A stretch of DNA of 64,000 nt from Ostreococcus lucimarinus. Lineage: Eukaryota. The notes beneath the pieces are model-generated. The model saw only the letters and a program-made list of their open reading frames with translations, did not search any database and was not told where the DNA came from. This document shows positions 1 to 64,000 of this stretch, piece by piece. How positions within the stretch are numbered: the stretch's first letter is position 1; each line of letters opens with the position of its first letter. Both the position numbers and the translations under genes were made by a program. Location of the stretch: assembly GCA_000092065.1 (NCBI GenBank), contig CP000598.1. The stretch is one strand, 5' to 3'.

Positions 1-148
1 CCCTAAACCCTAAACCCTAAACCCTAAACCCTAAACCCTAAACCCTAAACCCTAAACCCTAAACCCTAAACCCTAAACCCTAAACCCTAAACCCTAAACC
101 CTAAACCCTAAACCCTAAACCCTAAACCCTAAACCCTAAACCCTAAAC
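1..148. repeat. Telomeric repeat array (CCCTAAA)n, about 21 units. The G-rich strand TTTAGGG is on the complement, so this is the left chromosome end.
   Basis: Perfect 7-nt period from position 1 to 147, then unique sequence. Orientation (C-rich strand 5' to 3' running inward) is correct for a left telomere. Confidence 0.95.
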
Positions 149-788
149 GACATTGACAGCCCACCTTTCTCGAGATGCGCTTCGCCTTCCCGCTGCAGAG
201 CTTGGCAAACTTTTCCTTGGCATCAACCGAATGGTCTTCAGGACCACAAAAGCAATGCCAGATGGTTATATTCGTGTATAATGACCCCACGCTGTTTGTT
301 CCCCTCCCTTTCTTGTATCTAGAATAAACGCGGAACTCTGTGGCGGCGTCGCACTGCACGCCGCGTCGGAAATCTAGCAACCTCTCCGCCGGGATCACGG
401 CGTGCAGCCAATTACTCGCGCTTTTCTCGTAAGGCCACTGAACATCACATTGCCAAACGATATCTCGATGTGAGAACAATCCCGCAGGCGGTGTCGATAC
501 GAAAAACTTCGGCGGATCGCGCTTGGAAGCTCGCACCTTGAAAGCTCGCATGCTCCTGGCGTACTTGGTTTTGTTCGCTCGCGGGCCTTGGCCACTGACA
601 GAGCGAGTATCGTCCACGTAAAATGTCAGCCAGAACCCGTGACATCGCGTAACACACAGCTCAGAGTCCTTTCCGACGGTTGGAAACGAAAACACCGTCT
701 CGTACTCGTCGACGGGGACGATTCCGAGCGCGTCATCGCCAACCTGGGAGGGCACCGTCACCCCTTCCCCGGCATCTTCCGGCTGCAT
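129..788 (-). CDS. Hypothetical ORF (219 aa) directly next to the telomere. Its last codons and stop lie inside the telomere repeats.
   Basis: Long ORF in the six-frame track with no recognisable motif. The C-terminus reads into CCCTAAA units. In GC-rich DNA it could be spurious, or a gene truncated by telomere healing. Confidence 0.2.
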   Translation of the reverse strand: MQPEDAGEGVTVPSQVGDDALGIVPVDEYETVFSFPTVGKDSELCVTRCHGFWLTFYVDDTRSVSGQGPRANKTKYARSMRAFKVRASKRDPPKFFVSTPPAGLFSHRDIVWQCDVQWPYEKSASNWLHAVIPAERLLDFRRGVQCDAATEFRVYSRYKKGRGTNSVGSLYTNITIWHCFCGPEDHSVDAKEKFAKLCSGKAKRISRKVGCQCRLGFRV

Positions 789-1261
789 ATATCACGTCGC
801 GGCCGGGTTTGACGAGTCGTCGCGACTCTCACGTCGCAGCGACGGCGTCCCGCGCCGCGTTGGCGCCGTCCCCCCCCCGCCGTCGTCGCGCGGGGAGGCG
901 ACGTCTGCCGCGATGGCGACGCAGGGAGCTCGGCGTCTCGGCACAGTCCCTGTTGGCGAGTTATGACTGGTCAACGATTTATTGAGTCATGAACGGTCAC
1001 TGAAACCCTACTGATGTTGCTCTGAACGAGTCAAAATCCCATGGCATGTGATGAGAGATAAGCACATGAATGAAGCCAATCCCGTATTATAGTGGTTCTA
1101 ACGCCTATGTCTATACTACACGACCTAGACCTACATATAGACTTAGCGTGTATGAGTCAGCATCGGACAAGCTCGCGCGGCAACCATCGCGACTCATAAA
1201 CCCAAGGTTTCTCATAGATTATCTAACATTAGCACCAGTGTAATGCGGGATTGGGTTCATC

Positions 1262-1316
1262 TCATGAGTCATTATCCCTCATACTCGTAATCGACATCAC
1301 TTATCGACGCACTTAG
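1262..1316. repeat. Short fragment of the copia LTR family (matches the cgtaatcgacatcacttatcgacgcact core of the 53024/58579 LTRs).
   Basis: Direct by-eye match to the internal LTR segment atcatcacttatcgacgcactaggcccgattg of the intact element. It sits just upstream of the FkbM gene start. Confidence 0.55.
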
Positions 1317-1344
1317 ACGGTGCGAGCTTCGCCTGTAGATTCTG

Positions 1345-2472
1345 ATGTCACTCGTCACAGCAGCCCAGAAAATGTGCGCAACTCGAAAATATATTGCCGC
1401 TGCTAAGATTTTCACCGTCGTGAGCGCGTTGCTGGTGGTGCGAGAGTACGCACGAGCTGCTCAAAGCGATCGACGGGTTCGAGTCGACTCTCAAACGTTC
1501 ACAAACCAAGTCACGGATAGTAGACGCTTCGATCTGTCAACGTGGGCGAGAGAGCTGCTGCGCGACGTCGGTCCGAAAGCAAACTCTGATGGTATACGTG
1601 TGGGCTTGAGATACATGCAGGCTGAAGATAAACCGTTTTGGATGACCGTGCCTTATAAAATTCCACTTGCGGCCCACGATATAAATGAGCACGTATGGGA
1701 CGCGGGTTCATTTTATGTAGACACTGAAGCCGAATGCGCGCGCAAAATCATGTCGACATTCTGCAACCCCGCCGTCCTCGTCTTGGACGTAGGTGCCAAT
1801 TCTGGTTATTTCTCTCTGCTCGCCGCCGCCTCCGGCTGCAGAGCGTTCGCGTTTGAGCCTGTTAAAGACCACGTGTACTTCATCGAACTATCGGCCGCTT
1901 TAAATGGATTCCGTGATAGGCTACAAGTGTTCAACAAGATTGTTTCAAACACTAAAAATGTTATATTCAATGGCTGGAACGCTGCCTCGAGTGACATGTC
2001 GTTTGTTGCAAACGCTGAAGAGCATAACAAAGAAAAGGCCGGACTGGCGCAGTCGAGCATGAAGCAGGCCTCTGCAGATGATGCCGTCGCCATAGACGAA
2101 GTCGTGAAAGAAGACGTGCTATACATGAAGGTCGACGTTGAAGGCTTCGAACCGAGTGTGTTCGCATCTGCACAGAATTTGATCAAGGATTACACAGTGC
2201 GCTATATTCTCTTTGAGATGACATATTACTTGTACAAGTGGACAGATGCCGATTACTTGATGATACTAGAGTCTCTTGACGGATACGGATACCGCTTGTA
2301 CCACATCGAAGCCAACCATCCAATAAAAAATCCTCAGCAGACGCTTCCGAGAGGAGGATCCCGTTTGAAAGCGTGGTTTGATAAACTTAAGGCCACATGT
2401 GATACCCATGCTACGCATTTTTGTCAAGCAAATATATTTGCCGTTCACGCACAAGCAACCTGGCCAGTCTGA
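1345..2472 (+). CDS. FkbM-family SAM-dependent methyltransferase (Methyltransf_21).
   Basis: 375-aa ORF. Motifs LDVGANSGYFSLLAAASGCRAFAFEP and, about 120 aa later, VLYMKVDVEGFEPSV match the FkbM signature (LDVGAN.G ... IDLLKIDVEGAE). Codon use is GC3-rich. Confidence 0.75.
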   Translation: MSLVTAAQKMCATRKYIAAAKIFTVVSALLVVREYARAAQSDRRVRVDSQTFTNQVTDSRRFDLSTWARELLRDVGPKANSDGIRVGLRYMQAEDKPFWMTVPYKIPLAAHDINEHVWDAGSFYVDTEAECARKIMSTFCNPAVLVLDVGANSGYFSLLAAASGCRAFAFEPVKDHVYFIELSAALNGFRDRLQVFNKIVSNTKNVIFNGWNAASSDMSFVANAEEHNKEKAGLAQSSMKQASADDAVAIDEVVKEDVLYMKVDVEGFEPSVFASAQNLIKDYTVRYILFEMTYYLYKWTDADYLMILESLDGYGYRLYHIEANHPIKNPQQTLPRGGSRLKAWFDKLKATCDTHATHFCQANIFAVHAQATWPV

Positions 2473-2619
2473 GTCCAGAAGCCGGTCAAGAGCGCTTCCT
2501 TCATGGCGCTCACGCGCGCTACCACAGACTCGTCGGCGACAGCGACCCAAAGCTGATAGAGATAGCGAGTGCTACAAACATCGCGTATCCCGATTAACTA
2601 CTTTGAAACCAACTCATTT

Positions 2620-3166
2620 GAAGTGTTTTTGTCGTGCGTTCCTTATGCGGCAGGACTTAGAGGTGCGAATACTTGTGGATCCAAATGGGTAGATAAGGTA
2701 AAACCAGATGGTTCCCTTAAGTCTAGATTGGTAGTACAAGGATTCACCCAAGTTTGGTTGAAGGACTACCACGACACATTTAGTGCTTTTGCTTCCATGA
2801 CCACGTTTAGAATATTCATCAACGTTACGGCATCTTAAGATGGGACATCTTCACGAAAGATGTTTCCCAAGCTTAGACTTAGCTTAGAATTTAAGAGGAA
2901 CTTTTCAGGTCCAGCAGAAATTCACGAGTGTTCTAATCACTTCAACGTGATGTGAAGTCATATATCTTCAGAGTACATACAAGATTCCAGCAACCAGAGG
3001 TTGAATGAAGGTAATGTGAAGAGTGATGCGCTGCACACATTTCAAGAGTATCTCGAGAAGGTCGAAAGTGAGGAAACCCAACCTTTCAAAGGGATTGGTA
3101 CGTCTTCAGACTAGAGAAAGCTATAGCTCCTTGTAATCGACATCACTTATCGACGCACTAGGCCCG
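2620..3166 (+). mobile_element. Internally deleted remnant of the same Ty1/copia family: an RT fragment joined to the C-terminal end of pol, then a deleted 3' LTR.
   Basis: Translation CGSKWVDKVKPDGSLKSRLVVQGFTQVWLKDYHDTFSA (2677-2800) is near-identical to the RT segment of the intact pol at 53214-57212. Translation NFSGPAEIHECSNHFNVM...SDALHTFQEYLEKVESEETQPFKGIG (2900-3110) matches the pol C-terminus. Then come stop, the PPT-like ctagagaaagcta, and an LTR fragment ending at about 3166. Confidence 0.85.
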
Positions 3167-3527
3167 ATTGATCACAATTTATCAGGTATATCTCGCAGAA
3201 TCTGTCATTTATTATCAGGTGGAGGCAGCCAGATCACGCTGGTACACTGGTACCGAAAAAGCCTTCAGCAGGTGCTGCGGGCCTCTAGCCGGCGTTGCAT
3301 TGTCGCCCATCCTACCGCGTTGCACTGGTCGCTGTGAGCCGTCCGTGCGCGCGCCCACAGGTGTGCCGGTGGAATAACACCGATACCTTACCGACACACG
3401 TGCTCATCGATGTCGTCGCACGTAAAGAGCTTTTATTAAGACGAGTCGGCTGATTCTGCAACTCGCGGAACGAAACGTTTCGCGCACGAACGAGGGCTTT
3501 TTCGTCGCGAATTTCTCATCGCGCGGA

Positions 3528-4418
3528 ATGAAACGCGGAGGCGTTCGGAACAAGCTGTGCTCAACCAATCGGCGAGTTGATCGTTGCAATAAGGCATGGA
3601 CGCTCGCGCTGGTACCTTTCGCAACCACCTCAATTCTGCTTCTTTTGCTTCACGCGTCGCGGCGAGGTATACAAAGTCATTGGAACGACGCAACAGTGCC
3701 GGCGTTTCCGATGACTACGAATGGCGAAAACACAATGTCTGCTTTGCCTCACACATTGCACACCCTGACGTTACCGAACGATTCGTCGTTCGCGTTAAAA
3801 ATCACCACGCGACTCAACCCGACGTGGACGGTGAAGACGTACGACGCGTACGGCGGAGCCGAGTATATGGAAACGAACTGCAAAAAATATTCACGCGCGT
3901 ACAGAGCACTAAAACCACTCGCGTTCAAAGCTGATTTATTGCGGTACTGCATTCTGTACACCGAAGGCGGCGCTTGGATGGACGACGACATTTTACTGGT
4001 GAAGTCTCTCGACGAATTGACCCACGATATGCGCCACGACGCGTTGTTCGTGTACGACAGACGCGTGTACAAACTCGCGGGCGGGCCGAAACAAGTGTGG
4101 AACGCGTTCATGGTGGCGGTTCCCGGGTTGGACGTTTTCGCGCGCGCGATGGAGAAGATCGCCGCGAACGTCGCCGACCGACGACACTTTTATCATTCGT
4201 TGTACTACACCGGGCCCGCGTTGCTCTACGAAAGCATCGCGGATGGAGATTCGATCGAGTTTCGTTGGCGCGTGCAACATAGAGACGCGCTGAGCGCGGC
4301 GAGTCGACGCGTCGCGGACGTGCGCACGGACGAGGAGGTGTTGTTGCACTTTAAGCTGCCTCGAGCGACGAAGCACTACAGCGAAATGTCGCGGGGAGGG
4401 GACATTTACGCGTCGTGA
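3528..4418 (+). CDS. GT32-family glycosyltransferase (Och1/Gly_transf_sug type, DxD), type II membrane protein.
   Basis: 296 aa with the N-terminal hydrophobic anchor LALVPFATTSILLLLLHA. Motif KADLLRYCILYTEGGAWMDDDI matches the GT32 signature ADILRYxILYxYGGIYLDTDV. Confidence 0.7.
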   Translation: MKRGGVRNKLCSTNRRVDRCNKAWTLALVPFATTSILLLLLHASRRGIQSHWNDATVPAFPMTTNGENTMSALPHTLHTLTLPNDSSFALKITTRLNPTWTVKTYDAYGGAEYMETNCKKYSRAYRALKPLAFKADLLRYCILYTEGGAWMDDDILLVKSLDELTHDMRHDALFVYDRRVYKLAGGPKQVWNAFMVAVPGLDVFARAMEKIAANVADRRHFYHSLYYTGPALLYESIADGDSIEFRWRVQHRDALSAASRRVADVRTDEEVLLHFKLPRATKHYSEMSRGGDIYAS

Positions 4419-4641
4419 AGAAGTCGGCGGAAACGATTTGGCGCGATCGATCGTACGTAGATTCTAGCTCAACGTGTAGTGATGTAGTCTCGAAATCGCA
4501 TCATAGTGTATCATTCTCGTCACGTGCGTAATCACTCACCTCACTTCTCTTTCCCCAGTATTCGTCGTTCGTTTCACGCTTCGCCTCGCTTCGAACGGCT
4601 CCGTCCTCGCACGATCGAAGCGCGCGCGAGAAATCAGCGCG

Positions 4642-5613
4642 TTGTTGCTTTTCGCGGCGTGTTTGACCCTGTTCACACGGTATCGCCGCGCCAAACTCGC
4701 GCGTGCTCGGGTCGAAGAACAGCACTCGTCCGTACAACCGAAGCCGACGCGTTCGACGGCGCCGATCGCAAAAGACGTCGACGCCGCCTTCGATCGCGCG
4801 ATCAACGCGATCAACGCCGATAAGCTCAAGCGCTACGCGCTTTTCGACACCGTCTCGCGCGGAGGCACGCAGAAGGCCGATGGTTGGTACCAAGACAACG
4901 TGGAGCCCGCCGTGACGTGCGCGCGCGAAGAGCGCGCCGGTCCAGCTGGCGAGGGTGGGAAGGGGTTGTGCGACCCGAACCGTCTGCGCGCGCAGGGTGC
5001 GGACTGTTTGATATATAGCGTCGGAAGTTTCGATGACTTTAGTTTCGAAGAAGCGATCACGCGGGACGTGTCGAGCGCGCGCGAAATACACGCGTTCGAT
5101 CACACGGTGTCGAACCCGCGAAACAAACCGTGTGGTGTCCACTTTCATCCATTGGGATTAGGAGGCGCGCGCGAACCCGATGGGAGCGATTTGAAAGGTT
5201 TAGCCGACATCGTCGTCGCGCTCGGTCACAAAGGAAGGACGATAGACGTATTAAAAATTGACTGCGAAGGCTGCGAATGGAGCACTTACGGCAGCTGGTT
5301 CGACGCCGACGTGCGCGTCGATGAAATGCTCGTGGAAATACACGCGGGCACGATTGACTCGAACTTGAACGAAATACATCAATCGTGGCTCTCTCTGATC
5401 GTCGGCGAACAACTTTTCGGCCGCGGCGCGCTCGACCCTTCGCGCGAGCCGGTGGCGAAACGTTTCTTACGACGCCTTTACGACGAAAACTTTTACATTT
5501 TCCACAAAGAGCCGAATATCAAGTATTCACGATTGCACAAAATGTGCGTCGAATTCGCACTCATTCGCTTCGATGGTGGTATTGAGGGTGTGGAAAATTC
5601 CCCAAACTCGTAG
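4642..5613 (+). CDS. Methyltransf_21 (FkbM-domain) methyltransferase-like protein, membrane anchored.
   Basis: 323 aa. N-terminal TM LLFAACLTLF; CLIYSVGSFDDFSFEEAI...EIHAFDHTVS; later IDVLKIDCEGCEWS. These fit the Methyltransf_21 pattern (C.VYSFG.g.D.SFD ... HAFDPT ... ID.LKIDVEG.E). The true start may be internal. Confidence 0.6.
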   Translation: MLLFAACLTLFTRYRRAKLARARVEEQHSSVQPKPTRSTAPIAKDVDAAFDRAINAINADKLKRYALFDTVSRGGTQKADGWYQDNVEPAVTCAREERAGPAGEGGKGLCDPNRLRAQGADCLIYSVGSFDDFSFEEAITRDVSSAREIHAFDHTVSNPRNKPCGVHFHPLGLGGAREPDGSDLKGLADIVVALGHKGRTIDVLKIDCEGCEWSTYGSWFDADVRVDEMLVEIHAGTIDSNLNEIHQSWLSLIVGEQLFGRGALDPSREPVAKRFLRRLYDENFYIFHKEPNIKYSRLHKMCVEFALIRFDGGIEGVENSPNS

Positions 5614-6041
5614 TAGGTGACAGACACTCTTGTAAATCACTGGGCACGTCCTTTCGAGTCAGCGCTCAACTCTTCGATGACGAAACCAGCGCCACCAGCT
5701 CGACGTTCCATCGAGTCTTTCGACGCAAATGCTCGCCTGTCCTCCGTACCCGCCGCCAGTGGGAAAAAAGTACCGCGCGTTCGCCAGATAGACGAAATCG
5801 TCATCCGGGAGCGCGCTCAGCCGCTGCACGATGTCGTGGCCGCGTCGCGTGAGAAGCTCGACCACCTTGATCGTGTACCATTCGCTCCCTTTGCTATCGC
5901 TAAAATGATTCCTATGCACGGCTGAACCGACGACCATGACGGACAATCGCCTCTCGCAAAGGTGGTTATGACTGACAGACACAAGACGCTTAATTAGTTT
6001 CAAGCACTATGCCACTTTGAGCCGATGCAACCGCTCTCAGC

Positions 6042-8318
6042 CTACCCGAAGAAATCCTTTCCACGGTTCTCGCATTCAACGAAACCAATTTGATAGTGTT
6101 TGTCAACCAAGTGGCGCTGCCTCGCCGTGTTGCGCCAGTTATTCCGGCGAATCCATTTTTGATACTCTATTTCGTCGCTTTTCAACGCGAAGAAATACCG
6201 GCGGTGTCGCGCGCTCGATCCACGCGACGCGCGCGAGCACGTAGTCTCGGCTTCATTTCTGTCAAAGAAAAAGTCGTGCGTTCGTAAAGGACGATTTCTT
6301 AGAACTAGCGCATCTCGAAACGAGCCGTACGAAAACGCTACGCGAGCGGCGCAGTTAAACTCCACCAAGTCAGAAATCAAGTCCCGTCCAAGTCTCATGG
6401 TGACGTTTGGAAGTACCGCGGCGAGCTGTTGAAAAAACATACACGTTGGATTGTTCAAGTCTTCGCAGAAAACTCGCACTTGTAATGCCGATTCCGAAGC
6501 GTAACTCTGCACGCTCGCGTAGTACGACGTCGGAAAAGGTCCGTACGTCGTGTGCTTTGACGGCTCTTTCGCAACGAAATGACCCGTCCAACGACTGTAG
6601 GAGCCGCTGACGATGTCTCCCGCGCGCACGTGCACCGCGAGCACATCATCGCCGACACTCTCGCAGGCACGACCAAACGCGTGCGTCACGTTCGTTTCAA
6701 AGTAACGCGAGATAGCATTGGTTACGACAGACCCGTCTGGTATAGACATTCGGTCGTCTGCAAAACCGTTCTGTTGACGAAGCGCATCTTTCGATTTGAG
6801 GTACGTATCGTACCAGCGACGCCCGCTCAGTTTCTGACACTTCTTCGCAGCACGCTTATTCCGCACACCATCGATCTGTTTGTTTGCGAAAAACGTATTT
6901 TCTGATCTCCATCCCGGTAGTATGTCGTCGAGTATGCGCACGTGACAACCGCGGACCAGCGCGTCCTCGAGCATCATCGCAAATATCCGTACCCTATTGC
7001 CGAGCCGACCGTACCATCGCTTAACTGAAACGATATCTGTGTCGTCGTACCTATCGCTCGATGGCTTCATTGGCGTGAAAACCATTCGCTCGTGATCAGT
7101 CTTCGGCTTTGAATCGACGTTTTTGTCGACGCCGGGGCGCGCCGAGCCGTTGCTCCCTCTAGCGATAGGACCATAAAACCAGTCGCGCAGCCATCGTCGC
7201 GCTCCGGGATGCGCTATGTTTTCGAATACATCGCCGTCTGCGGAAAACATACTTTGAAACGTCTTGGCTGTGAACGAAATCGCGCCCACGCGTTCGCCCA
7301 TTTTGACATCCGGCCGTCGAGGACAGACGAGATTCCCCTCCTCGTCAATTGAAAGTTCCAAGTTTTCAACCGTCGGATGCATGAAGTTGGAACAAAAGAA
7401 ACCAAAGTTATGACTCGACAAAAGTTTGTGCAGCAACACATCGCTCGATAACATTTCTTCCTCGAGCATCTGTCCGTAATACGTTTGTAAATCGTATTTC
7501 GGTGGCGTCCTCGCGCTGGACGTAATCCTCCTCCGTTCAAAGTCTCTGACCTTTGCTATTGTTTCGCGATCGAGCGACCAGAGATCTCCGAGTGCGTCGA
7601 ATTCCGGTCGAACCGAAGAGTGCGCGGAATGAAAACATGCTCTTATTCCCTCGCAGTGCGCGCCTCTTTGGTAACCCACGACCCACGACGAGCTTTGCCT
7701 GAACGTCTGTCCCAAGTCTACGAAGACGAGAGTGTCGAGATCGATCCATATCACCCTCGCACCGAACACCGTCATTAAATGTTCTACAGCATCAAGTTTC
7801 GCTCGTGAAAGCGCCGCCCACGGCCCGACGTTCGTGTAAGCGTTTGGCGGAAAAGACTGCGAGTCGCACGCGTGCGTGATTACGTCAACCTCTGTGCCAA
7901 ACGTGGTCTTGAGCGGAATCACGCCCGGCGTGTCCGTGTACACGTGTAAACACGGCGGTTTCCTTGCTTGCGATCTCGCCAACGACGAGTACATGAGCCG
8001 CAAAGCTATCTTCGTGCTTTCCACGCTCCATCTTTTGCCAGCGTTCCGCGCAAAGGCAAACGTAGCGAAGCGAATCGATTCCGGTTCGTCGGCTATCGAC
8101 GCTTCAAGCCGACCTCCGATGCACGGTTCGACGACCACTCGCGACTTTTTACGTTGGAGTGCAACATCATCGCTTTCTCGGGCGCGCTCGCGCGTGCGCT
8201 CTCTGCACAGCCAGCACGCGCACAGCGCGACGAGTACTATCGGAAGCGCTCGTCGTCGCGCGCGCCGCTGCGTTCGATGCGCGGGCAGAGTCGCCCGCGC
8301 ATCGCACGCGAACATCAC
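6042..8318 (-). CDS. Two-domain glycosyltransferase. The N-terminal domain is DxD-type (paralog of 25206-25985). The C-terminal domain is fucosyltransferase-like GT-B with an HxRxGD motif.
   Basis: 758 aa. TM LPIVLVALCACWLC near the N-terminus. The N-domain contains VIWIDLDTLVFVD and aligns by eye residue-for-residue with the 25206 ORF (SRAKLD.VE.LM...WIDLDTLVFVDL...SVRPEFD.LGDLWSLD...PPKYDLQ.Y...NFGF.CSNF.HPT...). The C-domain HVRAGDIV plus RWYGRLGNRVR resembles the GT11/GT23/GT65 fucosyltransferase motifs. Confidence 0.65.
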   Translation of the reverse strand: MMFACDARATLPAHRTQRRARRRALPIVLVALCACWLCRERTRERARESDDVALQRKKSRVVVEPCIGGRLEASIADEPESIRFATFAFARNAGKRWSVESTKIALRLMYSSLARSQARKPPCLHVYTDTPGVIPLKTTFGTEVDVITHACDSQSFPPNAYTNVGPWAALSRAKLDAVEHLMTVFGARVIWIDLDTLVFVDLGQTFRQSSSWVVGYQRGAHCEGIRACFHSAHSSVRPEFDALGDLWSLDRETIAKVRDFERRRITSSARTPPKYDLQTYYGQMLEEEMLSSDVLLHKLLSSHNFGFFCSNFMHPTVENLELSIDEEGNLVCPRRPDVKMGERVGAISFTAKTFQSMFSADGDVFENIAHPGARRWLRDWFYGPIARGSNGSARPGVDKNVDSKPKTDHERMVFTPMKPSSDRYDDTDIVSVKRWYGRLGNRVRIFAMMLEDALVRGCHVRILDDILPGWRSENTFFANKQIDGVRNKRAAKKCQKLSGRRWYDTYLKSKDALRQQNGFADDRMSIPDGSVVTNAISRYFETNVTHAFGRACESVGDDVLAVHVRAGDIVSGSYSRWTGHFVAKEPSKHTTYGPFPTSYYASVQSYASESALQVRVFCEDLNNPTCMFFQQLAAVLPNVTMRLGRDLISDLVEFNCAARVAFSYGSFRDALVLRNRPLRTHDFFFDRNEAETTCSRASRGSSARHRRYFFALKSDEIEYQKWIRRNNWRNTARQRHLVDKHYQIGFVECENRGKDFFG

Positions 8319-8329
8319 GCGACGTGCGC

Positions 8330-8960
8330 GCCGCGTCCCCGCGGACGCGGTCGCTCGTAATGCGGAGCGTCACGCGAAACAGAGCCGTCGCGGTCCGTTT
8401 TAGAGGAGGGTGTCGGCGAGGCGCGCGTCTCGCTCGGTGCGTCGATCCGGGTGCGCGGTGAAGATGATCTCGCGCGCGTCGTGCGTAGCGGACGCGGAGA
8501 ACGTCCCCACGCCTTGTGACGGCGGTTATCCCCCTTCGGCGCCCCAAACGCCCTCTACACACCCATGGCACCTTCGAGGGAGAGCCTAACGTCCAAACCG
8601 ACGTGGAAACTTTAGCCCCAGAACCGCGCGCGCGCGAGCGTCGTTCGCGCGCCGAGCGCGGCACCGATCGTCGCGCGCTGTGCGACGAGGGATTACGACG
8701 CCGACGACGCGGGTGCGCGAGCGCGACGCGCGAAGAAGGAGAACGCGTCGAAACGCGAATGGCGGCGATTCTCGCGGACGAGGATGCGGACGGTGCCCAC
8801 GGGCGCGGGCGTCGTCGGGACGACGCGCGCGGAAGGGGCACGCACGGCGTGGAGCTCGGCGAGCAGGTACGTGTCGCCGTTCATGACGTATTGGTCGCTG
8901 ATATTCGCGATCGCCGACGCTAACTGTCTCGGCGGCGACGCCACGGGGGCGACGTCGGCG
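8330..8960. repeat. GC-rich (CGCG-type) low-complexity block that produces overlapping arginine-rich spurious ORFs on both strands.
   Basis: Sequence is dominated by cgcg/gcgc oligomers. All ORFs here translate to R/A/G-rich low-complexity peptides on both strands. Confidence 0.6.
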
Positions 8961-8977
8961 GGAGCGCGTCGTCGAGC

Positions 8978-9199
8978 GTGCCGATCGCGAACTGGGACGT
9001 GAGCGCGGTGGATGACACGCGCGATTTGTTTCAGTACAAGAGTACCTTGAACGGAGATATCAGGAACTGCAACGTTGGCGCGGTGAAGAACGCGCATTCC
9101 ATGTTCTACCGGGACATCTCGCGCTTGGACGTCCGTGCGGTGAGAGATGTGCAACAAACGTTCTACTCAGCGTCGGCCTGGGAAGCTCTGACGCATTGA
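8978..9199 (+). pseudogene. Possible DUF285-type (BspA-like, WDVS.VT.M..MF) repeat fragment.
   Basis: Translation ANWDVSAVDDTRDLFQYKSTLNGDIRNCNVGAVKNAHSMFYRDISRLDVRAVRDVQQTFYSASAWE contains about 2.5 units resembling the DUF285 repeat W[DN]VS.VT.M..MF....FN.DIS.W. It is not embedded in a long intact ORF. Confidence 0.3.
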
Positions 9200-9235
9200 C
9201 GCACCTCGAGGTGTCTATGAAGAACGCCGCCAGAG

Positions 9236-9448
9236 TACGATCTCCAGGCGTATTTCAGTCTGATGCTCGAAAATGGTGTACTTGCCGAGAACGCTTTGCT
9301 TCACAACTTTCTACCGGACCTCAATTTTGGTTTCACGTGTTCAAACTTTGAGCACCCAACGTCGACTAATATGGAAATTTCTGTCGATAGCGCTGACGAT
9401 CAAGATGTTCGCGCTTGGTTCGCGCGATGGTTTTACTCGCCGCTCTGA
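9236..9448 (+). pseudogene. Truncated duplicate of the 3' end of the 25206-25985 gene (segmental duplication, internal deletion).
   Basis: Translation MLENGVLAENALLHNFLPDLNFGFTCSNFEHPTSTNMEISVDS|DDQDVRAWFARWFYSPL is near-identical to the C-terminus of 25206-25985 minus about 45 aa. The downstream sequence continues the duplication into the GT90 gene. Confidence 0.8.
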
Positions 9449-9490
9449 AAGAATTCGGCAGTAGTTGTCGCTAGATCGTAATATTTAATA

Positions 9491-10696
9491 CTATACCATA
9501 CCTAAGGCTAGCTCATTCAGACGATGGGAAACGCCCTTGACGACGCGCTCGTACGTAAATTCTTGCATCAACGCGCGAGCATTTGCTGTGATATCACGCA
9601 ACTTCGTTAGCGATTCGCCATCGGTGTTCGCCACAATCTTCGTTTTTTCCACTAAATCGTGCAAATCTCCAGATATTCCGATGTAGTGTACTCCATCTAC
9701 CAGCTTGTCGCTGTAATAGTGCTTGAAATTTGACTTGACGAGGAACAGGACGCTCCCGCTTTCCATGCGCCAACGGTTTCCCCACGCGTCGACGTTTCCA
9801 TCGATTTCGAGGATACCTTTGTGCGTGATCCAATGCTGTTCCGATACGTGCGGGCTAATGCGTACATTTGTTTGTCCTTTACACGATTGTACCCTTCGCG
9901 TGATCTCGACGTCGAGCCAAGGAACATTTATGGATGATTGCACCGCTCGCACGCGCGGAAGTTCAACGCACGCGGTAACCCTTTCGTTCACGTCGACGCG
10001 AGCGGGTTCTTCTATTTCGCATTTTGTTGACATACCAGACGTCGAGCCTCTCCAGAATACGTCGGATTTGCGTTCATCAAACGGAATCTCACGTTCACGC
10101 AGATTCCGAAGCAACGGTTTGAACCCGTCGCGCTTGATGAAGTGGAAGTTTGGCGCGAGCACGACTGATTCGTCGGTGAAACAATCCACATTGATAGAAT
10201 GCGCCAGAATGAAAGTGTTCAAGGATTTCAATTCCCGTTTCAGCTCCCTCGGCATAGAGGCATCGTCGTCAATCACCCAAAGGAGTCGTAGAGCCACGTC
10301 GCTTCGTTCTCCTTGGTTCTGTCGCCGTTCCACAGCGACGTCTCGGAGAAACCGCAGGGCACTTTTAAAGTAGCTACGATTCAGCGGTTCACGCCTGCGT
10401 GCGACGAAGGTGTACGACGACGGCGAAGTCGCCTCCGGATGAATGGTGAAACACGCGACGTCTTTACCCAAGCCAAATGAACTGAACTTCAGCATTCGTT
10501 CCCTCACGTCGCCGCAGCAGTTCCGACAGTGCGTCCAAGCATCTTCTCGCATCCACATCTCGCTCAAATACTTCACCGAGCGCTCGCATCCGCGTGTTAT
10601 GAACTGCAAAGACAATACAAACTTCAACAACCAAAAAGCCAACAGCACGCGCAAACCGAGCCGACGTGCGGAGGTTTTCATGGCTGCGGTGGACAT
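9491..10696 (-). CDS. GT90-family glycosyltransferase (CAP10 / protein O-glucosyltransferase-like), membrane anchored. Copy 1.
   Basis: 401 aa. N-terminal TM LRVLLAFWLLKFVLSL; FWRGSTSGM; THKGILEIDGNVDAWGNRWRMESGSVLFLVKS...HYYSDKLVDGVHYIGISGDLHDLVEKTKI. These fit the Glyco_transf_90 pattern (FWRG ... KY.IDIDGN..S.R...L..SVV.K ... HY.P...DLSDL.EK). About 90% identical to 26028-27245. Confidence 0.75.
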   Translation of the reverse strand: MSTAAMKTSARRLGLRVLLAFWLLKFVLSLQFITRGCERSVKYLSEMWMREDAWTHCRNCCGDVRERMLKFSSFGLGKDVACFTIHPEATSPSSYTFVARRREPLNRSYFKSALRFLRDVAVERRQNQGERSDVALRLLWVIDDDASMPRELKRELKSLNTFILAHSINVDCFTDESVVLAPNFHFIKRDGFKPLLRNLREREIPFDERKSDVFWRGSTSGMSTKCEIEEPARVDVNERVTACVELPRVRAVQSSINVPWLDVEITRRVQSCKGQTNVRISPHVSEQHWITHKGILEIDGNVDAWGNRWRMESGSVLFLVKSNFKHYYSDKLVDGVHYIGISGDLHDLVEKTKIVANTDGESLTKLRDITANARALMQEFTYERVVKGVSHRLNELALGMV

Positions 10697-11005
10697 GTCG
10701 AAAAGCTCATAATCACTGCGATTTACCCGAGTCTATGTGTATGAGCGTGCCGTTGTAAATCGAACGCGTCGCGGAGTGGAACGAGTATGCGAACGAGCGA
10801 AAGGCGCCCTCGTTTGCGCAGAAATTTCAAAATCGAGAGGCACGCCGCACTTGTTGACACGTGGTGTACTCTAAGACGAGTGGTGCTCACGATAACTCGA
10901 TGCGCTCTACTATGAAACTTTAACTTTGGATGCGCATTAAAGCTGCTGCGCGGATATGGCGTCGCGTGAAACAACGGAACGGGCGTTGATAGCACTTCGG
11001 TATAC

Positions 11006-12247
11006 GTGAGATTCCACACCCTAGAGCGAGATATCGACGTCAAGGACAGTGCGATGCCGGTGAAACGCCGTGAGCGAACACGAATGATGCGTGCGTTTTT
11101 CCTCTCATCAGCGCTCTTCTACGGGTCTACTCAGCTCAGATCTCAAAGGTACGTGACGTCACAGAGAACTAATTCGAGTTGCTTCACGACGCCCGACTAC
11201 GACGAGTATTGCGTGTTAGAAGATGTATGCGTCACACGTGGTGGACTTTTGGTCTCGACAGCGCTTACGACGCTCAAATCGGACGGGCATGAAATCAGTA
11301 GACTTTCCAACTTACCCACGGTGGATATGTCAAAGTTTCACCAGCTACCACTGAGGGCGTACGTGGACGTAAAAGTCGACCCGGTGATTTTCACGCACGC
11401 TCTCAATAAGAACCACACGTCGAATCTGTTCGTGATCGCTCCAGACGACAAACGCGGCGCAAATCCCTTTCATTTCGCGCAATCTGCCATGTTCTTTTTT
11501 CACAGCGCTCTCAGGACGCTAGAGAATTCGGATAGCTCTTCTGTCGTGATAATTTTTAGACAGCGGCCGCCCGCTCAAAGTTGGATTGATAGTTTGACTC
11601 AGCAGATCTTTGGCGACGTCAGGGTCGTTTATGGTGACGAGTTGACATCGCCTATTTGTGCCAGAAGAGTTGTCGTCGCTGGAACTATGATAGGTTTACT
11701 TCAAGGCCCATATGACGCTCAATTATTTCGAGACCGAGTGTATGGCAATCTCAAAATCAACCCGAAACGAATAAACAGAGCGGATTTGCGAGTGACACTG
11801 ATTGATAGAAAGAAGAGACGTGTCACTAACGTAGGCGAATTACAAGAAATATTGGATGAGCGTCGACTTTGGTACAAAACTGTTCGGCTCGATACGCTTT
11901 CTTTCAAGGAGCAAGTGTCCCTCATGTCAGAAACAGACTTGCTCATTTCATCGCATGGCGCCGATCTTACGAACGTTATATTCATGCAACGAGAAAGCGC
12001 AGTCATTGAGCTCTTTCCTTCGACGGTTTGGTACTATGAGCTCTACGCAAAAATCGCACGGAACGCCGGATTGTTCCACACGTACGCTCTCGGCGATCAA
12101 ACGCACGCCGTTACGAAGACCATTGCGGAGTGCTTTGAAAGTGCCTGTCTGACCGAACTGAAACGCGACTTTATGATACCGCCTGAACGTTTTCGTACTT
12201 CTCTCGATCACGCGCTCAGTCTCCTTGGAGTCGCCAACGCAGTCTAG
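11006..12247 (+). CDS. GT61-family (DUF563, EOGT/xylosyltransferase-like) glycosyltransferase.
   Basis: 413 aa. Motif EQVSLMSETDLLISSHGADLTNVIFMQRESAVIELFPS matches DUF563 (adVLvGvHGAgLtNllFm.pgs.viEl.P). There is a hydrophobic N-terminal segment. An alternative start is at 11054 (MPVKRR). Confidence 0.7.
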   Translation: MRFHTLERDIDVKDSAMPVKRRERTRMMRAFFLSSALFYGSTQLRSQRYVTSQRTNSSCFTTPDYDEYCVLEDVCVTRGGLLVSTALTTLKSDGHEISRLSNLPTVDMSKFHQLPLRAYVDVKVDPVIFTHALNKNHTSNLFVIAPDDKRGANPFHFAQSAMFFFHSALRTLENSDSSSVVIIFRQRPPAQSWIDSLTQQIFGDVRVVYGDELTSPICARRVVVAGTMIGLLQGPYDAQLFRDRVYGNLKINPKRINRADLRVTLIDRKKRRVTNVGELQEILDERRLWYKTVRLDTLSFKEQVSLMSETDLLISSHGADLTNVIFMQRESAVIELFPSTVWYYELYAKIARNAGLFHTYALGDQTHAVTKTIAECFESACLTELKRDFMIPPERFRTSLDHALSLLGVANAV

Positions 12248-12274
12248 TAGATTGATCCGCTTCGAGTTGCGGCA

Positions 12275-13600
12275 TTAGACACGACGTTCAGTGGCGGTCC
12301 AAAAGTCCCAACGCGCGTTCGTGCAATCATCAAAGTACGAGAAGCACGGGTGAGGAGGAAACGTGATCGAGGAAGCTAAGCCGCTGTAAGTACTATTCGA
12401 TCCAACAATACACGATGCTTGAGATAGAACATAAAGCTCAGCAAAAGTATCCATATTCCCTTTTCGCATACTCCGCTTGAAGACGCTCCAACTTCTGTCG
12501 ATGTGAAAAACATTGGTACTGTGCACAGTGCGCACGCCTCGAGCCGACACCAAAGCTGAACTTTTTAGTTCGTCACTATCAGAAAATAAAACTATTGGAG
12601 CGACATGAGTGGTCAACGAATCCTTTGCGTTATCGCGTGTGTGTTCCACGAGCAGCTGTCGCTTCATTTCTGCACAGTCAAAAAACTTTGTCACATCCTC
12701 AATATCGTGGCGCTTCGGGTCAATCCAACCAACGACTCGATTTGAACGTTTCATCTTTCCACCGATCCGTGCGTGGACGGCGATGAAAGGTGAATTGTCT
12801 TGAAGACGAAGCTCTTGAAGCATTTCTAAGGCTCGACGTTTGACGTTGGGCGCAAAGTGAAACAGGTTAGTAAACGCAAAACTAAAAGTATGAGCAGCAC
12901 TCGAATCATGTGCAAGCGTGCTTCCACACTGTGAACTACGGTATTGCGTCATTTTGCCCTTAAAATATTCGGCCACGCCATCAGATCGTGTTCGTGTAGA
13001 CTGATGAGGATCTGACCACAAAAAAATTCCGACATAGTACCGGTTGATGTGAAGTCTAATTGTGGGTGTTCCAGCTCTTTGCAACGCTTCGATCCTTTCG
13101 AGGTCCTTTGAGGGGACTTTGGAATCCACCATGAAAATTTCGGTCTCTTTGAACCCCGTCGAAGCGCATACGCGCTTGCTTTTATGTTTATGGTCCCATC
13201 GAACTGTCTTCGGAACCAAAGTGTGCGTTAGCGGGAAAGGAGACTTGTACTCAATGAAAAATGCCCTATCCAATACGACGGCGAGATAAAACGCACTCAT
13301 GATACCACTCATTCGGTCACCTACACCCCCACAGAGCTTGTCGCAGACGTATATCAAGGACGGTACGCACTGACCCTCCTGCGATCGTCGCACAGCGTTC
13401 GCGTGGAAATCAGCGTAACGCTGAAACCAGCAAGATTCCCGACGGTCAGTGTACAAGGCGCTAACGGAACCGTTGAATCTATTGACGTGCAGATCGCCTT
13501 CGAAACTTTGACCCGTTAGTTTCAGCACACCATAAGTTAAGATGAGTCCCACGGGACAGACTGAAAACTTTGTGAGACGCTTCGAAGACGTCTTCTTCAT
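12275..13600 (-). CDS. Putative fucosyltransferase-like GT-B glycosyltransferase (GT23/NodZ/O-FucT superfamily).
   Basis: 441 aa. TM near the N-terminus. CGGVGDRMSGIMSAFYLAVVLDRAFFI resembles the N-terminal Gly-rich motif of GT23/O-FucT. FIAVHARIGG resembles the HxRRGD motif. The family call is tentative. Confidence 0.5.
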   Translation of the reverse strand: MKKTSSKRLTKFSVCPVGLILTYGVLKLTGQSFEGDLHVNRFNGSVSALYTDRRESCWFQRYADFHANAVRRSQEGQCVPSLIYVCDKLCGGVGDRMSGIMSAFYLAVVLDRAFFIEYKSPFPLTHTLVPKTVRWDHKHKSKRVCASTGFKETEIFMVDSKVPSKDLERIEALQRAGTPTIRLHINRYYVGIFLWSDPHQSTRTRSDGVAEYFKGKMTQYRSSQCGSTLAHDSSAAHTFSFAFTNLFHFAPNVKRRALEMLQELRLQDNSPFIAVHARIGGKMKRSNRVVGWIDPKRHDIEDVTKFFDCAEMKRQLLVEHTRDNAKDSLTTHVAPIVLFSDSDELKSSALVSARGVRTVHSTNVFHIDRSWSVFKRSMRKGNMDTFAELYVLSQASCIVGSNSTYSGLASSITFPPHPCFSYFDDCTNARWDFWTATERRV

Positions 13601-14202
13601 GCCTTCCGTCTACTCGACGCCTAGATATTGATCATGAAGCCTTCTTTCCAAGCTAAATGCCGATCGTAGGTTCTTCTCTGAAGCGTCGAAACGAGTATTA
13701 GTCGTGCGCCCTGCTACTGTACAGGGGCGGACGACTGGCGACCCGTTCGGTGTTTGGACCGGGTTTACTGAGTCAGGTGGTTCGTGTGGTGCGGTGCGAA
13801 CTTTCGACAACCAGTGCTCACGTTTGCAACCCCATGAATGAGTACAAATCGTAGTTAACTCTCGCCAGGCGCACGGCACTGACGACACGGCAACGCCAGG
13901 AGCGCGGTCGACCTAAATAATAAGTCTACGACACTCTAGGACACTACTTTACAAACTTTACAGAAGGAGTGCACGCGCCTTTAGCGCCACGTACACGCGC
14001 GATAGTCCTCGCCCTTCCACGCTCTATCTCTACTATGGCCGCGAAAGCTATGTATCTATGAACGGGGTGGGGTATGAGGGACCTCGCAAACTTCCTACGC
14101 GCTTGCCATGTTTTAGGGCTTGATCTGTGGTCATACCTGGAGCGCAACAGATTTACGAATATCACCTTAGAGCGTACTTATTCTATGCGTTGGAACGATG
14201 TT

Positions 14203-15249
14203 TCAGCTCGCTTTTTTCACGCAATGTTTGGGAACTAAAAGAGGTTTCCAGCAAATATTATGCACCGATCCTGGCGCGCTCATTTTTCCTGCCTGAACGG
14301 ATGTAAGCTCCTTCAAAGAGCATCCTTGTCGCTGAAAAGTGTGCGGTAAGTAACCTAATAGCTTCATGTGATCGATCATGTCGATGAGTGTACAATTGGT
14401 ATATTGCTGAAGACCAGGATTATACTCAGTTAAAATTGTACATGGGTTGCCACCATGTAAGGTCGCCGCCGCGCCTTTCAAGACGCGACACTCATTTCCT
14501 TCAATATCCATTTTCATGAAGGCGATAGGATTCGAACCACTGCCTAGTATTTCATCAAGGGTTATGGACTTCATTTCTTCGGCACAGTGCCCCGTCGCTC
14601 CTTTTGTTTTTCTTTGGCCACCTCCACAGAAAGGATGATCTGCAAACTGAGTAAACGGTACTAGAATACCGTCGCTCGGGTTTCCAATAGGCCGGCACAC
14701 ACAAAACCGTTCGGATTTTGACGCAGGATCAGCAAGTGGCGTATTATGTAGTTTCAACAGCGTGGTCCAGCCGTTGTGATCTGCGCTACAGCGTAACAGA
14801 TTCGCGTTATCCGGGAGTGCCTCCACGGCGACCACTTCGCGGCCCAGAGAAAGCGCAACACTCGTCATAACACCGACATTTGCACCTATATCGACCATCA
14901 TTCCATCTGCAATACTGAGTTGACGCCGAATCAAATTGCTTATCGCTGGCTCGAAAGTGCCCTTCGCCTTAACAGTAGAAGTGATCGCATCGCCCGAATG
15001 AAAAAGCCACGGATTTCCATCGACCGATAGAAGCTGAGCCTGCCGGACGCCGCAGTTAAATCTGCTGGAACGAGCTGCGTTATTGTCACGTACAGGAGAT
15101 TCACTCAAAGCTGTACGAATGTACCAGCACGCGATACAGGCGGCGCAGAAGGCGCAAACAGTCACCAAAGTACTCCTCTTAACAAGTGACGCAACAGCCG
15201 GGAACGAACTTTTCAACCGCCCGGGGTTCGGTTTCGCCATACTCACCAC
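14203..15249 (-). CDS. FkbM-family SAM-dependent methyltransferase, membrane anchored.
   Basis: 348 aa. TM LVTVCAFCAACIACWYI; MVDIGANVGVMTSVALSLGREVVAVEALP and FMKMDIEGNECRVLKGA match the FkbM motifs. Confidence 0.75.
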   Translation of the reverse strand: MVSMAKPNPGRLKSSFPAVASLVKRSTLVTVCAFCAACIACWYIRTALSESPVRDNNAARSSRFNCGVRQAQLLSVDGNPWLFHSGDAITSTVKAKGTFEPAISNLIRRQLSIADGMMVDIGANVGVMTSVALSLGREVVAVEALPDNANLLRCSADHNGWTTLLKLHNTPLADPASKSERFCVCRPIGNPSDGILVPFTQFADHPFCGGGQRKTKGATGHCAEEMKSITLDEILGSGSNPIAFMKMDIEGNECRVLKGAAATLHGGNPCTILTEYNPGLQQYTNCTLIDMIDHMKLLGYLPHTFQRQGCSLKELTSVQAGKMSAPGSVHNICWKPLLVPKHCVKKAS

Positions 15250-15522
15250 TATTTGTGCGCGATGCGTTCGCGGTAATGCGCACCGGGGATGGGAAATGGC
15301 GATCGTATGCGTCGTGTGAGCTTTGAATCGATAGCGACCGTGTATGAAGCCGGAGTGACCTCGTACTCACCCTTGAACGACATCGCCGTGAAAACTTATA
15401 GCGTTCGCTCTAAAACTGATAGTATTTATTCACTACGTACTAGATTACTAAGGCTAAACATCTCTTGAATATGTCGCGAGATTGCCGCGCGCAAGAGCGC
15501 TACCAAGAAGAGGATGTCACTA

Positions 15523-17895
15523 CTAATACCAGTAAAGACACTGCTGAAACATTTCCAACGTTTCCTCGTCGGCGTGAAAACGTTCCATACGTATTTCTTC
15601 GTGGCGATTTTTAACATCTTCAACCGCCGACCGTCGCCTGGAAGACAACGTCACGTAGTCGTAGTGCTTGGCGATAGTTTTCATCGCATCGTGACGTTTT
15701 GATCTTCTCTCGTTGATTTTGTCACTTCCAAGATTTGGGGCTTCGTGCTTTCCGGCTTGTTTCATGCTGCAAGCACAAAGTTCTAGATCGCCTCCATTTT
15801 CCGGTCGAGGGCATCTCGCGCGCTTTGTACCGATGCCCAAGGTTGTTTGCAATACAGCACTTATCCAAAAGTCTTCCGCATTGTAAAGTAAAGGAGGGGG
15901 CGCGCGAAACGCGGCCTGTAACCAGACCATCCTCCCAGCCCACAAATGACCTCCAAAATCGTATTCATCATCTTCGTCAAACGTATCAACCGGACCTTCT
16001 TTCCAGTGACCTCGCCAATCGAATTCTAAAAACTTTTCGTTCAAAAATCTACCATTTCTCGTCGCCAAAAAGCCTTCATCGACGACACGCAGCATGTTCT
16101 CAAAGTACCTCGATCCGAACATAACGTCATCATCCAAAACAATAAACGTTGCGTGTGGAGTCGTTTGTACGAACATCGGCGCGAGAAAGCGACCGTAATA
16201 ACCCGTTTCAACTTTAGAATGCACGTGATATACGTGTGGTGGAACACCCGACCAAGCCTCTGAGCTATTCCATCGATGAAGCGCGTCGCTAATATCCACG
16301 TGCTCCCCGTTTTGAACGACAACGATGGCAGTTCTTTTCGTCATCAGCGTCGTCTGTTTGCTTATCATTTTCATCACTTGTGTGATTGTTTTACGTTTCC
16401 AAACCGTCACGACGACCACATTCTCGTACGGCGCAGTGGAGTGTTCATTATGAAACGAAGACGATACTGGAAGTGTCTTTGGCGGCGGCGTTCTCAACAT
16501 TGTCTCGAGGATGCGCACGATGTTTCCAGCAGCATTCCCATCGCCATAAGTTTTCTTCGAGCCTGACATGGATCTATAAGAATCGGGATCTTTCAGCAAA
16601 GACGCCGCTTCGGTGTATATACTTTCTGCACCGTGACCAACTAGTTTTGCGGCGCCCGCGAGCACTCCTTCTGGTCTCTCTGTTGTGTCTCTGAGCACTA
16701 ACACCGGTTTTCCTAGAGTGACCGCTTCCTCTTGGATACCTCCCGAATCTGTCATGACGAAAAAACTCTCTTTCATCATGAATAATAAATCTGCATGGTC
16801 TAGAGGTGGTACTATCAGCAATCGCCGTAAGTGCGTAGTCGTTGGCGGCGCGTGGTCCGACTGTACAAGGCTGTGGAATGTATCAACGCCGAAGTGCTGT
16901 TCTGCTAAGTGCTTCACCATAGGGTTCAAGTGAATGGGATAAATCACGACGACGTCAGGGTATTCTTGCAGAAGCTTCTCTATGCTTGTGAAGATGTTGA
17001 GTATGGGTTCGCCAAGGTTTTCACGTCGATGAGCGGTGAGAAGTAACAGCCTCACGTCGCGCAGAGTGGATACAGTCTTCACGACTTTGGATAGCTCAAT
17101 CACTCGATCACTCGGTTCAGTCTTTAAAATTGCATATAGGGCATCGACAACAGTGTTACCGGTTGTAAACACATTCGTGCGTCTACCCTCGTCGTACAGA
17201 TTTTTTGCCGCGTGTTCGGTGGGTGCGAAGTGATACGTCGCCATAACTGAGATACACTGTCTATTGACTTCTTCGGGAAAGGGTGAGTAGATATCACGCG
17301 TACGAAGACCCGCTTCGATGTGTCCAACTGGTATTTTCAAGTAAAACGCCGCCAAAGACGTGATAAACGCTGTCGTTGTATCGCCCTGCACGAGCACCGC
17401 GTCTGGTTTTGACGAACGTAGCACGCCGTCTACCGCGCGCACCGCGCTCGATGTGAGCTCTGCGAGCTGTTGATTTGGCTTCATCAGCGCTAGCTCGTGT
17501 TGAATTTTATCTTGCAAGCTGAACTGGCGCAGAACTTGCTCAAGCATCTGTTTGTGTTGACCCGTGGAGATCAGTATCGCACTCAGAGTCGACGATCTGG
17601 CCACCGCTTGAATCACCGGAGCCATTTTCACAGCCTCTGGTCGCGTACCGAAGACAATCGCGATTTTGATTTCAGCAGAATAGGCCGTTCTGTCGAAACG
17701 TTCTGACTCGATATCTTTCATCGAGTCCAACGAGGGCGTGGGAGGATCGCCTTTTCGCGGCCAACCGGCATGTTTGTTCACCGATAGCAGGGCGGCGAAA
17801 CACAACGAGACTAGCGAGACTAACGAGACTAACGAGATCAGAGTTCTCGCTCTTCGGCGATCGAGGACGAGGATACTTTTTAACCGTCCCATCAA
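15523..17895 (-). CDS. Fusion protein: N-terminal signal anchor, a non-hydrolysing UDP-GlcNAc 2-epimerase (WecB/Epimerase_2) domain, and a C-terminal GT64-like (EXT C-terminal type, DDD) glycosyltransferase domain.
   Basis: 790 aa. TM LISLVSLVSLVSLCFAALL, encoded by a 9-nt x3 tandem cgagactaa. The epimerase domain has IAIVFGTRPEAVKMAPVI ... GHIEAGLRTRDIYSPFPEEVNRQCISVMATYHFAPTEHAAKNLYDEG, the canonical WecB motif. The C-terminal domain has FIVLDDDVMF ... FGGHLWAGRMVWL ... NAEDFWISAVL, co-linear with the GT64 motifs (vLSLDDD, LTgaAF.H, CEDI.MNFLV). Confidence 0.8.
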   Translation of the reverse strand: MMGRLKSILVLDRRRARTLISLVSLVSLVSLCFAALLSVNKHAGWPRKGDPPTPSLDSMKDIESERFDRTAYSAEIKIAIVFGTRPEAVKMAPVIQAVARSSTLSAILISTGQHKQMLEQVLRQFSLQDKIQHELALMKPNQQLAELTSSAVRAVDGVLRSSKPDAVLVQGDTTTAFITSLAAFYLKIPVGHIEAGLRTRDIYSPFPEEVNRQCISVMATYHFAPTEHAAKNLYDEGRRTNVFTTGNTVVDALYAILKTEPSDRVIELSKVVKTVSTLRDVRLLLLTAHRRENLGEPILNIFTSIEKLLQEYPDVVVIYPIHLNPMVKHLAEQHFGVDTFHSLVQSDHAPPTTTHLRRLLIVPPLDHADLLFMMKESFFVMTDSGGIQEEAVTLGKPVLVLRDTTERPEGVLAGAAKLVGHGAESIYTEAASLLKDPDSYRSMSGSKKTYGDGNAAGNIVRILETMLRTPPPKTLPVSSSFHNEHSTAPYENVVVVTVWKRKTITQVMKMISKQTTLMTKRTAIVVVQNGEHVDISDALHRWNSSEAWSGVPPHVYHVHSKVETGYYGRFLAPMFVQTTPHATFIVLDDDVMFGSRYFENMLRVVDEGFLATRNGRFLNEKFLEFDWRGHWKEGPVDTFDEDDEYDFGGHLWAGRMVWLQAAFRAPPPLLYNAEDFWISAVLQTTLGIGTKRARCPRPENGGDLELCACSMKQAGKHEAPNLGSDKINERRSKRHDAMKTIAKHYDYVTLSSRRRSAVEDVKNRHEEIRMERFHADEETLEMFQQCLYWY

Positions 17896-18039
17896 CTCCG
17901 CGATGTATGCTGGCGTCGGAATCTTCGGGCACGCGGACGTCCTTCACGGAGGAATGAATCGTGGTTCGCCCGGGCTTCGCTAAATTTAGCTCGGTTTTGG
18001 CCGTTCATGACTCAAGAGTATGGGTAAAGGGTGAGGACT

Positions 18040-18312
18040 CCGCCGGGGTGTTTTTACCTCGTGCAACTTTTTTAGAAATCGATCACTTACAGCGACAAGC
18101 TAGTAGATGTGATACACTTCATCGGAATATCCGAAGATTTGCACGATTTGGCTGAGAAAACGAAGATTGTGGCGAACACCGATGGCGAATCGCTAACGAG
18201 GTTGCGTGAAATCACAGCAAATGCTCGCGCATTCATGCAAGAATTTACGTATGAGCGCGTCGTCACGGACGTTTCACATCGCCTGAATGAGCTAGCCCTA
18301 AGTATAGTATAG
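18040..18312 (+). pseudogene. Degenerate C-terminal fragment of a GT90 gene (duplicate of the 3' end of 9491-10696 / 26028-27245) in the opposite orientation.
   Basis: Translation ...LEID|DKLVDVIHFIGISEDLHDLAEKTKIVANTDGESLTRLREITANARAFMQEFTYERVVTDVSHRLNELALSIV matches the last ~70 aa of the GT90 paralogs, with an internal deletion after LEID. Confidence 0.8.
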
Positions 18313-18764
18313 TATCAGAAACAGAAACCTCCCGGCGACGTTTGTTCGCGAGCAAAGAAACGGCAACCTCACGAGCATCTTTGGCCACTTGAGCGCGCCA
18401 GTCTTCGTCGTCGCAAGCGGGAGCCGTCGTTGCCTCTGCTCCTCCCAGCGAGGCTGAAGATCGCTGAGAAGCCTTCTTACAACCTTTCCGTGCCGTCGAC
18501 ACGGTCGGAGACGCGCTTCGGCGCGCGCGAGGGTGCGTCATACGCGACAGAATCTGGCCCAAAAGTTAACGTGCCCATCGAGCTCCAACGGTCGTGTTCC
18601 GTCAACACCCACGCACAGAATTCAAACTTAAACGGTCGGATATCACGATACGCGGAAACATCGGTTGACTCCGCGCCGCCCGGACGCGCGCGCGGCGCGA
18701 AGTGGCGCGCGACGGCGCGACAAACGTCGACGTTAATTAAATTCATTATTTTACCCTCATACAT

Positions 18765-18860
18765 TATTTTCGAAATGCGAGCTATACCTAATACTATGCG
18801 ATCAATCGGGCCTGCGTCAATAAGTGATGATGATTACAAGTAGCTATCATTGATTAGTAC
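18765..18860. repeat. Divergent LTR-like fragment related to the copia LTR.
   Basis: gctatacctaatactatgcgatcaatcgggcctgcgtcaataagtgatgatgattacaa parallels the LTR start gctataccttatatgatggtgagcaatcgggcctagtgcgtcgataagtgatgataattacaa. Confidence 0.55.
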
Positions 18861-18882
18861 TCGATGGGCACGTTAACTTTTC

Positions 18883-19470
18883 GATTACGAAATATGCGAT
18901 GCTACGGCAGGGGGAGTAGCGCCCATCCCGAACACCACCATGGGAAACCCGCTATCGAGTTACACTAAATGAAAACTCAAATCTATTTTCACTTCGCGTA
19001 CGTACGCTAGGCGTGAGACTCTACACGGCGAGGTACGCTAAGTAAGATATTGAATACGATGTCCAAAGTATCGTCCCCACAGCTTCTTTGTATCGACCAG
19101 CATTTTCAATCCAGTTCAAGCGCGCTGCTTTGTTTGACGTGACGAATTGCGGCTTGAACGACACGAACATTCCATCGAAGGTTAGCGACGTTGTGTGACT
19201 CCATGTCCTCGATCGTTCGATCCCGTTGGTCTGGATGCTTCATCCAGAAAAGAGCCGTGGTTCGCGGCCATGCCGGATGCTCTCGTGCGGACGCTCTCGT
19301 GCGCACCATAGAACGCAGGTTCGGGTGGCACTTGCTCATCACGTGCCACAAGCCACAGGATTCAAAGCATGGTGGACTTTGATGCGTGAAACAGGTTCGT
19401 AGATGACAGCCGTTGTCACGAAGTCAAAGCTCTTTATCGGCGCACTTAAAGTGTATGCAGTAGACCAGAT
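18883..19470. repeat. Segmental duplicate equal to [22524-22880] joined directly to [24641-24850]. These are the flanks of the 22744-24342 gene, with the gene body absent.
   Basis: Near-identical strings run from cgattacgaaatatgcgat...ggatgcttcatccag (18883-19261 vs 22524-22879), then switch at the same point to aaaagagccgtggttcgcgg...aagtgtatgcagta (19262-19470 vs 24641-24850). Confidence 0.85.
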
Positions 19471-19954
19471 CCAAAAATAAACACAAGATAGTTTCGTCCT
19501 CGGAGCGACCTTCGGTGTAAAAGAATACAGACTGAGAGACTCACAGAACTAGCCTCTGACAGAACGTGGAGGGTAGAGGGGTCACCAGTGCTTTAACGAT
19601 CGAAAGACTTTGTCGAAGTGCCGCGTGTACATGAATTTCTGTGGTTTTATTCTCCCCGTTATCTCTGACGCGTGTCGGATCAATACCAGGTATGATATAT
19701 GGGTGAGTAATTTGTACATGAATACGGGAAGCTCGCCTAGGTTACCCCCGAAGGAGTAATCACTTTCGCGCCCCGCCGAACCGCCGTTCGTTTTCTGCGC
19801 GCCGGTGCGAGTGGCGTCAAAAGGCGCGGCGTCGCGTGGACATCGCGCGCAGCACTCGCGAACGCCCTCGAGGCGCGCGCGGTATTCGCGAGCATGTCGT
19901 CGAGATAATCTGCGAAAATCTAGACGCGCTCGACCGAGACGCCCGTCCGCCCGC

Positions 19955-21144
19955 ATGCGCATCCTTCTCACCGGTGGCGCCGGCTTCATCGGCTCGCACG
20001 TCGCCGAGCGCCTCGCGTCGAGGCATCCCGAGTACACGGTGCGCGCACGATTTCGACCCCGTGCGCGTGCGTCGAACAACGCACGGACTTTGCACCCATC
20101 TCTCGCGCGAACGACTGACCGCGAACGACTCGTCGCGCTCGACAGATTGTCATCCTGGACAAGCTCGACTATTGCTCGAGCTTGAAAAATCTCGAGCGCG
20201 CGAAAGAATGCGCGAACGTGCGGTTCGTCAAGGGCGATGTGCGTTCGTTCGATTTATTGAGTTACGTCTTGCAAAGCGAGCGCATCGACACCGTCATGCA
20301 CTTCGCCGCGCAGAGTCACGTGGACAACTCTTTCGGGAACTCGTACGAGTTCACGAAGAATAACATCGAGGGCACGCACGCGTTACTCGAGGCGTGCGTG
20401 CGAGCGCAGAAGACCGAAATTCGACGATTCCTGCACGTGTCCACGGATGAGGTATACGGGGAAAATCTCATGGATTCAAACACCGAGCACGCGTCGCTCC
20501 TGACGCCCACCAACCCGTACGCCGCGACCAAGGCGGGCGCGGAGATGCTCGTCATGGCGTATGGACGCTCGTACGGACTACCGTACATCATCACTCGCGG
20601 AAACAACGTGTATGGGCCGAATCAGTATCCAGAGAAGGCGATTCCAAAGTTTTCAATCCTCGCGAAACGCGGGGAAAAGATTTCGATACACGGCGACGGC
20701 GACGCGACGCGTTCGTACATGCACGTTGACGATGCGTCTTCGGCGTTCGATGTCATTCTCCACCGCGGGACGACGGCGCAGATTTATAACATCGGCTCGC
20801 GCGAAGAGCGGACGATCTTGTCCGTCGCTCGGGATGTCTGTAAGCTCCTCGATCGCGACCCGGAAACGACCATCGAGCACGTGAGCGATCGAGCCTTCAA
20901 CGACCGAAGATATTTCATCGATTGCTCAAAGCTTTTAGCGCTCGGATGGCGACAAGAAAAGTCCTGGGACGTCGGTCTCGCGGAAACCGTGCGTTGGTAC
21001 TCGAATAACGACTTGAGCGCCTACTGGGGCGAATTCTCACCTGCGTTGCGCCCGCACCCTTCGGCGAGCGCGGACGGTCGACGACGATCGCTCGAGTTTG
21101 ATTTCACAAACGAGCTTGATGATTGCACGACACTGGCTTTGTAA
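19955..21144 (+). CDS. dTDP/UDP-glucose 4,6-dehydratase (RmlB/RHM-N-domain type, extended SDR). Copy 1 has two exons: 19955-20038 and 20146-21144.
   Basis: Exon 1 is MRILLTGGAGFIGSHVAERLASRHPEYT. Exon 2 is IVILDKLDYCSSLKNLE...NVRFVKGDV...HFAAQSHVDNSF...YGPNQYPEKAIPKF...GDGDATRSYMHVDD, the textbook 4,6-dehydratase motifs including YxxxK and the YGPNQYPEKLIPKF box. A 107-nt GT...AG intron shifts the frame, so splicing is required. About 97% identical to copy 2 at 36260-37450. Confidence 0.8.
20039..20145 (+). other. Spliceosomal intron (GTGCGC...GACAG), 107 nt, in dehydratase copy 1.
   Basis: The insertion relative to all RmlB homologues lies exactly between HPEYT and IVVLDKL. It has GT/AG borders. 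Its length differs by 1 nt between the two paralogs while the flanking exons are conserved. Confidence 0.7.
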
Positions 21145-21149
21145 GTGTG

Positions 21150-21700
21150 AGTGATTGGAACTCCAGATTGTGGTTCAAATTGGTCCAATCCCGAGTCGAC
21201 GAAAGTCTTTTTCCAAGTTTTTTTCCAAGAATTATTTGCGTACATCATCAGCTTGCACTCGCCTCCCGGTTTGAGAGTCATGAAATATCCTTCACGGCGG
21301 GTTGTACATCGGCGATGTGATGCAGAACTCCGAAACTAAAAAGAGGATCAAAATGGTCGTGCATGAATTCATCGGTCTGTATATCTGCAACGCGCACCTC
21401 ACCATTGAGTTTGAACAGTTTGAGTCGCTTCTCAGCGAGTTCTACACTTCGCAAGGAAACGTCGATGCCTGTGTAAACCGCGCCAGCTTCAGTAAAACTT
21501 TGTGTCGCGGTCCCTATACCGCAACCAACCTCGAGAACAGATTGTTTTCGTACGCGTCGAGACTTGCGAATGCCAAAGTGTGGTTCTCGACGAAATATTT
21601 ACGCCGCGTCACTTCTTCAAAGTATTCCTTCGAGCCGAATGTTACAAGGGCGATCATCGTAAAACGTTTTCACGAACTCATTCGACTCGCGCATGGCGTC
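21150..21700 (-). pseudogene. Class I SAM-dependent methyltransferase remnant with frameshifts.
   Basis: The minus-strand translation gives LEVGCGIGTATQSF (motif I) ... FDLIFSFGVLHHIADVQPAVKDIS, then after a 1-nt frame slip MTLKPGGECKLMMYA (motif II/III region). Upstream is in a third frame. No intact ORF exists. Confidence 0.45.
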
Positions 21701-21887
21701 GCTCACGACCGGTGTACTTAATGTTAGTGCGCGTGTCAAGAGCGTTGTTGCGGTAGTTTCGACGCAGAGGAAAGCAGTGGTGAGTCAACACCGAGGCTGT
21801 GGTCCGCGGTTGCGTTCCTACGACATATACCTAACAAAGTACCAGGGATAATAAAGTCCAGAAAGAGACATGCTTTAAGAGAGTGGA

Positions 21888-22520
21888 GTGATCTTGGGCC
21901 AGTCGCCGTCTCTGACGTTGCAACGTCGCAGAGCGAAGATGGCTACCACTCGATCGATCTTGCAAACAACGCGCGCCAGATTCGTCGGTCTGGGCCGACT
22001 CGGACTATGTACGGCTCTCAAGTGTGAACAAGCTGATTGGGATATCGTTGGTTCGGATGTCTTTCCGGCGCACGTGGACAGCATCAACGAAATCACGCTT
22101 CGTTTGACTGAGCCAAGAGTCGAGGAAGCGCTTCGATCGAGCAAACATCTGCGCGCAACTTTAAAGCTGCGTGAAGTGATCGATCGCGTCGATATGGTCT
22201 TCATCCTCGTCGCCACGCCCACTGACTCTGGAGATCAAGCGTACGACACAAGCGCGCTCAGTCGGTTTTTTGAGTGATATTAGCGACTTGAACCCCGAGA
22301 ACAAACACTTGATGATTTGAGGCACGGTGTTACCTGGCTAGATCTCGATAGGTGTAAGGTATCCTACGTCGCATATGAATCGAATTGTCCTGTGGATATC
22401 ATCGAAGAGTCCCAGCTGCTCGAAATCGCGAAACGACTCGTGCGACGGGGGAAGAAAGTGACAGTTTTCGACCGGGTGGCGATTGTTCACTTAGTGCGAG
22501 GAACGTACGGGCAGTTGTTC
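21888..22520 (+). pseudogene. UDP-sugar (UDP-glucose/GDP-mannose/UDP-ManNAc) dehydrogenase-family remnant with a large internal deletion.
   Basis: The N-terminal fragment RARFVGLGRLGLCTALK...DMVFILVATPTDSGDQAYDTSAL fits the NAD-binding domain (GxGxxG ... dvifI.VpTP ... pDls). A separate downstream frame gives ESNCPVDIIEESQLLEIAKRLVRRGKKVTVFDRVA, the C-terminal UDP-binding domain pattern (ESPA.dIIe.L...GA.V..yDP.a). About 250 central residues are missing. Confidence 0.5.
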
Positions 22521-22743
22521 GATTACGAAATATGCGATACTACGGCAGGGGGAGTAGCGCCCATCCCGAACACCACCATGGAAAACCCGCTATCGAGTTA
22601 CACTAAATGAAAACTCAAATCTATTTTCACTTCGCGTACATACGCTAGGCGTGAGACTCTACATGGCGAGGTACGCCAAGTAAGATATTGAATACGATGT
22701 CCAAAGTATCGCCCCCACAGCTTCTTTGTATCGACCAGCATTT

Positions 22744-24342
22744 TCAATCCAGTTCAAGCGCGCTGCTTTGTTTGACATGACGAATTGCGGCTTGAACGAC
22801 ACGAGCATTCCATCGAAGGTTAGCAACGTTGTGTGACTCCATGTCCTCGATCGTTCGATCCCGTTGGTCTGGATGCTTCATCCAGTTGCTCATGAGTTCC
22901 ACAGCATGCTCGGCACTGTCGAAATACGTCACATGCGGGGTGGTGTAAAGGTCACCTAATGATACCCATTGTTTCAGCGCTTCAGGATCGCATGAATTTG
23001 GATCATGACATACCCCAGTATCGTCAAGACAGCAGAACTCCACTGCCTCAGCGTTTTCGTAAAAAGATGGTGAAGCACAAGGGACATTACCAGCTACTTT
23101 GTGAGGATAGCCACGGTTTTTTGAAAACTCATCGAGCATGAAAGTCAACGATGGCACGAAAAGGGGGACACCACTCGCGTAAAGTTCATGAAATGCGGAA
23201 CTCGGCATACTGTATGGGAAATATACTACGGCTTGCTCTGTTGCAAATTCCGAAGCGTGAGCAAAACTCGTTGGGCGACTTTTCATGGGAACTTGTGACT
23301 CCATAGTGCGCCCGAGGACTCGTATTCTATCAAATGTAATCGATATGCTTGAACTACCTTCGTTGTTCGACCCCCCCCACAAGATGAAGCATGACTCGTT
23401 CGTAAGTGTACGCGATGCGCCCAAACTCTCCAAATACTGTGTTGGCCATGTTATGAATAGACGTTCAGGTTCACGACATGTGTAGAACTTCATGTATGCC
23501 CGATCGTACTCGCTCCCAGCAAGAAGTATTGGCGCCTCGCGTAGAACGCGCATGAGGCTTTTACGTACAAATGACGTGTGATTTATCTTCGAATGAGCCA
23601 CCTGGTGATCAAAACGATGCGTTGTGCGTACTATCAATTTATGTGGGGCAATCTTGTTTAATAGAAGACAAAGGGCGGTAGGAAAGTCCGCCCAGAGCAC
23701 ATGGAACGTAGATAGCATCTCGCTAGCCTCAGCTGCGAAATCATCCAACCATTTCTCGTCTGCTGGATCGATAGCCATGGGAAAACCTCTTACACGCTGT
23801 GTCAATCGATTCAAAGCCTCAGATAATGCATGATCTCTTACGCAAGGAGCAGAATCGAGGACTTTCTCGTACCAAATAATGCCTCCACACACGATATTTT
23901 CGCGACGAACTCCAGCGTTATGAAGTTGCATCGCTGTGTCTTTCGCGGTACCACCATGCCAACTTAAAACCAAGACGCGGGTGCTCTGTGTATCCAAATT
24001 AGCTGACGCTTGTAATCTTGCAGGTGATTCTTCATATCGTTCCATCTTGAAATGTTCATCGTTCCTCTCTTCGACATTTGCGGTTTTGTAGGTTTCGTTA
24101 TGTGTGAGCTCTAAAAATCTTGCTCGGTGATTTTGTTGTCGTCTTTGCTCCGGTGATGGATGTGGTGTGATACTTTTAAATCTGCTGTCACCAATATCGA
24201 ACAAGAACAGTCTCCAAAGCAACACGGCCACAACCGCAAACAGAATGACCGTTCGGCGAGCCATAGTACCGGAATCGCAAGCTACTTTCAGTAGCATGTC
24301 GAAGCGCAACTCCAAGAGCGTTCGAACGTGAATCGTATTCAC
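22744..24342 (-). CDS. Putative GT-B-fold glycosyltransferase (GT1/GT4-like C-terminal motif), membrane anchored.
   Basis: 532 aa. TM VILFAVVAVLLWRLFLF. The C-terminal region AVVYFPYSMPSSAFHELYASGVPLFVPS resembles the GT4 C-terminal sugar-donor binding pattern. It is distantly similar to 28783-30459. Confidence 0.55.
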   Translation of the reverse strand: MNTIHVRTLLELRFDMLLKVACDSGTMARRTVILFAVVAVLLWRLFLFDIGDSRFKSITPHPSPEQRRQQNHRARFLELTHNETYKTANVEERNDEHFKMERYEESPARLQASANLDTQSTRVLVLSWHGGTAKDTAMQLHNAGVRRENIVCGGIIWYEKVLDSAPCVRDHALSEALNRLTQRVRGFPMAIDPADEKWLDDFAAEASEMLSTFHVLWADFPTALCLLLNKIAPHKLIVRTTHRFDHQVAHSKINHTSFVRKSLMRVLREAPILLAGSEYDRAYMKFYTCREPERLFITWPTQYLESLGASRTLTNESCFILWGGSNNEGSSSISITFDRIRVLGRTMESQVPMKSRPTSFAHASEFATEQAVVYFPYSMPSSAFHELYASGVPLFVPSLTFMLDEFSKNRGYPHKVAGNVPCASPSFYENAEAVEFCCLDDTGVCHDPNSCDPEALKQWVSLGDLYTTPHVTYFDSAEHAVELMSNWMKHPDQRDRTIEDMESHNVANLRWNARVVQAAIRHVKQSSALELD

Positions 24343-25205
24343 ATATATTCGTGTTCAAGACTACGTACGTGCCGTACCGCGAGTCGCTTCAACGCGTGCC
24401 ACAATCGCAAGCGCCACACACTCGAGACAATTCCCGCACATTTTTTGAGGAGCTTTTTAATCGAGTTTGGTGTTGTGTCTATACATGGACAGTCACACTT
24501 TTCCCAAAATTAGCCCTAAAATGTGGAGAGCTCGAATTAAACGTTCCGTTTCGATGATGATGACAAAATTAGTCGAAGGAAAAAACGCCCGAACAAATCA
24601 TACACATACAAATCATATACATCGTACACATACAAAAAAGAGCCGTGGTTCGCGGCTATGCCGGATGCTCTCGTGCGCACCATAGAACGCAGGTTTGGGT
24701 GGCACTTGCTACTTGCTCATCACGCGCCACAAACCGCAGGGTTCAAAGCATGGTGGACTTTGATGCGTGAAACAGGTTCGTAGATTCCAGCCGTTGTCAC
24801 GACCTCAAAGCTCTTTATCGACGCACTTAAAGTGTATGCAGTATGATATTAGGGTGAGTAATTTATACATGAAATTTATCTCAACTTCGTGCGAGATCCG
24901 AGGAAACGACGAGCACGGTGGCTAAGATGTGAAAGATCTGTGATTATATCATGGATAGATATTAAATCAAAAGATCTGGCCACCAGCGCATCAGACACGC
25001 GGTGAGTTGGTGACAGCGTTGAAACGTGAACATGGTTGAGCTTACCTCGCGTAGCTTGATAACGGGTTGCCAGCAGAAGTATTTGGTTCTTCGTTAGGTA
25101 CTTTGTATGCTCCGTAGGTAAACATACGCCCGTAAGCGCGGCGTACGAGCTCGATGATGGCGGGTCGATCGTGATGTTCCGGACGTCGTACCTCTCGAAA
25201 CGACG

Positions 25206-25985
25206 ATGGGCACGAGAACGGACATCGTTTCGAGAGTGTGCGATGCGACGTCGTTACCGAAAAATGTTTACACGAGAAACGGCGGAAAAGCGACGAAAAA
25301 TAGTAAGTGGGCGTCGCTTTCGCGAGCTAAACTCGATGTGGTGGAGGACTTGATGCTTCACGGAGTCGGACCCGTGGTCTGGATCGACCTCGACACGCTC
25401 GTTTTCGTGGACTTGGCGCGCGCGTTTCAGCGCGGCGCGTCGACGTGGTTAGTAGGTTATCAGAGAGGAATGCAGTGTACCGGCTTGAAGAGTTGCGTTG
25501 GGTCACACTTTCGTTCCGTGCGTCCGGAGTTTGACGTGCTCGGCGACTTGTGGTCGCTCGATTTAGCCGCAATAGAGAAAGTGAGAGATTACGAACGCCG
25601 ATGGGTGTCGTCGCGATGGGTAAGAAAGCCGCCAAAGTACGATCTCCAGGCGTATTTCAGTCTCATGCTCGAAAATGGTGTACTGGCCGAGAACGTTTTG
25701 CTTCACAACATTCTACCGGACCTCAATTTTGGTTTCACGTGCTCAAACTTTGAGCACCCAACGTCGACTAATATGGAAATTTCTGTCGATAGCGACGACG
25801 CACAGCGTCTGAGGTGCCCTATTCCAAAAGGCGTGAAAATGTCACCGCGAGTAGGAACTCTTTCGTTCACCGCGTGGTCGTTTCAAAAGATGTTTTTGGA
25901 TGAAGAAAAGCCGACGTTTGATTCGCTTTCTGACGATCAAGATGTTCGCGCTTGGTTCGCGCGATGGTTTTACTCGCCGCTCTGA
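25206..25985 (+). CDS. Stand-alone paralog of the DxD-type N-terminal domain of 6042-8318. Probably 5'-truncated.
   Basis: 259 aa and co-linear with residues ~150-400 of the 6042-8318 protein. The homology continues upstream of the annotated Met (DVVPLETT vs GVIPLKTT) until an in-frame TGA at 25155-25157. So either this copy is truncated or the call starts internally. Confidence 0.5.
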   Translation: MGTRTDIVSRVCDATSLPKNVYTRNGGKATKNSKWASLSRAKLDVVEDLMLHGVGPVVWIDLDTLVFVDLARAFQRGASTWLVGYQRGMQCTGLKSCVGSHFRSVRPEFDVLGDLWSLDLAAIEKVRDYERRWVSSRWVRKPPKYDLQAYFSLMLENGVLAENVLLHNILPDLNFGFTCSNFEHPTSTNMEISVDSDDAQRLRCPIPKGVKMSPRVGTLSFTAWSFQKMFLDEEKPTFDSLSDDQDVRAWFARWFYSPL

Positions 25986-26027
25986 AAGAATTCGGCAGTA
26001 GTTGTCGCTAGATCGTAATATTTAATA

Positions 26028-27245
26028 CTATACCATACCTAAGGCGAGCTCATTCAGACGATGGGAAACGCCCTTGACGACGCGCTCGTACGTAAATTCT
26101 TGCATCAACGCGCGAGCATTTGCTGTGATATCACGCAACTTCGTTAGCGATTCGCCATCGGTGTTCGTGATAATCTTCGTTTTTTCCACTAAATCGTGCA
26201 AATCTCCAGATATTCCGATGTAATGTATCCCATCTACCAGCTTGTCGCTGTAATAGTGCTTGAAGTTTGACTTGACGAGGAACAGGACGCTCCCGCTTTC
26301 CATGCGCCAACGGTTTCCCCACGCGTCGACGTTTCCGTCGATTTCGAGGATACCTTTGTGCGTGATCCAATGCTGTTCCGATACGCGCGGGCTAATACGT
26401 ACATTCTTTTGTCCTCTACACGATTGTACCCTTCGCGTGATCTCGAGGTCGAGCCAAGGAACATTTATGGATGATTGCACCGCTCGCACGCGCGGAAGTT
26501 TAACGCACGCGGTAACCCTTTCGTTCCCGTCGACGCGAGTGGACTCTTCTACTTCGCATTTTGTTGACATACCGGACGTCGAGCCTCTCCAGAACACGTC
26601 GGATTTGCGTTCATCGAACGGAATCTCGCGTTCACGCAGGTTCCGAAGGAACAGTTTGAACCCGTCGCGCTTGATGAAGTGGAAGTTTGGCGCGAGCACG
26701 ACTGATTCGTCGGTGAAACAATTCGCATTGATAGAGTGCGCCAGGATGAAAACATTCAAGGATTTCAGCTCCCGTTGCAGCTTCCTCGGTAGAGACGCGT
26801 CGTCGTCAATCACCCATAGGAGTCGTATAGCTACGCCGCTTCGTTCTCCGCGATTCTTCCGCTGTTCCGAGGCGACGTCTCGGAGAAACCGCAGGGCACT
26901 TTTAAAGTAGCTACGATTCAGCGGTTGACGCCTACGTGCGACGAAGGTGTACGAAGACGGGGAAGATGCTTCCGGATGAAAGGTGAAACACGCGACGTCT
27001 TTGCCCAAGCCACGTAAACTGGATTTCAGCATTCGTTCCCTCACGTCGCCGCAGCAGTTCCGACAGTGCGTCCAAGCGTCTTCTCGTATCCAAAGTGCAC
27101 TGAAACTACCCAGCAAGTCCGCGATCGTGCGCGTGACGATCATGTATGATGACGAGAAACAAAAGCAGAGCAATAGAAGCAAACCAACTCGTCGCGCTCG
27201 TGTCTTCGCCATCGGCCCGCGTGTACGAAAGGAACAAACGTCCAA
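26028..27245 (-). CDS. GT90-family glycosyltransferase (CAP10/POGLUT-like). Copy 2.
   Basis: 405 aa with the same motifs as 9491-10696 (FWRGSTSGM, ILEIDGNVDAWGNRWRMESGSVLFLVKS, HYIGISGDLHDLVEKTKI). N-terminal TM RVGLLLLLCFCFSSSYMIV. Confidence 0.75.
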   Translation of the reverse strand: MDVCSFRTRGPMAKTRARRVGLLLLLCFCFSSSYMIVTRTIADLLGSFSALWIREDAWTHCRNCCGDVRERMLKSSLRGLGKDVACFTFHPEASSPSSYTFVARRRQPLNRSYFKSALRFLRDVASEQRKNRGERSGVAIRLLWVIDDDASLPRKLQRELKSLNVFILAHSINANCFTDESVVLAPNFHFIKRDGFKLFLRNLREREIPFDERKSDVFWRGSTSGMSTKCEVEESTRVDGNERVTACVKLPRVRAVQSSINVPWLDLEITRRVQSCRGQKNVRISPRVSEQHWITHKGILEIDGNVDAWGNRWRMESGSVLFLVKSNFKHYYSDKLVDGIHYIGISGDLHDLVEKTKIITNTDGESLTKLRDITANARALMQEFTYERVVKGVSHRLNELALGMV

Positions 27246-27409
27246 GTGTGAGCAGTACGTTTTTATCTCCTCAATTCAGAAGATTTACTGCGGTGCATGA
27301 AGCCTCGATAGCCTCTTCATGGCGACGCACTCTGCCGGGAACGACGCACGAGCATAATCCGCCACTCGAAGCCTCAGACGCTCCACGATTGGCTTCGGGC
27401 GAAGCACTG

Positions 27410-28339
27410 ATGCAGGCCTGCGAACGACTTGCACGTGTGTTGCGTTCGCATCGCGGCCTTGTAGTGGCACTCGCCGCGCCGTTCGCGCTCGTGCTGTACT
27501 TTAGCCATAGCTCTTTGGCTTTCAACAGTCGCAGCTCGAGTGACTCTGTGCCCTTGGCGGTGGTGAAGCTCAGCGGACGACCTCACGCAAAGCTCGCTCG
27601 CGCAGCGATAAACCCTGGCGAGTTTTCGATAGGAGTCGTTTTATGCAGCACGACGCGAGGCGTCGAAAACGTAGAGTGGGATCACCTGGCGCTCACTTCC
27701 ATAATGTTGCCCTCGCTGAAGAGCACCATGGAAGACGAATACACATACTTTTTGTACATCGGCGTGGACACGGATGATGAAGTTTACTCAACGCGAGAAG
27801 CGAAGAGTACGCTTTCTCGTCTCGCGGGTGACAACGTATCCGTCATCATAGACGCGTTCCCAAGAGTTGGCCAGCGCATCCCTATGAACCAAATATTGCG
27901 CCGCGCGTACGAGGACGGGATGGATTACATCGTCCGCGTCAACGACGATACTGAATTCGCCAGTATGATGTGGACTACGCTTTCAATTTCAGAGCTCATG
28001 CGAGGAACGCCTGCAAACATCGGTGTCGTAGGCCCCATCGTCAGCGGACCTCCGAATGTCAACGGGAATATTCTGACACACGACATGGTTCATCGAACAC
28101 ACATGGACATCTTCAACGGCGAGTACTACCCAGAGTGTTTTGAGAATGCATGGATAGATGATTGGATCACGCTTGTGTACGGACACAGATCGCGAGCTAT
28201 ATGGGAATGGCGAGTCCATCACCACACCGATCACCACGGCACTCGATATCGTACGCAGAAGCGGCAGAAACGATGGCTCGTCGGAAAAGTCAAGGATGGT
28301 CGACGTACTATAGACCTCTGGATACAAGCGCGGAACTAG
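27410..28339 (+). CDS. Putative GT-A-fold glycosyltransferase (DxD), membrane anchored.
   Basis: The ORF 27146-28339 overlaps the start of the divergent GT90 gene, so the start is more likely the Met at 27410 (MQACERLARVLRSHRGLVVALAAPFALVLYF, which is a TM). It has DYIVRVNDDTEF and WIDDWITLVYG acidic motifs typical of GT-A enzymes. The family is not resolved. Confidence 0.5.
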   Translation: MQACERLARVLRSHRGLVVALAAPFALVLYFSHSSLAFNSRSSSDSVPLAVVKLSGRPHAKLARAAINPGEFSIGVVLCSTTRGVENVEWDHLALTSIMLPSLKSTMEDEYTYFLYIGVDTDDEVYSTREAKSTLSRLAGDNVSVIIDAFPRVGQRIPMNQILRRAYEDGMDYIVRVNDDTEFASMMWTTLSISELMRGTPANIGVVGPIVSGPPNVNGNILTHDMVHRTHMDIFNGEYYPECFENAWIDDWITLVYGHRSRAIWEWRVHHHTDHHGTRYRTQKRQKRWLVGKVKDGRRTIDLWIQARN

Positions 28340-28782
28340 CTAGATTAGTGGATTGTTTCACGAGCCTAACTCGTTGCATGTTTCGATGTTCGCTCGCGCC
28401 ACGCGCTCCTTTAAGCGTGTTCATGACTCACGCGCGCGTCTACACCGTGCACACGTGAATGCTCGCCGCGAGTCGGCGTGTGACGCGCGCCACGACGTCA
28501 CAGGCCGGCGCGAGAAAGTGCGAGGTTTGAAACCAATAACTATCGAGGGAGTGGATGCCACTGTCGAAACTCAGGCGGCGCGCGTTCGTCAGCTCGTGTA
28601 GCCGTTCTCGTCGCCGACTTTGTAAAGCGAAGTGCCGTCGTGAGTCGGTCAAAAGGCGACGGCGCGAGTCGCTGTGACGTCGAACGTCGCGTGAATCCGG
28701 TCCATCGTCGCAAACGATCGCGCGTCCATCTCTCCAGACTGATTTGGTCTGCGACGTCGAACAGTAAACGTTCGACGAGCGC

Positions 28783-30459
28783 GTGCGAAGCGAAGTGTCG
28801 GCGCGTGGTGGGCGAAAACAACGAAGGATGTCCGCGCGGCGACGAGCGCGCTTCCCGGTGACGTCGTGGACTTCTGGAGACGCCGCGCGGTGGAGTTTTT
28901 ATGCATGCGCCTTTTGCGCGCTCCTCGTGTTGCGCTCGAGCGCTCGTCGAGGCGTCGAAACCGCGTCGAGCAAATATACGCATACGCGAGACTTTGAGCA
29001 CAAAAGTCGAACACCAGAGACGGTGGTGTGGTCGACGGATTTGCACGCCGGTCCAATCGGATGTCAAGTATCGATGTTTGCGACGCTAAACATCGACGTC
29101 GAAGCGGAAGTGGATGTTCCGAATTGCAAATATTTCCAAAACGGCAGAGGCGAAAACCTTTGCGCCTCGGGTCGGGGTCTTCGAAACGATCAAAATCGTG
29201 GATTTTCTCTCGACCCTCACCCGAACAACACGCGACGAAGACTTTATACGCACTTTAGTGCAAACGGGGATTTTTCGCGTGCAGATGTTGTGTTTTGTTC
29301 GCACCCGGCGGCGAACTGCGAAATATATTTACCGTTTGATAAATCGATTCTGATTTACAACACGCAGAGACTAGAATTCGGTCGAGACGACGAATTCATT
29401 TGGTGGCGAGAACCAATCATTGGAGCAGATAGACGCGAGCGCTGGGAGCATTGGGTACACAATTTGAAAGCCATCTCACGGTCGAAGGCCAACGTCGTGG
29501 CGGCGAATAACATGTACGACGTCACGCACATGGAGTACTTCACAGGCATCGAGACAAAATACATTCCTTCGTGGTGCGGTGGTCTCCCGCGAGAGATCGT
29601 GGAGAAAAGTTCATATCGACCTCAGCACAGGGAGATTGTTCTCACGCCGTACCGAGTTAATCTGGAGTATGCGAAAGAGACGATTCCCGAGAGAGGCTGG
29701 CCAGACCAACGTCGTAAGATGTATAAAAATCCATTGACGCACCCGATATTCGATGATCTTATGCAGCTTAAATCGAGATTTGAGCTCATCAGCATGAAAC
29801 AAGCATTTCCAAAACATGGAAAATTCAAAAGTATCCATGACTTTCAAAACTTTCGCGCCGTCGTGCTGATTCCGTATGTACCCTCGACGATGTTCTTCTT
29901 TCAGCTTTATCGCGCGTGCGTACCGATTTTGGTGCCTTCGCGCAAATTGCTGGCGCGTTGGGTCGCCGAGCACGGCATACTTTGGGAAACTTCATACGGA
30001 GATCCTGTGCGCGTCAATGAGACGATGCACTCGCACTTGTCAAATCCAAGTAATTTTGACGCCGTGAGCAGGGAGCGTTGGATGGAGTTCTACGACGTGT
30101 ATCAAACTGAAGTGTTTCCACATATTTTGTACTTTGACAACTGGGAACGCGCTGCACAGATAGTTGAAAGCACAAATTTAGAAACTGTTTCCGAAAACAT
30201 GCGACTTCACAACGTGAACGAGTTTCATCGCATCAGAAATTTATGGCGTGGCACGTTCGAGCAGATGGCTACGAACAGGAAAGCTCGCGGTGGATCGGTG
30301 TCAGCGACTAGAGAATCGCAGCCACGTGTGCTTTCTGTAGACATAAACACTGCGTTGATGCGCCAGTACGAGCTCGAACCGCTTTCATTCGCGACTGAGA
30401 GCGAGGTATTGGGCTTTTTCAGTCGAATTACTCGGGGTGGTATTTTCGGTCGTCGATGA
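28783..30459 (+). CDS. Putative GT-B-fold glycosyltransferase, membrane anchored.
   Basis: 558 aa. TM WSFYACAFCALLVL. FRAVVLIPYVPSTMFFFQLYRACVPILVPS parallels the C-terminal motif of 22744-24342. Confidence 0.5.
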   Translation: MRSEVSARGGRKQRRMSARRRARFPVTSWTSGDAARWSFYACAFCALLVLRSSARRGVETASSKYTHTRDFEHKSRTPETVVWSTDLHAGPIGCQVSMFATLNIDVEAEVDVPNCKYFQNGRGENLCASGRGLRNDQNRGFSLDPHPNNTRRRLYTHFSANGDFSRADVVFCSHPAANCEIYLPFDKSILIYNTQRLEFGRDDEFIWWREPIIGADRRERWEHWVHNLKAISRSKANVVAANNMYDVTHMEYFTGIETKYIPSWCGGLPREIVEKSSYRPQHREIVLTPYRVNLEYAKETIPERGWPDQRRKMYKNPLTHPIFDDLMQLKSRFELISMKQAFPKHGKFKSIHDFQNFRAVVLIPYVPSTMFFFQLYRACVPILVPSRKLLARWVAEHGILWETSYGDPVRVNETMHSHLSNPSNFDAVSRERWMEFYDVYQTEVFPHILYFDNWERAAQIVESTNLETVSENMRLHNVNEFHRIRNLWRGTFEQMATNRKARGGSVSATRESQPRVLSVDINTALMRQYELEPLSFATESEVLGFFSRITRGGIFGRR

Positions 30460-30800
30460 AGCACGCCGTAGAGGAACCGCTCGTTTTAATCAGCGCTCTG
30501 AGACTGTGTAAAAGTCGATGTTGATTTACATTAATGTACTAGCGCATAAATAGGTCGTATTTTTAGCTTTGTCGATATTCAAAATATTGTGACACAAGTT
30601 CCTGGGTCGCGAGCGAATAGACAGACTGTTCGCATTCACTACCGACTGCGAGGATGTCGCGGACGCTGATTCCGTTGTTTTCTTCAAACAAATCGAACAC
30701 GTCTTTCGGTTGGGTGTGCGTTTCGAACTCCCCACGATGCGTGTGCACGTCGAGCAGGCGCGCGCGCTCACGCACGAAAGCCAACGATGACCACGCGTCG

Positions 30801-31075
30801 CGCGCGCGCGGCGCAGAGTGCGCGTCGACGAGCCGAGCAAATGTCTCGCGCCGCGCCGCGCACGTTTTGTGTGCGTCCATCTCATCACGTGATGCCCTAT
30901 AAATTCGTAAAATACGATACTTGCGACGTACAAGACGAACGGTGTTTTTATAAATTGTGGCGACGTTTTCGCCCAGGGATATTTCGCGCCCGTCGCGTCG
31001 CCGCGGTCATGGCGGTCGCGCGCTCGTTACGTACCGACGCCGTCGCGCGCGATGTCACAGGCGAACGGAAAGCGC
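30801..31075. repeat. Direct repeat copy 1 (about 275 bp, about 90% identical to 31402-31690), downstream of the cold-shock gene.
   Basis: gcgcgcggcgcagagtgcgcgtcgacgagccgagcaaatgtctcgcgccgcgccgcgcacgttttgtgtgcgtccatctcatcacgtgat...ttataaattgtggcgacgtttt... recurs 601 bp downstream. Confidence 0.85.
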
Positions 31076-31372
31076 GGGCTCCGCGGTACCGGTCTTCGCC
31101 TCGCCCTTGAGTAACCGGTTCCGTTGCCGCCGCTTCGGCGCCCCTTTCACCGCCGCGCCGTTCGGCCCGGTCACGTTCACGGCCACGGGCCTCCCGTCGG
31201 CGTTGCTGACTTCGTACTCAACCTCCTCGTCCTCCCACGCCGACCGGAACCCCGCGCGCGAGATCCCCGTTTGGTGCACGAATATCTCTTCGCTTCCGTC
31301 GTGCGGTGTGATGAACCCGAATCCTTTCGTGACGTTGAACCATTTCACCTTCCCGCGCGCGCGCGCGCCCAT
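31055..31372 (-). CDS. Cold-shock-domain protein (CspA/Y-box type CSD).
   Basis: MGARARGKVKWFNVTKGFGFITPHDGSEEIFVHQTGI...EGEEVEYEVSNADGRPVAVNVTGPNG. RNP1 (KGFGFI) and RNP2 (IFVHQ) motifs are present, followed by a short basic tail. Confidence 0.8.
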   Translation of the reverse strand: MGARARGKVKWFNVTKGFGFITPHDGSEEIFVHQTGISRAGFRSAWEDEEVEYEVSNADGRPVAVNVTGPNGAAVKGAPKRRQRNRLLKGEAKTGTAEPALSVRL

Positions 31373-31401
31373 CGCGCGCGGCGACGTCGCGTCGCCCCAC
31401 G

Positions 31402-31690
31402 CGCGCGCGGCGCGGAGTGCGCGTCGACGAGCCGAGCAAATGTCTCGCGCCGCGCCGCGCACGTTTTGTGTGCGTCCATCTCATCACGTGATTGTCTAGA
31501 AATTCGTAAAGTACGACACTTGCGACGTACAAGACGAACGGTGTTTTTATAAATTGTGGCGACGTTTTTCGCCCACCTGGGCCGCGGTGGGATATTTCGC
31601 GCCCGTCGCGCGCCGCGGTCGCGCGCTCGTTACGTACCGACGCGGTCGCAGACGAACGGGAATGTCGCAGACGAACGGGAAACGCGATGG
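31402..31690. repeat. Direct repeat copy 2. It contains the 5' region and start codon of the ColD-like fusion gene.
   Basis: See copy 1. The ATG at 31662 lies inside this repeat. Confidence 0.85.
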
Positions 31691-33908
31691 CGACGGCACA
31701 GGCGACGCCGCGCGCGGGGACTGGAAGGCCGTCGTCGCCGATGAGTACGCGCGCCGCAGCGGCGTGTACGCCGCGCCCGACGAAACCTCGTTCCCGCTCA
31801 TCGCGTCGAGCATTTTTTCGGAAGAAATCATCGCCGCCGTGGACTCCATGCTCAGCGGACAGCTCACTATGGCAAATAACGTTCGCGAATTCGAGCAGGC
31901 GTTCGCAAAGTACGTCGGGGCGCCGTTCGCGGTGATGTGCAACTCTGGCAGCTCGGCGAATCTTCTCGCGCTGGCGGCGTTGACGAATCACCTGCGTTCG
32001 AAAAAGCTCTGCGCCGGGGACGAAGTGTTGATCCCGGCGGTGTGCTGGTCCACGAGTTTGTGGCCGATCGTACAAATGGGCCTGATTCCAGTGTTCGTGG
32101 ACGTGGACGTGGCGACGATGAACGTGGACTTGGACGACTTGGAAGCGAGAATCACGGATAAGACGCGAGGCGTGCTCGCGGTGCACGTCCTCGGCAACAT
32201 GTGCGATATGGACAGGCTGATGGATATTTGTGCCCGTCGCGACTTGCTCCTCGTCGAAGACACGTGCGAATCGCTGGGAAGCACGTACGGCGGGAAGTGC
32301 GTGGGGACGTTTGGGAGTTTTGGCTCGTACAGTTTTTACTTTTCCCACCACATCACCACGGGCGAAGGTGGAATGGTCGTGTGTCAGACTCAAGAAGACG
32401 CCGATCTCGTCCGATGCTTGCGCGCGCACGGCTGGACGCGCGAGCTTTCTAACAAAGATGAGTTACACGAACAAAACGCGCACATAGATTCGCGTTTCAT
32501 GTTCGTCAACGTCGGGTACAACTTGCGCCCCATGGAAATCTCTGGGGCTGTCGGGAAGTGCCAGCTTCTTCGTCTGGACTCGATGAACGCCAACAGAAAA
32601 GAAAACCGCGAGCGCTTGCTTCGAGCTCTGCAGTCGCACGATAAATGGAACGATCAATTCCGCTTCCCGGTCGCCCCGAATGCGTCCGCCGACCCGGCGT
32701 GGTTCGGCTTCGTGGCCGTGCTTCGACGCGATCTGCAGAAGCGCCTGCCGACGTATTTGGAATTTCTCACCAGACACAAGATTGAAAATCGTCCAATCAT
32801 CAGCGGTAACTTTGTGCACCAGCCGGCGATCAAAACTTTGGGATTGAGCGTTGACCCGAACGGATATCCTGGCTCGGACGAGCTGGGCACGTGCGGGTTT
32901 TTCATCGGCGTGCACACGTATCGCCTGTCGGATGCGCAGATCTCGTACCTCGCCGACACCATGCTCGCCTTCGACTTTGACTGCGCCGTGAACAGAAAAG
33001 TCGTGCTCGTGACTGGTGGCAGCGGTCTCGTCGGTCGAGCGCTCAAAGAACACGTCAAAACATCGGCGAACACAAACGATTCATGGATTTTTACATCTTC
33101 CAAAGATGCTGATTTGTGCTCTTACGACGAGACGAAGAGGCTCTTCGAGCGATATCGCCCGACGCACGTCATTCACCTCGCGGTGAAGCTCATGGCGGGC
33201 GGCGACATGTCGAAAATGGCGGCGAGTCTCATTCAGGATAACAACGCGATTAACGCTAATGTTCTTCGTTGCGCGCACGAAATCGACTGCGACAAGGTTG
33301 TCTCTGTCTTATCTTCTTTCGCTTACCCGAAAGACGTGAGTTTGCCGATCACAGAAAAGCGACTGCACGACGGTCCTTGCCATCCGTTGTATGAGTCTTA
33401 CGGTTCGTCAAAGCGTAACCTCGAAATTCTATCGCGCGCCTACCGCGCGCAACATGGTAGGAAGTTCGTCACCGTCATTCCGAGCAATATATTTGGAACC
33501 ATATCGCAACTGCGCGAGGGTGGTCCGGTCATCGACGCGCTCATGAGCAAGGCTGCGCAATCCGCGGCTACAGGTTCTGAATTCACATGCAGAGGCACCG
33601 GTGCGCCGTGCCGTCAGTTCTGCTACGCACCCGATCTAGCGCGCGTGCTCATTTGGTCTTTGGAACATTACGACGAAGAAGAGCCAATAAATGTCGCTGG
33701 GGAAGAGATCAGCATACGCGCCGTGGCGGAGCTCATCGCCAACATGTTCGGCGTCGAGAAACGCTTGTCGTTTGACGCGTCGTTTCCAGATGGGCCCATG
33801 TACCGCACGCTAAGCGATGATAAGCTCCGACGTCTGTATGAAGGTTACGAGCAAACCGATTTCGAAACGGCACTTCGAAGCGTCGTCGCACGCGTCATCA
33901 ACGCGTAA
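31662..33908 (+). CDS. Bifunctional fusion: an N-terminal DegT/ColD-type PMP-dependent GDP-4-keto-6-deoxy-D-mannose 3-dehydratase-like domain, and a C-terminal GDP-L-fucose synthase/ColC-like (GMER) 3,5-epimerase/4-reductase domain.
   Basis: 748 aa from the ATG at 31662 (the track ORF starts at a TTG). The N-domain FPLIASSIFSEEIIAAVDSMLSGQLTMANNVREFEQAFAKYVGAPFAVMCNSGSSANLLA ... SFYFSHHITTGEGGMVV is DegT-family, with His-His where aminotransferases have the Schiff-base Lys. That substitution is the ColD/E1 dehydratase hallmark, and the His falls at about 189 of the domain. The C-domain KVVLVTGGSGLVGRALKEH...SSKDADLCSYDETKRLFERYRPTHVIHLAV...YGSSKRNLEI...VIPSNIFGT...GTGAPCRQFCYAPDLARV is co-linear with GDP-fucose synthase, including YxxxK. 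Confidence 0.85.
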   Translation: MSQTNGKRDGDGTGDAARGDWKAVVADEYARRSGVYAAPDETSFPLIASSIFSEEIIAAVDSMLSGQLTMANNVREFEQAFAKYVGAPFAVMCNSGSSANLLALAALTNHLRSKKLCAGDEVLIPAVCWSTSLWPIVQMGLIPVFVDVDVATMNVDLDDLEARITDKTRGVLAVHVLGNMCDMDRLMDICARRDLLLVEDTCESLGSTYGGKCVGTFGSFGSYSFYFSHHITTGEGGMVVCQTQEDADLVRCLRAHGWTRELSNKDELHEQNAHIDSRFMFVNVGYNLRPMEISGAVGKCQLLRLDSMNANRKENRERLLRALQSHDKWNDQFRFPVAPNASADPAWFGFVAVLRRDLQKRLPTYLEFLTRHKIENRPIISGNFVHQPAIKTLGLSVDPNGYPGSDELGTCGFFIGVHTYRLSDAQISYLADTMLAFDFDCAVNRKVVLVTGGSGLVGRALKEHVKTSANTNDSWIFTSSKDADLCSYDETKRLFERYRPTHVIHLAVKLMAGGDMSKMAASLIQDNNAINANVLRCAHEIDCDKVVSVLSSFAYPKDVSLPITEKRLHDGPCHPLYESYGSSKRNLEILSRAYRAQHGRKFVTVIPSNIFGTISQLREGGPVIDALMSKAAQSAATGSEFTCRGTGAPCRQFCYAPDLARVLIWSLEHYDEEEPINVAGEEISIRAVAELIANMFGVEKRLSFDASFPDGPMYRTLSDDKLRRLYEGYEQTDFETALRSVVARVINA

Positions 33909-34034
33909 TACATCGGCTGTTTGACGATATACATCTTGTAAAAGTCGCATTTGTATGTCGCATACAGCTATGATGAGATAGTTCAGTAAGCGTAGCTCAA
34001 CGCTTTGTAAGTTGATCTACAAACTCTATAAACT

Positions 34035-34940
34035 CTACTTTTTCGTGCCGGCAAAGCTGTAGTGCGCCGCGCAAATCATCACGATAGCAGCGCCGGCGAC
34101 AGTCGACTCGGACAAGGTGGAGTAATCCATAAAGTATGCGGTAAAAAATATCAGCGCAAACTTGTTGGTGTTGTTGAGTATCGTAATACTCGTCGGGGTG
34201 ATCAAGCGATTGAGCTGAAACGCGGAAACGCTCAAGCAAAATCCTAGCGTGCACGAAACGAAGAGTGCGACGCACTGCGATTTTGTCGCGCCGCTCGCCA
34301 TAAACTTTTGTAGCGTCTCGTTTTCTCTTTGAGCGAACCCGACGATGGCGCACACGGGTAAGGATAGTAAGTTATTATAGTACGCCATGGTCCAGCTGTT
34401 CATATCGAGCTCGTTCACGAGCGATTTGACCTTGATTTGATACGCCGTCGTCGCCGCTACGTTCACCGCAAGCCAGGCGTACCCCGTAAAGTCAAAATTC
34501 GAAGCCGCGTCCAGATCGCCCGACGCGTACACCAACGACCCTGCGCACATTCCTAATATCGCCAAAATCCTCGGTTTCGTCTGCACCGTGCCCAGACAAA
34601 AATAATCCGCTATGGCGATCGTCACCGTACCTAAATTTCTTTGCACTATGAGCGTCGTCGCCGTCACGAACTTGAGCGCCAGCATGGACGACGCGAGCAT
34701 GGCGTAAAACAAAAGCACGAGCGCGAACCAACGTTTGGCTTTATGTCGCCGCACCGGCTCGATCTGCAGACTCAGCACCGATTTCCCGAACGCGAGCAAC
34801 ACCAGCGTCACCGCGTTTTGCGCGAACAGCACCGCGTTCGGGGCGGGGAAGAACCCCATGATTTGTTTATTCAGCACGGTGAGCGCGCTGCCGGATAGAC
34901 AAAACGCCGCGGCGACCAAGGTGATCGTGACGACCGCCAT
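34035..34940 (-). CDS. Nucleotide-sugar transporter (TPT/SLC35C-VRG4-like, GDP-sugar transporter type).
   Basis: About 302 aa from the Met at 34940 (MAVVTITLVAAAF). There are about 10 hydrophobic helices. ITILNNTNKFALIFFTAYF resembles the NST GALNK region. The longer track ORF (start 35216) has a low-complexity N-terminus. Confidence 0.65.
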   Translation of the reverse strand: MAVVTITLVAAAFCLSGSALTVLNKQIMGFFPAPNAVLFAQNAVTLVLLAFGKSVLSLQIEPVRRHKAKRWFALVLLFYAMLASSMLALKFVTATTLIVQRNLGTVTIAIADYFCLGTVQTKPRILAILGMCAGSLVYASGDLDAASNFDFTGYAWLAVNVAATTAYQIKVKSLVNELDMNSWTMAYYNNLLSLPVCAIVGFAQRENETLQKFMASGATKSQCVALFVSCTLGFCLSVSAFQLNRLITPTSITILNNTNKFALIFFTAYFMDYSTLSESTVAGAAIVMICAAHYSFAGTKK

Positions 34941-36259
34941 CGCGACGGCTGCGTGTCGTCCGCCGTCGCGCGCGATCGCGTCGTCCGGTTTCGCGTCGAC
35001 TCGAGGCCCGCCGTCTCGCGAGCCGCGCCGACGACTGACTCGCGCGCGTTTTGAATTCGTCCGTCGATTTCCGGAATTCCAAAATTCCACGTCAAAATTT
35101 TGCGCCGCGCCGCGTCCGGCTGGCGCCGCACCACTCCGCACGGGCGATCGCGCCCGGAAAGCGATCGGATCGTCGGGAAACTGATCAATAAACGACGTGC
35201 AATATTTTGATAGCATTAATATATTATTAAATATGATAATTCAGATCCGTCTGGTCATCGCAAACCCTGGATCCTTCGGACTGTGCTGATTCGACCCCCT
35301 GGAAATTTCAGACAGTTTCCCAAACGAGGCCCGTTTTTTCAAACGCCACCAGTGAGTTTTTTGAGCCCATTTGACCGACCGTGACTCAAGAACGACCCCC
35401 TCATTGTGTACATTCACTACTCTACGCGCGCGACGCGCCCGCGAACGCGCGAGAAAAGCGCACGGCGCGGTCGTACACGAACTTTTTTCTCTTCGCAGCG
35501 ACTTTTACGCGTCGAGACGTCCCAGCGACGGCTGGGGATCGCCATTTGATGCGATTTTGGACGATTTTGGCATTCGAGTCCCACGTGCTAAGTTGAGTCA
35601 TGACTCGTCAAATTTAGTAAAATTCAACACGCTTTTGCGGCGCCGTGAACGCGCACTTCGAAATAAAAACAAATTCACATCGCGTGAATCATTTGAGGTA
35701 AGCTTGAACGTTCAGAATACTCCGTGAAACTGCCTTGAACACCTTCGATTAAGATGTCAAACGTGTCGAATTTGGTACTTTTTTGTGAATTTGGGATATT
35801 TCACGCCGCGTTATCTCTCAATCGCGCGCTTTCCCCGCACGTCGGTTGACCTACACGCTCGTGAAATGTCTGAATGACCCCCTGTTTCAGGGGATCTGGA
35901 AACTGTCTGAAATTTCCAGGGGGTCGAATCCGCAAAGTCCCGGAAATTTCGAAAATTTGGATTCCTGCGCAGCGGGTGTCCCGCGATGATGATCGAAATC
36001 GTCTCGCATCATCGTATTCAGAGATGTATGAAATCTATGAAAATACGAAATGTGATTTAAATCAGTTTTTCCCGACGCCGCACCGACGTTCGTTTCTGCG
36101 CGCGCCGGTGCGCGCGGCGCCAATAGGCGAGGCGTCGCGTCGAGATCTCGTGAGCGTCGTCATCGAGCGCCCTCGAGGCGCGCGCGGTATTCGCGAGCAT
36201 GTCGTCGAGATAATCTCCGAAAATCTAGACGCGCTCGACCGAGACGCCCGTCCGCCCGC

Positions 36260-37450
36260 ATGCGCATCCTTCTCACCGGTGGCGCCGGCTTCATCGGCTC
36301 GCACGTCGCCGAGCGCCTCGCGTCGAGGCATCCCGAGTACACGGTGCGCGCACGATTTCGACCACGTGTGCGTGCGTCGAACAACGCACGGACTTTGCAC
36401 CCATCTCTCGCGCGAACGACTGACCGCGAACGACTCGTCGCGCTCGGACAGATTGTCGTCCTGGACAAGCTCGACTATTGCTCGAGCTTGAAAAATCTCG
36501 AACGCGCGAAAGAATGCGCGAACGTGCGGTTCGTCAAGGGCGATGTGCGTTCGTTCGATTTATTGAGTTACGTCTTGCAAAGCGAGCGCATCGACACCGT
36601 CGTGCACTTCGCCGCGCAGAGTCACGTGGACAACTCTTTCGGGAACTCGTACGAGTTCACGAAGAATAACATCGAGGGCACGCACGCGTTACTCGAGGCG
36701 TGCGTGCGAGCGCAGACGACCGAAATTCGACGATTCCTGCACGTGTCCACGGATGAGGTATACGGGGAAAATCTCATGGATTCAAACACCGAGCACGCGG
36801 CGCTCCTGACGCCCACCAACCCGTACGCCGCGACCAAGGCGGGCGCGGAGATGCTCGTCATGGCGTACGGACGCTCGTACGGATTGCCGTACATCATCAC
36901 TCGCGGAAACAACGTGTACGGGCCGAATCAGTATCCAGAGAAGGCGATTCCAAAGTTTTCAATCCTCGCGAAACGCGGGGAAAAGATTTCTATACACGGC
37001 GACGGCGACGTGACGCGTTCGTACATGCACGTCGACGATGCGGGTTCGGCGTTCGACGTCATTCTCCACCGCGGAACGCCGGCGCAGATTTATAACATCG
37101 GCTCGCGCGAAGAACGGACGATCTTGTCCGTCGCTCGGGATGTCTGTAAGCTCCTCGATCGCGACCCGGAAACGACCATCGAGCACGTGAGCGATCGAGC
37201 CTTCAACGACCGAAGATATTTCATCGATTGCTCAAAGCTTTTAGCGCTCGGATGGCGACAAGAAAAGTCCTGGGACGTCGGTCTCGCGGAAACCGTGCGT
37301 TGGTACTCGAATAACGATTTGAGCGCGTACTGGGGCGAATTCTCACCCGCGTTGCGCCCGCACCCTTCGGCGAGCGCGGATGGGCGACGACGATCGCTCG
37401 AGTTTGATTTCACGAATGATTCTGACGATCGCGCGACACCGACTTTGTAA
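36260..37450 (+). CDS. dTDP/UDP-glucose 4,6-dehydratase, copy 2. Here the 108-nt intron equivalent (36344-36451) is in frame and lacks stops.
   Basis: 396-aa continuous ORF. Apart from the 36-aa insert VRARFRPRVRASNNARTLHPSLARTTDRERLVALGQ between HPEYT and IVVLDKL it matches RmlB-type dehydratases end to end. About 97% nt identity to 19955-21144. Confidence 0.85.
   Translation: MRILLTGGAGFIGSHVAERLASRHPEYTVRARFRPRVRASNNARTLHPSLARTTDRERLVALGQIVVLDKLDYCSSLKNLERAKECANVRFVKGDVRSFDLLSYVLQSERIDTVVHFAAQSHVDNSFGNSYEFTKNNIEGTHALLEACVRAQTTEIRRFLHVSTDEVYGENLMDSNTEHAALLTPTNPYAATKAGAEMLVMAYGRSYGLPYIITRGNNVYGPNQYPEKAIPKFSILAKRGEKISIHGDGDVTRSYMHVDDAGSAFDVILHRGTPAQIYNIGSREERTILSVARDVCKLLDRDPETTIEHVSDRAFNDRRYFIDCSKLLALGWRQEKSWDVGLAETVRWYSNNDLSAYWGEFSPALRPHPSASADGRRRSLEFDFTNDSDDRATPTL
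36344..36451 (+). other. Intron (GT...AG, 108 nt) of dehydratase copy 2. It is in frame, so a retained-intron isoform would still be translatable.
   Basis: Positional homolog of the frame-breaking 107-nt intron in copy 1. The 36 extra residues are absent from the dehydratase family consensus. Confidence 0.65.
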
Positions 37451-37779
37451 TACGCGCATCTATCTTCCTCGGGCGCGAGTATCACTTTGCGCGTCCATGT
37501 AATTATTTGCGGCGCGCTGTTGGAGGCGGGTTGAAAAACACCCCGCGTGGCGTCACGCGTCACTCACCGCCTCGCTTCGCTCGATTATGACACGCGTCTC
37601 AATCGCTTGAGAGGAGGCAGAGAAAGCATGCTTTCCTAGCAACAGCCTTTATTTTTCGACCGAGGCGCGGACGAGTCGCGGGGACGCCGCGACGGCGTTC
37701 GGTTTTCGCGAAGGGAAACGACGCACTGAGGGGTGACGCGCACGACCGTTGGGGCGGAGGGGCGTTTTTCTAAGCGGCG

Positions 37780-39192
37780 ATGGATCATGGATGCCAACCA
37801 CCACGGACGTTTCAAGCGAGGCACTCGTGTCGACTGTGGTTCGTTTTCACCGTCTCAGTGGCGTGCGTCGTCGTCGGATCGCGCGGGGCGTCGTACGGAA
37901 CGTACGAGAACGACGGCGGTGTCACTCGGGAGCGGCGCGCGGATCGTGCGCGACGACCGGCTATAGAGTCTAGATCATCCTTGAGCGAAGTGACTCGTGA
38001 AACGTACGAGCGCGCACGAACGGTCTTCGAGGAATTTTTAAATGAGCGGAGCGCGCAGTGCGGGCGCGCGTTCACGGAGACGCGCACGCACTTTGGCGCT
38101 CCCGTGGAAACACCTCCATACCCTGGGGGACCTCCTCCTGGTACCGGTGCGGTGCTCACAGAGATGGTGCGAGCTGCGGCGGCGGCGTGGCATAGAAACA
38201 TGTCGTACGTGATGCGTGGTAAATGGGCGTTGGTTTCGGATAGCGACTGCGCTGAGGCAGAGTTTCAAGGATTTGCCTGCATGTTCCCAGGATTGTCGCG
38301 CTCGTGTCGAGCCTTGGAAGGTGAAAACCCGATGTTGAATTTACAAGACGCGCAAGACTTCTGGCGTCACTGGAGCAAAAATCTCAGCGTTGATGCGATT
38401 TTTTTATTTGGGCTCGCCGCGGATGCGCTGACAGACGTCCGTCGCGCGAGCGTCAAAGTGAAGAGTTTTCTCGAACACGACCTATCGAGTGCATTAGCGG
38501 GATCTGAGAGCGAAGGAATCGCAGTCGGTATACATTTTCGCAACCGTGGAGATATCAGACTCGATGGGAGATTGAGGATACCTCTGGAGCGTTACGTCGA
38601 GTGGGTGGATGGGCTTGGGAATTCAACGAAAATTCGTGCCGTTTACGTCGCCACAGATCACGATGGACTGGATGTTCGCGAGCTCAACGAGCGTTTTCCC
38701 GGTCGTTCGTACGAATTCCGAATGATCAAGCGTTTGTGGGCACCAGCGACCGCCACAAACCTGTGGCAGACGACGACGACGGCGACGGCGGGTGGTTTGA
38801 AGTTTGAAACCGCGAAAACACAAATGGTCGTCGAGGCGTTGAGCGACATCAACATTCTCTCGCACTGCGACGCATTTCTCGGCTCGATATCAAACTTTTT
38901 GCCCTTCATCATGTCGCTTTTACACGCGCGGGATCCACTTCGTGAACGCGGTCGTATTTGCGGTTTCATGAACACAAACGTAACCACTTTCGGAGGTCAC
39001 GCCGCGGCGGAAGAACTCACGAAAGCTACGAGCGAATTCGCCTCGGGGCTGGATGACGCGCACGCCGGAGACGTAGGATCAAAGGAAGCGATCGTTTCGT
39101 GTGTTGGGGATAGATCGTTACGCGACTATTGGATGGTGCTTTACGGGCATAACATTCCGAGCGAGACCGTAGACGTGCTGCCCCTGCGATGA
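37780..39192 (+). CDS. Putative GT23/NodZ-like fucosyltransferase-family glycosyltransferase, membrane anchored.
   Basis: 470 aa. TM LWFVFTVSVACVVVG. VGIHFRNRGD (the HxRRGD-like motif), VYVATDHDGLDVRELNERFPG and SDINILSHCDAFLGSISNFLPFIMSLL fit the three conserved GT23/O-FucT motifs. Confidence 0.6.
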   Translation: MDHGCQPPRTFQARHSCRLWFVFTVSVACVVVGSRGASYGTYENDGGVTRERRADRARRPAIESRSSLSEVTRETYERARTVFEEFLNERSAQCGRAFTETRTHFGAPVETPPYPGGPPPGTGAVLTEMVRAAAAAWHRNMSYVMRGKWALVSDSDCAEAEFQGFACMFPGLSRSCRALEGENPMLNLQDAQDFWRHWSKNLSVDAIFLFGLAADALTDVRRASVKVKSFLEHDLSSALAGSESEGIAVGIHFRNRGDIRLDGRLRIPLERYVEWVDGLGNSTKIRAVYVATDHDGLDVRELNERFPGRSYEFRMIKRLWAPATATNLWQTTTTATAGGLKFETAKTQMVVEALSDINILSHCDAFLGSISNFLPFIMSLLHARDPLRERGRICGFMNTNVTTFGGHAAAEELTKATSEFASGLDDAHAGDVGSKEAIVSCVGDRSLRDYWMVLYGHNIPSETVDVLPLR

Positions 39193-39280
39193 ACGTAGAA
39201 ATGATCCATCCAACACAAATACTACTTGTAACTACTCGCAAGCTATTTTGTTCGCTATTTTGTTCGTTGTCGATACGATT

Positions 39281-40858
39281 TTATCGGCGTCCACCCTCGT
39301 CGAGAAGTCTTTTGATTTCCGCGGTGGGGTACTTTGACTTGTAGACAAAGTGCGGTAAAGGTCCCGCCGGATCGAGATTCTGGACGGGATCTGTTTGAGG
39401 CACCCATATATCAACCTTTCTGAGCCATTTCGCGGATATCGTGAATTGTTTCTCTTCGTGCCCGCCGCCGGGATACGGCCAGATGATCAAGTGCGAATCT
39501 TTCGCGAGGAAAAAGGACGAAAAGCCTACGCCGCCACCCGGGCAGACAAGAGTTGACGCGTTGAGAAATACGTCGATTTGTTCTTCCAAAGTGGTGTCAG
39601 GCGTAATGACGTAGTGCTTGACATTTTCGGCGCCGCGAGTCGATCGCAGCATACCGAGCACTTCCTCTTGATTGTCAAAGTCGTAAAAAGAGTACGAATC
39701 TTCCCGTCGCTTTGTGACGAACACAGTCGCGTTCTTCGAAGCCTTACGTTCGGGGTCGCGCCCGATGTTGCGAATGATGTGATCTCTGTACCCTTCGACG
39801 TCCGAGGCGTTCGCATGTAATATGCGTGCCAAGTGGTCTGGAGATCCAATGACGAGATGTTCGTAACACGTCGTCTCTCCTTGGGCGAGCGCTCGCAACT
39901 CTACGCCTAAAGCCCGCGAGAGAACCTCGACGTGTCTTTCGCACGCGGGGACCGCTAGGTGCGCGGTGTGGGGTAAATTCACCGGGTGGGCCGTCGTACA
40001 ATTCCTCATCACTAGAGCGGTGCGCTTCGTGCTCGCGCTATTCCAATGTGTTGAATACGACGAAGGTGCATCGTCAAGGTTTTGTGACAAGAAACGAAGA
40101 CGCGTCCAAATCCCAAAAAAGTTGTCTGCAAGCATATGCCCCCAGTTTCCAGCGGCAAAATAGGACGCCAACGTGAAAAATCCTTTGAGTTCAATCGGCC
40201 ATTCTCGATTCTTGCCGTTCGCGTCGACGTGAGAGAGTGTGGTTGCGTACTGAATGTCATTGGGCATCGCCGCATCCACGCGTACGACGCCGTACGACAC
40301 ACCAGCGGAGTAGTCACCGCTCGTCGACTGAACCGGATCCACCGCGTACACAACTCCTCGCTCGAGCCCCGCTTGCGTGAGCAATTCTTCGTCTCCAAAC
40401 AATGTCACCTTCGCGACGTATGGCGGGTCCAGAGGAGTCGCGCCGTACGCGGACTGTCTCGGAAACGACACGCAGGCGTGCTTCACGTAACAAGAAAACT
40501 GCGCTTTGCCGTTGACCGCAAAAGTTCTCTCGCAGCGTAGCTTTGACGCTCGGCGGTGCGTTCCCATCGCGCCGTCAACGCTAAACGACGCTGTCTTTGA
40601 GCTGTGAGAAGAGTTGTCAGTGCTCTCTCTCTCGCGCTCTTCACCGACCGAGGTCGTCGACGTCGACCTCGCCTCGACCCGTGGGTTGACGATATGCGAC
40701 GACGTGTCATCAAATCGCACGCGCGCCGTTATCGAGGCGAGAAGACGAGTTTCGCCTCGCCACGTGAGGCAGACGCTCGCGAGCGCGAGCGCGAGGACGA
40801 GGAGAAATAGTCCCGCGCGTCCAGGACGACCAGTGTGACTTCGCAGCGCTGAATCCAT
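39281..40858 (-). CDS. GT61-like (DUF563) glycosyltransferase, membrane anchored.
   Basis: 525 aa. TM LFLLVLALALASVCL. EQIDVFLNASTLVCPGGGVGFSSFFLAKDSHLIIWPYP aligns with EQVSLMSETDLLISSHGADLTNVIFMQRESAVIELFP of 11006-12247 and with the DUF563 motif. Confidence 0.55.
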   Translation of the reverse strand: MDSALRSHTGRPGRAGLFLLVLALALASVCLTWRGETRLLASITARVRFDDTSSHIVNPRVEARSTSTTSVGEERERESTDNSSHSSKTASFSVDGAMGTHRRASKLRCERTFAVNGKAQFSCYVKHACVSFPRQSAYGATPLDPPYVAKVTLFGDEELLTQAGLERGVVYAVDPVQSTSGDYSAGVSYGVVRVDAAMPNDIQYATTLSHVDANGKNREWPIELKGFFTLASYFAAGNWGHMLADNFFGIWTRLRFLSQNLDDAPSSYSTHWNSASTKRTALVMRNCTTAHPVNLPHTAHLAVPACERHVEVLSRALGVELRALAQGETTCYEHLVIGSPDHLARILHANASDVEGYRDHIIRNIGRDPERKASKNATVFVTKRREDSYSFYDFDNQEEVLGMLRSTRGAENVKHYVITPDTTLEEQIDVFLNASTLVCPGGGVGFSSFFLAKDSHLIIWPYPGGGHEEKQFTISAKWLRKVDIWVPQTDPVQNLDPAGPLPHFVYKSKYPTAEIKRLLDEGGRR

Positions 40859-41189
40859 GACACGCGTTCGCGCGCGCGATCGACCGGGTGAATCATGGTG
40901 CCATCGCCGTCGCGAGAGGTGTCTCGCGACGTTTTAAACGCTCGATCGCTTTTGTGAAGTCGTCGAGCTTTGAGGTGCGATGTTTGCAGAATGACCTCTG
41001 AACCCGGCGGCGGTTTGAAGAGTAGTCTACCCGAGGTGCGACTTCATCGTGCGAGTATGTTTGGATCGCGAGTATTTGTACTGCATTACTTAGTACTGTT
41101 ACAAACGTATTCAGAATACTATCACGGCACTATTGCACCGTGTTACGTTCCCGCGCCGACAAAAATTGCAGTCTTTGTCGACGTCGCGA

Positions 41190-42398
41190 TCATCCATCCA
41201 TAATAGTCAACTTATCCCCCGGAAGAATTTCACGGATATCAACGCACGCATCACCTTTAGGTTCGAAATTTTCGTCACACCAAGTACACCCCCCATGATG
41301 TACGCCGAGGCAAGCTGAACAGTTGGCAAAGTGAAGCAAGTACGACGCGACGGCGGCGCCCTTTGCCCGCGGCGGTTTGTGCGCAAACCAATGCTCTAGA
41401 AAGCTGTAATGAAAAACTGGCCCTATGTTTACGACTGGGTTAATCTCTACTTGAAAGTGCGCGTCGGTCACGGTTCGCGCCATGAACGCAGCTAATTCTC
41501 GGAAGAAATCGCTGTGTGGTTTCCCCGCCGCCATGACGCTGCTCAACACGTCTATTTTCGAACTAAAATCAGCCAAAAGAGGAGAGATGACGTCCGGTTT
41601 GCTCGAATCAAAGTGCTGATATATCCCACCGCGACTCTCATCGCCCGGTTCGAGCACCATGAGCGCCTCGAACTCGCTCAAAATTGGCCGCCACGACTTC
41701 TTGCATTCCACGTCCAAGTCAAACGCCAATCCTCCAAACTTTTCAAGTAAAAGCGGTCGCGACATTTCCGCCAATTTCAACCCATGGTTCGATCGCGAGC
41801 TGTTCATTTTACGCACGGCCTCGTCCATGCCCTCGATTCCACTTTCTTTGGCGTACTCGTCCAAAAACTTGGCGATGCCCTTGTCGGTGAAGAACACGTA
41901 TCGCAAATCCGGCATGCACTCGAGGAACGATTTTATAAACGGCGCTTTCACGGCCGGCACGCACGTGGTCTTCCACGTGAGAAATCTCGTGTATTCTCGT
42001 CGCGATGCGCCCTCGCACGCGTATTCGGTTTGCGGGAGATCGTTTCCGCGCAAAACGTACTCGTCCCAAACGCGCGTGGGCGTCGCGCTCGCCGCGCCTT
42101 CTCTCACCTCGCGCACGCGACGAGGCGCGTCGCACGGTGCGTCACCATCGTCGCCGTCTTCGCGCGGATCGTTCGCGAATGCATCGTCGCCGCCGTCGGA
42201 CGTCGCGCGCGCGAATCCACCGTCGCCCCGTCCCGAGGCTCGCGACACGTCGGCGGCGAGCCCAGGGCGCGCGCGCGCCCGCCTCGAGCCCGAGAACAGG
42301 CGTCGTTCGCGCGACGACGCGACGACGCACGCCGTACCGAGCAGCGCGACGGCGATGAAAACGCGCTTACTCCGCCCCGCGCGCACCTTGCCCGTCAT
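41190..42398 (-). CDS. GT32-family (Och1-like) glycosyltransferase, membrane anchored.
   Basis: 402 aa. TM VFIAVALLGTACVVA. AEMSRPLLLEKFGGLAFDLDVECKKSWRPIL matches ADILRYxILYxYGGVYLDTDFECLKP. Confidence 0.65.
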   Translation of the reverse strand: MTGKVRAGRSKRVFIAVALLGTACVVASSRERRLFSGSRRARARPGLAADVSRASGRGDGGFARATSDGGDDAFANDPREDGDDGDAPCDAPRRVREVREGAASATPTRVWDEYVLRGNDLPQTEYACEGASRREYTRFLTWKTTCVPAVKAPFIKSFLECMPDLRYVFFTDKGIAKFLDEYAKESGIEGMDEAVRKMNSSRSNHGLKLAEMSRPLLLEKFGGLAFDLDVECKKSWRPILSEFEALMVLEPGDESRGGIYQHFDSSKPDVISPLLADFSSKIDVLSSVMAAGKPHSDFFRELAAFMARTVTDAHFQVEINPVVNIGPVFHYSFLEHWFAHKPPRAKGAAVASYLLHFANCSACLGVHHGGCTWCDENFEPKGDACVDIREILPGDKLTIMDG

Positions 42399-42594
42399 CG
42401 ACGACGACCGCGCGTTCGCGTTCGCGTTGTGGGGCGACGTCGCGACGGGCGCGCGTTCGCCCCGAGTCGTCGGCGCGCTTCAAAGCTCGACGCGGAGACG
42501 AATTCGATCGATCCGACCATCGCGCACCGCGAATGTCCGACGCGTCACGCGAACCGGCGCGCGTCGAGTAGAGCGACTCGGCGCGCGCGCCGCG

Positions 42595-43395
42595 ATGCGC
42601 GTGCTCGTGCTCGGGTCGAGCGGGTTGATCGGCGCACCCTTGGTGGCTCGTCTTCGTCGCGCCGGTCACGATGTCACGGAATGGGACGTCGCCATGGATC
42701 GCGCGCACGATTTAACGGACGCCGCGAACGTGCCTGGCGCGCGCGACGCGATCGAGTCGAGTGATTTCGTCTTCTTTCTCGCCTTTGACGTCGGCGGCGC
42801 AAAGTACATCAGTACTCCCACCGCGAGTTTCATCCATCGAAACAGTCTCTTGATGGCGAACACGTTTAGTTTACTGCACGGCAAGCGGTTCGTTTTCGCC
42901 TCGAGCACGATGTCAAACATGGACGTCCCTTACGGCACTTTAAAACGTCTCGGCGAGCACTACACGAGCGTGCTCTCTGGAATCTCTGTGCGATTCTGGA
43001 ACGTCTACGGTCCTCAAAAGTACGGCGAGAGATCGCACGTGATCACCGATTTTATTCACAAGCTTCGAACGACCGGTTCGATTACCATGATGACTTCTGG
43101 CGCAGAAAAGCGCCAGTTTCTGCACACAGAAGACTGCGCGCGGTGTTTGGAAACAATCGCCGCGCACTACGACGAGATGCCACCCGTAGTAGACGTCACG
43201 AGTTTCGAGTGGACGACTGTTAGGGAGCTGGCTGAGTTGCTTTGCGATGACGTGGTCGCTCGTAACGACAACCGAGACAGCCACACGAAGTCGAACGAAC
43301 CGAGTCCGTTCATCCTTAGTTACTGGCGCCCCGCGATAAGTTTACGAGAAGGCATCGCGCAACTGCTCGCAGAATCAAGGACGGCGAAACGTTAA
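42595..43395 (+). CDS. NAD(P)-dependent epimerase/reductase of the extended SDR family (RmlD/4-ketoreductase-like).
   Basis: About 266 aa from the ATG at 42595. MRVLVLGSSGLIGAPLVARLRRAGHDV is the Rossmann GxxGxxG. PYGTLKRLGEHY is the YxxxK catalytic dyad. The long upstream part of track ORF 41659-43395 is antisense to the GT32 gene and is spurious. Confidence 0.65.
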   Translation: MRVLVLGSSGLIGAPLVARLRRAGHDVTEWDVAMDRAHDLTDAANVPGARDAIESSDFVFFLAFDVGGAKYISTPTASFIHRNSLLMANTFSLLHGKRFVFASSTMSNMDVPYGTLKRLGEHYTSVLSGISVRFWNVYGPQKYGERSHVITDFIHKLRTTGSITMMTSGAEKRQFLHTEDCARCLETIAAHYDEMPPVVDVTSFEWTTVRELAELLCDDVVARNDNRDSHTKSNEPSPFILSYWRPAISLREGIAQLLAESRTAKR

Positions 43396-43599
43396 AGACG
43401 TAGTGCGCAAAACACGTAGCACTCTTAGTAGTTTAGCAGTAGTGTTCAACTTAGCCGTAAAACGATGCTTTAAGACGCCGAGATGGAGAATGGCTCGTCC
43501 TCACTCCGCAGCGCTTTGTCACGCGAAGACGCTCGCGAGTCAGAAGTACGATGAGACATCACTACAAACCCACACACGTGATCTCACAGTAGCTTTACG

Positions 43600-45117
43600 A
43601 TGCCGCGATTCAGTAGGAAACGCGCGTTGAGCATACTTTTTGCGTGCGTCGTCACGAGTTCGATTTATTTCTACGCTTCGCACACGGGACGTTCGAAAAT
43701 CTCGATAGCAGTCGACGACATCGCGAAACGTGCGAGTGCGCTCCATTCGCCACGCTCGCGAGATGTGGAAAGCTTACGCAGCGTCTCTCGTCGCGCGAGC
43801 CCGGTTGCGAGTTTTGACTTTGAGTTCGCCGAGTTGAAGTTTCAAAGAGTCGTCGACGCGAGCGCCGTCGGCGACGCCGCTTCAACCACGCCGGCGTCTA
43901 TATCGTGCGACTCCGCTATTAACGACTCCGCGCGAGTCTTGACGGATGATTTCAGCGAAATCCTGGCGTGGGCATCGGCGGTGCGGCGCGAGTCGAAACT
44001 AGTGCATCTGGTGAAGTCAGCGACGCCGAGGGTGTTCGTCACCGGCTTGCTACACAACAGCTGCGTGCTCATGCACCACTACGTCGTCGAGGTGTTGAAG
44101 TTTATTCTCCTGTACGGCAACGATGAAGGTTTTGAGAATGTCTTCGTATCCCTGTACTCGAGCGGCGACGGTGACTGCGCGGTGTTGACGCTCGAAGCGT
44201 TCAAAGAACTTTTAGACGCCATCGGCGTTCCAAACGTCATCAAGACTCGGCAACGCGAGCGTATTCCTGGCATGGCGCGCATCGACTTTTTGCAAAGCAT
44301 TCGAAACGCGGCGATGGAACCTTTATATTTGAGTGATACACCGTACGACGAAGTCGTGTTTCTTTCTGACGCATTCTTTTGCGCCGGAGACATTGTGCGC
44401 TTGCTACGTCACACCGAAGCGAGCATCAAGTGTGGATTAGATTTTGATGGTACCACGAACGCGATGAAGTTTCGAGACACGTGGGTCGCGCACGACATGA
44501 GTGGACGCATGTTCACCAAAGAGTTCCCGTTTGTGCACGACGTCGTCTCGTCGCACGCCTTGAACGGCGGGGCACCTTTCCAGGTTTTGTGCTGCTGGAA
44601 TGGCCTACTGACCTTGCGTGCAAAAGTATTTACTGATCTCGGCGTGCGGTTTAGACGCTCTTTAGACGATACAGAGTGTCACGCCGCGGAAACCGAGCTC
44701 ATTTGTCACGATTTTGCGGCGCTTGGACACCCGAAGATGTTGGTTGATCCGCAAGTGACGGTGACGTATACAAAGGCGGAGTACGTCGCGCTGAGTAATT
44801 CGCGCTCGAGCCCGCACTCGTATTCTTTGAGGCGCACAAACATGTTCTCGAATGAGTCGATCGCTACGGTGGAGACGTGGGCAGAGCGCCCGTCGAGCAC
44901 GGAATGTGCCCCACTCGATGGGCACGCGGGCGATCATCCAGACAGAGGACGAATTCGACACGTCGATTGGAACGCGCACTACGCCGAAATGGGTGTTCCT
45001 GTTGCATCGGAGAAGAAGATTACGAGTTTACACGCCTGTGACGGTCCTTCGGCGAGCCAGTGCGTGCTGAGTGGTGGTAAACGCGCATTTGTTTCGCGCG
45101 ACGCGATGAGTAGATGA
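43600..45117 (+). CDS. GT69-family (CAP59/Cmt1 alpha-1,3-mannosyltransferase-like) glycosyltransferase, membrane anchored.
   Basis: 505 aa. TM LSILFACVVTSSIYFY. VVFLSDAFFCAGDIVRLL matches the CAP59 motif I.FLNDVvFc..DiLeLl. QVLCCWNGLLTLRAKVF matches the downstream SCWNG motif. Confidence 0.6.
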   Translation: MPRFSRKRALSILFACVVTSSIYFYASHTGRSKISIAVDDIAKRASALHSPRSRDVESLRSVSRRASPVASFDFEFAELKFQRVVDASAVGDAASTTPASISCDSAINDSARVLTDDFSEILAWASAVRRESKLVHLVKSATPRVFVTGLLHNSCVLMHHYVVEVLKFILLYGNDEGFENVFVSLYSSGDGDCAVLTLEAFKELLDAIGVPNVIKTRQRERIPGMARIDFLQSIRNAAMEPLYLSDTPYDEVVFLSDAFFCAGDIVRLLRHTEASIKCGLDFDGTTNAMKFRDTWVAHDMSGRMFTKEFPFVHDVVSSHALNGGAPFQVLCCWNGLLTLRAKVFTDLGVRFRRSLDDTECHAAETELICHDFAALGHPKMLVDPQVTVTYTKAEYVALSNSRSSPHSYSLRRTNMFSNESIATVETWAERPSSTECAPLDGHAGDHPDRGRIRHVDWNAHYAEMGVPVASEKKITSLHACDGPSASQCVLSGGKRAFVSRDAMSR

Positions 45118-45235
45118 ATAAAACATTCAGATTTGCTGGCAGCGGTGATTGGAACGCTTGCAGTATGACTTTCGTTTGACGTGATGAAACGTGTAGTAAC
45201 CTGTGCATTATAACTATCAACATTTATTACCAATT

Positions 45236-46300
45236 TTAGACTACATTTGAATACAGAAACGTCGACCCGATGACGAGCGCTATGCCGAGAGATGCCGTAA
45301 CGCTCAGGTTGTGTCCGTCGTTGGCGAACACCGTCGTCGCGAGGGCGCAATTACATATGGAAATAGACACGGCAAAGCATTTGAGCACGTTCCCCGCGTA
45401 TCGCAACACCGCCGCGACGACTAAACCACCGGCGGCTTGTAGCGCGATGACGAGCAACACGACGCTGTCGTATCCTTGAAACACGCTTTCGTTCGCGCGC
45501 AAGCGCTCTCCATCGCGCCACACTGATCCAATCAACGCCACTGGAAGTGAAAAGCACGCCAGTTGTGCGTTTCGGAACCATACCGATCGCTTTTGAGCGT
45601 CCACTTCTTTGTACATTTTCTCTAAATACGCCCCCGCGAAACCAGACGTAAACGCGGCGGTGAGCACGGCGACCATACCTCGCAGAGTGTCTTCCGGCCG
45701 CGCTCTATCCGACGGCACATTGCTCCGATGTCCTTCCTCGTTCTGTACCATGATCATCCCACACACGAGCACCAACAACGCTACATATTGTTTACGCGTG
45801 ATTCGCGTTCCCAGGAGCACGACGCTACAAATCGCGCTCGTGAGAATTTTGCTCTGCGAACACACCATGTATGCGGTCGGGCTCAGCAACCGCACGCCCT
45901 CGAAAAGGAGGTTGTTTTGTATCACGTACAGCACCGATGGGACCGCGAGCCGCGTCGCGTTGGATGGCACCTCGCGAAGCGCGTCCCGGGCGGCGCTTTG
46001 TCCGTCGGACGCGACCAACAAAATATAGCTCAAAACGAGTTTGACGAGCTCGGCGCTCGCGATGACTGTGGATACGACGTAAGGCGTCGCGGCTGTTCGA
46101 TACGAAAACTTCGTCATGAGCACCAAGGCGGTGTTTTGGATCGTCAAGATGAAAAGCGCCAGCGCTTGATGCTTTCGCGACGCTGACGAAGTGACTGGAA
46201 CGACGCCTGATGCACGCGTCGTGGTGTTTGCCTTTCGCTCCAGGTAAGGTGCCTGCATATGTCGATTCGCCAACGCTGTTTCGCTGAACGCAATACTCAA
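45236..46300 (-). CDS. Nucleotide-sugar transporter, SLC35A-like (UDP-Gal/UDP-GlcNAc/CMP-Sia type).
   Basis: 354 aa and polytopic. TSGFAGAYLEKMYKEVDAQKRSVWFRNAQLACFS matches the SLC35A signature LSGFAGVYFEK.LK.....S.W.RN.Q. Confidence 0.7.
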   Translation of the reverse strand: MSIAFSETALANRHMQAPYLERKANTTTRASGVVPVTSSASRKHQALALFILTIQNTALVLMTKFSYRTAATPYVVSTVIASAELVKLVLSYILLVASDGQSAARDALREVPSNATRLAVPSVLYVIQNNLLFEGVRLLSPTAYMVCSQSKILTSAICSVVLLGTRITRKQYVALLVLVCGMIMVQNEEGHRSNVPSDRARPEDTLRGMVAVLTAAFTSGFAGAYLEKMYKEVDAQKRSVWFRNAQLACFSLPVALIGSVWRDGERLRANESVFQGYDSVVLLVIALQAAGGLVVAAVLRYAGNVLKCFAVSISICNCALATTVFANDGHNLSVTASLGIALVIGSTFLYSNVV

Positions 46301-46559
46301 CTACACTTCGTTACTGCGATGCGACGTAAACTTCCCGTAGGACAGCGACGTGTCGCGCGAAAATCTTCGCGAGCGCCGAATGAAGATTTCGCCGCGATGC
46401 GTCTCTCGGCCGAAGGATGAGCGGAAGTGTATATCACGCTCGCAGGCGCGATATGTTGTCGAAACTGCGCGGGGCGAAAATTTCACCTGTTGAATTAATT
46501 TCACCGCGTAAAATTTAAGGGCGAGTAAGAGATAGAAATTCCTTGTCGGAATAGCGAGT

Positions 46560-47170
46560 AATTTTCCAATTTTCGCTATTCTTTTTTTTCAAAAGAGATG
46601 GGCCGGAATAAAAACGCTCCGTGCCAACCTCGCGACGCGTTGCGCGCGAACGACGCGCGCTCAACGACGAAAGATCAACGCATGACGTGAGCGAGACACA
46701 ATTTCACGAGCGTGGCGTCGCGACTCGACCGATATCACGGTGGTGCGCGCTCATTCAATTTGAGGTGCTTTTCCAAAAGAGTTAGAACATGATGTTACAA
46801 CAACGACGCACGGCGCGCGCGACTGCCCGCTATCGACTATGAAACGGTTGAAAACGATGCGCGCGCGTTACTGTTAATTAATGCGCGTCACGGCTTCCAC
46901 CATCGCGCGCGGCACTGGCGCGGCGACGGTGACGCTTCGAATTGTTTTTCAAAAGAGATAGCCGGAAGAGCGTTGTCGGCATAAGACCCCCTAAAAATTA
47001 ACTCGTCACGTGACGAGTCGTCGCTATGCGAACAAGATCCTTGTCCGCGTAAATCGGCCCGATTTACGCGGATAAAAAGCTTGTCCGCATAAGATTTACG
47101 CGGATAAGCCATCTCTTATGAAAAAAAACGGCCCTTATCCGCGTAAATCGCCGATTCTATTTTCGAATTT
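46560..47170. repeat. Cluster of short inverted/direct repeats including a perfect palindrome (tccgcgtaaatcgg cc cgatttacgcgga) and ttttcaaaagagat..gccgga direct repeats. Possibly a MITE-like element or a regulatory hairpin array.
   Basis: The motif ccgcgtaaat / atttacgcgg occurs at least 4 times in both orientations within 150 bp (47040-47160). ttttcaaaagagatgggccggaa (46574) recurs as tttttcaaaagagatagccggaa (46941). Confidence 0.5.
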
Positions 47171-47242
47171 CGCATCTCTTAGTCGGCCTAACGCGGTTAA
47201 CGTTCATCTAGACCGACGGTCGGGTATGTCCTGGTAAAACCG

Positions 47243-48436
47243 TTGTCGCACTCTGAGGCCCCGCGCACATTCGACAGACGTCGCTGTTTTGAAGCGATGC
47301 GAAACAAACGAAGGACGCGACGGCTTCGTATCACGGTGATTTCCATTACGCTGGCGTCATCCATGTCGTTCATCATGTACCGTAGTCTTTCGTCGTCGTC
47401 GTCGTCGTTGAAAACGCACCGTGACGACGTCTCGCCACTTGAACGTTCAATCGCTGACGTCGTGCGCGACTTAAAGGCTACGCGCGAGCGTGTGTTGCGC
47501 GATGTTTTAGCGACCGCAGTGAGTACGGATACGACGGATGCGCGAGAGGTCGAAAACAGTTCGCCGATCGCGGACGCGCTCGATCAAGCGAAGCGAATCA
47601 TCGAGAACTTTGACCGCGCTGGTCGCTCGAACGCCAGAGAGGATGAAGCCGAATCACTCGAGACGTTACGTAGTGTAGTCGAGAGCGTGAGTGATGTACA
47701 ACGTTTAGCGGCAAATCCGAATTCGCCGGTGGTGAGGCGCGCGAAGAAGCGTTCAGAGCTGTTCAACAGAATTCACGACGCAAATTTATGGGGCAGCGCG
47801 GAGTCGAGATCCGGGGGCGGTTCGACGAAAGCGACGACGAGTACCGCGGCGAGATGTATCGGCGAATGGATTCGAAAGTATGACATCAAGACTTTCTTGG
47901 ACTTGCCGTGCGGCGACGCGAATTGGCAAGCAGGCATCCCTGGGATTGAGAACGTAAGATACACTGGCATGGATATAAGCGTCGGCGCGCTCGAGACGGC
48001 GAAGACGCGCATGTCTGAGGTTCAAACCGATATCGACGATTTTCGCACGCATGATATCGTCGCGTTACCTATGCGCCAACGTTACGACGCCATCATGCAT
48101 CGCGACGTCGTGCAACACTTGTCTTACGAAGAAGCCCTGCGAGGTTTGTCCAATTTCGCGAAGAGCGGTTCGACGTACTTCATCGTCAGCACGCACCCGA
48201 AATCGACGGAGCGAGGCGTGGAATCGGACGTCGGTGTAGCGCGCGATATTGGATACACGTATCAAAACAACATGCAGTCGGAGCCATTCAACTTCCCGCC
48301 GCCGTTGGAAATGTGCGACAACTACGCGAACAACGACGCTTCAAAGATTGCGATTTGGAGAATCGCGGACCTTCCGAATTTCGAACGTAAGCTCGCGCAT
48401 ATTTCAACGCACGAAAGCGGCGCGCGAAAGATTTGA
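47243..48436 (+). CDS. Class I SAM-dependent methyltransferase, membrane anchored.
   Basis: 397 aa. TM ITVISITLASSMSFIMY. Motif I FLDLPCGDANW. Motif II YDAIMHRDVVQHL. Motif III FAKSGSTYFIVS. Confidence 0.6.
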   Translation: MSHSEAPRTFDRRRCFEAMRNKRRTRRLRITVISITLASSMSFIMYRSLSSSSSSLKTHRDDVSPLERSIADVVRDLKATRERVLRDVLATAVSTDTTDAREVENSSPIADALDQAKRIIENFDRAGRSNAREDEAESLETLRSVVESVSDVQRLAANPNSPVVRRAKKRSELFNRIHDANLWGSAESRSGGGSTKATTSTAARCIGEWIRKYDIKTFLDLPCGDANWQAGIPGIENVRYTGMDISVGALETAKTRMSEVQTDIDDFRTHDIVALPMRQRYDAIMHRDVVQHLSYEEALRGLSNFAKSGSTYFIVSTHPKSTERGVESDVGVARDIGYTYQNNMQSEPFNFPPPLEMCDNYANNDASKIAIWRIADLPNFERKLAHISTHESGARKI

Positions 48437-48439
48437 CGT

Positions 48440-49260
48440 TAGCGTAGCGCGGGTTGTCATTCGCCACCACGCGCTCGAGCGTCGCGCGCGGCGACGCGCG
48501 GCGCGACGCTCGAGCGCGCATCGACCGGCGTCGCTCGTTCGCACCAAACCGCGCGCCAAACGCGCGCGGCGCGTTCGAACGTCGCCGTCGCGCGCGTCGC
48601 GAGAAAAGGCGCGAAATCACACGCGCGCGCGGCGCTAAGATTGCGTGTCCACGTGATCGTATTGCAGTGATCCAAACGACCGTGTGAATAAAACTCGAAA
48701 CACCATAAAAACCAACGCCGCGCCCGCGTCGCGCGCGGCGTCGCGCGTCGCCGCGCGCGAGGGCGTCTCGGGGTTGGGCGTCGCGCGCGTCGAGCGACGC
48801 GCCGCTCGCGGACGGGCGAATCGAATCGTGCGCGCGCGCGGCGCGCACGTCGCGCGGCGCGCGGCTTGCGGCGCACGTCGCGCGGCGTGCGCGCGGCGAG
48901 AGGTCGCGCGGCGCGCGGTCGCGCGCGCGCGCGACGAATTCGACGACGTTCCGTGAGCCGCATTCCGCGTCGTCATCCATCGACGCTCACGGCGTCGGGA
49001 TCGCGACGACGACGCGCGCGCGCGGTGCGTTAGGTGCGTCGTGTTGTTGAATAGTGCGCGAGCGCGTCGGTGCGCGTCGGGGCGATCGCCGCGCGCGTGT
49101 GGCGAGCAAACACGCGTCGGGCGCTCTGATAGATTTGATTTGATTTGTTTGATGTGTTTGATTTGATTAGTGATATTGAAGTCGCCGTCGGCGCGGCGCG
49201 TCCGCGGTTCGGTCATCGCTACCGCGAAGACACCGCGGGACCACCGGTGCATTCAGCTGG
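48440..49260. repeat. GC-rich CGCG low-complexity block with overlapping Arg/Ala-rich spurious ORFs on both strands. It ends in a (GATTT/GTTT)n microsatellite at about 49130-49175.
   Basis: cgcgcg-dominated sequence. The six-frame track shows 8 overlapping R-rich ORFs with no domain-like content. Confidence 0.6.
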
Positions 49261-51159
49261 TGAACGATTGACGTGTCTCGCACCGAGCAAAATCCCCGAG
49301 GCTTGCTTGCGTCGCTTATAGGGAGTTGCTTCGTCGCACACACGCTGCGAAAAAAAAGCGTGTCATTATTAATTATTTTATTTCTGATGAGATCAACCTT
49401 GGCGTGCTCGAAGATCCATCGAGCCGCCTTTAATGCGGGTAGGATTGCTCGCGAAAATGTGGCGGTATCGATGTATGCGTCGCCGGCCGCAGCGGACCTC
49501 GCCGCGCCTAAGTAGACGAAACACTAACTGAAGAATAATTCCAATGAAAAAATTGCGAGGGGCATGGTCAAAACGCAACGTACGGGATTTGACGATGCTC
49601 AAGAGTCTCGATTCATTGGGTGGGGCTAATCATTACGACATATGTCGAACCGCGTAGCGTTCTAACGTCGCCTCTTTGCGTTCAAAGTGTATGGAGGAAT
49701 TCAAAATAATTTTGCATTCAGTAAAATAAACCAGTGTAATTCGTGAAAACTAAAATCTGCAAGAATCGAGCGACGGGCGCGAATTACGACTGCTGGCTCC
49801 TCACATCGATCCAGATGATGACGTTGGTTGTCTGCAAACAGCGATGAAACCAACTTCGCGTCGAGTGCGTGCCGCAAATAATTAATATTTAAAATAAATA
49901 TTTAAAATAAATTACAATGAATTCCCTCGGATTGGTGATGTTGTTCGCTTTAACGCACGTTCAAACACTCGAGCGTCATCCTCGCCTCGTGCACTCCTTC
50001 GTGACGCTCAATTGGCTGTCTATGTGCCACACCACGGTCACTCTACCTGTCTAACTTTGACGAACAGCGCGTTGAAGACGTGCGTAATTATTTAATTAGT
50101 ATTTGTTTTCAGGAAATAAATTTTGCGGCAGACAATGGTGACCTTAATCTCACACGTTAGCGACCTGTAGACGCCGACCTCGTTAATCTTATCCGTTTAC
50201 GCGAAAATGGCTTCTTTCTGCACAACCATCTGCGTATTTTGGAATTATTTCACGTCGATTGCTTACATAAATATTTCAAAGACGGCCTCGTTTTCGTGGT
50301 CGCGGAGTGCGTCGATGTCGATTCTCCGGCACAATTACCCTGCCACGCTTCTGCACTTCGCGCGCTGATACTGATGAGCGCGACGACGGCGTCGTTCGAA
50401 TTCGAGACGCCAGTCGGTCGGTTTCAAGCCGCGCGGCGCAGCGACAAAAGTTAGAACAGAGCGAACGTCCACGCGCTCGCGTTTTGCGCACGACGAGGCG
50501 TTCGTGCGTCAATGTCACCCATCAAGCGTCGCGCGACGCGCGATGAGATTAGTGGCGCGTCGTGTGGGAACACGGACGAGCGAACCAATTCTCGTGACGG
50601 GGGTGTCTTCGTCTCCGGCGATGATGACTGTCGCACGCCAGATTCGGATTTTCGCACGCCTGGTTCAACGTTCGCCGGTGTTTATATAAGGGGGGTTGTC
50701 ACGCAGACCGCCAATGTCTCAGTAGTGGCGTGTGTATGCACATCGAACAATGGTGTCTTTCAGTGATGGCGTGTGTATTTTTGTAATGTATGTTTCCGTG
50801 ATGGCGTGTGTATTTTGCAATATATCAGTACTAAGTATATATTACTTTCCACGCCCTAATGTATGGGGTGTTAGCACTTCTCGATCGCCACGCGCGCGCG
50901 CTTGGCTTTTGCATGTGAAATTTCGCGAGTCATCACTCGAGAATAAGTACACCGCACGCACCGATTCTCGCGTCTTAAGTCCGCGCCGTCGCCGAGATAT
51001 CAGTCGATGTTGAGCTCATTTTTTTGTGGGCGACGACGCGAGGTAGCACTCGGTGACGCAAAACGCGAGCGCGGTCGATTTGCGGCGTGGTATTACATTG
51101 TCATCTACTGTTCAATTCCTAGTTTGTCATTTCGCTATCTTTTCGTACATTTGTTTCGT

Positions 51160-51381
51160 CTAGTTTTCTTCGTCGCTCGGGACGTCATCATCTTCATCGT
51201 CTTCGTCGTCATTTTCGTCGGCAGCGCCGCTCGCATTCACGGGCCGCCCTGGAAGCTCCTGGTCGGAGTCGGGGTAGAATTCGGGATGGTGCACGGAGAG
51301 GTACTCCAAGCATTCATCTTTGATCGCCTGCTTTCTGTCACCTTGCCTCGGTCGCTTGTTCGTCGCGACGCCGTAAATCAC
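51160..51381 (-). CDS. Small ORF (73 aa) with a strongly acidic C-terminal tail. Possibly an exon or a small acidic protein.
   Basis: GC3-rich codon usage in an otherwise AT-richer intergenic region. Tail ENDDEDDEDDDVPSDEEN. No family recognised. Confidence 0.25.
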   Translation of the reverse strand: MIYGVATNKRPRQGDRKQAIKDECLEYLSVHHPEFYPDSDQELPGRPVNASGAADENDDEDDEDDDVPSDEEN

Positions 51382-51722
51382 CCTCCGCGATCCTCAACTA
51401 GTAGCATCATCAGTTAATACCATCAAACTGAAGTTATTTTTATGAACACGATATCGATAGTTTGTCCAGACGGACGAGATGTAAATCAATGAAACTGAGA
51501 CCGTGTCTCGAGCAGAGACACTAATCGCCGTGTGAGACAACACCGATCAACGTGATGTCGCAACATCAGTTTATTACCTTCGCGAACTGACGAGTAAAAT
51601 TCACCAGTGATGAATGTGGTCTTCAGCAGCCGCCCGCTTTAGGATTTTGACTCCTTTGTGGTCTAACGTCAATGTAATATCAAGATGGGTTCCGGTTGAC
51701 TACTGAAACCACCTGCGGTGAA

Positions 51723-52814
51723 TTACACGATTACATTGATATGTTTCGCCAGTTCAACGGCATACTCATAGAGTTCTACGTCGTATTTGAACTTTTGATA
51801 TAAAGCTGCCTGAACTTGTACATCGCCTTGATAAAAATCCTCGTCCTTCACACTACGTAGAGTATTGTTTGAGCTACGACTCGAATCAATCGTGAAGTTG
51901 GTAACACCAAGATTTTGAAAGAACACGCGCAAATCCTGATCGTATGTTTCTCTGACCAATATTGCGCTGAAGTGTCGTAATCGTTCTTTCGCGGTTTCAA
52001 GAAGAAGGGCCATTATTTCATCTCTAGTCATCGTCGCTAGTTGCGTGGTGTTCTTCAATGATGTCGCTGTCGCTATCGATTGTATGTCATCAGTTCTTGT
52101 TATGCCAGTCAAAGAAAATATTATATGCCCTGGTACGCTTTCACGATGTGTGTCCATGAGGAGGTTTTCTCTGAATGAATGCGATGCCAGTCTAGCCGCA
52201 TAGCTTGTCGCAGACAGCTCGGAAATTTGCTGCGCTGTATACCCGCTCTTTCTGAAATAGTTGACGTTATGCGCGATATGACTGTTATACATGTCGTATG
52301 GATGTCGAATAGCGGTGGCGTACACCCAAGGACGTTCAGTGCTTGTGTTGAAATGAGGTGACATAGGGTGCTCCATCCCAAAAAATTCAACTCGTCGTCC
52401 CCCGGTAGTCAACTCAGAGAACAAATCCTGCTGCTGTTCGAAGTCACCGTAGGCACGCGCGTCAGGTCCGCAGGTTGGTGAGGTCACTAACTCACAGTTA
52501 CAACTCCGGTTTCCGCGCACTCCTGCTCCTGACGCATCCATGGAGCTGCACAGCGTTGTCCCACCAGCCTTCTTCAAGTGCACAAAATATACTACACTCT
52601 GTCCCTGGCGCGTTCTGAACCGCCTAACAGCATCAATATCACTTCGCTCGTATTCCGTCGGGATGACGTGCTTTGCAACTCGTTTTACCAGATCATCACC
52701 AGAGTTTCGCAAGTATATCGATGAGCCCCACGTGGCGATTAAACACCCTATGACGAAGATTCGCGCTTGCATACGTCGTTCACGGTGGTTCGAAAACGAA
52801 ATAGTTGCATCCAA
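51723..52814 (-). CDS. Carbohydrate sulfotransferase (Sulfotransfer_2/3 type, Golgi type II membrane protein).
   Basis: 363 aa. TM IFVIGCLIATWGSSIY. VVYFVHLKKAGGTT is the 5'-PSB motif (F.H.PKTGGTT). RHPYDMYNS is the 3'-PB motif (RdP.dR..S.y). Confidence 0.6.
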   Translation of the reverse strand: MDATISFSNHRERRMQARIFVIGCLIATWGSSIYLRNSGDDLVKRVAKHVIPTEYERSDIDAVRRFRTRQGQSVVYFVHLKKAGGTTLCSSMDASGAGVRGNRSCNCELVTSPTCGPDARAYGDFEQQQDLFSELTTGGRRVEFFGMEHPMSPHFNTSTERPWVYATAIRHPYDMYNSHIAHNVNYFRKSGYTAQQISELSATSYAARLASHSFRENLLMDTHRESVPGHIIFSLTGITRTDDIQSIATATSLKNTTQLATMTRDEIMALLLETAKERLRHFSAILVRETYDQDLRVFFQNLGVTNFTIDSSRSSNNTLRSVKDEDFYQGDVQVQAALYQKFKYDVELYEYAVELAKHINVIV

Positions 52815-53023
52815 GTTTGTTCATGTCGTAGCGCGTCACTACACACCGCGCGCGTCCGGGTGACGCTGATTGGCGCGGGAAGCGGCCGTGGCAGCCTATG
52901 AGAAACCTTGGGTATAAGTCGCGATGGTTGCCGCGGAACTGGCTAAATCCAGCCTTGTTTTTTGGGGTGGGGTAAAACGACCAATCGTGACTCAATATCC
53001 GTTTATATATTTAGTGCACACTT

Positions 53024-53196
53024 TGCGAGCTATACCTTATATGATGGTGAGCAATCGGGCCTAGTGCGTCGATAAGTGATGATAATTACAATCAGTTGTG
53101 GTTAGTTCATTAATGAGTGTTAACTCGTCAATTAGTCCCGCTAGGTTACTAGGGGAAGCTACTATATTTCATATTTTACTCTTCAGATTTCTAACA
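53024..53196 (-). repeat. 3' LTR (in element orientation) of the copia element.
   Basis: Identical to 58579-58751. Confidence 0.9.
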
Positions 53197-53213
53197 CACC
53201 TCCTTAGCTTTCT

Positions 53214-56200
53214 CTAGTCTGAGGGCTTACCAATACCTTTGAAAGGTTGGATTTCCTCACTTTCGACCTTCTCGAGATATTCTTGAAATGTGTGCAGAGC
53301 GTCACTCTTCACCATACCTTCACTCAACCTCTGGTTGATGAAGTCTCGTATGTCCTTCGAAGATATATGACTTAACATCACGTTGAAGTGATTAGAACAC
53401 TCGTGAACGTCTGCTGGACCTGAAAAGTTCTTCTTGTTCGGCAATATCTTTGTCAACATATCGGCTAAGTTGTGTGATGATCCTATGTTAAATGGCTGTA
53501 TAATCCCTTCTCTGTGAGCATAATGTTGGATCCAGGAGTATCTTATTTCCATATGCTTGTTTGACTTAGACGACATAGTTTCCATTGCCTGTCGAATGGC
53601 TGTCGTATTATCGCAGAAGAGTGGTACTCTTGACAGTTTAAATCCAAGCTCTCGAAACAACAAAATTTGAAAGAATAAATCTTTCGCGGCTTCATACATT
53701 GCCATGAACTCTGCTTGCGCTGAACTCGTGGCTGGTATTCCTTGCAGTTTGCTCTTCCAATTGGTAGGGCCGCATGAAAAAGATATATACCCCGATGTGG
53801 ATTTTCTTCCGCATCTATCTTTCGAATTTAAGGATAACTTTTGGCCTGCCCAATCCGAGTCTGTAAATCCTGCAAGTCTCACTATACCATTGCATTCAGC
53901 ACCGTTGTAGGTTAATGGAATATTGGGGTTCCTCTTGAGATATCCAACCGCTCTGCATAAAGCGCTAAATTGCTTATGCGTTGGGTTACTTGCTACCCTT
54001 CCAGCTAGACTGCATACCACAGCAAGATCTGGTCGAGTAGCAGTATTAAACCAATTCAGACTTCCCAGCACTTGTTGATATGTTGTCCGCTTCATCCTGT
54101 CTACTGCATCTGTGTCATCCTCCTTGGCGAGAACAAACGTATCTGATGGTAGTAATGGCGAATTGCAAGCATTGATATCTTGCACAGGACATTTTGCCAG
54201 AAACTGCGCAATTGAATATTCTTGGTTGAGTGTGTAACAATTCTTCCCTAATCTCTTTATATGGATGCCGTTGTACACCTTTATCCTTTCAAATTGCGAA
54301 ACTTTGTAAATTCTGGAAAATTCTTTGTGGAACTGCTTGACAACCTCATCGTTCTCAGCGGTTATCAGAAGATCATCTACCAATACTGAAATGATCATGA
54401 AGGGCTTGCTATTGCTCATCTTAACAAACAAACAGCTATCCTTACATAATTGGTTCAAACCCAGAGACCTTAGAGTCTTGGTTACATGCAAATACCAACA
54501 CCGTCCCGCTTGCTTTGTGCCATACAAGGGTCTGCGTAACTTGTAGACCATTCCTTTCGGAAGCGGATGTGACCTTGGGGCCTTGACGTATATATCATCT
54601 AGGAGTTCCCCTTGCGTGTAAGCTTGGGATACATCTATCGTAAAGATGTCCCATCCTAATATCGCCGCCAAGTTTATGAGTATCCTAAATGTGGTCATGG
54701 AAGCAACGGCACTAAATGTGTCGTGGTAGTCCTTCAACCAAACTTGGGTGAATCCTTGCACTACCAATCTAGACTTAAGGGAACCATCTGGTTTTACCTT
54801 ATCTACCCATTTGGATCCACAAATATTTGCATCTCCGGCTTCAACAATACTGACCTCCATTAATGTGGTTTCGAGCAATCCATTGAGCTCTTTTGCTCTG
54901 CTCTCTGAGAAATCCACACTTGACTCATCAATAATTTTACCGTATTCTTCGCCTTTTGCGACGGCTGTGGCTAGCACACTGTGTGCTGCCCTATTTGTCG
55001 AATCAGCGTTATTTAGCGCAGGATTCAATTTTACCGTTTTATCGCCGTAACTCCCGCCCTGGAGCTGGATATGCGAATACTTACATGTGAGGTAGATAAC
55101 CTGTTTCTTGAGCTCATCCTCAGAAACTCTACCATTCTCTTTGAAGTGGTTAACGAGATGTTCAATATCGTCAGTCGGTTGATCAGTCCCAACATCAGCA
55201 TTGTTCTCTGCGTCAACACCTCCTTCAACTTCTTCAAGGATCTCTGGAGAAAACCCGCTAGGCCCCCAGCCTGGATACTTATCCTGAAGGCTACTCTGGT
55301 CCATCCTTGTCCGTTCCCTCGCAAATTCGAGAAAATCCTCGACTAGACCAGCATTGGCGTTATTGAGCGCCGGAACTACATCGCTAGCGTTATTGAGCGC
55401 TGAGCCAGCGTTATTTAGCGCTGCTTCGGCGTTATTGAGCGCCGGAAATGGTTCGCTAGCGTTATTGAGCGCTGAGCCAGCGTTATTTAGCGCTGCTTCT
55501 CCCCCGGACTGCGGATAATCCTCGTCAAGATCGTCATCTTCGCAATCACTTTCAGATTTGTATCCTTGGTCCTCCTTTTGAGAATCCAACAAATCATTCA
55601 ACCAATCGTCCAGGTCACGGCGGTCGGAAAGCTCCGGTGGGAGGATAACAAGCTCCGGTGGGAGGATACTATTGTCGGTTAGCTCTGTTCGGTCTCCTGT
55701 TAATCCAGGATGCTCCCCATTCTGTGCATTCACCGACCCAGCGTTATTGAGCGCCGGTCTATTTACATAATTTTCATGGTCGAAGATCAACTCCGACGTT
55801 TCTTGAACATAACCTGGTGCTGATCCTTGGCGTTTCAGGATGCTGTTGGACAAAACCACAACATATTTCTTCGGGTGCAAAGTTACACTAGAGTAACCTA
55901 TGAACCACACTGGAAATCTACTCACACACCAATCCGGCCTTGAAGCCGGGTGCTGATTACTCAAATTTTGAGCAATCACATTCCGCGCCATATACGCCTT
56001 ACAACCAAATGGATGTAAGACTTGGATATCCACACCGTGTCCAAAAACTTCATAATACGGAGATTGCAACTTATTGTGCACTTTGACTCCAGTTATATTT
56101 CTTACTGTGGCGGCGTACTTCATGGCATATACCCAAAACTCACTCGGCACGCCACTTGCTATCAAGAGCTTTTTGGCGATTATCTTGAGTGCTTGATTCG

Positions 56201-57212
56201 TCCTTTCTGCTACGCCATTTTGCCACGGATGTCCTACATCACTCTTGGAAAATACCATTCCATGATCATCACAGAATTTTCCAAATGTAGACTTGATATC
56301 GCCACCACCATCGGAGTGTATCCGCTTGAGTCGAATTTCTCCATCTTGATGGTATCTTCTGCGGTGGTCTTGTATTAACGCTAGATCGCGCTTAAATTCC
56401 TTAAGCGCATGTGTCAGTGACCTTTCCTCAACGGTGGACGGCCGATTGCTCTCTACGGGGTAGACCAGCTGGAATCTGGTATACTCATCTGTAACGGTCA
56501 AACATGCCTTTTGATCTACAATCTTACAAACCATAGAACCTCTTGGCGGTCCGAAAGTCACGTCCATGTGGACAATTTCAAACGGTTTTGTACATCGCTT
56601 GGTACTCCTCTTACCGTGATTCGTTTGTCTTGTATGACCTATCTTGCATGTGACGCAATTATCGGCAGCATTATTCAACTTTGCTTGTAGCTCGTCCAGA
56701 GGTTTGTCACTTGTTATCCAACTATTGTTGAATGCAGTAAGTAATGTATTACTTGACACATGGCCAAGTGTATCATGTATTAACGTCGGTATCCAGAATA
56801 TGGGCCGTTTTGACGATATATCTATCACCGGCAATCCATCGTGACGTCGACGAACATTAACATCATGATATTTTCCATCTTCATCTGGTAATTTGATACT
56901 TCCGCCGGAGTCATTTAGGCTAATCGGGTAACCTGTGCATGATAATATTCCGGCTCCTGGAAGATCGGCTCCAGGGGCACAGTTTGCCTCGAAATGGAAT
57001 TCAAAATGTTTTCCTTCCGTGTCAACTAGATCAACCTTTGCAACTCCTGATTTGGTCACTACCGTAGTGCCGTTGATAGAGGTCAAGATTTCGTTTCCTC
57101 GAGACTTCACGTTGTGCAACTTTAGTGCATCATTTATTACACTCACACACGCTCCACTGTCGACCAGTAAAGTATTTTTGTTGCCTAGATGATATGTCTC
57201 GAGGATTATCGG
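53214..57212 (-). CDS. Copia Pol (protease, integrase, RT, RNaseH), in the same reading frame as gag directly downstream of the gag TGA.
   Basis: Translation immediately after the gag stop reads PIILETYHLGNKNTLLVDSGACVSVINDA... (protease DSGA). Integrase has HDTLGHV...CVTCKIGK and D..E. RT has YVDDLLI-like VLVDDLLITA. The C-terminus ends KGIGKPSD. Confidence 0.85.
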   Translation of the reverse strand, partial: PIILETYHLGNKNTLLVDSGACVSVINDALKLHNVKSRGNEILTSINGTTVVTKSGVAKVDLVDTEGKHFEFHFEANCAPGADLPGAGILSCTGYPISLNDSGGSIKLPDEDGKYHDVNVRRRHDGLPVIDISSKRPIFWIPTLIHDTLGHVSSNTLLTAFNNSWITSDKPLDELQAKLNNAADNCVTCKIGHTRQTNHGKRSTKRCTKPFEIVHMDVTFGPPRGSMVCKIVDQKACLTVTDEYTRFQLVYPVESNRPSTVEERSLTHALKEFKRDLALIQDHRRRYHQDGEIRLKRIHSDGGGDIKSTFGKFCDDHGMVFSKSDVGHPWQNGVAERTNQALKIIAKKLLIASGVPSEFWVYAMKYAATVRNITGVKVHNKLQSPYYEVFGHGVDIQVLHPFGCKAYMARNVIAQNLSNQHPASRPDWCVSRFPVWFIGYSSVTLHPKKYVVVLSNSILKRQGSAPGYVQETSELIFDHENYVNRPALNNAGSVNAQNGEHPGLTGDRTELTDNSILPPELVILPPELSDRRDLDDWLNDLLDSQKEDQGYKSESDCEDDDLDEDYPQSGGEAALNNAGSALNNASEPFPALNNAEAALNNAGSALNNASDVVPALNNANAGLVEDFLEFARERTRMDQSSLQDKYPGWGPSGFSPEILEEVEGGVDAENNADVGTDQPTDDIEHLVNHFKENGRVSEDELKKQVIYLTCKYSHIQLQGGSYGDKTVKLNPALNNADSTNRAAHSVLATAVAKGEEYGKIIDESSVDFSESRAKELNGLLETTLMEVSIVEAGDANICGSKWVDKVKPDGSLKSRLVVQGFTQVWLKDYHDTFSAVASMTTFRILINLAAILGWDIFTIDVSQAYTQGELLDDIYVKAPRSHPLPKGMVYKLRRPLYGTKQAGRCWYLHVTKTLRSLGLNQLCKDSCLFVKMSNSKPFMIISVLVDDLLITAENDEVVKQFHKEFSRIYKVSQFERIKVYNGIHIKRLGKNCYTLNQEYSIAQFLAKCPVQDINACNSPLLPSDTFVLAKEDDTDAVDRMKRTTYQQVLGSLNWFNTATRPDLAVVCSLAGRVASNPTHKQFSALCRAVGYLKRNPNIPLTYNGAECNGIVRLAGFTDSDWAGQKLSLNSKDRCGRKSTSGYISFSCGPTNWKSKLQGIPATSSAQAEFMAMYEAAKDLFFQILLFRELGFKLSRVPLFCDNTTAIRQAMETMSSKSNKHMEIRYSWIQHYAHREGIIQPFNIGSSHNLADMLTKILPNKKNFSGPADVHECSNHFNVMLSHISSKDIRDFINQRLSEGMVKSDALHTFQEYLEKVESEEIQPFKGIGKPSD

Positions 57213-57215
57213 TCA

Positions 57216-58391
57216 CTCGTCTTTCTCTTTTGGATCAGACTCGTTCCCTCTTGGTTTCTTATTGGCAAACTTGTCTACCCGCCGCTGCAGATCAGGACGT
57301 AACGGCGATTTACACTCCCAATACCTGTGACCTTTCCTGTTACAGTTGAAGCAAGCTCCTTTCGGCTGAAACTTCTTCCGCTTCAGATTATTCACAGCAA
57401 GCTGTTTAGGTGATGTCTCCTGATCGAGTTTATCAGCTATAACAAGCTTATTCGTGCATTTGGTAAAGTCCAGTTTGTCGCGCTGCTGGGAAAGTAACTC
57501 CTCACACACCTTTTTGACATTCGTTCGAGACAGCGGAGACGCCAACAACATAACGAGTATTGTTTCGGTGAAACCACTGAATTCGATCGTTTCCGAAGTG
57601 GTGAGTTCGTTCCCATTTATCGTGAACGCAGATTGAACCTGCCGACGCAACCTCAGCCCGTTGTTGAGTCTAACTTGACTATCATTTGGGAGGGAAGTAA
57701 ACAATTTTCTTTTGTTACCCAAGAATTCCGCCATGTTTCCGGATCCAGTGTACTTTATGTCATTTAACCGATTCTCTACGAGAGTTTGGATCGTTGAGTA
57801 AGGGTCTAATTCCAGAAGTAATCTGTCTAACAAAGTAATCCCCGACCAAGTCGCTCTTGACGCTCTCATGTCGCTTACGAGCTTCTTGAGTTGTTCAGGA
57901 AATACATTTGATAAATCAAAAACGCCGTCAGCCAGTTCTTGATCCGCAACATCGAGCGGTACCAATGTCCTATCCGGATGTAACTTCTCATAGTCTTTCA
58001 CTGTAACACGATTATTCTCAGCGTTAGCAGGTGGTAACCCCGGGAGTCCGTTGGAATCCCTTTCATCCTGCATTACGTTGTAAACGTATTTACACAAATC
58101 GATGTTATCACGGAATGTAATATCCAGCGAAGCTACGATTGCGGTGATCCTGCAAAGATCCATATTGGCATTTTTATACTTTGCATCAATGTAGTGGCGC
58201 AACAGCTTATCCGCAGCGATCGACACACTGACGGCCTCCGTTTTCCTTCTTCCGTTGATTTTAGAAGATGTAAACCTGTAGTTCAAAGATTGAACCATTA
58301 AATCTATAAATTCGACTACGTTGTCGCCTTGAACACCGCTCTTGAAACGCGTGAACGACGCCAGGTCCGTTGGTAGGAACGCTTCCGACAT
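57216..58391 (-). CDS. Copia Gag with CCHC zinc knuckle.
   Basis: 391 aa. The C-terminal CFNCNRKGHRYWECK is a CX2CX4HX4C motif. It ends at TGA 57213-57215. Confidence 0.85.
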
Positions 58392-58578
58392 CTTGCTTTG
58401 GTTAAGCGTTTTAAGGCGTTACTAAATTTAGAATCTTCTAAAAATAGAACGATTCGCTCTAAAAATAGAACGACTCTTTACAAACCGATCGAGGCGCAAA
58501 AGGCACTCTTCCGATTGACACTAATCGTAGGTCCACGCTAGCGTGCTGCACGTCGTCGCAGATGGCAGAATCGTACGA

Positions 58579-58751
58579 TGCGAGCTATACCTTATATGAT
58601 GGTGAGCAATCGGGCCTAGTGCGTCGATAAGTGATGATAATTACAATCAGTTGTGGTTAGTTCATTAATGAGTGTTAACTCGTCAATTAGTCCCGCTAGG
58701 TTACTAGGGGAAGCTACTATATTTCATATTTTACTCTTCAGATTTCTAACA
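58579..58751 (-). repeat. 5' LTR (in element orientation) of the copia element.
   Basis: Identical to 53024-53196. Confidence 0.9.
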
Positions 58752-60842
58752 CACTTCGACTATGTATCACGAATGCGGATCCTCGCACTTGAGAAACCTC
58801 GGATTTATACGTCGCGATGGGTGTCGTGCGTGAGAAACCTTGGGTTTATAAGTCGCAATAGATGTCGTGCGTGCTTGGCTTGTCTGATGCTGATTCATAC
58901 GCGCTAAGTCTATATGTAGGTCTAGTTCGTGTACAAGTAGTGTAGACATGCACGTCAGCAACAAAAAACTCCGCCGGTGCATTTGGCTTGAAAAAGTTCG
59001 AGCTCTATCACTAGATGCGACCTACCAATGATCACACCGTTCGTGTTCCTCTTAACCAACTTTGCTTGTGTGCTTCTCTGTCGGATATCTTGTCATTCTT
59101 GACCTTCTCGAAATTTGTCTCTATCCAATCCATGATCCACTTGCCCCACTCATGAATATGGCGACTCCAGACGTCGACTTCATTCCAAGATCTGATTTTC
59201 CAGGAAATAATTCTTCATTTACAAAGTTCGAATCACTAAACGCTGCCGGACATATACTCGAGTCCTTCCTGAAGTACAGTTCTACGACTTAAAATGTTCG
59301 TCAAATCAAGATTCGATACAAAGTGCGCAAATTCCGAATCGTCCAGAAGGCTGCGGCATAGATTTGTTTTTGCAACGTAAAAACGGCTTGAAAACTATCG
59401 GCCTTGAGAAATCTCAAGACAATGTCAATGTTGGCACACGTCAGCTCATCGGCGCTCACACACTCACTAAGCGCGATCATGCCGAGTCTGCAAACAGTGT
59501 TGTAAGTCTGGCTATCATATTTGTATTTGCTTACTGCGCTCTTTTCATTTTAAAGAGGATGCCGAAGCGGATTTAAAGTTGGCCACGTTGAGAGGCTCAG
59601 ATAAGAGCATGTATTATTAGCTTGTATTCTTGATAAGCCTTTCCGGATAGAATGCGTGACGAGTTACGACTCAACTGCAACTGTGAACATCAATCGAAAC
59701 TGAAAGTTCAGAAGTTGTGACCGCTCGCTGGAAAATTGACCCACTACCGACGGTGACAGTCGCCGTGGCGAATTGTTTTTGTTTGGGCACTGCGCAGACG
59801 AAATCGAGAATTTTGGCGATATGAGGTGAGGACTATGCGAGGCGGGGGGAGAGTCTACGCGGTCTTGGTCCCAGTGGCATTCCTTCCTAGCCGACTGCGT
59901 CTCTGTAGGAACGTTTCGCCGTCGATGAGCTACACCAGAAGTATCGCGACGGCATATCGCGACGATGGGCGCCGCCGCCTAGGCGCGGGAAGTCTGATCC
60001 CGGCTACGAAAGATATAAGACCCACCCCGCGTTACGAAAGTCTTGATACAGTGTATGGTTTTTCATAGTGCAGTGCAACGAACGTGTCGAATACGATGAC
60101 GCGTGAAATGAAGGGGAAACGACGACCAAACGGGGTTCCACAGCGCGCAGGGTTCGTGCGTATTTCGCGCGCGGCGTCTTGTCGGCGTGCTCATCCATCG
60201 CGACGAAAGTGGGCGAGGCCGATGCACGTTGGCTTTTACACGTTCTGCGCGTCGTTCGCCGATCCGGCGTGGGGACGCGGTTCTCGCGCGCGCGTCGCGC
60301 GTCGCGCGCGCCGCGAAGGCGACGACGACGACGATCGCGCTTCCGAGACCCTCGTCGCGCGTCTCCGCGCGCGTCGCGTCGCGTGCGGTTCGCGCGACGC
60401 GTCGCGCGCGCGCGACTGGGCTCGTTCGGTGCGTTGCGCCGCCGCGGTGCGGTGGCGGCGCGCGCGACCGCGCGGGCGCGCGTTTCAGTGATGGCGTGCG
60501 TGATTGCATAACGCCCGTTTCAGTGATGGCGTGTGTGTCTGTTGCGATGATGGTATATATGGCTCGTTTCGAAGTAAAATATGTATATTAGATCGTATTA
60601 TGATACATTTAAGTCTATCTGTGTGATCCATGGATACATTTTCGTTCGATTGATTTTTTCGGTCGCGAAAGCGCGCGGTCGCCGGGTCAACCAACACCTT
60701 CATCTCCGGGGGGGATCGAAGATTGTTTTTTACGGTCGCGCGCGCGGTCGCCGCGGACGCCCCCGCCCTCGTCGACGCCGCGCTGACTGTCGCGCGCTGA
60801 CTGACGCGCGCTGACTGACGCGCGCGCGATCGAACGCCGCGA

Positions 60843-61538
60843 GTGGGGAAAGGCGAACGCGCGACGTCGTCGCGCGCGCCCCCGCGCGTCCCGGAGCGAA
60901 CCGCGCGTCGTCGTCGTCGCCGTCGCCGTCGCGCGCGTACGCTTCGGAACGCGAAAATCGTTTTTCGTCGCGGGGGGACTGCGGTGCGGGTCGTCTCACA
61001 CTTCGGGACGCCGACGATGGTGTCGTCCGGCGACGCCGACGTCGACGACGCGGTCGAACGACGCCATCGGCGCGGTCGCGGTCGCGCCGTTCACGATCTT
61101 CTGCCGTCGTCCTCGACGGCGCCAGCGCGCGCAGCGGCAGATCTCGCGGCGATTCAAAAAACCGATACGATCGACGATCGCGCCAACGCGAAACGCGCGC
61201 GAACAGCGACGGCGTCGCCCGACGAGAGTTCCCCTCCCATGATTTCGTTCGACGATATGTTCATCGATGCGCTCGACGGCTTCACGACGTACACCGAGGC
61301 GAAAACGAACACCGTCCCGCCGGTTGAAGCAGCAACCGGTCGAGGCGCGCTCCCGAGGCGGTTTTGCAAGAGCTGTCGGAAAGCGCTCGACGTGTTTCGT
61401 GATTTCGACGGGGAGCTGAAGACGTGTCGACTGTGTTTGCGCGTGCGCAAGAAGGACGCGAAACGCAAACGCGCGCTACGGCGGGCGGACGCGAAAAGGT
61501 CGGGCGACGGCGACGGTAAAAAAGGCGCGGCTTCGTAG
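60843..61538 (+). CDS. Hypothetical basic protein with a C-terminal CxxC...CxxC motif. Low confidence.
   Basis: 231-aa ORF. The N-terminus is inside GC-rich low-complexity sequence. The C-terminal segment RFCKSCRKALDVFRDFDGELKTCRLCLRVRKKDAKRKRA looks less repetitive. No family recognised. Confidence 0.2.
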   Translation: MGKGERATSSRAPPRVPERTARRRRRRRRRARTLRNAKIVFRRGGTAVRVVSHFGTPTMVSSGDADVDDAVERRHRRGRGRAVHDLLPSSSTAPARAAADLAAIQKTDTIDDRANAKRARTATASPDESSPPMISFDDMFIDALDGFTTYTEAKTNTVPPVEAATGRGALPRRFCKSCRKALDVFRDFDGELKTCRLCLRVRKKDAKRKRALRRADAKRSGDGDGKKGAAS

Positions 61539-61629
61539 AGAAGCTGAACGCAGGGAACGACGACGAGTCGCGGATGCGCGCGAAACGATCGATCTTTGAT
61601 TCGACGCGCCTTCGGTATAGTAGTGTGTT

Positions 61630-62292
61630 TTGCTCTGTAGCGACACGGCGATTGGGGTCAGGCTCAACGCGCTGGAGTCGGCGAAGACGGCGCTCGAGCA
61701 AGTGGACGTGGACGTGCGCGCGCTCATCGGTGCGCTGAACGCGACGGACACGGTGATGCGCGCGACAAATGCTGAGTTGAAGACACGGTTGGATGCTTTG
61801 AATACCACGGACGTAGAGATGAAAGCCAAAGACACCGAGTTGAGCGGGCGAATTGATGCCTTGAACGCCACGGATACAGAATTGAAGACCGCGGATGCGT
61901 TGCTGGGGAGCAGAATTGATGCCCTGAATACGACAGACGCGGCGTTGAAAGCCGAGGATGCGAATCTGTCGAACAGAATCGACATCCTGAACGCCACCGA
62001 CGCTGTACTGAAGGGCGTGGACGACGGCTTGTCGAGCCGCATCGACGCCCTGACGAACATTTACGTCAACGAGCTCAATCTCACGGACGAGCAGCTCATC
62101 GTCACCGACGCGACGCTTGGCTCGCGCATCGACAGGTTGAACGAGACGCAGTACGAGCTCAAGGGCATGGACGCGGGTTTATCGATTCGAATCGACGCGC
62201 TCGACGACTCGAAAGCCGAGCTGCAGCGCGTGGATACCGAAGTCGCCGCGGTCATAGCGTCTTTGAACACCATGGGTGAGGAGCTCAAGTAG
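61630..62292 (+). CDS. Tandem-repeat protein with 21-aa (63-nt) repeats of the form RIDALN[AT]TD.ELK..D..L.S, each carrying an N-x-T sequon.
   Basis: At least 7 consecutive units visible in the translation (RLDALNTTDVEMKAKDTELSG / RIDALNATDTELKTADALLGS / RIDALNTTDAALKAEDANLSN / RIDILNATDAVLKGVDDGLSS ...). The same repeat type opens the gene at 63079->64000. Confidence 0.55.
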   Translation: MLCSDTAIGVRLNALESAKTALEQVDVDVRALIGALNATDTVMRATNAELKTRLDALNTTDVEMKAKDTELSGRIDALNATDTELKTADALLGSRIDALNTTDAALKAEDANLSNRIDILNATDAVLKGVDDGLSSRIDALTNIYVNELNLTDEQLIVTDATLGSRIDRLNETQYELKGMDAGLSIRIDALDDSKAELQRVDTEVAAVIASLNTMGEELK

Positions 62293-62321
62293 CTATTTTT
62301 TTCGAAAACACGAGTACTACT

Positions 62322-62546
62322 ATGGCTACTATCTCTACTCCAACTGGCCGCGAAGCCGCGTGGACCGAGCGACTGGAGTCCGTCAGGAAGGATGTCGAGC
62401 GATGTTTTGGTCACTTGAAGAAGCGCTTTCAGATACTTCGCTTGCCATCTAGCGTGATATCGTTCGCCCAGATCGTGTGTCTCCTAAGGTTGAGTCAAGC
62501 CTTCGTGAGGACTAACGGCGCCGTCAGTGGTCGGGGCGTCGGTTAA
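62322..62546 (+). pseudogene. C-terminal fragment of a PIF/Harbinger (DDE_Tnp_4) transposase.
   Basis: RLESVRKDVERCFGHLKKRFQILRLPS matches the characteristic Harbinger C-terminal motif R..VE.aFG.LK.RWRIL. Only about 60 aa are present. Confidence 0.5.
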
Positions 62547-63078
62547 TTCAATGTCTCTGTCTTCTTCGTGTGCGCTATTGTCCACAAAGGCGCGCGTCGC
62601 AATGCGCGCCAGCACCACGCGCCCGGCGTCATCAAGCGCCCGCCCAACGTATTCAACGCTTGTGTGAGGGCTAGCCGCATTTTAACGTCGCACGCTTGCG
62701 ACGTTAACTCGGTTTGTTCCGCAACTTCGAGGTGGTTGTGTATGACTCGGAGGCGCGCGACGCCGTTTTCGCTGCGCCTTCTGATGTGCGCATGCTGTGC
62801 GCTCGCGATAATTCAATCTCATATTGCTTACAGCCTTCGGACCAGGCATTTCCTTCTCTTTTACCTTGTGACAAAGAAGTGGATGAATCAGTGAATACTG
62901 GTATGCTCTGATACTTGAAACCCATGGTCGGGTAATTCTATGTCTCTGTCTTCTTCTTGTTCACATCCAACGTATTCGACACTTGTGCGACAACGAGCGG
63001 AGTAAAAATTTGGCTAAATTCCTGGGCAAATACACACGAATGCACACTGGGCGACTCTAGCGGCGCGGCGTGATCAAA

Positions 63079-64000
63079 TCACCAATACGTTCCGTCGACA
63101 GAGCTCTCAAAAGAGGTGATCGCCACCACGGCGCTGTATGCCCCATTACCGAGGACGAAAACGAACCGATACTCGCCACCATTTGATACACTGAAAACAA
63201 CACTGCTCGCGTCAGATCCGTGCGCGAAGATTTTCGTCCAAGATGATGTCGAACTCTCCAAGTACACATCGCATGAATCGTCAAAAATCAGAGACATAGT
63301 GTAAGAACCACTCGCCAAGGCGTACCAGCCAGAAATTGTGATCCAATTGTTGTTTGTGCCGTAAAAAGAATCGCCCGACGGTCCGCACGCATCGATCCAG
63401 CAGTGCCAGTGATTGCAAAATCCAGTGTTGAACGTTCGATCGGGCTCGTCTTTCTCCAAACACGGTTGACCGTCGATCGTCTCCCATCCGAGACCAATTG
63501 ACCCCGAAGTCTTTGAGTACGCCATGCCCACCTCTCGCCATGCACCCTCGCCACATTGTGTGTAATCGGAGACCCATGTGGAGGCGGCACACGTAGCGCT
63601 GAAAGAAAAGACTCGTTCTTTGACGACAGTTTCCGAAGGACGGCTGCTCCCTGAATATGAAGGTGAACGGTACCACACGTCACTGGATGACGGTCTTCCG
63701 CTTTGCGTCGTTTGACTCACCTGATTAGGACTCGGTGGCGGCGGACTCGGTGGCGGACTCGGCGGCGGGCTCGGCGGCGTCTCGCACGTTTCTCCCGACC
63801 AAGAGCCGGCACACACGCATGTCCACTGCGTGCCGTCGTACTGCAACTTTTCGCCTCCGGGAGGTATACATTTTGGTGGTAAAGTGCTGTTTGAAAGCGC
63901 GTCCACGCGCGCGAGAAGCTCGTTGATTCTGCTCAGCAACGCCGTTTCGTTCGCCTTGAGTTCGGCGTTCGTGGCGTTGAGCGCGTCCAGTCTGCTCGTC
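63079..64000 (-). CDS. Partial gene; the N-terminus lies beyond the window. Order: NxT-containing coiled-coil repeats, a Cys-rich segment, a PSPPPSPPPSPPPPSP linker, and a Trp/Cys-rich C-terminal domain (possible carbohydrate-binding or adhesion domain).
   Basis: The minus-strand translation of 63940-64000 gives SRLDALNATNAELKANETALLSRINELLARVDALSNST, the same repeat family as 61630-62292. Then CIPPGGEKLQYDGTQWTCVCAGSWSGETCE, an extensin-like SPPP run, and a 200-aa domain with GFCNHWHCWIDACG. Confidence 0.55.
   Translation of the reverse strand, partial: TSRLDALNATNAELKANETALLSRINELLARVDALSNSTLPPKCIPPGGEKLQYDGTQWTCVCAGSWSGETCETPPSPPPSPPPSPPPPSPNQVSQTTQSGRPSSSDVWYRSPSYSGSSRPSETVVKERVFSFSATCAASTWVSDYTQCGEGAWREVGMAYSKTSGSIGLGWETIDGQPCLEKDEPDRTFNTGFCNHWHCWIDACGPSGDSFYGTNNNWITISGWYALASGSYTMSLIFDDSCDVYLESSTSSWTKIFAHGSDASSVVFSVSNGGEYRFVFVLGNGAYSAVVAITSFESSVDGTYW

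Follow-up and report, generated by a model that had tools for sequence, protein, structure and literature searches.

The closest described system to the DNA analysed here is the small outlier chromosome (SOC) of the Mamiellales, with O. tauri chromosome 19 (the "viral immunity chromosome"), Ostreococcus lucimarinus chromosome 18, Bathycoccus chromosome 19, and Micromonas chromosomes 17/19 as its members. Sugar-building genes are abundant on the SOC and are thought to vary the cell surface, thereby blocking the attachment of giant viruses. The gene content of SOCs, their lack of synteny from one species to another, their variation in size, and their link to virus resistance have been published (PMC5082852, PMC3491373, PMC5498103, PMC5371798), and Moreau et al. 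likened the SOC to the hypervariable islands controlling phage susceptibility in Prochlorococcus (PMC3491373). The logic is the same, namely variable islands loaded with methyltransferases and enzymes that modify sugars, but the Prochlorococcus islands are prokaryotic and intrachromosomal and carry other gene families, whereas we describe a telomere-capped eukaryotic chromosome.

The window (the whole stretch of 64,000 nucleotides) is the left end, 64 kb, of O. lucimarinus CCE9901 chromosome 18, with exact matches to proteins of this alga; the chromosome record is 149,386 bp long, and the published size is 150 kb (PMC5082852 Table 1). It shares with the Mamiellales SOC the lower GC content (0.53 in the window), transposons, internal duplications, strain-level rearrangement, and a gene load of glycosyltransferases, methyltransferases, epimerases/dehydratases, and sugar transporters, and does not differ in kind, being the O. 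lucimarinus member itself. An earlier note, made from the letters alone, had read 1300-52850 as a subtelomeric glycan gene cluster very unusual for a eukaryote. The cluster is real: within 1300-52850, 59% of the bases fall in 23 ORFs that have glycan-related evidence, and 67% when three weaker candidates are added. It is, however, already known as a Mamiellales SOC, and is neither a new discovery nor an isolated oddity; its glycan character extends over the whole of chromosome 18, not the subtelomere alone (PMC5082852 Table 1; PMC3491373). The first 52 kb hold at least 11 transferase genes by our count, compared with the 8 listed by InterPro for the whole chromosome (PMC5082852).

In this cluster, genes for precursor synthesis, transport, transfer, and tailoring are physically linked. 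Pfam and NCBIfam bear out the two 4,6-dehydratases, the short SDR, and the UDP-GlcNAc 2-epimerase called in the earlier note. The two RmlB-type NDP-glucose 4,6-dehydratases, copy A at 19958-21144(+) and copy B at 36260-37450(+; XP_001422288, 360 aa spliced), are 96% identical and both intact; copy A has a 107-nt GT..AG intron, and copy B an in-frame 108-nt GT..AG intron. Both are glucose-type enzymes (TIGR01181, 330 bits, vs 48 bits for gmd). The short SDR at 42598-43395(+), an NAD-dependent epimerase/reductase, is a candidate 4-reductase (Pfam). The membrane-anchored non-hydrolysing UDP-GlcNAc 2-epimerase (aa 76-464; Pfam; TIGR00236, 427 bits) at 15523-17895(-) is fused to a C-terminal domain of ~320 aa that carries a DDD motif, and for which family searches gave no support for GT64. 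The ORF at 31662-33908(+) encodes a ColD-type PMP-dependent 3-dehydratase fused to a GDP-L-fucose-synthase/ColC-like epimerase-reductase (DegT + Epimerase; Pfam/NCBIfam), and its Epimerase domain matches GDP-L-fucose synthases (E 5e-59). The colitose clusters of E. coli O55/O111 carry gmd-colD-colC. In the fusion, His-His is aligned to His188 of ColD (the 3b8x mutant row has Asn there), and the replacement of Lys by His is the hallmark of 3-dehydratases (PMC8987622); the earlier ColD-like call was correct at the catalytic residue. The fusion adjoins a homologue of the Vrg4-type GDP-mannose transporter at 34035-35216(-; PDB 9s35, E 4.8e-16), and a second nucleotide-sugar transporter (Nuc_sug_transp, PF04142, 5.8e-75) lies at 45236-46300(-); both transporters had been predicted. 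The earlier description of the set as complete does not hold: GDP-mannose 4,6-dehydratase is absent from the Pfam/NCBIfam-annotated ORFs of the window, and an initiating transferase from the cluster ORFs. Because the window lacks GDP-mannose 4,6-dehydratase, a substrate can be assigned to the ColD-like domain only tentatively. Judging from the sequence, the precursor pathway is incomplete within the cluster, with the dehydratases of glucose type and the ColD/GMER fusion and its adjacent transporter pointing to GDP-sugars.

Glycosyltransferase families were assigned by Pfam profile search of the ORFs. Among the 14 transferases counted in the earlier note, Pfam confirmed two GT32 proteins, at 3528-4418(+; DXD motif, single N-terminal anchor) and 41190-42398(-), two GT90 proteins (PF05686 at 1e-8), at 9491-10696(-; CAP10-like, copy 1) and 26028-27245(-; copy 2, 85% aa identity to copy 1), a GT61 protein at 11006-12247(+; 6.2e-16), and a GT69 protein of the CAP59-type mannosyltransferase family at 43600-45117(+; PF11735, 5e-53). 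The GT61-like ORF at 39281-40858(-) scored 24.8 bits, just under the cut-off of 27 bits. GT69 and GT90 are also the families of the Cryptococcus capsule genes CAP59 and CAP10, respectively, which does not imply similar products; the Cryptococcus genes are dispersed, not clustered. The 757-aa two-domain transferase at 6042-8318(-) was recognized by UniRef name, fold, and motifs: its N-domain (aa 80-385), in which a D-x-D is conserved, bears the UniRef name "nucleotide-diphospho-sugar transferase," and the fold of its C-domain (aa 420-750) is that of the fucosyltransferase superfamily, with the motifs GRLGN and HVRSGD. The type II membrane protein at 28783-30459(+) has a GT-B (GT4-like) fold and belongs to a family that is widespread in eukaryotes and has no Pfam model; a distant paralogue (5e-8; Glyco_trans_1_2, E 0.039) is encoded at 22744-24342(-). 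Four of the claimed transferases have no verified family, namely the GT64 domain mentioned above, two of the three proteins called fucosyltransferase-like (the 757-aa protein being the one supported by its fold), and the presumed GT-A at 27146-28339(+), a conserved membrane-anchored protein to which family searches gave no assignment. The two candidates are a 441-aa ORF at 12275-13600(-; O-FucT E 0.028, XG_FTase E 0.057, C-terminal NSTYSG motif) and a 470-aa anchored protein at 37780-39192(+), which is kept in wild haplotypes and has an HFRNRGD motif as its one fucosyltransferase hint. Comparison with wild haplotypes showed that 25206-25985(+), previously taken as a whole gene, is what survives (259 aa, from the 3' end) of a 546-aa gene; that gene is related to the N-domain of the 757-aa transferase. 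An inverted 3' fragment of the GT90 gene was found at 18087-18315 by internal sequence comparison.

All four methyltransferases of the earlier note are backed by Pfam: FkbM-family enzymes at 1345-2472(+; XP_001422279, PF05050, 1.7e-11) and 14203-15249(-; N-terminal anchor), a Methyltransf_22 enzyme at 4642-5613(+; 3.2e-45), and a class I SAM methyltransferase at 47243-48436(+). The sulfotransferase at 51723-52814(-) is a candidate, with PSB-like KKAGGTT and RHPxxxxxS motifs and a UniRef name in its favor and weak hits at E 0.056 and 0.12. A cold-shock-domain protein unrelated to glycans lies inside the cluster at 31055-31462(-). A Kyte-Doolittle window, which is a simple anchor scan and not a topology predictor, found a single N-terminal hydrophobic segment in most transferase and methyltransferase ORFs and in the epimerase fusion, and no such anchor in the dehydratases, the ColD/GMER fusion, and the SDR.

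The cluster evolves fast and differs between strains, as the earlier note had suggested and as both metagenome comparisons and published SOC work show. Our comparison set consisted of metagenome contigs (L-numbered, referred to as wild haplotypes) in assemblies from JGI, ENA, and Logan. These independent assemblies keep the gene order over 0.15-5.7, 10.5-18.2, 25.2-50.9, and 43.3-61.1 kb at 99-100% identity, more than 15 independent contigs are colinear over 26.4-50.9 kb (99.3-99.9% identity), and where the assemblies differ, they do so by clean structural variants whose junctions are exact. A 19.4-kb cassette of the reference strain (5737-25172) is swapped in wild haplotypes: L034-L036 have in its place ~0.9 kb encoding the 5' half of the 546-aa gene. 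Outside the reference, this cassette was found in two Logan contigs only, which are 100% identical and may come from the same strain. Alternative flanks occur in L002, L019, and L032. A GC-rich unit (48462-49123) varies in tandem copy number, with 1 copy here and about 4 in L001, and the sulfotransferase gene sits in a 2.2-kb cassette (51378-53023 plus 58750-59283) found in several genomic contexts. The latter is split by a strain-specific Ty1/copia LTR retrotransposon, intact and with two identical LTRs of 176 bp (53024-58754, minus strand; Pfam and sequence comparison), for which all 9 wild contigs spanning the site have an empty site; two copia fragments at 2660-3123 are inverted relative to it. 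The window also contains transposon fragments and segmental duplications whose copies are 94-97% identical.

The subtelomeric position was correctly noted, as a plant-type telomere repeat, (CCCTAAA)x21, occupies 1-148, but the cluster continues in wild haplotypes for at least 13 kb beyond the CCE9901 end, with three uncharacterized genes, a further sulfotransferase cassette, and two large GT4 genes. The terminal gene (129-788, minus strand) is truncated: wild haplotypes have it intact at 385 aa, and only its first 215 codons (99% identical) are present here. The telomere begins exactly at the break, indicating chromosome healing. The sequence thus indicates that telomere adjacency is secondary: in CCE9901 the chromosome broke within a gene, and a telomere was then added.

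The layout does resemble bacterial O-antigen and capsule clusters, as the earlier note had proposed, in its co-located precursor, transferase, and tailoring enzymes, its WecB-type epimerase and RmlB-type dehydratase, its ColD-type 3-dehydratase paired with a ColC/GMER-type reductase, and a hypervariability that, by analogy, may likewise be under viral selection. FkbM methyltransferases are also typical of such loci, and bacteria have stand-alone ColD homologues at ~57% identity. We nevertheless consider it very improbable that this is a horizontally transferred bacterial locus still working in the bacterial mode, on undecaprenyl phosphate with Wzx/Wzy or ABC export. Searches of the ORFs gave no match to a flippase, a polymerase, or a chain-length regulator (Wzx/Wzy/Wzz), none to an ABC exporter, and none to an initiating polyprenyl-phosphate phosphoglycosyl transferase, and gmd is not linked; the genes are monocistronic, on both strands, and include a spliceosomal intron; GT32, GT61, GT69, and GT90 are eukaryotic Golgi families with type II anchors; ColD and ColC form one polypeptide; and two Golgi-type nucleotide-sugar transporters and a telomere are present. 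Glycosylation clusters of chloroviruses and mimiviruses also combine bacterial-type rare-sugar pathways with transferases and methyltransferases. A ColD/GMER fusion with 45% identity occurs in such a context on the 159-kb contig L029, which is giant-virus-like in content (RNase III, Erv1, many methyltransferases, transferases), and prasinoviruses encode transferases and sugar enzymes (PMC5371798). An origin of the window as integrated or captured giant-virus (prasinovirus-like) DNA is just as improbable, since it is the telomere-capped nuclear chromosome of a sequenced strain, viral hallmark genes (capsid, polymerase, packaging) are absent from its Pfam-annotated ORFs, and IMG/VR scans with the GT-B family and the fusion protein gave no close relatives.

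Clustering by assembly artefact (a chimera or collapsed repeats) is the least probable explanation of all; the segmental duplications and transposon fragments can mislead assemblers, but the independent assemblies reproduce the gene order. More weight, while still unlikely, is given to a constitutive structural covering with a housekeeping role, the variability of which would be neutral decay in a low-recombination chromosome and not viral selection. The two gene remnants, the truncated terminal gene, the transposon debris, and the near invariance of the core block (26-47 kb, 99.3-99.9%) across many samples are consistent with it. On the other hand, duplicated genes stay intact (e.g., both dehydratase copies), and Ostreococcus is not known to have a wall or scales. 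In O. tauri, moreover, SOC genes are expressed at low levels without virus, resistant lines induce them, and resistance goes along with SOC size in a correlation (PMC5082852, PMC5498103).

We therefore regard as highly probable a Golgi-type glycan assembly line on the SOC that is reshuffled between strains, diversifies the surface glycome, and may affect susceptibility to prasinoviruses. In this assembly line, soluble anchor-free enzymes would produce NDP-4-keto-6-deoxyglucose and its reduced 6-deoxyhexose, and the ColD/ColC-like fusion a GDP-3,6-dideoxyhexose of the colitose type; the two transporters (GDP-sugar type and UDP/CMP-sugar type) would bring these unusual sugars into the Golgi. There, single-anchor (type II) transferases (GT32, GT61, GT69, GT90, the GT-B family missed by Pfam, and fucosyltransferase-fold enzymes) would assemble glycans on surface glycoconjugates, the membrane-anchored UDP-GlcNAc 2-epimerase fusion presumably supplying and transferring ManNAc, and anchored methyltransferases, probably with the sulfotransferase, would then modify the glycans. 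The ColD/ColC fusion with a GDP-sugar transporter, the healed telomere, and the 19.4-kb cassette are details beyond the published SOC counts. Duplication, cassette gain and loss, transposon insertion, and terminal breakage are the likely routes of reshuffling; rapid change of gene content between strains would thereby diversify the surface glycome, and this diversity may set susceptibility or immunity to prasinoviruses in O. lucimarinus, by analogy with chromosome 19 of O. tauri.

Twenty-one copies of the plant-type telomere repeat CCCTAAA occupy positions 1-148 of the window, and 13 of its ORFs are identical to GenBank/RefSeq proteins of O. lucimarinus CCE9901 (ABP00596-ABP00641, XP_0014222xx), all on one 149,386-bp record, which places the sequence on chromosome 18, the designated small outlier chromosome (SOC) of this member of the Mamiellales. 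The O. lucimarinus SOC is 150 kb long with 97 ORFs, including 11 methyltransferases, 8 glycosyltransferases, 6 NAD-epimerase/dehydratases, 4 sugar transporters, 5 other sugar-metabolism genes, and 1 pyridoxal enzyme (Yau et al., 2016; PMC5082852, Table 1). All Mamiellales SOCs have the same two dominant functions without interspecies synteny, and the SOC has been hypothesized to vary the cell surface against viruses (Moreau et al., 2012; PMC3491373). Strains of O. tauri have a hypervariable SOC, the size of which is correlated with resistance to viruses (Blanc-Mathieu et al., 2017; PMC5498103). SOC GC content is stated to be lower than that of the remaining genome (PMC5082852; PMC3491373), and that of the window is 0.53. 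Genes for glycosyltransferases, methyltransferases, NAD-epimerase/dehydratases, and sugar transporters are over-represented in the window, and comparison with metagenome haplotypes revealed between-strain hypervariability in the form of duplications, indels, and transposons. We are confident that this locus is the O. lucimarinus SOC, encoding a secretory-pathway system for glycan assembly and tailoring with fast-changing gene content. Because these SOC features had already been published (PMC5082852; PMC3491373; PMC5498103), the glycan cluster is a correct re-discovery of a known feature, and the novelty attached to it in the earlier note falls away.

The glycan-rich supercluster proposed in that note from the sequence alone was confirmed by Pfam and NCBIfam, glycan-related ORFs making up 59% of 1300-52850, or 67% when three weaker candidates are added. 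These searches recovered all four methyltransferases that had been called, namely two FkbM enzymes [1345-2472(+) and 14203-15249(-)], a Methyltransf_22 protein (4642-5613), and a class I enzyme (47243-48436). Transferases identified in the same way were two of GT32 [3528-4418 and 41190-42398(-)], two of GT90 [9491-10696(-) and 26028-27245(-)], one of GT61 (11006-12247), and one of GT69/CAP59 (43600-45117), while a further GT61 match in Pfam [39281-40858(-)] was sub-threshold. The sugar-pathway calls were likewise backed by both databases: a WecB-type non-hydrolysing UDP-GlcNAc 2-epimerase in the N-terminal half of 15523-17895(-), two RmlB-type 4,6-dehydratases (19958-21144, copy A, and 36260-37450), an SDR (42598-43395), and a DegT plus epimerase fusion (31662-33908). 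Both expected nucleotide-sugar transporters are present, one found by Pfam/NCBIfam [45236-46300(-)] and the other [34035-35216(-)], missed by Pfam, matching the solved GDP-mannose transporters 9s35 (E 4.8e-16) and Vrg4 (1e-7). Rfam and tRNA scans of the window gave no match. Two of the transferase sequences each carry two NCBI accessions, ABP00626/ABP00631 for a 757-aa protein [6042-8318(-)] and ABP00599/ABP00667 for the GT61 protein at 11006-12247; a second, identical copy of each is thus to be expected on chromosome 18 beyond the window. A cold-shock-domain protein gene [31055-31462(-)] sits mid-cluster and is kept there in wild haplotypes. A 105-aa ORF related to it lies at 30563-30880(-), and one unit of a ~600-bp tandem repeat (30794-31568) is missing from contig L006. 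GC-rich low-complexity tracts (CGCGTCG-like) at 48725-48933 and 60284-60414 give long spurious Arg/Ala-rich ORFs on both strands, and no convincing gene was found at 48.4-51.7 kb. Past the cluster, an ORF of repeated, coiled-coil-like "IDALN.TD..LK" units (61630-62292) and another with a PPPSPPPSPP stretch (63079-63939) may encode surface or secreted proteins.

Transferases are under-counted in public annotation, and Pfam lacks a model for two or three of their families. The two Rossmann-like domains of 28783-30459 superpose on solved GT-B enzymes, as expected of a GT-B (GT4-like) protein, and 22744-24342(-) is its distant paralogue. Two domains make up the 757-aa protein of 6042-8318(-), and many homologues of each occur on their own. 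Its C-domain, resolved by structure prediction only and modelled alone, has the fold and the HxRxGD-type donor-binding motif of the fucosyltransferase superfamily (GT11/23/37/65/68). The N-domain has a conserved D-x-D and the UniRef name "nucleotide-diphospho-sugar transferase domain"; fold confirmation was sought for it and none was obtained. Pfam scans of every member of the two homologue families collected for these domains (A2 and A3), as well as profile searches against PDB sequences, gave no match; a combined alignment of the whole protein (A4) was dropped since MAFFT had put C-domain homologues onto the N-domain. Three other ORFs, two called fucosyltransferase-like beforehand (12275-13600 and 37780-39192) and one called GT-A (27146-28339), showed nothing significant in Pfam (E up to 10), in NCBIfam, in phmmer searches of PDB, or in hhalign comparisons with A2/A3. 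For the ~320-aa C-terminus of 15523-17895, neither PF09258 nor an EXTL-type fold was found (Pfam at E up to 10, PDB, and family A3 all blank); of the GT64 domain called there, a DDD motif alone was seen. The candidate sulfotransferase 51723-52814 has weak matches to PF03567 (E 0.056) and, across its KKAGGTT region, to HS6ST (E 0.12), the UniRef name "Sulfotransferase", and PSB-like motifs read by eye. Altogether, 10-11 of the 14 glycosyltransferase calls made beforehand were supported and none was contradicted, and one of them (25206-25985) proved to be a gene remnant.

The DegT domain of 31662-33908 is closest to the PMP-dependent 3-dehydratase ColD of E. coli (E 6e-83). The replacement of the aminotransferase Lys by His is a recognised signature of nucleotide-sugar 3-dehydratases (PMC8987622). 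When the ORF SFYFSHHITTGEGG is aligned with ColD SFYSHHIATMEGG, its His-His falls exactly at ColD His188, a column marked by the H188N mutant entry 3b8x; the protein thus has a DegT/aspartate-aminotransferase fold in which a catalytic His replaces the Schiff-base Lys. ColD differs from E1/SpnQ in having neither a [2Fe-2S] cluster nor an E3 reductase partner. Scores among PDB entries favour ColD (283 bits) over E1 (223 bits), but the best NCBIfam model was RfbH/E1, below its cut-off. The C-terminal half is similar to GDP-L-fucose synthases (E 5e-59), whose family includes the GDP-colitose synthase ColC. As far as the catalytic residue goes, the ColD-like call made beforehand was right. In every wild contig examined, as in the window, the fusion gene is followed by the GDP-mannose-transporter homologue and then by a 4,6-dehydratase. 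The simplest reading of these sequences is that 31662-33908 (748 aa) is a fused ColD and ColC that would make a GDP-3,6-dideoxyhexose for Golgi import. The putative substrate of its ColD domain, GDP-4-keto-6-deoxy-D-mannose, is supported indirectly by the fused GMER/ColC-like domain and the adjacent transporter homologue. The weak point of this route is its first step. GDP-mannose 4,6-dehydratase (gmd) is absent from the window by NCBIfam, and the linked dehydratases are of RmlB type (TIGR01181, 330 bits vs. 48 bits for gmd), contrary to the complete pathway assumed in the earlier note. Because both are glucose-type, either GDP-mannose dehydratase is encoded elsewhere or the ColD domain takes a glucose-derived substrate.

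The fusion is not exclusive to O. lucimarinus. Bathycoccus has it (57% identity) on a 160-kb chromosome, adjoining a TylF methyltransferase, and it is also present in Chromera velia and bdelloid rotifers. A 45% identical ColD/GMER fusion is encoded at 10001-12193 of L029 (ENA scaffold_932_c1, 159 kb), a contig of giant-virus-like content with genes for RNase III, Erv1/Alr, several methyltransferases, GT47/FUT8-like proteins, and Nucleotid_trans; its sequence suggests that some giant viruses may also make a 3,6-dideoxyhexose. Within the literature searched, sugars of this class (colitose) are described in bacterial lipopolysaccharide only, and no paper connects eukaryotes with colitose or ColD. 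That Ostreococcus makes a GDP-activated colitose-type 3,6-dideoxyhexose by the 4,6-dehydratase/GDP-sugar transporter/ColD-ColC module and displays it on its surface is a tentative proposal, which we regard as possible rather than probable. Since the same polypeptide is found in Bathycoccus, Chromera, bdelloid rotifers, and the giant-virus-like contig, such a route would be common to eukaryotes and viruses.

A resemblance to bacterial O-antigen or capsule loci had been proposed for the cluster, and nucleotide-sugar pathway genes are indeed linked to transferases here as they are there. However, the export and initiating genes of such loci are missing: no flippase, Wzx/Wzy/Wzz, ABC exporter, or initiating polyprenyl-phosphate glycosyl transferase was found by Pfam or NCBIfam in any ORF of at least 200 aa. 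A single N-terminal hydrophobic segment is present in most of the ORFs for transferases and methyltransferases and in the epimerase fusion, but not in the SDR, the dehydratases, or the ColD/ColC fusion. The cluster genes lie on both strands, and each dehydratase gene is interrupted by a GT..AG intron, of 107 nt in copy A and 108 nt in the other. The 1-nt difference between them sits within the intron, so copy A is intact despite being split by the ORF finder; the spliced 360-aa product of the copy at 36260-37450 is XP_001422288. The lack of export and initiating genes, the N-terminal anchors, the use of both strands, and the introns all argue for a eukaryotic Golgi system and against a bacterial O-antigen-like mechanism.

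An assembly chimera would also account for such clustering, and it is contradicted by independent JGI, ENA, and Logan metagenome assemblies colinear with the window: L001-L008, L019-L025, and L031 over 26.4-50.9 kb at 99.3-99.9% identity, L040, L043, and L045 over 43.3-61.1 kb, and L012, L016, L017, and L034-L036 over 0.15-5.7 kb, with L009 matching 10.5-18.2 kb at 100%. The clustering is real. Some contigs join position 145 to the reverse complement of 51378-53023, as an inversion of ~50 kb between the reference and wild haplotypes would produce, but L040, L043, and L045 confirm the reference junction, which rules the inversion out; these joins arise because a 2.2-kb sulfotransferase cassette occurs in several contexts. 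A viral origin was likewise considered and rejected, IMG/VR scans with the GT-B family and the fusion protein having revealed no close relatives.

Wild haplotypes, as represented by these contigs, have a near-invariant ~20-kb core with flanking cassettes gained or lost. In L034-L036, ~0.9 kb separates window 4423-5736 from the sequence that starts at window 25173; thus the 19.4 kb at 5737-25172 is a cassette missing from those haplotypes. Its contents are the two-domain transferase, one GT90 copy, GT61, a 441-aa ORF, one of the FkbM methyltransferases, the epimerase fusion, copy A of the dehydratase, and the GT-B paralogue. It derives partly from core-gene duplication (94% nucleotide identity for GT90 and 96% for the dehydratase). 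The same haplotypes have an intact 546-aa gene, of which the 259-aa ORF at 25206-25985 is a 3' remnant. An intact Ty1/copia LTR retrotransposon (53024-58754), whose 176-bp LTRs are 100% identical and which has ORFs for gag and pol, is missing from all nine environmental contigs that span it, each of which has the exact empty site; it therefore inserted recently and in a strain-specific manner. The window also has degraded copia fragments (2660-3123). There is also a 670-bp indel at 46518-47189, and the copy number of the 48462-49123 unit differs among haplotypes. Alternative flanks carry GT_PLOD and GT90 in L002 and Mannosyl_trans3 in L032, and in L019 (10426-12876) the methyltransferase at 48.4 kb is followed instead by an 816-aa protein with C5 cytosine DNA methylase, CXXC, and Tudor domains. 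The 2.2-kb candidate-sulfotransferase cassette (51378-53023 plus 58750-59283) is found at 100% identity in several contexts: beside the methyltransferase, nucleotide-sugar transporter, and GT69 block, as in the window; beside three unknown genes and an FkbM methyltransferase; beside DDE or MULE transposase genes; and beside housekeeping genes [poly(A) polymerase and RRS1]. It looks mobile or repeatedly duplicated.

Window ORF 129-788(-) comprises the first 215 codons of a 385-aa gene that is whole in wild haplotypes (L011, 8288-9445), and telomere repeats begin exactly at the break; the reference end was therefore made by breakage and telomere addition. Six contigs pass position 145 into further genes, and the wild cluster extends beyond the healed end, where it includes three unknown genes, a further 2.2-kb cassette copy, and two large GT4 genes. 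The subtelomeric specificity claimed in the earlier note is not supported, the adjacency to a telomere being secondary, while its reading of a strain-variable surface glycan was right. Environmental metagenomes already suffice to reconstruct the wild haplotype diversity of chromosome 18.

Judging from the enzyme families, the predicted product would contain 6-deoxy and 3,6-dideoxy hexoses, ManNAc, O-methyl, and possibly sulfate groups. A transcriptional switch or size change of the SOC has been tied to prasinovirus resistance in O. tauri only (PMC5082852; PMC5498103); by analogy with that species (PMC5082852), surface glycans may control prasinovirus adsorption in O. lucimarinus. The SOC is the best candidate for escape from giant viruses by the ocean's smallest eukaryotic phytoplankton, an idea already published. 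The genes it contains are thus of importance to plankton ecology and to host-virus recognition through glycans. The novel angle left is the transferase families missed by Pfam and the predicted colitose-type pathway common to eukaryotes and giant viruses. The cluster predicts a testable rare sugar, a 3,6-dideoxyhexose made by the ColD/ColC fusion with a dedicated GDP-sugar transporter; if this is true, the module would be an uncharacterised biosynthetic route common to eukaryotes and viruses, on which virus recognition might depend.

Follow-up and report, generated by a model that had tools for sequence, protein, structure and literature searches.

Does a complete FkbM-family methyltransferase gene that lies between pieces of a copia retrotransposon owe its position to capture by the element, or did the pieces come to surround a gene that was already there? 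The gene is found in the 64,000-nucleotide stretch analysed here (the window), which is the left end of chromosome 18 of Ostreococcus lucimarinus CCE9901. This is a small outlier chromosome: it is rich in glycosyl- and methyltransferase genes, with Pfam matches to GT32, Methyltransf_21 and Methyltransf_22 in the contigs and the window, and metagenome contigs differ from one another by many structural variants. The small outlier chromosomes of Mamiellales are enriched in copia elements and massively rearranged (PMC5082852; PMC5498103; bioRxiv 10.1101/2025.04.21.649811). If capture were true, glycan-tailoring genes would be carried about the algal 'viral immunity' chromosome by retrotransposons.

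The anatomy described in the initial annotation, an LTR piece followed by the gene, RT, the C-terminus of pol and a second LTR piece, all in one orientation, is confirmed (Table 1) and is backed by metagenome contigs with a different upstream flank. The FkbM gene is, as proposed, the only intact open reading frame inside this shell, and the sole long one among the transposon pieces; with telomere repeats at positions 1-148, its start codon is about 1.2 kb away from them. The product (ABP00596.1; XP_001422279.1) is named 'expressed methyltransferase-like protein'. Its match to PF05050 scores 45 bits against a cutoff of 22.7 and covers positions 1-173 of the 173 in the profile, the motifs VLDVGANSGYF and KVDVEGFEP are kept in the closest homolog (76% amino acid identity), and hydropathy indicates a hydrophobic N-terminal anchor at residues 17-35. 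The gene is under purifying selection, with a dN/dS of 0.21 (dS 0.85) in comparison with the same homolog, and its coding sequence reads as that of a functional, selected gene. Family membership, the membrane anchor and the chromosome context (PMC5082852) suggest a putative methyltransferase acting on a presumed glycan. The reference genome has one copy, with no paralog of at least 90% identity, and no close relative was found among viral contigs, so that there is no sign of a prasinovirus origin at that sensitivity.

Table 1. Features of the FkbM locus and related features elsewhere in the window (slashes mark junctions).
Feature	Position	Strand	Details
Telomere repeat (CCCTAAA)n	1-148	.	Sequence reading
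Ulp1-protease/MULE transposase	129-788	-	First 215 codons of 1410 aa, cut by the telomere
MULE terminal inverted repeat region	982-1217	+	Outer terminus GAGAAACC... at ~1212-1217
69-nt stretch from MULE end to LTR scrap	1218-1286	.	
Copia LTR scrap	1287-1313	+	~LTR positions 111-137; 3'-truncated at junction ...GACGCACT/TAGAC
Leader, LTR junction to start codon	1314-1344	+	31 nt; common to 15/15 junction-bearing contigs
Intact FkbM-family methyltransferase gene	1345-2472	+	375 aa; Pfam PF05050 Methyltransf_21, E=1.7e-11
3' untranslated spacer	2473-2659	+	No poly(A) tract
Copia RT fragment	2660-2878	+	pol aa 773-844; 91% to intact element 54835-54616
Filler at 1.18-kb internal pol deletion	2879-2892	.	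14 nt; repeats adjoining AGCTTAGA
Copia pol C-terminus	2893-3123	+	aa 1223-1310; 90.5% to 53435-53205
3' LTR stub	3124-3197	+	~LTR positions 100-173, without 5' two-thirds; ends ...CTCGCA
Unit junctions			CGACGCACT/TAGACGG; GGACTTAG/AGGTGCGAAT; junction k-mers CGACGCACTTAGACGGTGCGAGC, GGCAGGACTTAGAGGTGCGAATAC
PF13383 Methyltransf_22 gene	4642-5613		Pfam
Second intact PF05050 gene	14203-15249	-	Pfam
Intact copia, outside the bracketed unit	53024-58751	-	gag; pol with rve, then RVT_2
MT329 remnant, second FkbM-family gene	59283-59573	+	C-terminal 97 codons; tblastn 100%, aa 233-329

Upstream of the gene an LTR fragment had been proposed at 1262-1316; one is present there, but only 27 nt of it are demonstrable. 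They match positions 3133-3159 at 27 of 27 nt and both LTRs of the intact element at 24 of 27, and no such match arises in 100 dinucleotide shuffles. Homology of this match, the test set beforehand, holds. There is next to no chance that the match is fortuitous or of low complexity and that an ordinary truncated element lies downstream only: within the window the adjoining 69 nt do not align, but five contigs, described below, show the exact 27-mer as part of an LTR match of about 137 nt (blastn E=1e-15 to 1e-19 against the intact LTR) with a gene junction identical to that of the window. The 69-nt stretch gives no significant alignment to three versions of the LTR; two comparisons are without signal and the third (p ~0.02) is due to one 11-mer, GCACCAGTGTA, which also occurs at the 5' edge of the LTR in those five contigs, an edge that is itself uncertain by 2-5 nt.

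Two kinds of haplotype share the junction. Ten independent metagenome contigs repeat the arrangement of the window upstream of the gene, including the LTR scrap and its junction with the gene, so that it is not an assembly artefact; nine of the 10 follow the order of the window from position 145 on. We refer to haplotypes with the MULE-side flank of the window as A-type and to those with the gene MT329 upstream as B-type, the latter being the five contigs L005, L008, L010, L013 and L017. A- and B-type contigs differ upstream only, with the breakpoint at 1290/1291 inside the LTR stub, and are compared with the proviso that a contig may combine sequence of different strains, joined within the shared unit of 99% identity. 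The two types might have arisen by one inversion between 1287 and 59282, but this is speculative, as the reciprocal junction was not found. MT329 is complete in B-type haplotypes, where its immediate neighbours are the LTR stub, 143 nt away, and then, in divergent orientation, the FkbM gene, and the full copy in L008 matches PF05050; a divergent PF05050 neighbour is expected of an old local gene pair. The homolog search with MT329 returned a 186-aa cluster representative and homologs at 59-64% identity with short upstream regions.

In A-type haplotypes, including this strain, the upstream neighbour of the FkbM gene is instead the terminal repeat of a MULE. Residues 1-215 of its transposase map to 788-144 (tblastn), and the full Ulp1-MULE reading frame in L004 matches Peptidase_C48 (E=3e-20) and MULE (E=1e-8) in Pfam. 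The terminal repeat recurs in inverted orientation at 6946-7078 of L001, with related copies at 58790-58933 and 52896-52935, and the element is internally deleted in L001 and L002. Eight environmental haplotypes cross position 145 without interruption, and the telomere at this end was added de novo at a break within the transposase gene. A Mutator-like element directly upstream of a gene recalls capture by Pack-MULEs. Here, however, the gene lies beyond the MULE terminus, the terminal inverted repeat ending at about 1217 and the gene starting at 1345, and B-type haplotypes carry the gene but not the MULE, which rules the gene out as MULE cargo.

Downstream, a pol and 3' LTR remnant had been placed at 2620-3166; it exists, but pol begins at about 2650-2660 and the remnant ends at 3197. 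The RT fragment loses its frame after residue 828, and its RVT_2 match (E=4.5e-7, 30.2 bits) falls slightly under the Pfam cutoff of 31.6 bits. In L001 and L004 the RT piece is identical to that of the window over the first 93-127 nt, the only part compared, and an apparently less diverged RT piece in these contigs was an artefact of that short comparison. The internal pol deletion is missing from L013 and L016; these two contigs are not supported as an overlapping tandem duplicate, their overlap being 89% identical. The pol stop codon lies at 3112-3114 with a remnant of the polypurine tract at 3113-3123, and the 3' LTR stub is 87% identical to the intact LTR ends. The flanking pieces are of Ty1/copia type, with an RVT_2-type RT and, in the intact copy, the integrase upstream of RT (rve at residues 186-307 and RVT_2 at 774-999 of pol, by Pfam). 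That intact copy inserted recently: its LTRs are identical at 173 of 173 positions and have TG..CA ends, it is flanked by the 5-bp target-site duplication AAGTG, and its empty site is present in L001 and L021.

Hallmarks of retro-mobilisation are absent from the unit. No complete LTR pair surrounds the gene, the 5' piece comprising at most LTR positions 1-137 and the 3' piece approximately positions 100-173. PBS and leader are missing from all 15 of the contigs that bear the junction, and no target-site duplication of the unit is found, with ACCAG or TGTAC preceding the B-type LTR and GAATC following the 3' LTR. Of the signs that an RNA intermediate would leave in the cargo, a poly(A) tract is missing and, on reading the sequence, so is any A-tract ahead of the RT junction. 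With the inner LTR ends, PBS and leader missing, the junction at LTR position 137 is not a direct product of reverse transcription. There are also no tRNA genes in the window as possible integration targets.

One scenario for capture is that a copia element took up the FkbM mRNA through read-through or template switching during reverse transcription, as in maize Bs1. The chimera, a non-autonomous element open to mobilisation in trans, would have integrated and later decayed. Gene and pol fragments are co-oriented, the insert is about the size of an mRNA, the polypurine tract is kept, and 50 kb off the family has an autonomous copy that was active recently. In L018 a full LTR with PBS and leader is fused near the gene, which might be taken for such a structure. 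The fusion begins in the gene at nt 1442 and has no start codon, however, and as the upstream 1.5 kb is that of L001, the likeliest reading is that about 8.6 kb present in L001 has been deleted. The missing LTR ends, PBS, leader, poly(A) tract and target-site duplication count against RNA-mediated capture, as does the single reference copy. Moreover, nine contigs extend beyond the 3' LTR stub (B-type L005, L008 and L010; A-type L002, L006, L007, L009, L014 and L015), L013 and L016 stopping short of that point, and all nine have the flank of the window from 3198 onwards. With the downstream flank the same and only the upstream one changing, the unit has not transposed, and no chimeric unit with both flanks changed was found in the reference genome, where the search proposed for other copies gives this one only, or in those nine contigs. 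Capture through RNA is accordingly very unlikely, and it is equally hard to credit that the unit is what decay has left of a chimeric element, formerly moved in trans by autonomous copia copies such as the one at 53-58.7 kb, which had transduced a whole FkbM gene that still functions. The suggestion of capture or transduction in the initial annotation thus finds no positive support.

Comparison of the two LTR pieces, made by eye over an overlap of only 36 nt, shows no sister-LTR signal. The B-type 5' LTR and the 3' stub have five differences, the B-type 5' LTR and the L018 copy next to a GT1 gene also have five, and the 3' stub and the L018 LTR have four, so that the two pieces are no closer to one another than to an unrelated copy. 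A CGAC variant common to the 27-nt scrap and the 3' stub is likewise found in the unrelated L018 LTR.

These observations bear on a second alternative, which is that a single dead copia lay between MT329 and a GT32 gene and that a stretch of some 3.8 kb inside it, between LTR position 137 and RT residue 772, gave way to a chromosomal DNA patch of 1.35 kb with the whole FkbM gene, through break repair using an ectopic template or filler DNA, with deletions following later. In their order and orientation, and in truncations that complement each other, the LTR and pol pieces suit one element, the same 27-mer stands on both sides, and the insert is very nearly gene-sized, with 31 nt before the start codon and 187 nt after the stop; BLAST aligns the 76% homolog as far as 2505, and a weaker resemblance continues by eye to about 2560. 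Patches of foreign gene fragments are moreover known at the locus. L006 carries an extra 287-nt patch at 2605-2612 with an antisense Methyltransf_11 fragment; as its Pfam match takes in profile positions 46-93 only, this is an internal fragment, which rules it out as the natural 3' terminus of a neighbouring gene in convergent orientation, and a homolog search for the donor of the 85-aa patch gave no matches. A 616-nt copy of window positions 46524-47138 replaces 1007-1733 in L021, and L019 and L020 have a 293-nt piece of the FkbM gene within another spacer. Such patches are, however, fragments of 0.3-0.6 kb and never a whole functional gene. The putative single element has no target-site duplication, its LTR pieces show no special kinship, the reference genome has no donor copy, and it would be a coincidence for the recipient element to lie beside another FkbM-family gene. 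We regard this history as unlikely but as the main rival reading, well ahead of RNA-mediated capture. The idea of the initial annotation that the gene was inserted into a dead element may hold, although it is weakened by the lack of a target-site duplication and by the divergent FkbM-family neighbour.

The reading that we favour, by a little better than even chances, is that a resident, selected FkbM gene lies between two independently decayed copia insertions; in this view the shell arose in passing, through decay by deletion and through rearrangement, and did not serve the gene as a vehicle. A plausible sequence is that a copia element or solo LTR inserted in the spacer of about 175 nt between the divergent MT329 and FkbM genes, and that this upstream copy was next trimmed down to LTR positions 1-137. 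In the lineage of the reference strain a break at 1290/1291 in the stub would then have brought the Ulp1-MULE adjacent, leaving 27 nt of LTR. On the downstream side, another member of the family, inserted in the same direction, would have been stripped of everything 5' of RT residue 773, and subsequently of pol residues 845-1222 and the first ~100 nt of its 3' LTR. The junctions in Table 1 are shown, and several of them are polymorphic in natural populations; we infer both that the insertions were two rather than one and the order of these events. Transcription would now start in the LTR stub, the MULE end or the 31-nt leader.

Deletions of the kind needed by the two-insertion model occur at this locus as polymorphisms, in pol (the deletion absent from L013 and L016), in L018 and in the MULE. 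Against it, the model needs insertions of the same family less than 1.4 kb apart, co-oriented and with complementary truncation, a coincidence that we roughly estimate at a few percent given about five copia remnants in 64 kb, and the 3' stub matches the 27-nt scrap without a difference. No empty-site haplotype, with the FkbM gene but without the flanking copia pieces, was found, so that the gene is only presumed to have been resident before the insertions.

Capture, if true, would offer a concrete mechanism for the multiplication of surface-glycan genes on the prasinovirus-escape chromosome of Ostreococcus, but it does not hold. The proposal that such units spread FkbM paralogs is not supported: the gene is single-copy in the reference genome, the remaining FkbM-type genes have 21-29% protein identity to it and no DNA similarity, and no copia is detectable near the 76% homolog in the 1.9 kb upstream and 0.47 kb downstream covered by its contig (L011). 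The neighbours of this homolog differ, with an unrelated GT-like gene upstream and 470 uninformative nt downstream, so that synteny is of no help, and as it is also intronless, intron loss is uninformative. The earlier count of three FkbM-type genes in the window was roughly right, there being two intact PF05050 genes, one PF13383 gene and a truncated PF05050 remnant.

Elements of the Bs1 type similarly have host coding sequence between LTR-derived pieces, in the orientation of the element and with a polypurine tract downstream. They differ in having complete LTRs, a PBS, target-site duplications, gene fragments as cargo and mobilised copies, whereas the cargo here is a complete, selected, single-copy gene. 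Decayed LTR-retrotransposon remnants, among them 5'-truncated elements and solo or truncated LTRs, occur on the small outlier chromosome of Mamiellales. On chromosome 19 of O. tauri there is an internally deleted TRIM derived from retrostreo2 (Yau et al. 2016, PMC5082852), which shares with the present unit its Ty1/copia type, large internal deletions, a low-GC, hypervariable chromosome rich in glycosyl- and methyltransferases and an autonomous relative in the genome. The TRIM has both LTRs and no host gene; here, in contrast, inner-truncated LTR stubs without target-site duplication have a complete host gene between them.

The locus also resembles the rearrangements of the 'viral immunity chromosome' (Blanc-Mathieu et al. 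2017, PMC5498103; PMC5082852), in which deletions, duplications, translocated patches and changed ends, varying from strain to strain, likewise occur near glycan-tailoring genes. Those were described in O. tauri cultures at the level of blocks, whereas the junctions here are at nucleotide level and come from natural O. lucimarinus-like populations, in which the breakpoints fall in copia and MULE remnants. The locus is consistent with the published hypervariability of small outlier chromosomes, adding detail without changing the picture, and is a nucleotide-level example of natural remodelling in which transposon remnants mark deletions, patch insertions and swaps of flanks. Finally, in several haplotypes from nature the FkbM gene is present as a truncated or decapitated copy.

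The FkbM-family methyltransferase gene lies between copia pieces in the order LTR, gene, pol and LTR, as the initial annotation had described; this observation is confirmed, and the interpretation placed on it is supported only partly. The boundaries are different, in that the remnant stops at 3197 and not at 3166, and a 5' LTR is provable only at 1287-1313. Downstream pieces were matched by blastn and tblastn to the reference copia, the intact element of the window. In shuffled sequence, zero matches like the 27-nt scrap at 1287-1313 are expected, and the 69 nt ahead of 1287 gave no convincing alignment to any LTR version tried.

Coordinates of features at the methyltransferase locus and elsewhere in the window
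Feature	Position	Strand	Description
Telomere repeat (CCCTAAA)n	1-148		window start
Ulp1-protease/MULE transposase gene, cut part	129-788	-	fuller version L004 1-4230
MULE terminal inverted repeats	982-1217; 58790-58933; 52896-52935; L001 6946-7078		terminus GAGAAACCTYGGGTTTAT...
5' LTR scrap	1287-1313		27/27 identical to 3133-3159; 24/27 to reference copia LTRs
FkbM gene	1345-2472	+	intact, 375 aa, full-length PF05050 domain, E=1.7e-11
RT fragment	2660-2878		vs 54835-54616, 91%; pol aa 773-844
Filler, 14 nt	2879-2892		repeats adjacent AGCTTAGA
pol C-terminus	2893-3123		vs 53435-53205, 90.5%; pol aa 1223-1310, stop, polypurine tract
3' LTR stub	3124-3197		final ~70 nt of LTR, terminating ...CTCGCA
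Reference copia	53024-58751	-	gag; pol with integrase ahead of RVT_2
Second, diverged copia remnant, tail	58934-59283
MT329 remnant in window	59283-59573		last 97 codons only
MT329	~143 nt upstream of B-type LTR	divergent	complete 329-aa PF05050 gene

The gene product (ABP00596.1 / XP_001422279.1) is named 'expressed methyltransferase-like protein', 'expressed' being a word of the annotation name, and is the only NCBI accession in its 90%-identity cluster. It has a hydrophobic anchor at its N-terminus and shares 76% protein identity with its closest homolog (dS 0.85, dN/dS 0.21). The gene is an ordinary type-II-anchored FkbM-family methyltransferase under purifying selection, with a presumed role in glycan tailoring suggested by its family and chromosomal context (PMC5082852).

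Contigs in 202 metagenome-collection blocks encode the identical protein, and 25 contigs were set against the window; the shared DNA is 98-100% identical and the structures differ. Ten contigs (A-type) have the window's upstream arrangement, nine of them colinear from position 145, and because they carry the same arrangement they confirm the window assembly. In five others (B-type) the match to the window begins at 1291, and upstream are ~137 nt of a copia LTR (blastn identity with the intact LTR 73-74%, E=1e-15 to 1e-19) and MT329, a second FkbM-family gene. The LTR/gene junction is exactly equal in B-type and window, with ...GACGCACT joined to TAGAC.GTGCGAGC, and the window flank from 3198 onward is common to all nine contigs that pass the 3' stub (six A-type, three B-type). 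A 1.18-kb pol deletion is missing from L013 and L016, in which RT runs to pol aa 1080 and to aa 1028 (the contig end), respectively. All four combinations of upstream type with short or long pol exist: B/short in L005, L008, L010 and L017, B/long in L013, A/long in L016, and A/short in the window group. This suggests recombination between haplotypes; alternatively, the assembler may have switched from one strain to another within the shared unit, which is 99% identical. Because the ATG follows the LTR junction by only 31 nt, the putative promoter would have to sit further upstream, within the LTR stub in B-type or the MULE (Mutator-like element) end and 69-nt spacer in the reference strain.

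It had been suggested that the retroelement may have captured or transduced the gene and that this may explain the spread of paralogs, and the defining features of transducing LTR elements (reviewed in PMC13317346) were tested. Complete LTRs are absent, the 5' piece being without its last ~37 nt and the 3' piece without its first ~100 nt. Reverse transcription restores two complete, identical LTRs, and the junction at LTR position 137 is therefore not its primary product. The gene-flanking copia unit retains a polypurine tract; the PBS and leader are absent from all 15 junction-bearing contigs, no target-site duplication spans the unit (ACCAG or TGTAC upstream versus GAATC downstream), and there is no poly(A) tract at the gene. 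The reference has one copy of the chimeric unit, and no copy with both flanks different was found; population variants alter the upstream flank only, and they do so at a breakpoint that falls within the LTR stub. The other FkbM-type genes share 21-29% protein identity and no DNA similarity with this gene, and the contig of the 76% homolog, which extends 1.9 kb upstream of that gene and 0.47 kb past it, shows no detectable copia sequence. On these sequence comparisons retro-capture would be highly improbable, and the proposed TE-driven spread of paralogs finds no support.

Other rearrangements are polymorphic at the locus. L006 has 287 nt extra at 2605-2612 (L006 2612-2898), which come from the interior of a Methyltransf_11 gene and lie in antisense orientation; in L021 (41 kb) window 1007-1733 is swapped for a 616-nt copy of 46524-47138 (L021 9369-9984), decapitating the gene; and in L019 (3639-3931) and L020 (2367-2657) a 293-nt piece of the gene (96% identical to 1726-2018) lies in an intergenic spacer with an unrelated gene on either side. 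Each of these three independent 'patch' events, 0.29-0.62 kb in length, left a piece of one chromosome-18 locus inside another. The FkbM gene breakpoints 1726 and 1733/1734 almost coincide, beside a GCGCGCGC run. In L018 the FkbM gene begins at nt 1442, without a start codon, and is fused to a complete LTR with PBS/leader and, beyond these, a GT1 gene; at this fusion (L018 5649-5998) the LTR, PBS and leader are those of another copia copy, joined through 41 unassigned nt. Since the upstream 1.5 kb of L018 corresponds to L001 1-1508, and the normal gene lies 8.6 kb further along L001, L018 would most simply be a deletion of about 8.6 kb.

A somewhat favored scenario is that the gene was always resident, divergently paired with MT329, and that copia elements would have inserted into its upstream and downstream spacers and then decayed by deletion. 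It is favored because there is neither a target-site duplication nor a sister-LTR signal in the 36-nt LTR overlap (counted by eye, 5 differences stub versus stub and 4-5 to the unrelated L018 LTR), because the immediate neighbor is another FkbM-family gene, because the spacer lengths (143 and 31 nt) are plausible, and because each step needed is a deletion type polymorphic at the locus. Its cost is two same-orientation insertions within 1.4 kb, a coincidence estimated at a few percent from a density of roughly five copia remnants in 64 kb. A single dead copia, in which a 1.35-kb patch with the gene took the place of 3.8 kb of the interior, would account for how the pieces are ordered and oriented, the identical 27-mer on both sides of the gene and the occurrence of smaller patches; however, it requires a complete functional gene patch and a lost target-site duplication, judged less likely than the coincidence of two insertions, and is rather unlikely. 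More complex histories make up the remainder, and the weights given to one or two insertions depend on short overlaps and rough priors.

Copia sequences occur elsewhere in the window. The reference copia has identical LTRs (173/173, TG...CA) and a 5-bp target-site duplication, AAGTG; a precise empty site is present in two environmental contigs (L001 3030-3080; L021 about 3421), and the element is polymorphic and inserted very recently. The insertion point is inside a MULE-TIR-like repeat, and its pol coding region contains two tandem 72-nt repeats, 88% identical (55344-55487, minus strand). An isolated ~72 nt LTR 3' fragment (18776-18847, minus strand) matches the 3' stub in internal structure and has no pol sequence alongside, and at 59282/59283, a rearrangement breakpoint, the tail (RNase H region) of the second copia remnant is fused to codon 233 of MT329.

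Ten window proteins were looked up by exact match; nine are in the collection, and six of these have accessions on a record of 149,386 bp from Ostreococcus lucimarinus CCE9901, which represents chromosome 18, the small outlier chromosome (SOC). Mamiellales SOCs are known to carry many methyl- and glycosyl-transferase genes; of the 97 ORFs on O. lucimarinus chromosome 18, 11 encode methyltransferases (PMC5082852). In most species Ty1/copia elements are over-represented on the SOC (bioRxiv 10.1101/2025.04.21.649811), and SOC structure is known to change through duplications, translocations and 'massive rearrangements of small repeats' (PMC5498103). The copia remnants here are comparable to an internally deleted copia-derived TRIM on O. 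tauri chromosome 19 (PMC5082852), and the locus is a new, well-resolved example of known SOC behavior and not a new kind of element.

At the left end, telomere repeats abut codon ~215 of the 1410-aa Ulp1-protease/MULE transposase gene at 144/145, a position read straight through in eight environmental haplotypes; the reference-strain chromosome end is a healed break. The MULE terminal inverted repeats carry a repeated 42-nt subterminal motif. In L001 and L002 the MULE is internally deleted (aa 1-351 fused to aa 1030-1410), and the flanks of the L001 copy are without a 9-bp target-site duplication. Large direct repeats of 95-99% identity are present in the window (9220-9692 versus 25622-26229; 19859-20440 versus 36164-36746). 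In L025 the sequence passes from 9398 directly to about 25800, and 5737-25172 is missing from L021; segments of 16-19 kb are therefore present or absent between strains, apparently via these large direct repeats.

Follow-up and report, generated by a model that had tools for sequence, protein, structure and literature searches.

The small outlier chromosomes of the Mamiellales (chromosome 19 of Ostreococcus tauri and chromosome 18 of O. lucimarinus), which have a lower GC content than the rest of the genome, carry sugar-nucleotide and glycosyltransferase genes, transposons, and internal duplications, deletions and translocations (PMC5498103, PMC5082852, PMC3491373). Published work on these chromosomes, mainly in O. 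tauri, describes rearrangements of kb to 100 kb, tandem 2.5-kb repeats and karyotype changes, and the O. tauri outlier chromosome has undergone massive rearrangement of small repeats, "recalling chromothripsis" (PMC5498103). In contrast, we describe a single sub-kb relic in O. lucimarinus at base resolution, including the signatures of its junctions. The 64-kb stretch of DNA that we analyzed (the window) comes from the same class of chromosome: it is the telomere-proximal part of chromosome 18, a small outlier chromosome, of O. lucimarinus CCE9901. It has a (CCCTAAA)x21 telomere repeat at positions 1-148, and one of its proteins is 100% identical to XP_001422316.1, which is on a 149,386-bp record. 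Its GC content is 52.6%, compared to 53% published for the 149-kb chromosome 18 (PMC3491373). In line with the enrichment in carbohydrate-modifying genes and transposons and the lack of collinearity between strains that mark such chromosomes, the window contains an epimerase, two copies of a dehydratase, relics of UDP-glucose dehydrogenase (UGDH), GT90 and GT-B genes and a copia element, and its collinearity with wild contigs breaks at 19774 and 25171. This kind of plasticity is already in the literature, and the relic described here is real but ordinary for chromosome 18.

An earlier note on this DNA claimed that the flanks of a glycosyltransferase gene (the GT-B gene below) have a nearby duplicate from which the body of the gene is absent. 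Self-BLAST of the window and base-by-base comparison show that this duplicate, the short copy, is real and extends from 18880 to 19722 once homology beyond a 227-bp indel is counted. Its first segment (18880-19247) is a copy of 22518-22885 (359/368 identical, 97.6%, E = 0) and contains the tails of a UGDH relic and of the GT-B gene, with the convergent intergenic DNA between them. The UGDH tail (18880-18972, plus strand; copy of 22518-22610) consists of the last 30 codons and the stop, and was placed by tblastn of a wild UGDH against the window and then the 3638-bp offset between the copies. The GT-B tail (19106-19247, minus strand; copy of 22744-22885) is indeed kept, as the note had it, but with 46 complete codons and the stop and not 45. 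It has a single amino-acid difference, A513V, an allele that is also found in wild full-length genes. Two of the nine differences between this segment and the long copy are common to the full-length gene of environmental haplotype L015, and a third is common to those of L004 and L006. The 46 codons are also read as the C-terminal end of an 81-aa ORF (19106-19351) that is spurious and for which we found no counterpart on record.

The second segment (19248-19462) copies 24636-24843, a non-coding stretch 339-546 bp upstream of the GT-B ATG. It differs from the long copy in the window by 11 substitutions in 197 aligned bases and two indels (~94%, E ~1e-60), and from the wild haplotype L004 by substitutions at only 6/197. 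The alignments reveal a 14-bp tandem duplication (GCTCTCGTGCGGAC / GCTCTCGTGCGCAC) at 19279-19292 that is present only in the short copy, and a 7-bp indel also separates the two copies. Next is the 227-bp indel relative to the long copy (19463-19689), which is single-copy and has GTA on both flanks; terminal inverted repeats were not found in it. A third segment (19690-19722), a copy of 24841-24873 with 30/33 bases identical, is collinear with the second, and homology ends there. The paralogous copy carries private substitutions and indels (9/368, 11/197, the 14-bp duplication and the 227-bp indel).

The interval that is absent from the short copy contains 471 GT-B codons and 338 bp of upstream DNA. 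The note was right about the absence and about the junction that it leaves, but the interval, given as 22881-24640, is 22886-24635 (1,750 bp) and the junction, given as 19261/19262, is at 19247/19248. The junction reads CATCCAG/AAAAGAG, and the donor ends read CATCCAG/TTGCTC and CATACAA/AAAAGAG. Inspection of this junction for microhomology or short direct repeats, a check that the note had suggested, was negative for repeats; the two sequences there match imperfectly, at 5/7 positions (CATCCAG / CATACAA). There is no filler at the junction and no target-site duplication (TSD) at the ends of the interval, with no bases duplicated. A repeat search of 22700-24900 identified no pair of terminal inverted repeats (TIRs) or long terminal repeats anchored at 22886 and 24635. 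The right end of the interval sits in a CA/TA-rich tract (24593-24636).

The left edge of the short copy is more complex. Its first two nucleotides (TT) overlap a 22-nt filler (18860-18881) that is the exact reverse complement of 18561-18582, DNA 280 bp away, and the filler abuts a truncated copia LTR fragment (18775-18858) derived from the copia element at 53024-58754. The relic as a whole is one of at least five unrelated fragments that are patched together over 1.7 kb; the others are a 3' piece of GT90, the truncated copia LTR, single-copy DNA, and a piece that matches DNA beside a pogo-type element in a wild contig. The inverted filler and the 2-nt overlap are like those of end-joining scars with templated insertions (polymerase-theta-type alternative end joining or replicative template switching), and the internal junction, repeat-free with imperfect microhomology, is also like such scars. 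Together with the LTR fragment, the left edge points to end-joining or template-switch repair, a pathway that we infer from the scar alone.

The parent of the relic is an intact gene at 22744-24297 (minus strand, 517 aa from the ATG), whose product is the protein identical to XP_001422316.1. This protein has a membrane anchor at its N-terminus and a GT4-like "FPYSMPSSAFHELYASGVP" stretch, and its AF2 model (pLDDT 74) fits the GT-B fold, the mark of which is two Rossmann-like domains with a C-terminal helix that crosses back. The top PDB matches in Foldseek are all GT-B enzymes (best 7qsg_A, E = 4e-5; then BshA, MshA, TreT, MurG and UGTs), with TM-scores of just 0.3-0.5. The predicted fold and C-terminal helix are like those of GT-B enzymes (GT4 / GT1 / GT28-like). 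In contrast to these enzymes, XP_001422316.1 has no sequence-family membership: it matched no Pfam family at E <= 0.01 and no PDB sequence at E <= 1. The label "glycosyltransferase" is valid, as a prediction, at the level of the fold only. The gene is single-copy in the window, and its 90% cluster contains one CCE9901 protein.

The parent gene is complete, and its conservation continues past the point at which the short copy is broken. Its alignment with homologues of 46-63% identity extends over the last 46 residues, where W, P, R, M, Q, A, I and R are invariant, and in the AF2 model these residues fall in the confidently predicted C-terminal helix (residues 476-516). In addition, all of the 14 environmental contigs that cover the orthologous GT-B locus are filled, that is, contain the gene body, and there is no allelic empty site among them. 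Based on the C-terminal conservation, the helix and the environmental contigs, we conclude that the filled gene is the original state.

We think it probable that a partial duplication of the locus at 22518-24873 gave rise to 18880-19722, and that this derived relic is non-functional; the search for a donor covered the 64-kb window, and a closer donor could be further along chromosome 18. A copy of at least 2.36 kb would have entered at a break that lay between the genes for the epimerase and the dehydratase. Non-homologous or microhomology-assisted deletion would then have removed the 1,750 bp, and the 14-bp tandem duplication and the 227-bp indel would also have been gained. The event is old, with a divergence of 2-3%. 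Relative to the L004 haplotype, the two halves of the short copy have 8/368 and 6/197 substitutions (Fisher p = 0.57), and thus are probably of the same age. With 46 of the 517 GT-B codons left, the relic most likely does nothing now, given that it consists of one helix, the 30-codon tail of a dehydrogenase pseudogene and non-coding DNA.

The order of these events is inferred. A full-length second copy at the 18.9-kb position, which would be the intermediate, was not found, and stitching in one step would yield an identical product. In such a step, a single repair or replication event (MMBIR-type template switching or chromothripsis-like rejoining) would have copied stretches of the donor locus that are not contiguous, with a forward jump of 1.75 kb, and a full-length duplicate would never have existed. 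The surrounding patchwork, the templated inverted filler at the left junction and the equal divergence of the two halves are all consistent with this, as is the precedent of the O. tauri outlier chromosome, "recalling chromothripsis" (PMC5498103). However, the three donor segments are in donor order and orientation, which is simplest to obtain by contiguous copying followed by deletion, and the internal junction has no filler. Furthermore, plain internal deletions are seen in the same DNA in the wild, in contig L016, and the UGDH relic of the window has likewise lost its middle. We therefore regard one-step stitching as a real possibility, but the less likely one. Either way, the first of the two alternatives in the note, a clean deletion after segmental duplication (or equivalent non-contiguous copying), is supported, and the second, that the interval is an insertion unit, is rejected.

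It is very unlikely that the relic is kept as a regulatory module (e.g., an enhancer or promoter) or a small ORF for the neighboring dehydratase gene. The dehydratase gene, which starts near 19958, now has 215 bp of the GT-B upstream region ~500 bp in front of it, a position that could suit such a role. However, L001 and L007, wild contigs that reach 6.5 kb and 0.5 kb beyond 19774, have the same dehydratase block but not the relic beside it, and the relic is accumulating indels. Substitution rates within the first segment are similar in the coding tail (3/142 bp) and in non-coding DNA (6/226 bp), and neither an RNA family nor a tRNA was found in the short-copy region.

Transposon filled/empty pairs likewise consist of two related sequences that differ by a kb-sized block, cleanly present or absent. 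By analogy, the short copy could preserve the ancestral, empty state, with 22886-24635 as a mobile or cassette-like unit whose insertion supplied the body of the gene. The clean-looking junction fits this reading, and deletions in L016 that end near the short-copy boundaries could hint at preferred break points. A genuine example is the PIF/Harbinger insertion that distinguishes L001 from L007, which has a 3-bp TSD (TTA), TIRs (GGCCGACTAAGAG) and a DDE_Tnp_4 transposase. In contrast, 22886-24635 has no TSD, TIR or transposase and starts inside a host ORF, and the tail left behind belongs to the conserved structure of the protein. What the interval does encode is a GT-B-fold host protein, not transposable-element functions, and self-BLAST detected no second copy of it within the window. 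Moreover, all 14 wild haplotypes are filled, and the site said to be empty is a mosaic in its own right, with a filler at one junction. We rejected the insertion unit on these grounds (the breakpoint in the ORF, the conserved tail, the missing TSD and TIRs, the single-copy host gene and the filled haplotypes), and consider it close to untenable as far as sequence evidence goes. Equally hard to credit is a mis-assembly in which reads from the long locus were collapsed or joined into a chimera: the junction was not found in any independent assembly or metagenome contig among the matches listed, but what separates the short from the long copy is 9 + 11 substitutions, the 14-bp duplication, the 7-bp indel and the 227-bp insert, and reads bearing these private variants must derive from a separate locus. 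Several short-copy states also match wild alleles in L004 and L015, and assembly collapse appears unlikely. The CCE9901 genome was finished with Sanger reads.

Environmental O. lucimarinus-like contigs share with the window a 5.4-kb block (19774-25171; 98.9-99.8% identity), with collinearity ending on both sides, and the relic sits in strain-variable DNA just outside it. The 22-mer that spans the internal junction was not found in JGI metagenome contigs, either in an exact-match scan or among the matches listed in a second scan, although each half of it is without variation across 12 wild haplotypes. In L016, the deletions are 50 bp and 94 bp, and they end 0-7 bp and 11-18 bp from the short-copy boundaries. 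Within ~15 bp of 19774 lie the ends of three features, namely the dehydratase duplication, the wild block and the CCE9901 rearrangement.

By itself, the relic is of little weight: it is another dead fragment on a hypervariable, virus-resistance-linked chromosome. What makes it useful is that it shows, at base resolution, how chromosome 18 changes, with repeat-free deletion junctions, a templated inverted filler and transposon fragments at the joins. Taking together the ends of the L016 deletions, the shared ends near 19774 and a graft onto an epimerase gene (see below), we speculate, with considerable doubt, that break points are not random. A viral-immunity chromosome might use templated end joining at fragile sites that break repeatedly to reshuffle defined modules of Golgi sugar enzymes, and the relic might be a by-product of generating diversity and not of plain decay. 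If these signatures and the apparent re-use of break points hold across many strains, they would be a pointer to the repair pathway behind outlier-chromosome plasticity and would also show the origin of new membrane-anchored sugar-enzyme chimeras.

The neighboring relics are also instructive, as several keep only the tail of a gene or have lost its middle. For example, the UGDH relic at 21939-22610 (plus strand) has residues ~77-212 fused to 390-473, with residues 212-390 lost, and another (25045-25188, minus strand) is a tail of 48 codons at a position where wild haplotypes have a complete UGDH. Self-BLAST also detected the other duplications that the note had listed. The pair given as 9236-10700 and 25640-27250 is 9220-10555 and 25622-27092 (94-96%), the dehydratase duplication is 19774-21144 and 36076-37450 (95.8%), and among the GT90 fragments 18087-18315 copies 26025-26253 and 9488-9716 in inverted orientation. 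The description of this chromosome end as a zone of duplication and decay is thus supported and agrees with the published Mamiellales small outlier chromosomes. The relic, which is a dead tail only, does not demonstrate that new glycosyltransferase combinations arise in the zone, but this claim gains indirect support from a separate, natural chimera: in other wild haplotypes, a 388-bp 5' module of the GT-B gene (promoter and membrane anchor) is joined in frame onto an epimerase.

Comparison of the window with itself, together with base-by-base inspection, bears out the earlier note's description of a partial duplicate with a missing middle. The long copy (22518-24873) carries a gene on the minus strand (22744-24297) that we call the GT-B gene. 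The short copy consists of three collinear segments. Segment 1 (18880-19247) corresponds to 22518-22885, with 359 of 368 positions identical. It begins with the last 30 codons of an internally deleted UDP-glucose dehydrogenase (UGDH) relic, copied from the one at 21939-22610, and ends with the last 46 codons of the GT-B gene; the DNA between these convergent tails is intergenic. Segment 2 (19248-19462) corresponds to 24636-24843, from which it differs by 11 substitutions in 197 aligned bases and by indels of 14 bp and 7 bp; it contains non-coding DNA that lies 339-546 bp upstream of the GT-B gene's ATG. The two meet at 19247|19248, where 1,750 bp of the long copy (22886-24635) are missing. In a sensitive alignment, homology resumes at 19690-19722 (30/33 identical to 24841-24873, segment 3), and the short copy thus extends from 18880 to 19722. 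It is split by a single-copy insert of 227 bp (19463-19689) with GTA at each flank. No terminal inverted repeats were found in this insert, and a search for its source, covering the window, the loci compared with it and viral contigs, gave no further copy or match. The note's account was right in substance but its exact positions were off by 3-14 bp, and the other duplications it named are also evident in the self-comparison.

The edges of the short copy, hereafter the relic, are non-homologous junctions. At the internal junction, microhomology amounts to an imperfect 5/7 match (CATCCAG vs CATACAA); there are no repeats and no filler, and a CA/TA-rich tract ends at the right side of the junction. 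At the left edge, a copia LTR fragment is cut off at 18858 and is followed by one base and then by a 22-nt filler (18860-18881), the final 2 bases of which overlap the start of the relic. The filler is the exact reverse complement of 18561-18582. Templated inverted filler is a signature of alternative end joining or replicative template switching, and on the basis of this established knowledge we interpret the left-edge filler as a templated-insertion repair scar of one of these pathways. Farther to the left, 18441-18770 matches DNA that adjoins a pogo-type element in one of the wild contigs, and 18087-18315 is a 3' fragment of GT90 in inverted orientation.

The relic is derived, and we suspect that it arose in two steps. 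First, 2.36 kb or more of the donor locus would have been copied into a break; the new copy would then have lost 1,750 bp through end joining and accumulated small indels. We regard this course, copying and then deletion, as reasonably probable. A single template-switching event, a process of which templated filler can also be a sign, could have produced the same structure but seems rather unlikely. The three donor segments retain the order and orientation of the donor, and plain internal deletions are directly visible in the same DNA. Environmental contig L016, from a wild relative, has a 50-bp deletion (~22462-22511) between imperfect CAGTT(T/GT)TCGA repeats and a 94-bp deletion (~24524-24617) with an 8-nt filler, AGTAGTAG, in its place. 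Similarly, the UGDH relic at 21939-22610 is missing residues ~212-390, a state that is conserved in the wild contigs. It is for these reasons that we prefer two steps.

The deletions in L016 may also bear on where breaks occur. The relic's left boundary (22518) falls within the right edge of the 50-bp deletion (22512-22522), and the 94-bp deletion has its right edge (24618) 11-18 bp from the relic's internal breakpoint. By a rough estimate, the chance of L016 edges falling near relic boundaries is ~0.005. The proximity may reflect re-used fragile sites, or it may be a coincidence. Separately, the dehydratase duplication, the 5.4-kb block shared with wild contigs, and the CCE9901-specific flank all end within ~15 bp or less of one point (19774; 36068-36076), and the three upstream contexts at this end point (window 19774, window 36068-36076, and contigs L001/L007) are unrelated to one another. 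We speculate that break-point re-use and templated end joining could drive module shuffling on a virus-resistance chromosome; if true, this would raise the significance of the locus.

Several comparisons indicate that the filled state is ancestral and the short copy derived. The left breakpoint is inside the ORF, 46 codons ahead of the stop, and the 46 residues that follow align unbroken in ten homologues (46-63% identity, with invariant W, P, R, M, Q, A, I and R) and form the C-terminal helix of the modeled fold. There is no target-site duplication and there are no terminal inverted or other terminal repeats at 22886 and 24635, the window contains no second copy of the interval, and the interval is filled in all 14 gene-carrying environmental contigs (L001-L012, L015, L016). 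The deletion offered as one of two readings by the earlier note is correct, and its other reading, that the interval is itself an insertion unit, is rejected. In contrast, a PIF/Harbinger element in L001 (6742-10109; 3,368 bp) that is absent from L007 (~9865) makes a genuine filled/empty pair and, unlike the interval, has a TTA target duplication, GGCCGACTAAGAG terminal inverted repeats, a DDE_Tnp_4 transposase and a 411-aa ORF. The element interrupts a copia LTR copy; it is confined to one wild haplotype and is absent from the window. An origin of the short copy by plain insertion, relative to L007, beside the LTR fragment was rejected, since in L007 the orientation of the LTR piece with respect to the block is inverted. 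Splicing or retro-copying does not fit interval ends that read TTGCTC...ATACAA on the plus strand and TTGTAT...GAGCAA on the minus strand rather than GT...AG, and no long direct repeats flank the interval to support unequal crossing-over.

Both halves of the relic are of one age. They diverge from the window's long copy by 2.4% and 5.6%, respectively (p = 0.058), and from wild haplotype L004 by 8/368 and 6/197 substitutions (p = 0.57). L004 does not have the 7-bp ACTTGCT duplication and has four states in common with the relic; the two substitutions closest to the junction, among them the A513V one, are also found in L015. We rejected different ages for the halves because the difference is not significant against the long copy and is gone against L004. 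At 2-3% divergence, the relic is older than the diversity (<1.1%) among wild long copies.

The DNA that holds the relic varies among strains, and the relic itself may be rare or confined to the CCE9901 lineage. Window 19774-25171 is matched by twelve environmental contigs at 98.9-99.8% identity, and in every one of them collinearity is lost precisely at these two positions. Past 25171, the wild contigs have a complete UGDH gene and CCE9901 has only its last 48 codons (25045-25188); a full copy, XP_001422305.1, is elsewhere on chr18. Past 19774, L001 (6.5 kb) and L007 (0.5 kb) hold different DNA and no short copy. The exact 22-mer spanning the junction is absent from JGI metagenome contigs and from viral contigs, although its two halves occur without variation in twelve wild haplotypes. 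A scan with the peptide of the junction-spanning 81-aa ORF found long copies only, among the matches listed, and an exact look-up of this ORF gave no match. An independent CCE9901 contig sought through the epimerase gene ends ~294 bp upstream of that gene and does not reach the relic, and a look-up with the dehydratase returned wild contig L007 alone. Most likely, judging from its sequence, the relic has no function: what it retains is part of a helix, the tail of a pseudogene and some non-coding DNA, and wild contigs do not have it beside the corresponding dehydratase block. Scans of the region for Rfam families and tRNAs showed none overlapping it.

The GT-B gene encodes a 517-aa product that is 100% identical to XP_001422316.1 (O. 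lucimarinus CCE9901; chr18 record of 149,386 bp). Neither Pfam nor PDB sequence searches gave a match for it. An AlphaFold2 model built with ten homologues as input (mean pLDDT 74, core 80-95) predicts an N-terminal membrane anchor followed by a disordered stem, and a long confident helix at the end of the protein (residues 476-516). A structure search with the model retrieved only GT-B-fold glycosyltransferases (7qsg_A, E = 4e-5, then BshA, MshA, TreT, MurG and plant UGTs; TM-scores 0.3-0.5). The model therefore supports the previously given label of glycosyltransferase at the level of fold only.

The relic is a decayed partial duplicate on a chromosome whose hypervariability is already published. 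The (CCCTAAA)x21 telomere repeat at 1-148 indicates that the window is a true chromosome end, and its GC content is 52.6%. Chromosome 18 of O. lucimarinus is a small outlier chromosome of 149 kb and 53% GC with many sugar-metabolism genes (PMC3491373). The same chromosome class in the sister species O. tauri is described as hypervariable: it undergoes duplications and translocations as well as "massive rearrangements of small repeats" that recall chromothripsis (PMC5498103), and rearrangement is reported as cells turn virus-resistant (PMC5082852). A Ty1/copia LTR retrotransposon is present at 53024-58754(-), in a region of low GC and strong AT skew, with a 1,310-aa pol ORF (rve and RVT_2 domains) and two 176-bp LTRs that are 100% identical, suggesting recent insertion. 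This element is the parent of the LTR fragment at the relic's left edge (18775-18858), and a further truncated LTR piece is found at 3123-3197.

The term duplication-and-decay zone, used in the earlier note, is apt. Near the relic are a GT-B gene tail, a UGDH relic of which only the tail is left, and the internally deleted UGDH relic, whose own tail has been copied. The dehydratase is present twice, and GT90 is represented by a 3' fragment and by a duplicated region. The further proposal that the zone yields new glycosyltransferase combinations is not demonstrated by the relic but is supported by a separate chimera. In L019 (162-549) and L020 (72-459), contigs from two independent metagenomes, a 388-bp 5' module of the GT-B gene runs in frame into an NAD-dependent epimerase, and the two sequences overlap by 11 bp at the fusion point. 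The module corresponds to window 24058-24444 (92.5% identical) and comprises 147 bp of upstream DNA and 80 codons that include the membrane anchor. The same epimerase in L004 has a different N-terminus, and its C-terminal 317 residues are identical to XP_001422347.1, a partial CCE9901 model.

The dehydratase copies (19958-21144 and 36260-37450) are 95.8% identical. The copy at 36 kb has a single 396-aa ORF across a stretch resembling an in-frame intron, where the copy at 19.9 kb shifts frame, and the function of both would depend on splicing. Finally, a 790-aa ORF at 15523-17895, with a UDP-GlcNAc 2-epimerase domain (residues 97-464) followed by ~320 residues without a Pfam match, may encode a fusion enzyme.

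Follow-up and report, generated by a model that had tools for sequence, protein, structure and literature searches.

Two paralogous nucleotide-sugar dehydratase genes on an outlier chromosome of Ostreococcus lucimarinus share an ordinary intron of polymorphic length

Two nearly identical genes for an NDP-glucose 4,6-dehydratase lie on a small outlier chromosome of Ostreococcus lucimarinus, and both are interrupted by an intron at the same point. Very probably, the two are functional paralogues that encode single-domain enzymes, each gene containing an ordinary spliced intron, and the difference of one nucleotide in intron length between them is neutral. The intron itself is real; it was correctly described in the original prediction, which was made from the letters of the window alone (the window being the whole stretch of 64,000 nucleotides analysed here), and it is ordinary and already annotated. 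Under the model that we favour, a phase-0 spliceosomal intron after codon 28 would have been carried along when the gene was duplicated at the DNA level, and the copies now reside on a hypervariable, sugar-gene-rich chromosome (chromosome 18). Normal splicing would remove the intron to yield a 360-aa enzyme from each copy, the 1-nt length difference would represent a neutral indel in non-coding sequence, and the 108-nt version would be divisible by three and free of stops by chance, with no demonstrated function.

Both genes are on the plus strand. In copy 1, exon 1 (19955-20038; 28 codons, MRILLTGGAGFIGSHVAERLASRHPEYT) contains the GxxGxxG motif and is followed by a phase-0 intron of 107 nt (20039-20145; GTGCGC...ACTGAC...CAG) and by exon 2 (20146-21144; 332 codons plus stop), which carries the catalytic motifs STDEVYG and YAATK. 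Copy 2 is built in the same way, with an exon 1 of the same sequence (36260-36343, the ATG being at 36260), a phase-0 intron of 108 nt without an in-frame stop (36344-36451) and an exon 2 that again comprises 332 codons and a stop (36452-37450). The GT...AG insertion falls in both copies where it had been predicted, between HPEYT and IVVLDKL, the latter reading IV(I/V)LDKL here. Two substitutions and an additional G (G at 20141 versus GG at 36446-36447) distinguish the introns, and the SNPs that tell the copies apart include 20059 and 20064 within the intron as well as 20152 and 20196. Read-through of the copy 1 intron runs for 76 codons before a stop ends it at 20183-20185, as expected from a frame-breaking insertion; read-through of the copy 2 intron encounters no stop and produces a 396-aa ORF, so that retention would add 36 aa, again as predicted. 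When the introns are removed, the 360-aa product of copy 1 is an exact full-length match to XP_001422283.1 (identical to XP_001422349.1; ABP00600/ABP00666) and the 360-aa product of copy 2 is an exact full-length match to XP_001422288.1 (ABP00605), which means that the intron is already part of the published gene models. An exact look-up of both spliced proteins in the contig index returned no entry.

The duplicated block begins some 180 nt ahead of the ATG and runs through the stop codon, with 19774-21144 aligning to 36076-37450 at 95.8% identity over 1377 nt in a self-BLAST of the window. Its first part, which comprises the duplicated upstream region and the 5' UTR (19774-19954 in copy 1 and 36076-36259 in copy 2), differs by 15% between the copies, mostly within 19774-19862. 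From ATG to stop, 36 differences in 1190 nt correspond to 97.0% identity, and 16,305 nt separate the start codons, in good agreement with the original description of copies of about 97% identity located 16 kb from each other, near 19775-21150 and 36085-37450. The exons contain no indels, dS between the copies is 0.064 and dN/dS over codons 1-348 is 0.16; the final 12 codons have diverged strongly. Purifying selection acts on both copies, and the sequences are best explained if both are functional paralogous genes. The possibility that copy 1 is a pseudogene was considered and rejected, given its intact exons, the low dN/dS and the wide distribution of the 107-nt allele.

In both copies, the intron combines GT..AG termini with the 5' splice-site and branch-site signals that are typical of canonical U2-type introns in this lineage, as judged by the consensus from O. 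tauri. There is a G at +5, the branch-site consensus ACTGAC is located 27-28 nt from the 3' end (20114-20119 in copy 1, with the branch A at 20118, 27 nt from the end; 36419-36424 in copy 2, with the branch A 28 nt from the end), and the sole AG within the intron is the 3' splice site. Among the O. tauri introns outside the mating-type region, G occupies +5 in 91.6% (PMC13298755 supplement), an exact ACTRAC is found within 50 nt of the 3' splice site in 75.7%, and mean retention is about 1% (PMC13298755); for the dehydratase introns, we infer low retention in vivo. In the EST paper on O. lucimarinus (PMC2367439), 'intron retention' is purely an evolutionary term, and the dehydratase genes do not figure in its data.

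An environmental contig of 1229 nt (L013, from sample 3300009608), which we call cDNA-like from its layout, consists of 124 nt of 5' UTR, starting at the equivalent of 19831, the CDS and 22 nt of 3' UTR. In this CDS, the exons are joined exactly at the equivalent of 20038 and 20146, GAGTACACG being followed directly by ATTGTC, that is, GAGTACACG and then ATTGTCGTC. The contig is a mosaic of copy-1-like sequence on the 5' side and copy-2-like sequence on the 3' side and may be either an assembly chimera or an allele produced by recombination; it could in principle also represent an intron-less genomic allele. In a related picoalgal lineage, a 63-nt intron at this site is absent from three independent contigs of about 1.3 kb with the same 5' end (L108-L110). 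Taken together, L013 and these three contigs point to precise removal of the intron in mature mRNA. The claim that the insertion is a genuine intron thus finds support in the complete signals, in the identity of the spliced products with the annotated proteins and in the exact junction of the cDNA-like contig.

The protein family is contiguous at the insertion site, as had been stated for RmlB homologues: neither the PDB alignments nor a 10-protein alignment reaching the plant RHM proteins contains homologue residues at this site. The position of the intron is, in addition, conserved in orthologues. In a related picoalga (L007), a frame-breaking intron of 125 nt occupies the same position and phase after codon 28, and the gene adjoins the housekeeping genes S26e, DnaJ and RAI1; in the second picoalgal lineage (L111), the 63-nt intron (GTGCGC..ACTAAC..CAG) likewise shares position and phase after codon 28, and the gene adjoins ORC2 and glutamate kinase. 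A lineage with 75-77% identity (P0004, P0005, P0166) has no intron at this site. In the self-BLAST of the window, the intron sequence was found in the two paralogues only, with no dispersed near-identical copies, and a search of the whole window against Rfam at gathering thresholds yielded no family match. A mobile intron, whether an introner element or a group I/II intron, was rejected on both grounds, and the Rfam result also rules out a ribozyme or riboswitch as the explanation of the intron segment.

The window starts with 21 copies of the telomere repeat CCCTAAA (1-148), which also appear as 7-nt periodic self-matches in the self-BLAST and place the window at a chromosome end, namely the telomeric end of chromosome 18 of O. 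lucimarinus CCE9901. This small outlier chromosome has been described as having 149 kb, 53% GC and 78 ORFs, of which 16 serve sugar metabolism (PMC3491373). The two proteins matched exactly by the spliced products belong to O. lucimarinus CCE9901 and come from a record of 149,386 bp, in accord with that size, and the window agrees with the description both in GC (about 52%) and in gene content: its ORFs include GT90, GT61 and DXD glycosyltransferases, FkbM methyltransferases, a UDP-GlcNAc 2-epimerase fusion and a CAP59-type mannosyltransferase, with sugar epimerases among the neighbours of the dehydratases. A bacterial promoter/terminator scan, which is not relevant to a eukaryote, gave hits at chance level only. 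The dehydratase pair, with an offset of 16.3 kb, is accompanied by a pair of GT90 genes with 85% amino acid identity and an offset of 16.5 kb. A single clean tandem segmental duplication of about 12 kb was nevertheless rejected, for only these two pairs are similar and the intervening genes are unrelated; if such a duplication happened, it has since been heavily overwritten.

The length of the intron varies in natural populations. We scanned metagenome contigs in an unbiased way, using a 24-nt pattern from exon 1, and the 12 contigs recovered carried the 107-nt intron in 8 cases and the 108-nt intron in 4. Alleles were then placed by mapping their flanks to the window, with 99% identity or more for assignment to the copy-2 context. 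In this context, the intron has 108 nt in L014, L018, L020, L022 and L027, 107 nt in L017, L024 and L025, and 93 nt in L026, in which a deletion of 14 nt removes the ACTGAC branch site and the intron is in frame. These allelic indels of 1 and 14 nt, along with the lengths of 125 and 63 nt in the relatives, indicate that the intron is free of reading-frame constraint. Gene conversion between the paralogues is suggested by L024, which has the copy-1 intron haplotype within copy-2 flanks, together with the identity of exon 1 in the two copies and the mosaic structure of L013. The proposed pair of one in-frame and one out-of-frame intron is borne out, the 107/108 contrast being real, with the caveat that the in-frame state is not fixed to copy 2. 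Because the frame state is polymorphic at the copy-2 locus, there is no sign of a selected retention isoform. To our knowledge, neither the frame difference between the 107- and 108-nt introns nor its polymorphism in populations has been described before.

The in-frame versions invite two other interpretations of the segment. The unbroken 396-aa ORF in copy 2, which recurs in many metagenome contigs and is annotated as such by prokaryote-style gene callers, could be taken to mean that the 108-nt segment simply codes for part of the mature protein, copy 1 being a frameshifted pseudogene or a sequencing error. However, the independent occurrence of the 107-nt form on 8 metagenome contigs excludes the sequencing error in copy 1 that the original prediction had named as the competing scenario, and the intact, constrained exons of copy 1, the existence of the spliced contig L013, the full set of intron signals and the lack of residues at this site in any homologue, solved structures included, all speak against such a reading. 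Furthermore, the hypothetical 36-residue insert (VRARFRPRVRASNNARTLHPSLARTTDRERLVALGQ; tryptic peptides including TLHPSLAR and LVALGQIVVLDK) is predicted to be disordered: when the 396-aa read-through product is modelled with AlphaFold2, the insert comes out as a coil whose pLDDT stays under 50, flanked by helix 11-23 and strand 65-69, and the remainder adopts the SDR fold (mean pLDDT 78.5). The interpretation of the segment as coding sequence is already effectively refuted, and the probability we leave to it is negligible. Alternatively, the intron could be retained in a regulated manner, in which case copy 2 and the other stop-free alleles with lengths divisible by three would produce a second isoform with a loop of 21-36 residues between helix alpha-1 and strand beta-2, the retention transcripts of copy 1, with their premature stop, would be degraded, and the paralogues would differ post-transcriptionally. 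In-frame, stop-free versions are indeed not limited to the 108-nt intron of copy 2 but include those of 93 nt (L026, in frame and lacking the ACTGAC), 63 nt (P0006/L111) and, by inference, 81 nt (P0205), so that they occur in several lineages and alleles, slightly above the naive expectation; the AlphaFold2 model, moreover, suggests that the loop may be tolerable to the rest of the fold. Yet, among 20,000 shuffles of the 108-nt sequence, 35.5% were free of in-frame stops; since one length in three is a multiple of three, the a priori chance of an in-frame, stop-free intron is about 0.12, and retrieval through prokaryote-style ORF calls favours in-frame cases. The variation of the frame at a single locus, with 107-nt alleles in the copy-2 context, and the strong consensus signals, considered along with the retention of about 1% in O. 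tauri, also argue against regulated retention. In the read-through frame, almost all substitutions within the intron change the amino acid, and the notional insert peptides encoded by the versions of 108, 81 and 63 nt have nothing in common beyond the residues that the splice signals impose (V-R from GTGCG, T-D or T-N from ACTRAC, and Q from CAG). All told, we consider regulated retention very unlikely. A bolder form of the same idea, to which we would assign a still smaller probability, holds that the recurrence of stop-free introns divisible by three (108 and 93 nt in alleles of the O. lucimarinus type; 63 nt and an inferred 81 nt in the related picoalgae) is not a matter of chance, that retention leads to a stable isoform and that the 107/108 difference toggles between NMD and translation. 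Should this be true, the isoform would bear, next to the NAD-binding beta-2 strand, a basic loop that is disordered, and a polymorphism on an outlier chromosome associated with virus resistance would switch between a degraded (NMD) and a translatable isoform.

The chromosomal location raises the further question of whether DNA duplication of a host gene gave rise to the copies or whether they were instead recently acquired from a giant virus (prasinovirus) or produced by retroposition. An alien origin has been proposed for outlier-chromosome genes (PMC3491373), and the best solved relative of the dehydratases is a Mimivirus enzyme. However, the closest relative among the IMG/VR viral contigs is 54% identical in a profile scan (a single-protein scan of IMG/VR found no relative), whereas cellular relatives reach 69-89% identity, and two of these, P0003 (89%) and P0006 (69%), are found in housekeeping neighbourhoods and have the intron at the same position. 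Given that the lineages with 89% and 69% identity share the intron position and that viral contigs do not exceed 54%, the sequence comparison argues for DNA-level duplication of a host gene, and a viral origin was rejected. Retroposition is excluded because both copies keep the intron together with some 180 nt of sequence upstream. Taken as a whole, acquisition from a virus or by retroposition has next to no probability in our view.

With respect to the enzyme, the Pfam families GDP_Man_Dehyd and Epimerase both match (Epimerase with an E value of 2e-58), and the TIGR01181 profile is matched over positions 1-316 of 321 with 346.9 bits and an E value of 9.8e-104, a score that lies below the curated equivalog cut-off of 365.1 and fits a eukaryotic/viral subfamily of the UDP-glucose type, not true RmlB. 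The GxxGxxG motif, encoded in exon 1 of each copy as GGAGFIG (residues 7-13), is invariant in the alignment. Both copies also have T128-D129-E130 and Y153...K157, which are invariant across the 10 homologues; in RmlB enzymology, the TDE and YxxxK residues define the dehydratase subclass. The original assignment to dTDP/UDP-glucose 4,6-dehydratases therefore holds at the level of the family, with the qualification that, by sequence, the enzyme resembles the UDP-glucose 4,6-dehydratases of eukaryotes and giant viruses more than it does bacterial RmlB. Its nucleotide-sugar specificity is most probably for UDP-glucose, and it may have a role in cell-surface glycan variation.

The proposal that the dehydratases act together with the SDR reductase at 42595-43395 in a 6-deoxyhexose branch fares less well in its choice of partner. 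This 266-aa protein shows a weak and partial likeness to GDP-fucose synthase (E 9e-10). The ORF at 31554-33908, 2.3 kb upstream of copy 2, encodes a fusion of an RfbH-like PLP enzyme (E 9e-91) with a GDP-fucose-synthase-like epimerase/reductase domain (E 3e-44) and, judging by these matches, appears to be the more convincing partner. A 6-deoxyhexose branch, possibly one leading to a dideoxy- or amino-sugar, is plausible but unproven.

The intron is of little importance by itself, beyond confirming that the published models of the two outlier-chromosome dehydratase genes are correctly spliced. Its position, being common to housekeeping-located homologues in related algae, argues that a host gene was duplicated and against viral or other foreign acquisition. 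The 107- and 108-nt alleles yield transcripts that are almost the same, except that retention introduces a premature stop in only one of them; this makes the alleles a possible natural reporter pair with which to study intron retention and NMD in Mamiellales, a subject that currently attracts interest (PMC13298755).

In all the signals compared, namely the GT..AG termini, the G at +5 and the ACTRAC branch site, the dehydratase introns are like the canonical non-mating-type introns of Ostreococcus (Condon et al. 2026, PMC13298755), and we found no difference from them; the four species of that study exclude O. lucimarinus, and the small outlier chromosome, where the dehydratase introns are located, was not handled separately in it. 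Among the enzymes, bacterial RmlB (TIGR01181) shares a full-length profile match and the SDR fold with the Ostreococcus protein, which differs in being eukaryotic, in being encoded by a gene with an intron and in scoring under the equivalog cut-off. The best solved relative, Mimivirus R141 (PDB 6vlo, deposited as 'putative dTDP-D-glucose 4,6-dehydratase'), aligns over residues 2-316 with an E value of 4.4e-86, is ungapped at the intron site and has the same catalytic motifs as the Ostreococcus copies, although its gene is viral; we take its reported specificity to be for UDP-glucose. The named homologues in the protein search are the plant proteins RHM1-3, whose N-terminal domain is 58-62% identical over about 92% of the query. 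These plant proteins are trifunctional (UDP-glucose 4,6-dehydratase / 3,5-epimerase / 4-reductase), whereas the 360-aa Ostreococcus proteins lack the C-terminal domain and consist of the dehydratase domain only, so that any epimerase or reductase acting with them would be encoded separately.

The analyzed sequence represents the extreme end of the chromosome because a perfect telomeric repeat, (CCCTAAA)n, occupies positions 1-148 of the window. The two dehydratase genes are located 20 kb (copy 1) and 36 kb (copy 2) from the telomere. They are not the only paralogous pair in this region: two GT90 glycosyltransferase genes (9220-10696 and 25622-27245) are 93.8% identical at the nucleotide level and 85% identical at the amino acid level, and are offset by about 16.5 kb, close to the 16.3 kb offset of the dehydratase pair. 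The interval between the duplicates is filled with unrelated genes. This arrangement may be what is left of an old segmental duplication, since overwritten.

The dehydratase family potentially extends beyond the window. The copy 1 protein is represented by two sets of GenBank/RefSeq accessions, ABP00600/XP_001422283 and ABP00666/XP_001422349, and this duplication of database records suggests that the identical protein may also be encoded at a third locus outside the window, possibly on chromosome 18 beyond 64 kb. Copy-1-like genes are also present in two environmental contigs, L016 and L019, where the flanking sequence has no counterpart in the window. Among the copy-2-type alleles, that in contig L026 (Ga0494211_0040244) has lost 14 nt of its intron between direct repeats (CGAACGACT), and with them the ACTGAC branch site; the resulting 93-nt intron is in frame and stop-free. 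This intron, known from this one contig, could represent an allele with impaired splicing or else an assembly artefact.

Sugar-enzyme fusions may be encoded on both strands. A large plus-strand ORF (31554-33908), located 2.3 kb upstream of copy 2, combines an RfbH/DegT-type PLP-dependent sugar enzyme (NF011936, E 9e-91) with a GDP-fucose-synthase-like SDR domain (E 3e-44). Its product is a candidate for the step that follows the 4-keto-6-deoxy sugar. Such a fusion is unusual in a eukaryote. On the minus strand, a 790-aa ORF (15523-17895) encompasses a full UDP-GlcNAc 2-epimerase domain (residues 97-464, E 9e-107), after which come about 320 residues that match nothing in Pfam; it may be a further sugar-enzyme fusion.

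Structural differences between the window and related environmental contigs exemplify the hypervariability of the outlier chromosome in the wild. Contigs L014 and L022, which otherwise match the window at >99.7%, lack the approximately 670 bp found in the reference at 46519-47188, and L001 and L006 differ structurally around 30.8-31.7 kb, at the site of an 85% identical direct repeat (30801-31076 and 31400-31686). In addition, a dispersed repeat is present in two 100% identical 176-nt copies (53024-53199 and 58579-58754), with related copies at 2893-3197 and 18775-18847 and in environmental contigs L015 (2140-2316), L019 (469-628), L021 (905-1048) and L023 (6237-6340). In several environmental contigs, this repeat lies directly upstream of dehydratase gene copies. 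Either as a recombination substrate or as a small mobile element, it may assist in moving the dehydratase cassette around the outlier chromosome. One copy is included in the 277 nt flanked by a perfect 22-nt inverted repeat (AAAAGTTAACGTGCCCATCGAG; 18561-18582 and 18860-18881), the sole such repeat within the window, where none is expected by chance. This architecture resembles that of a MITE.
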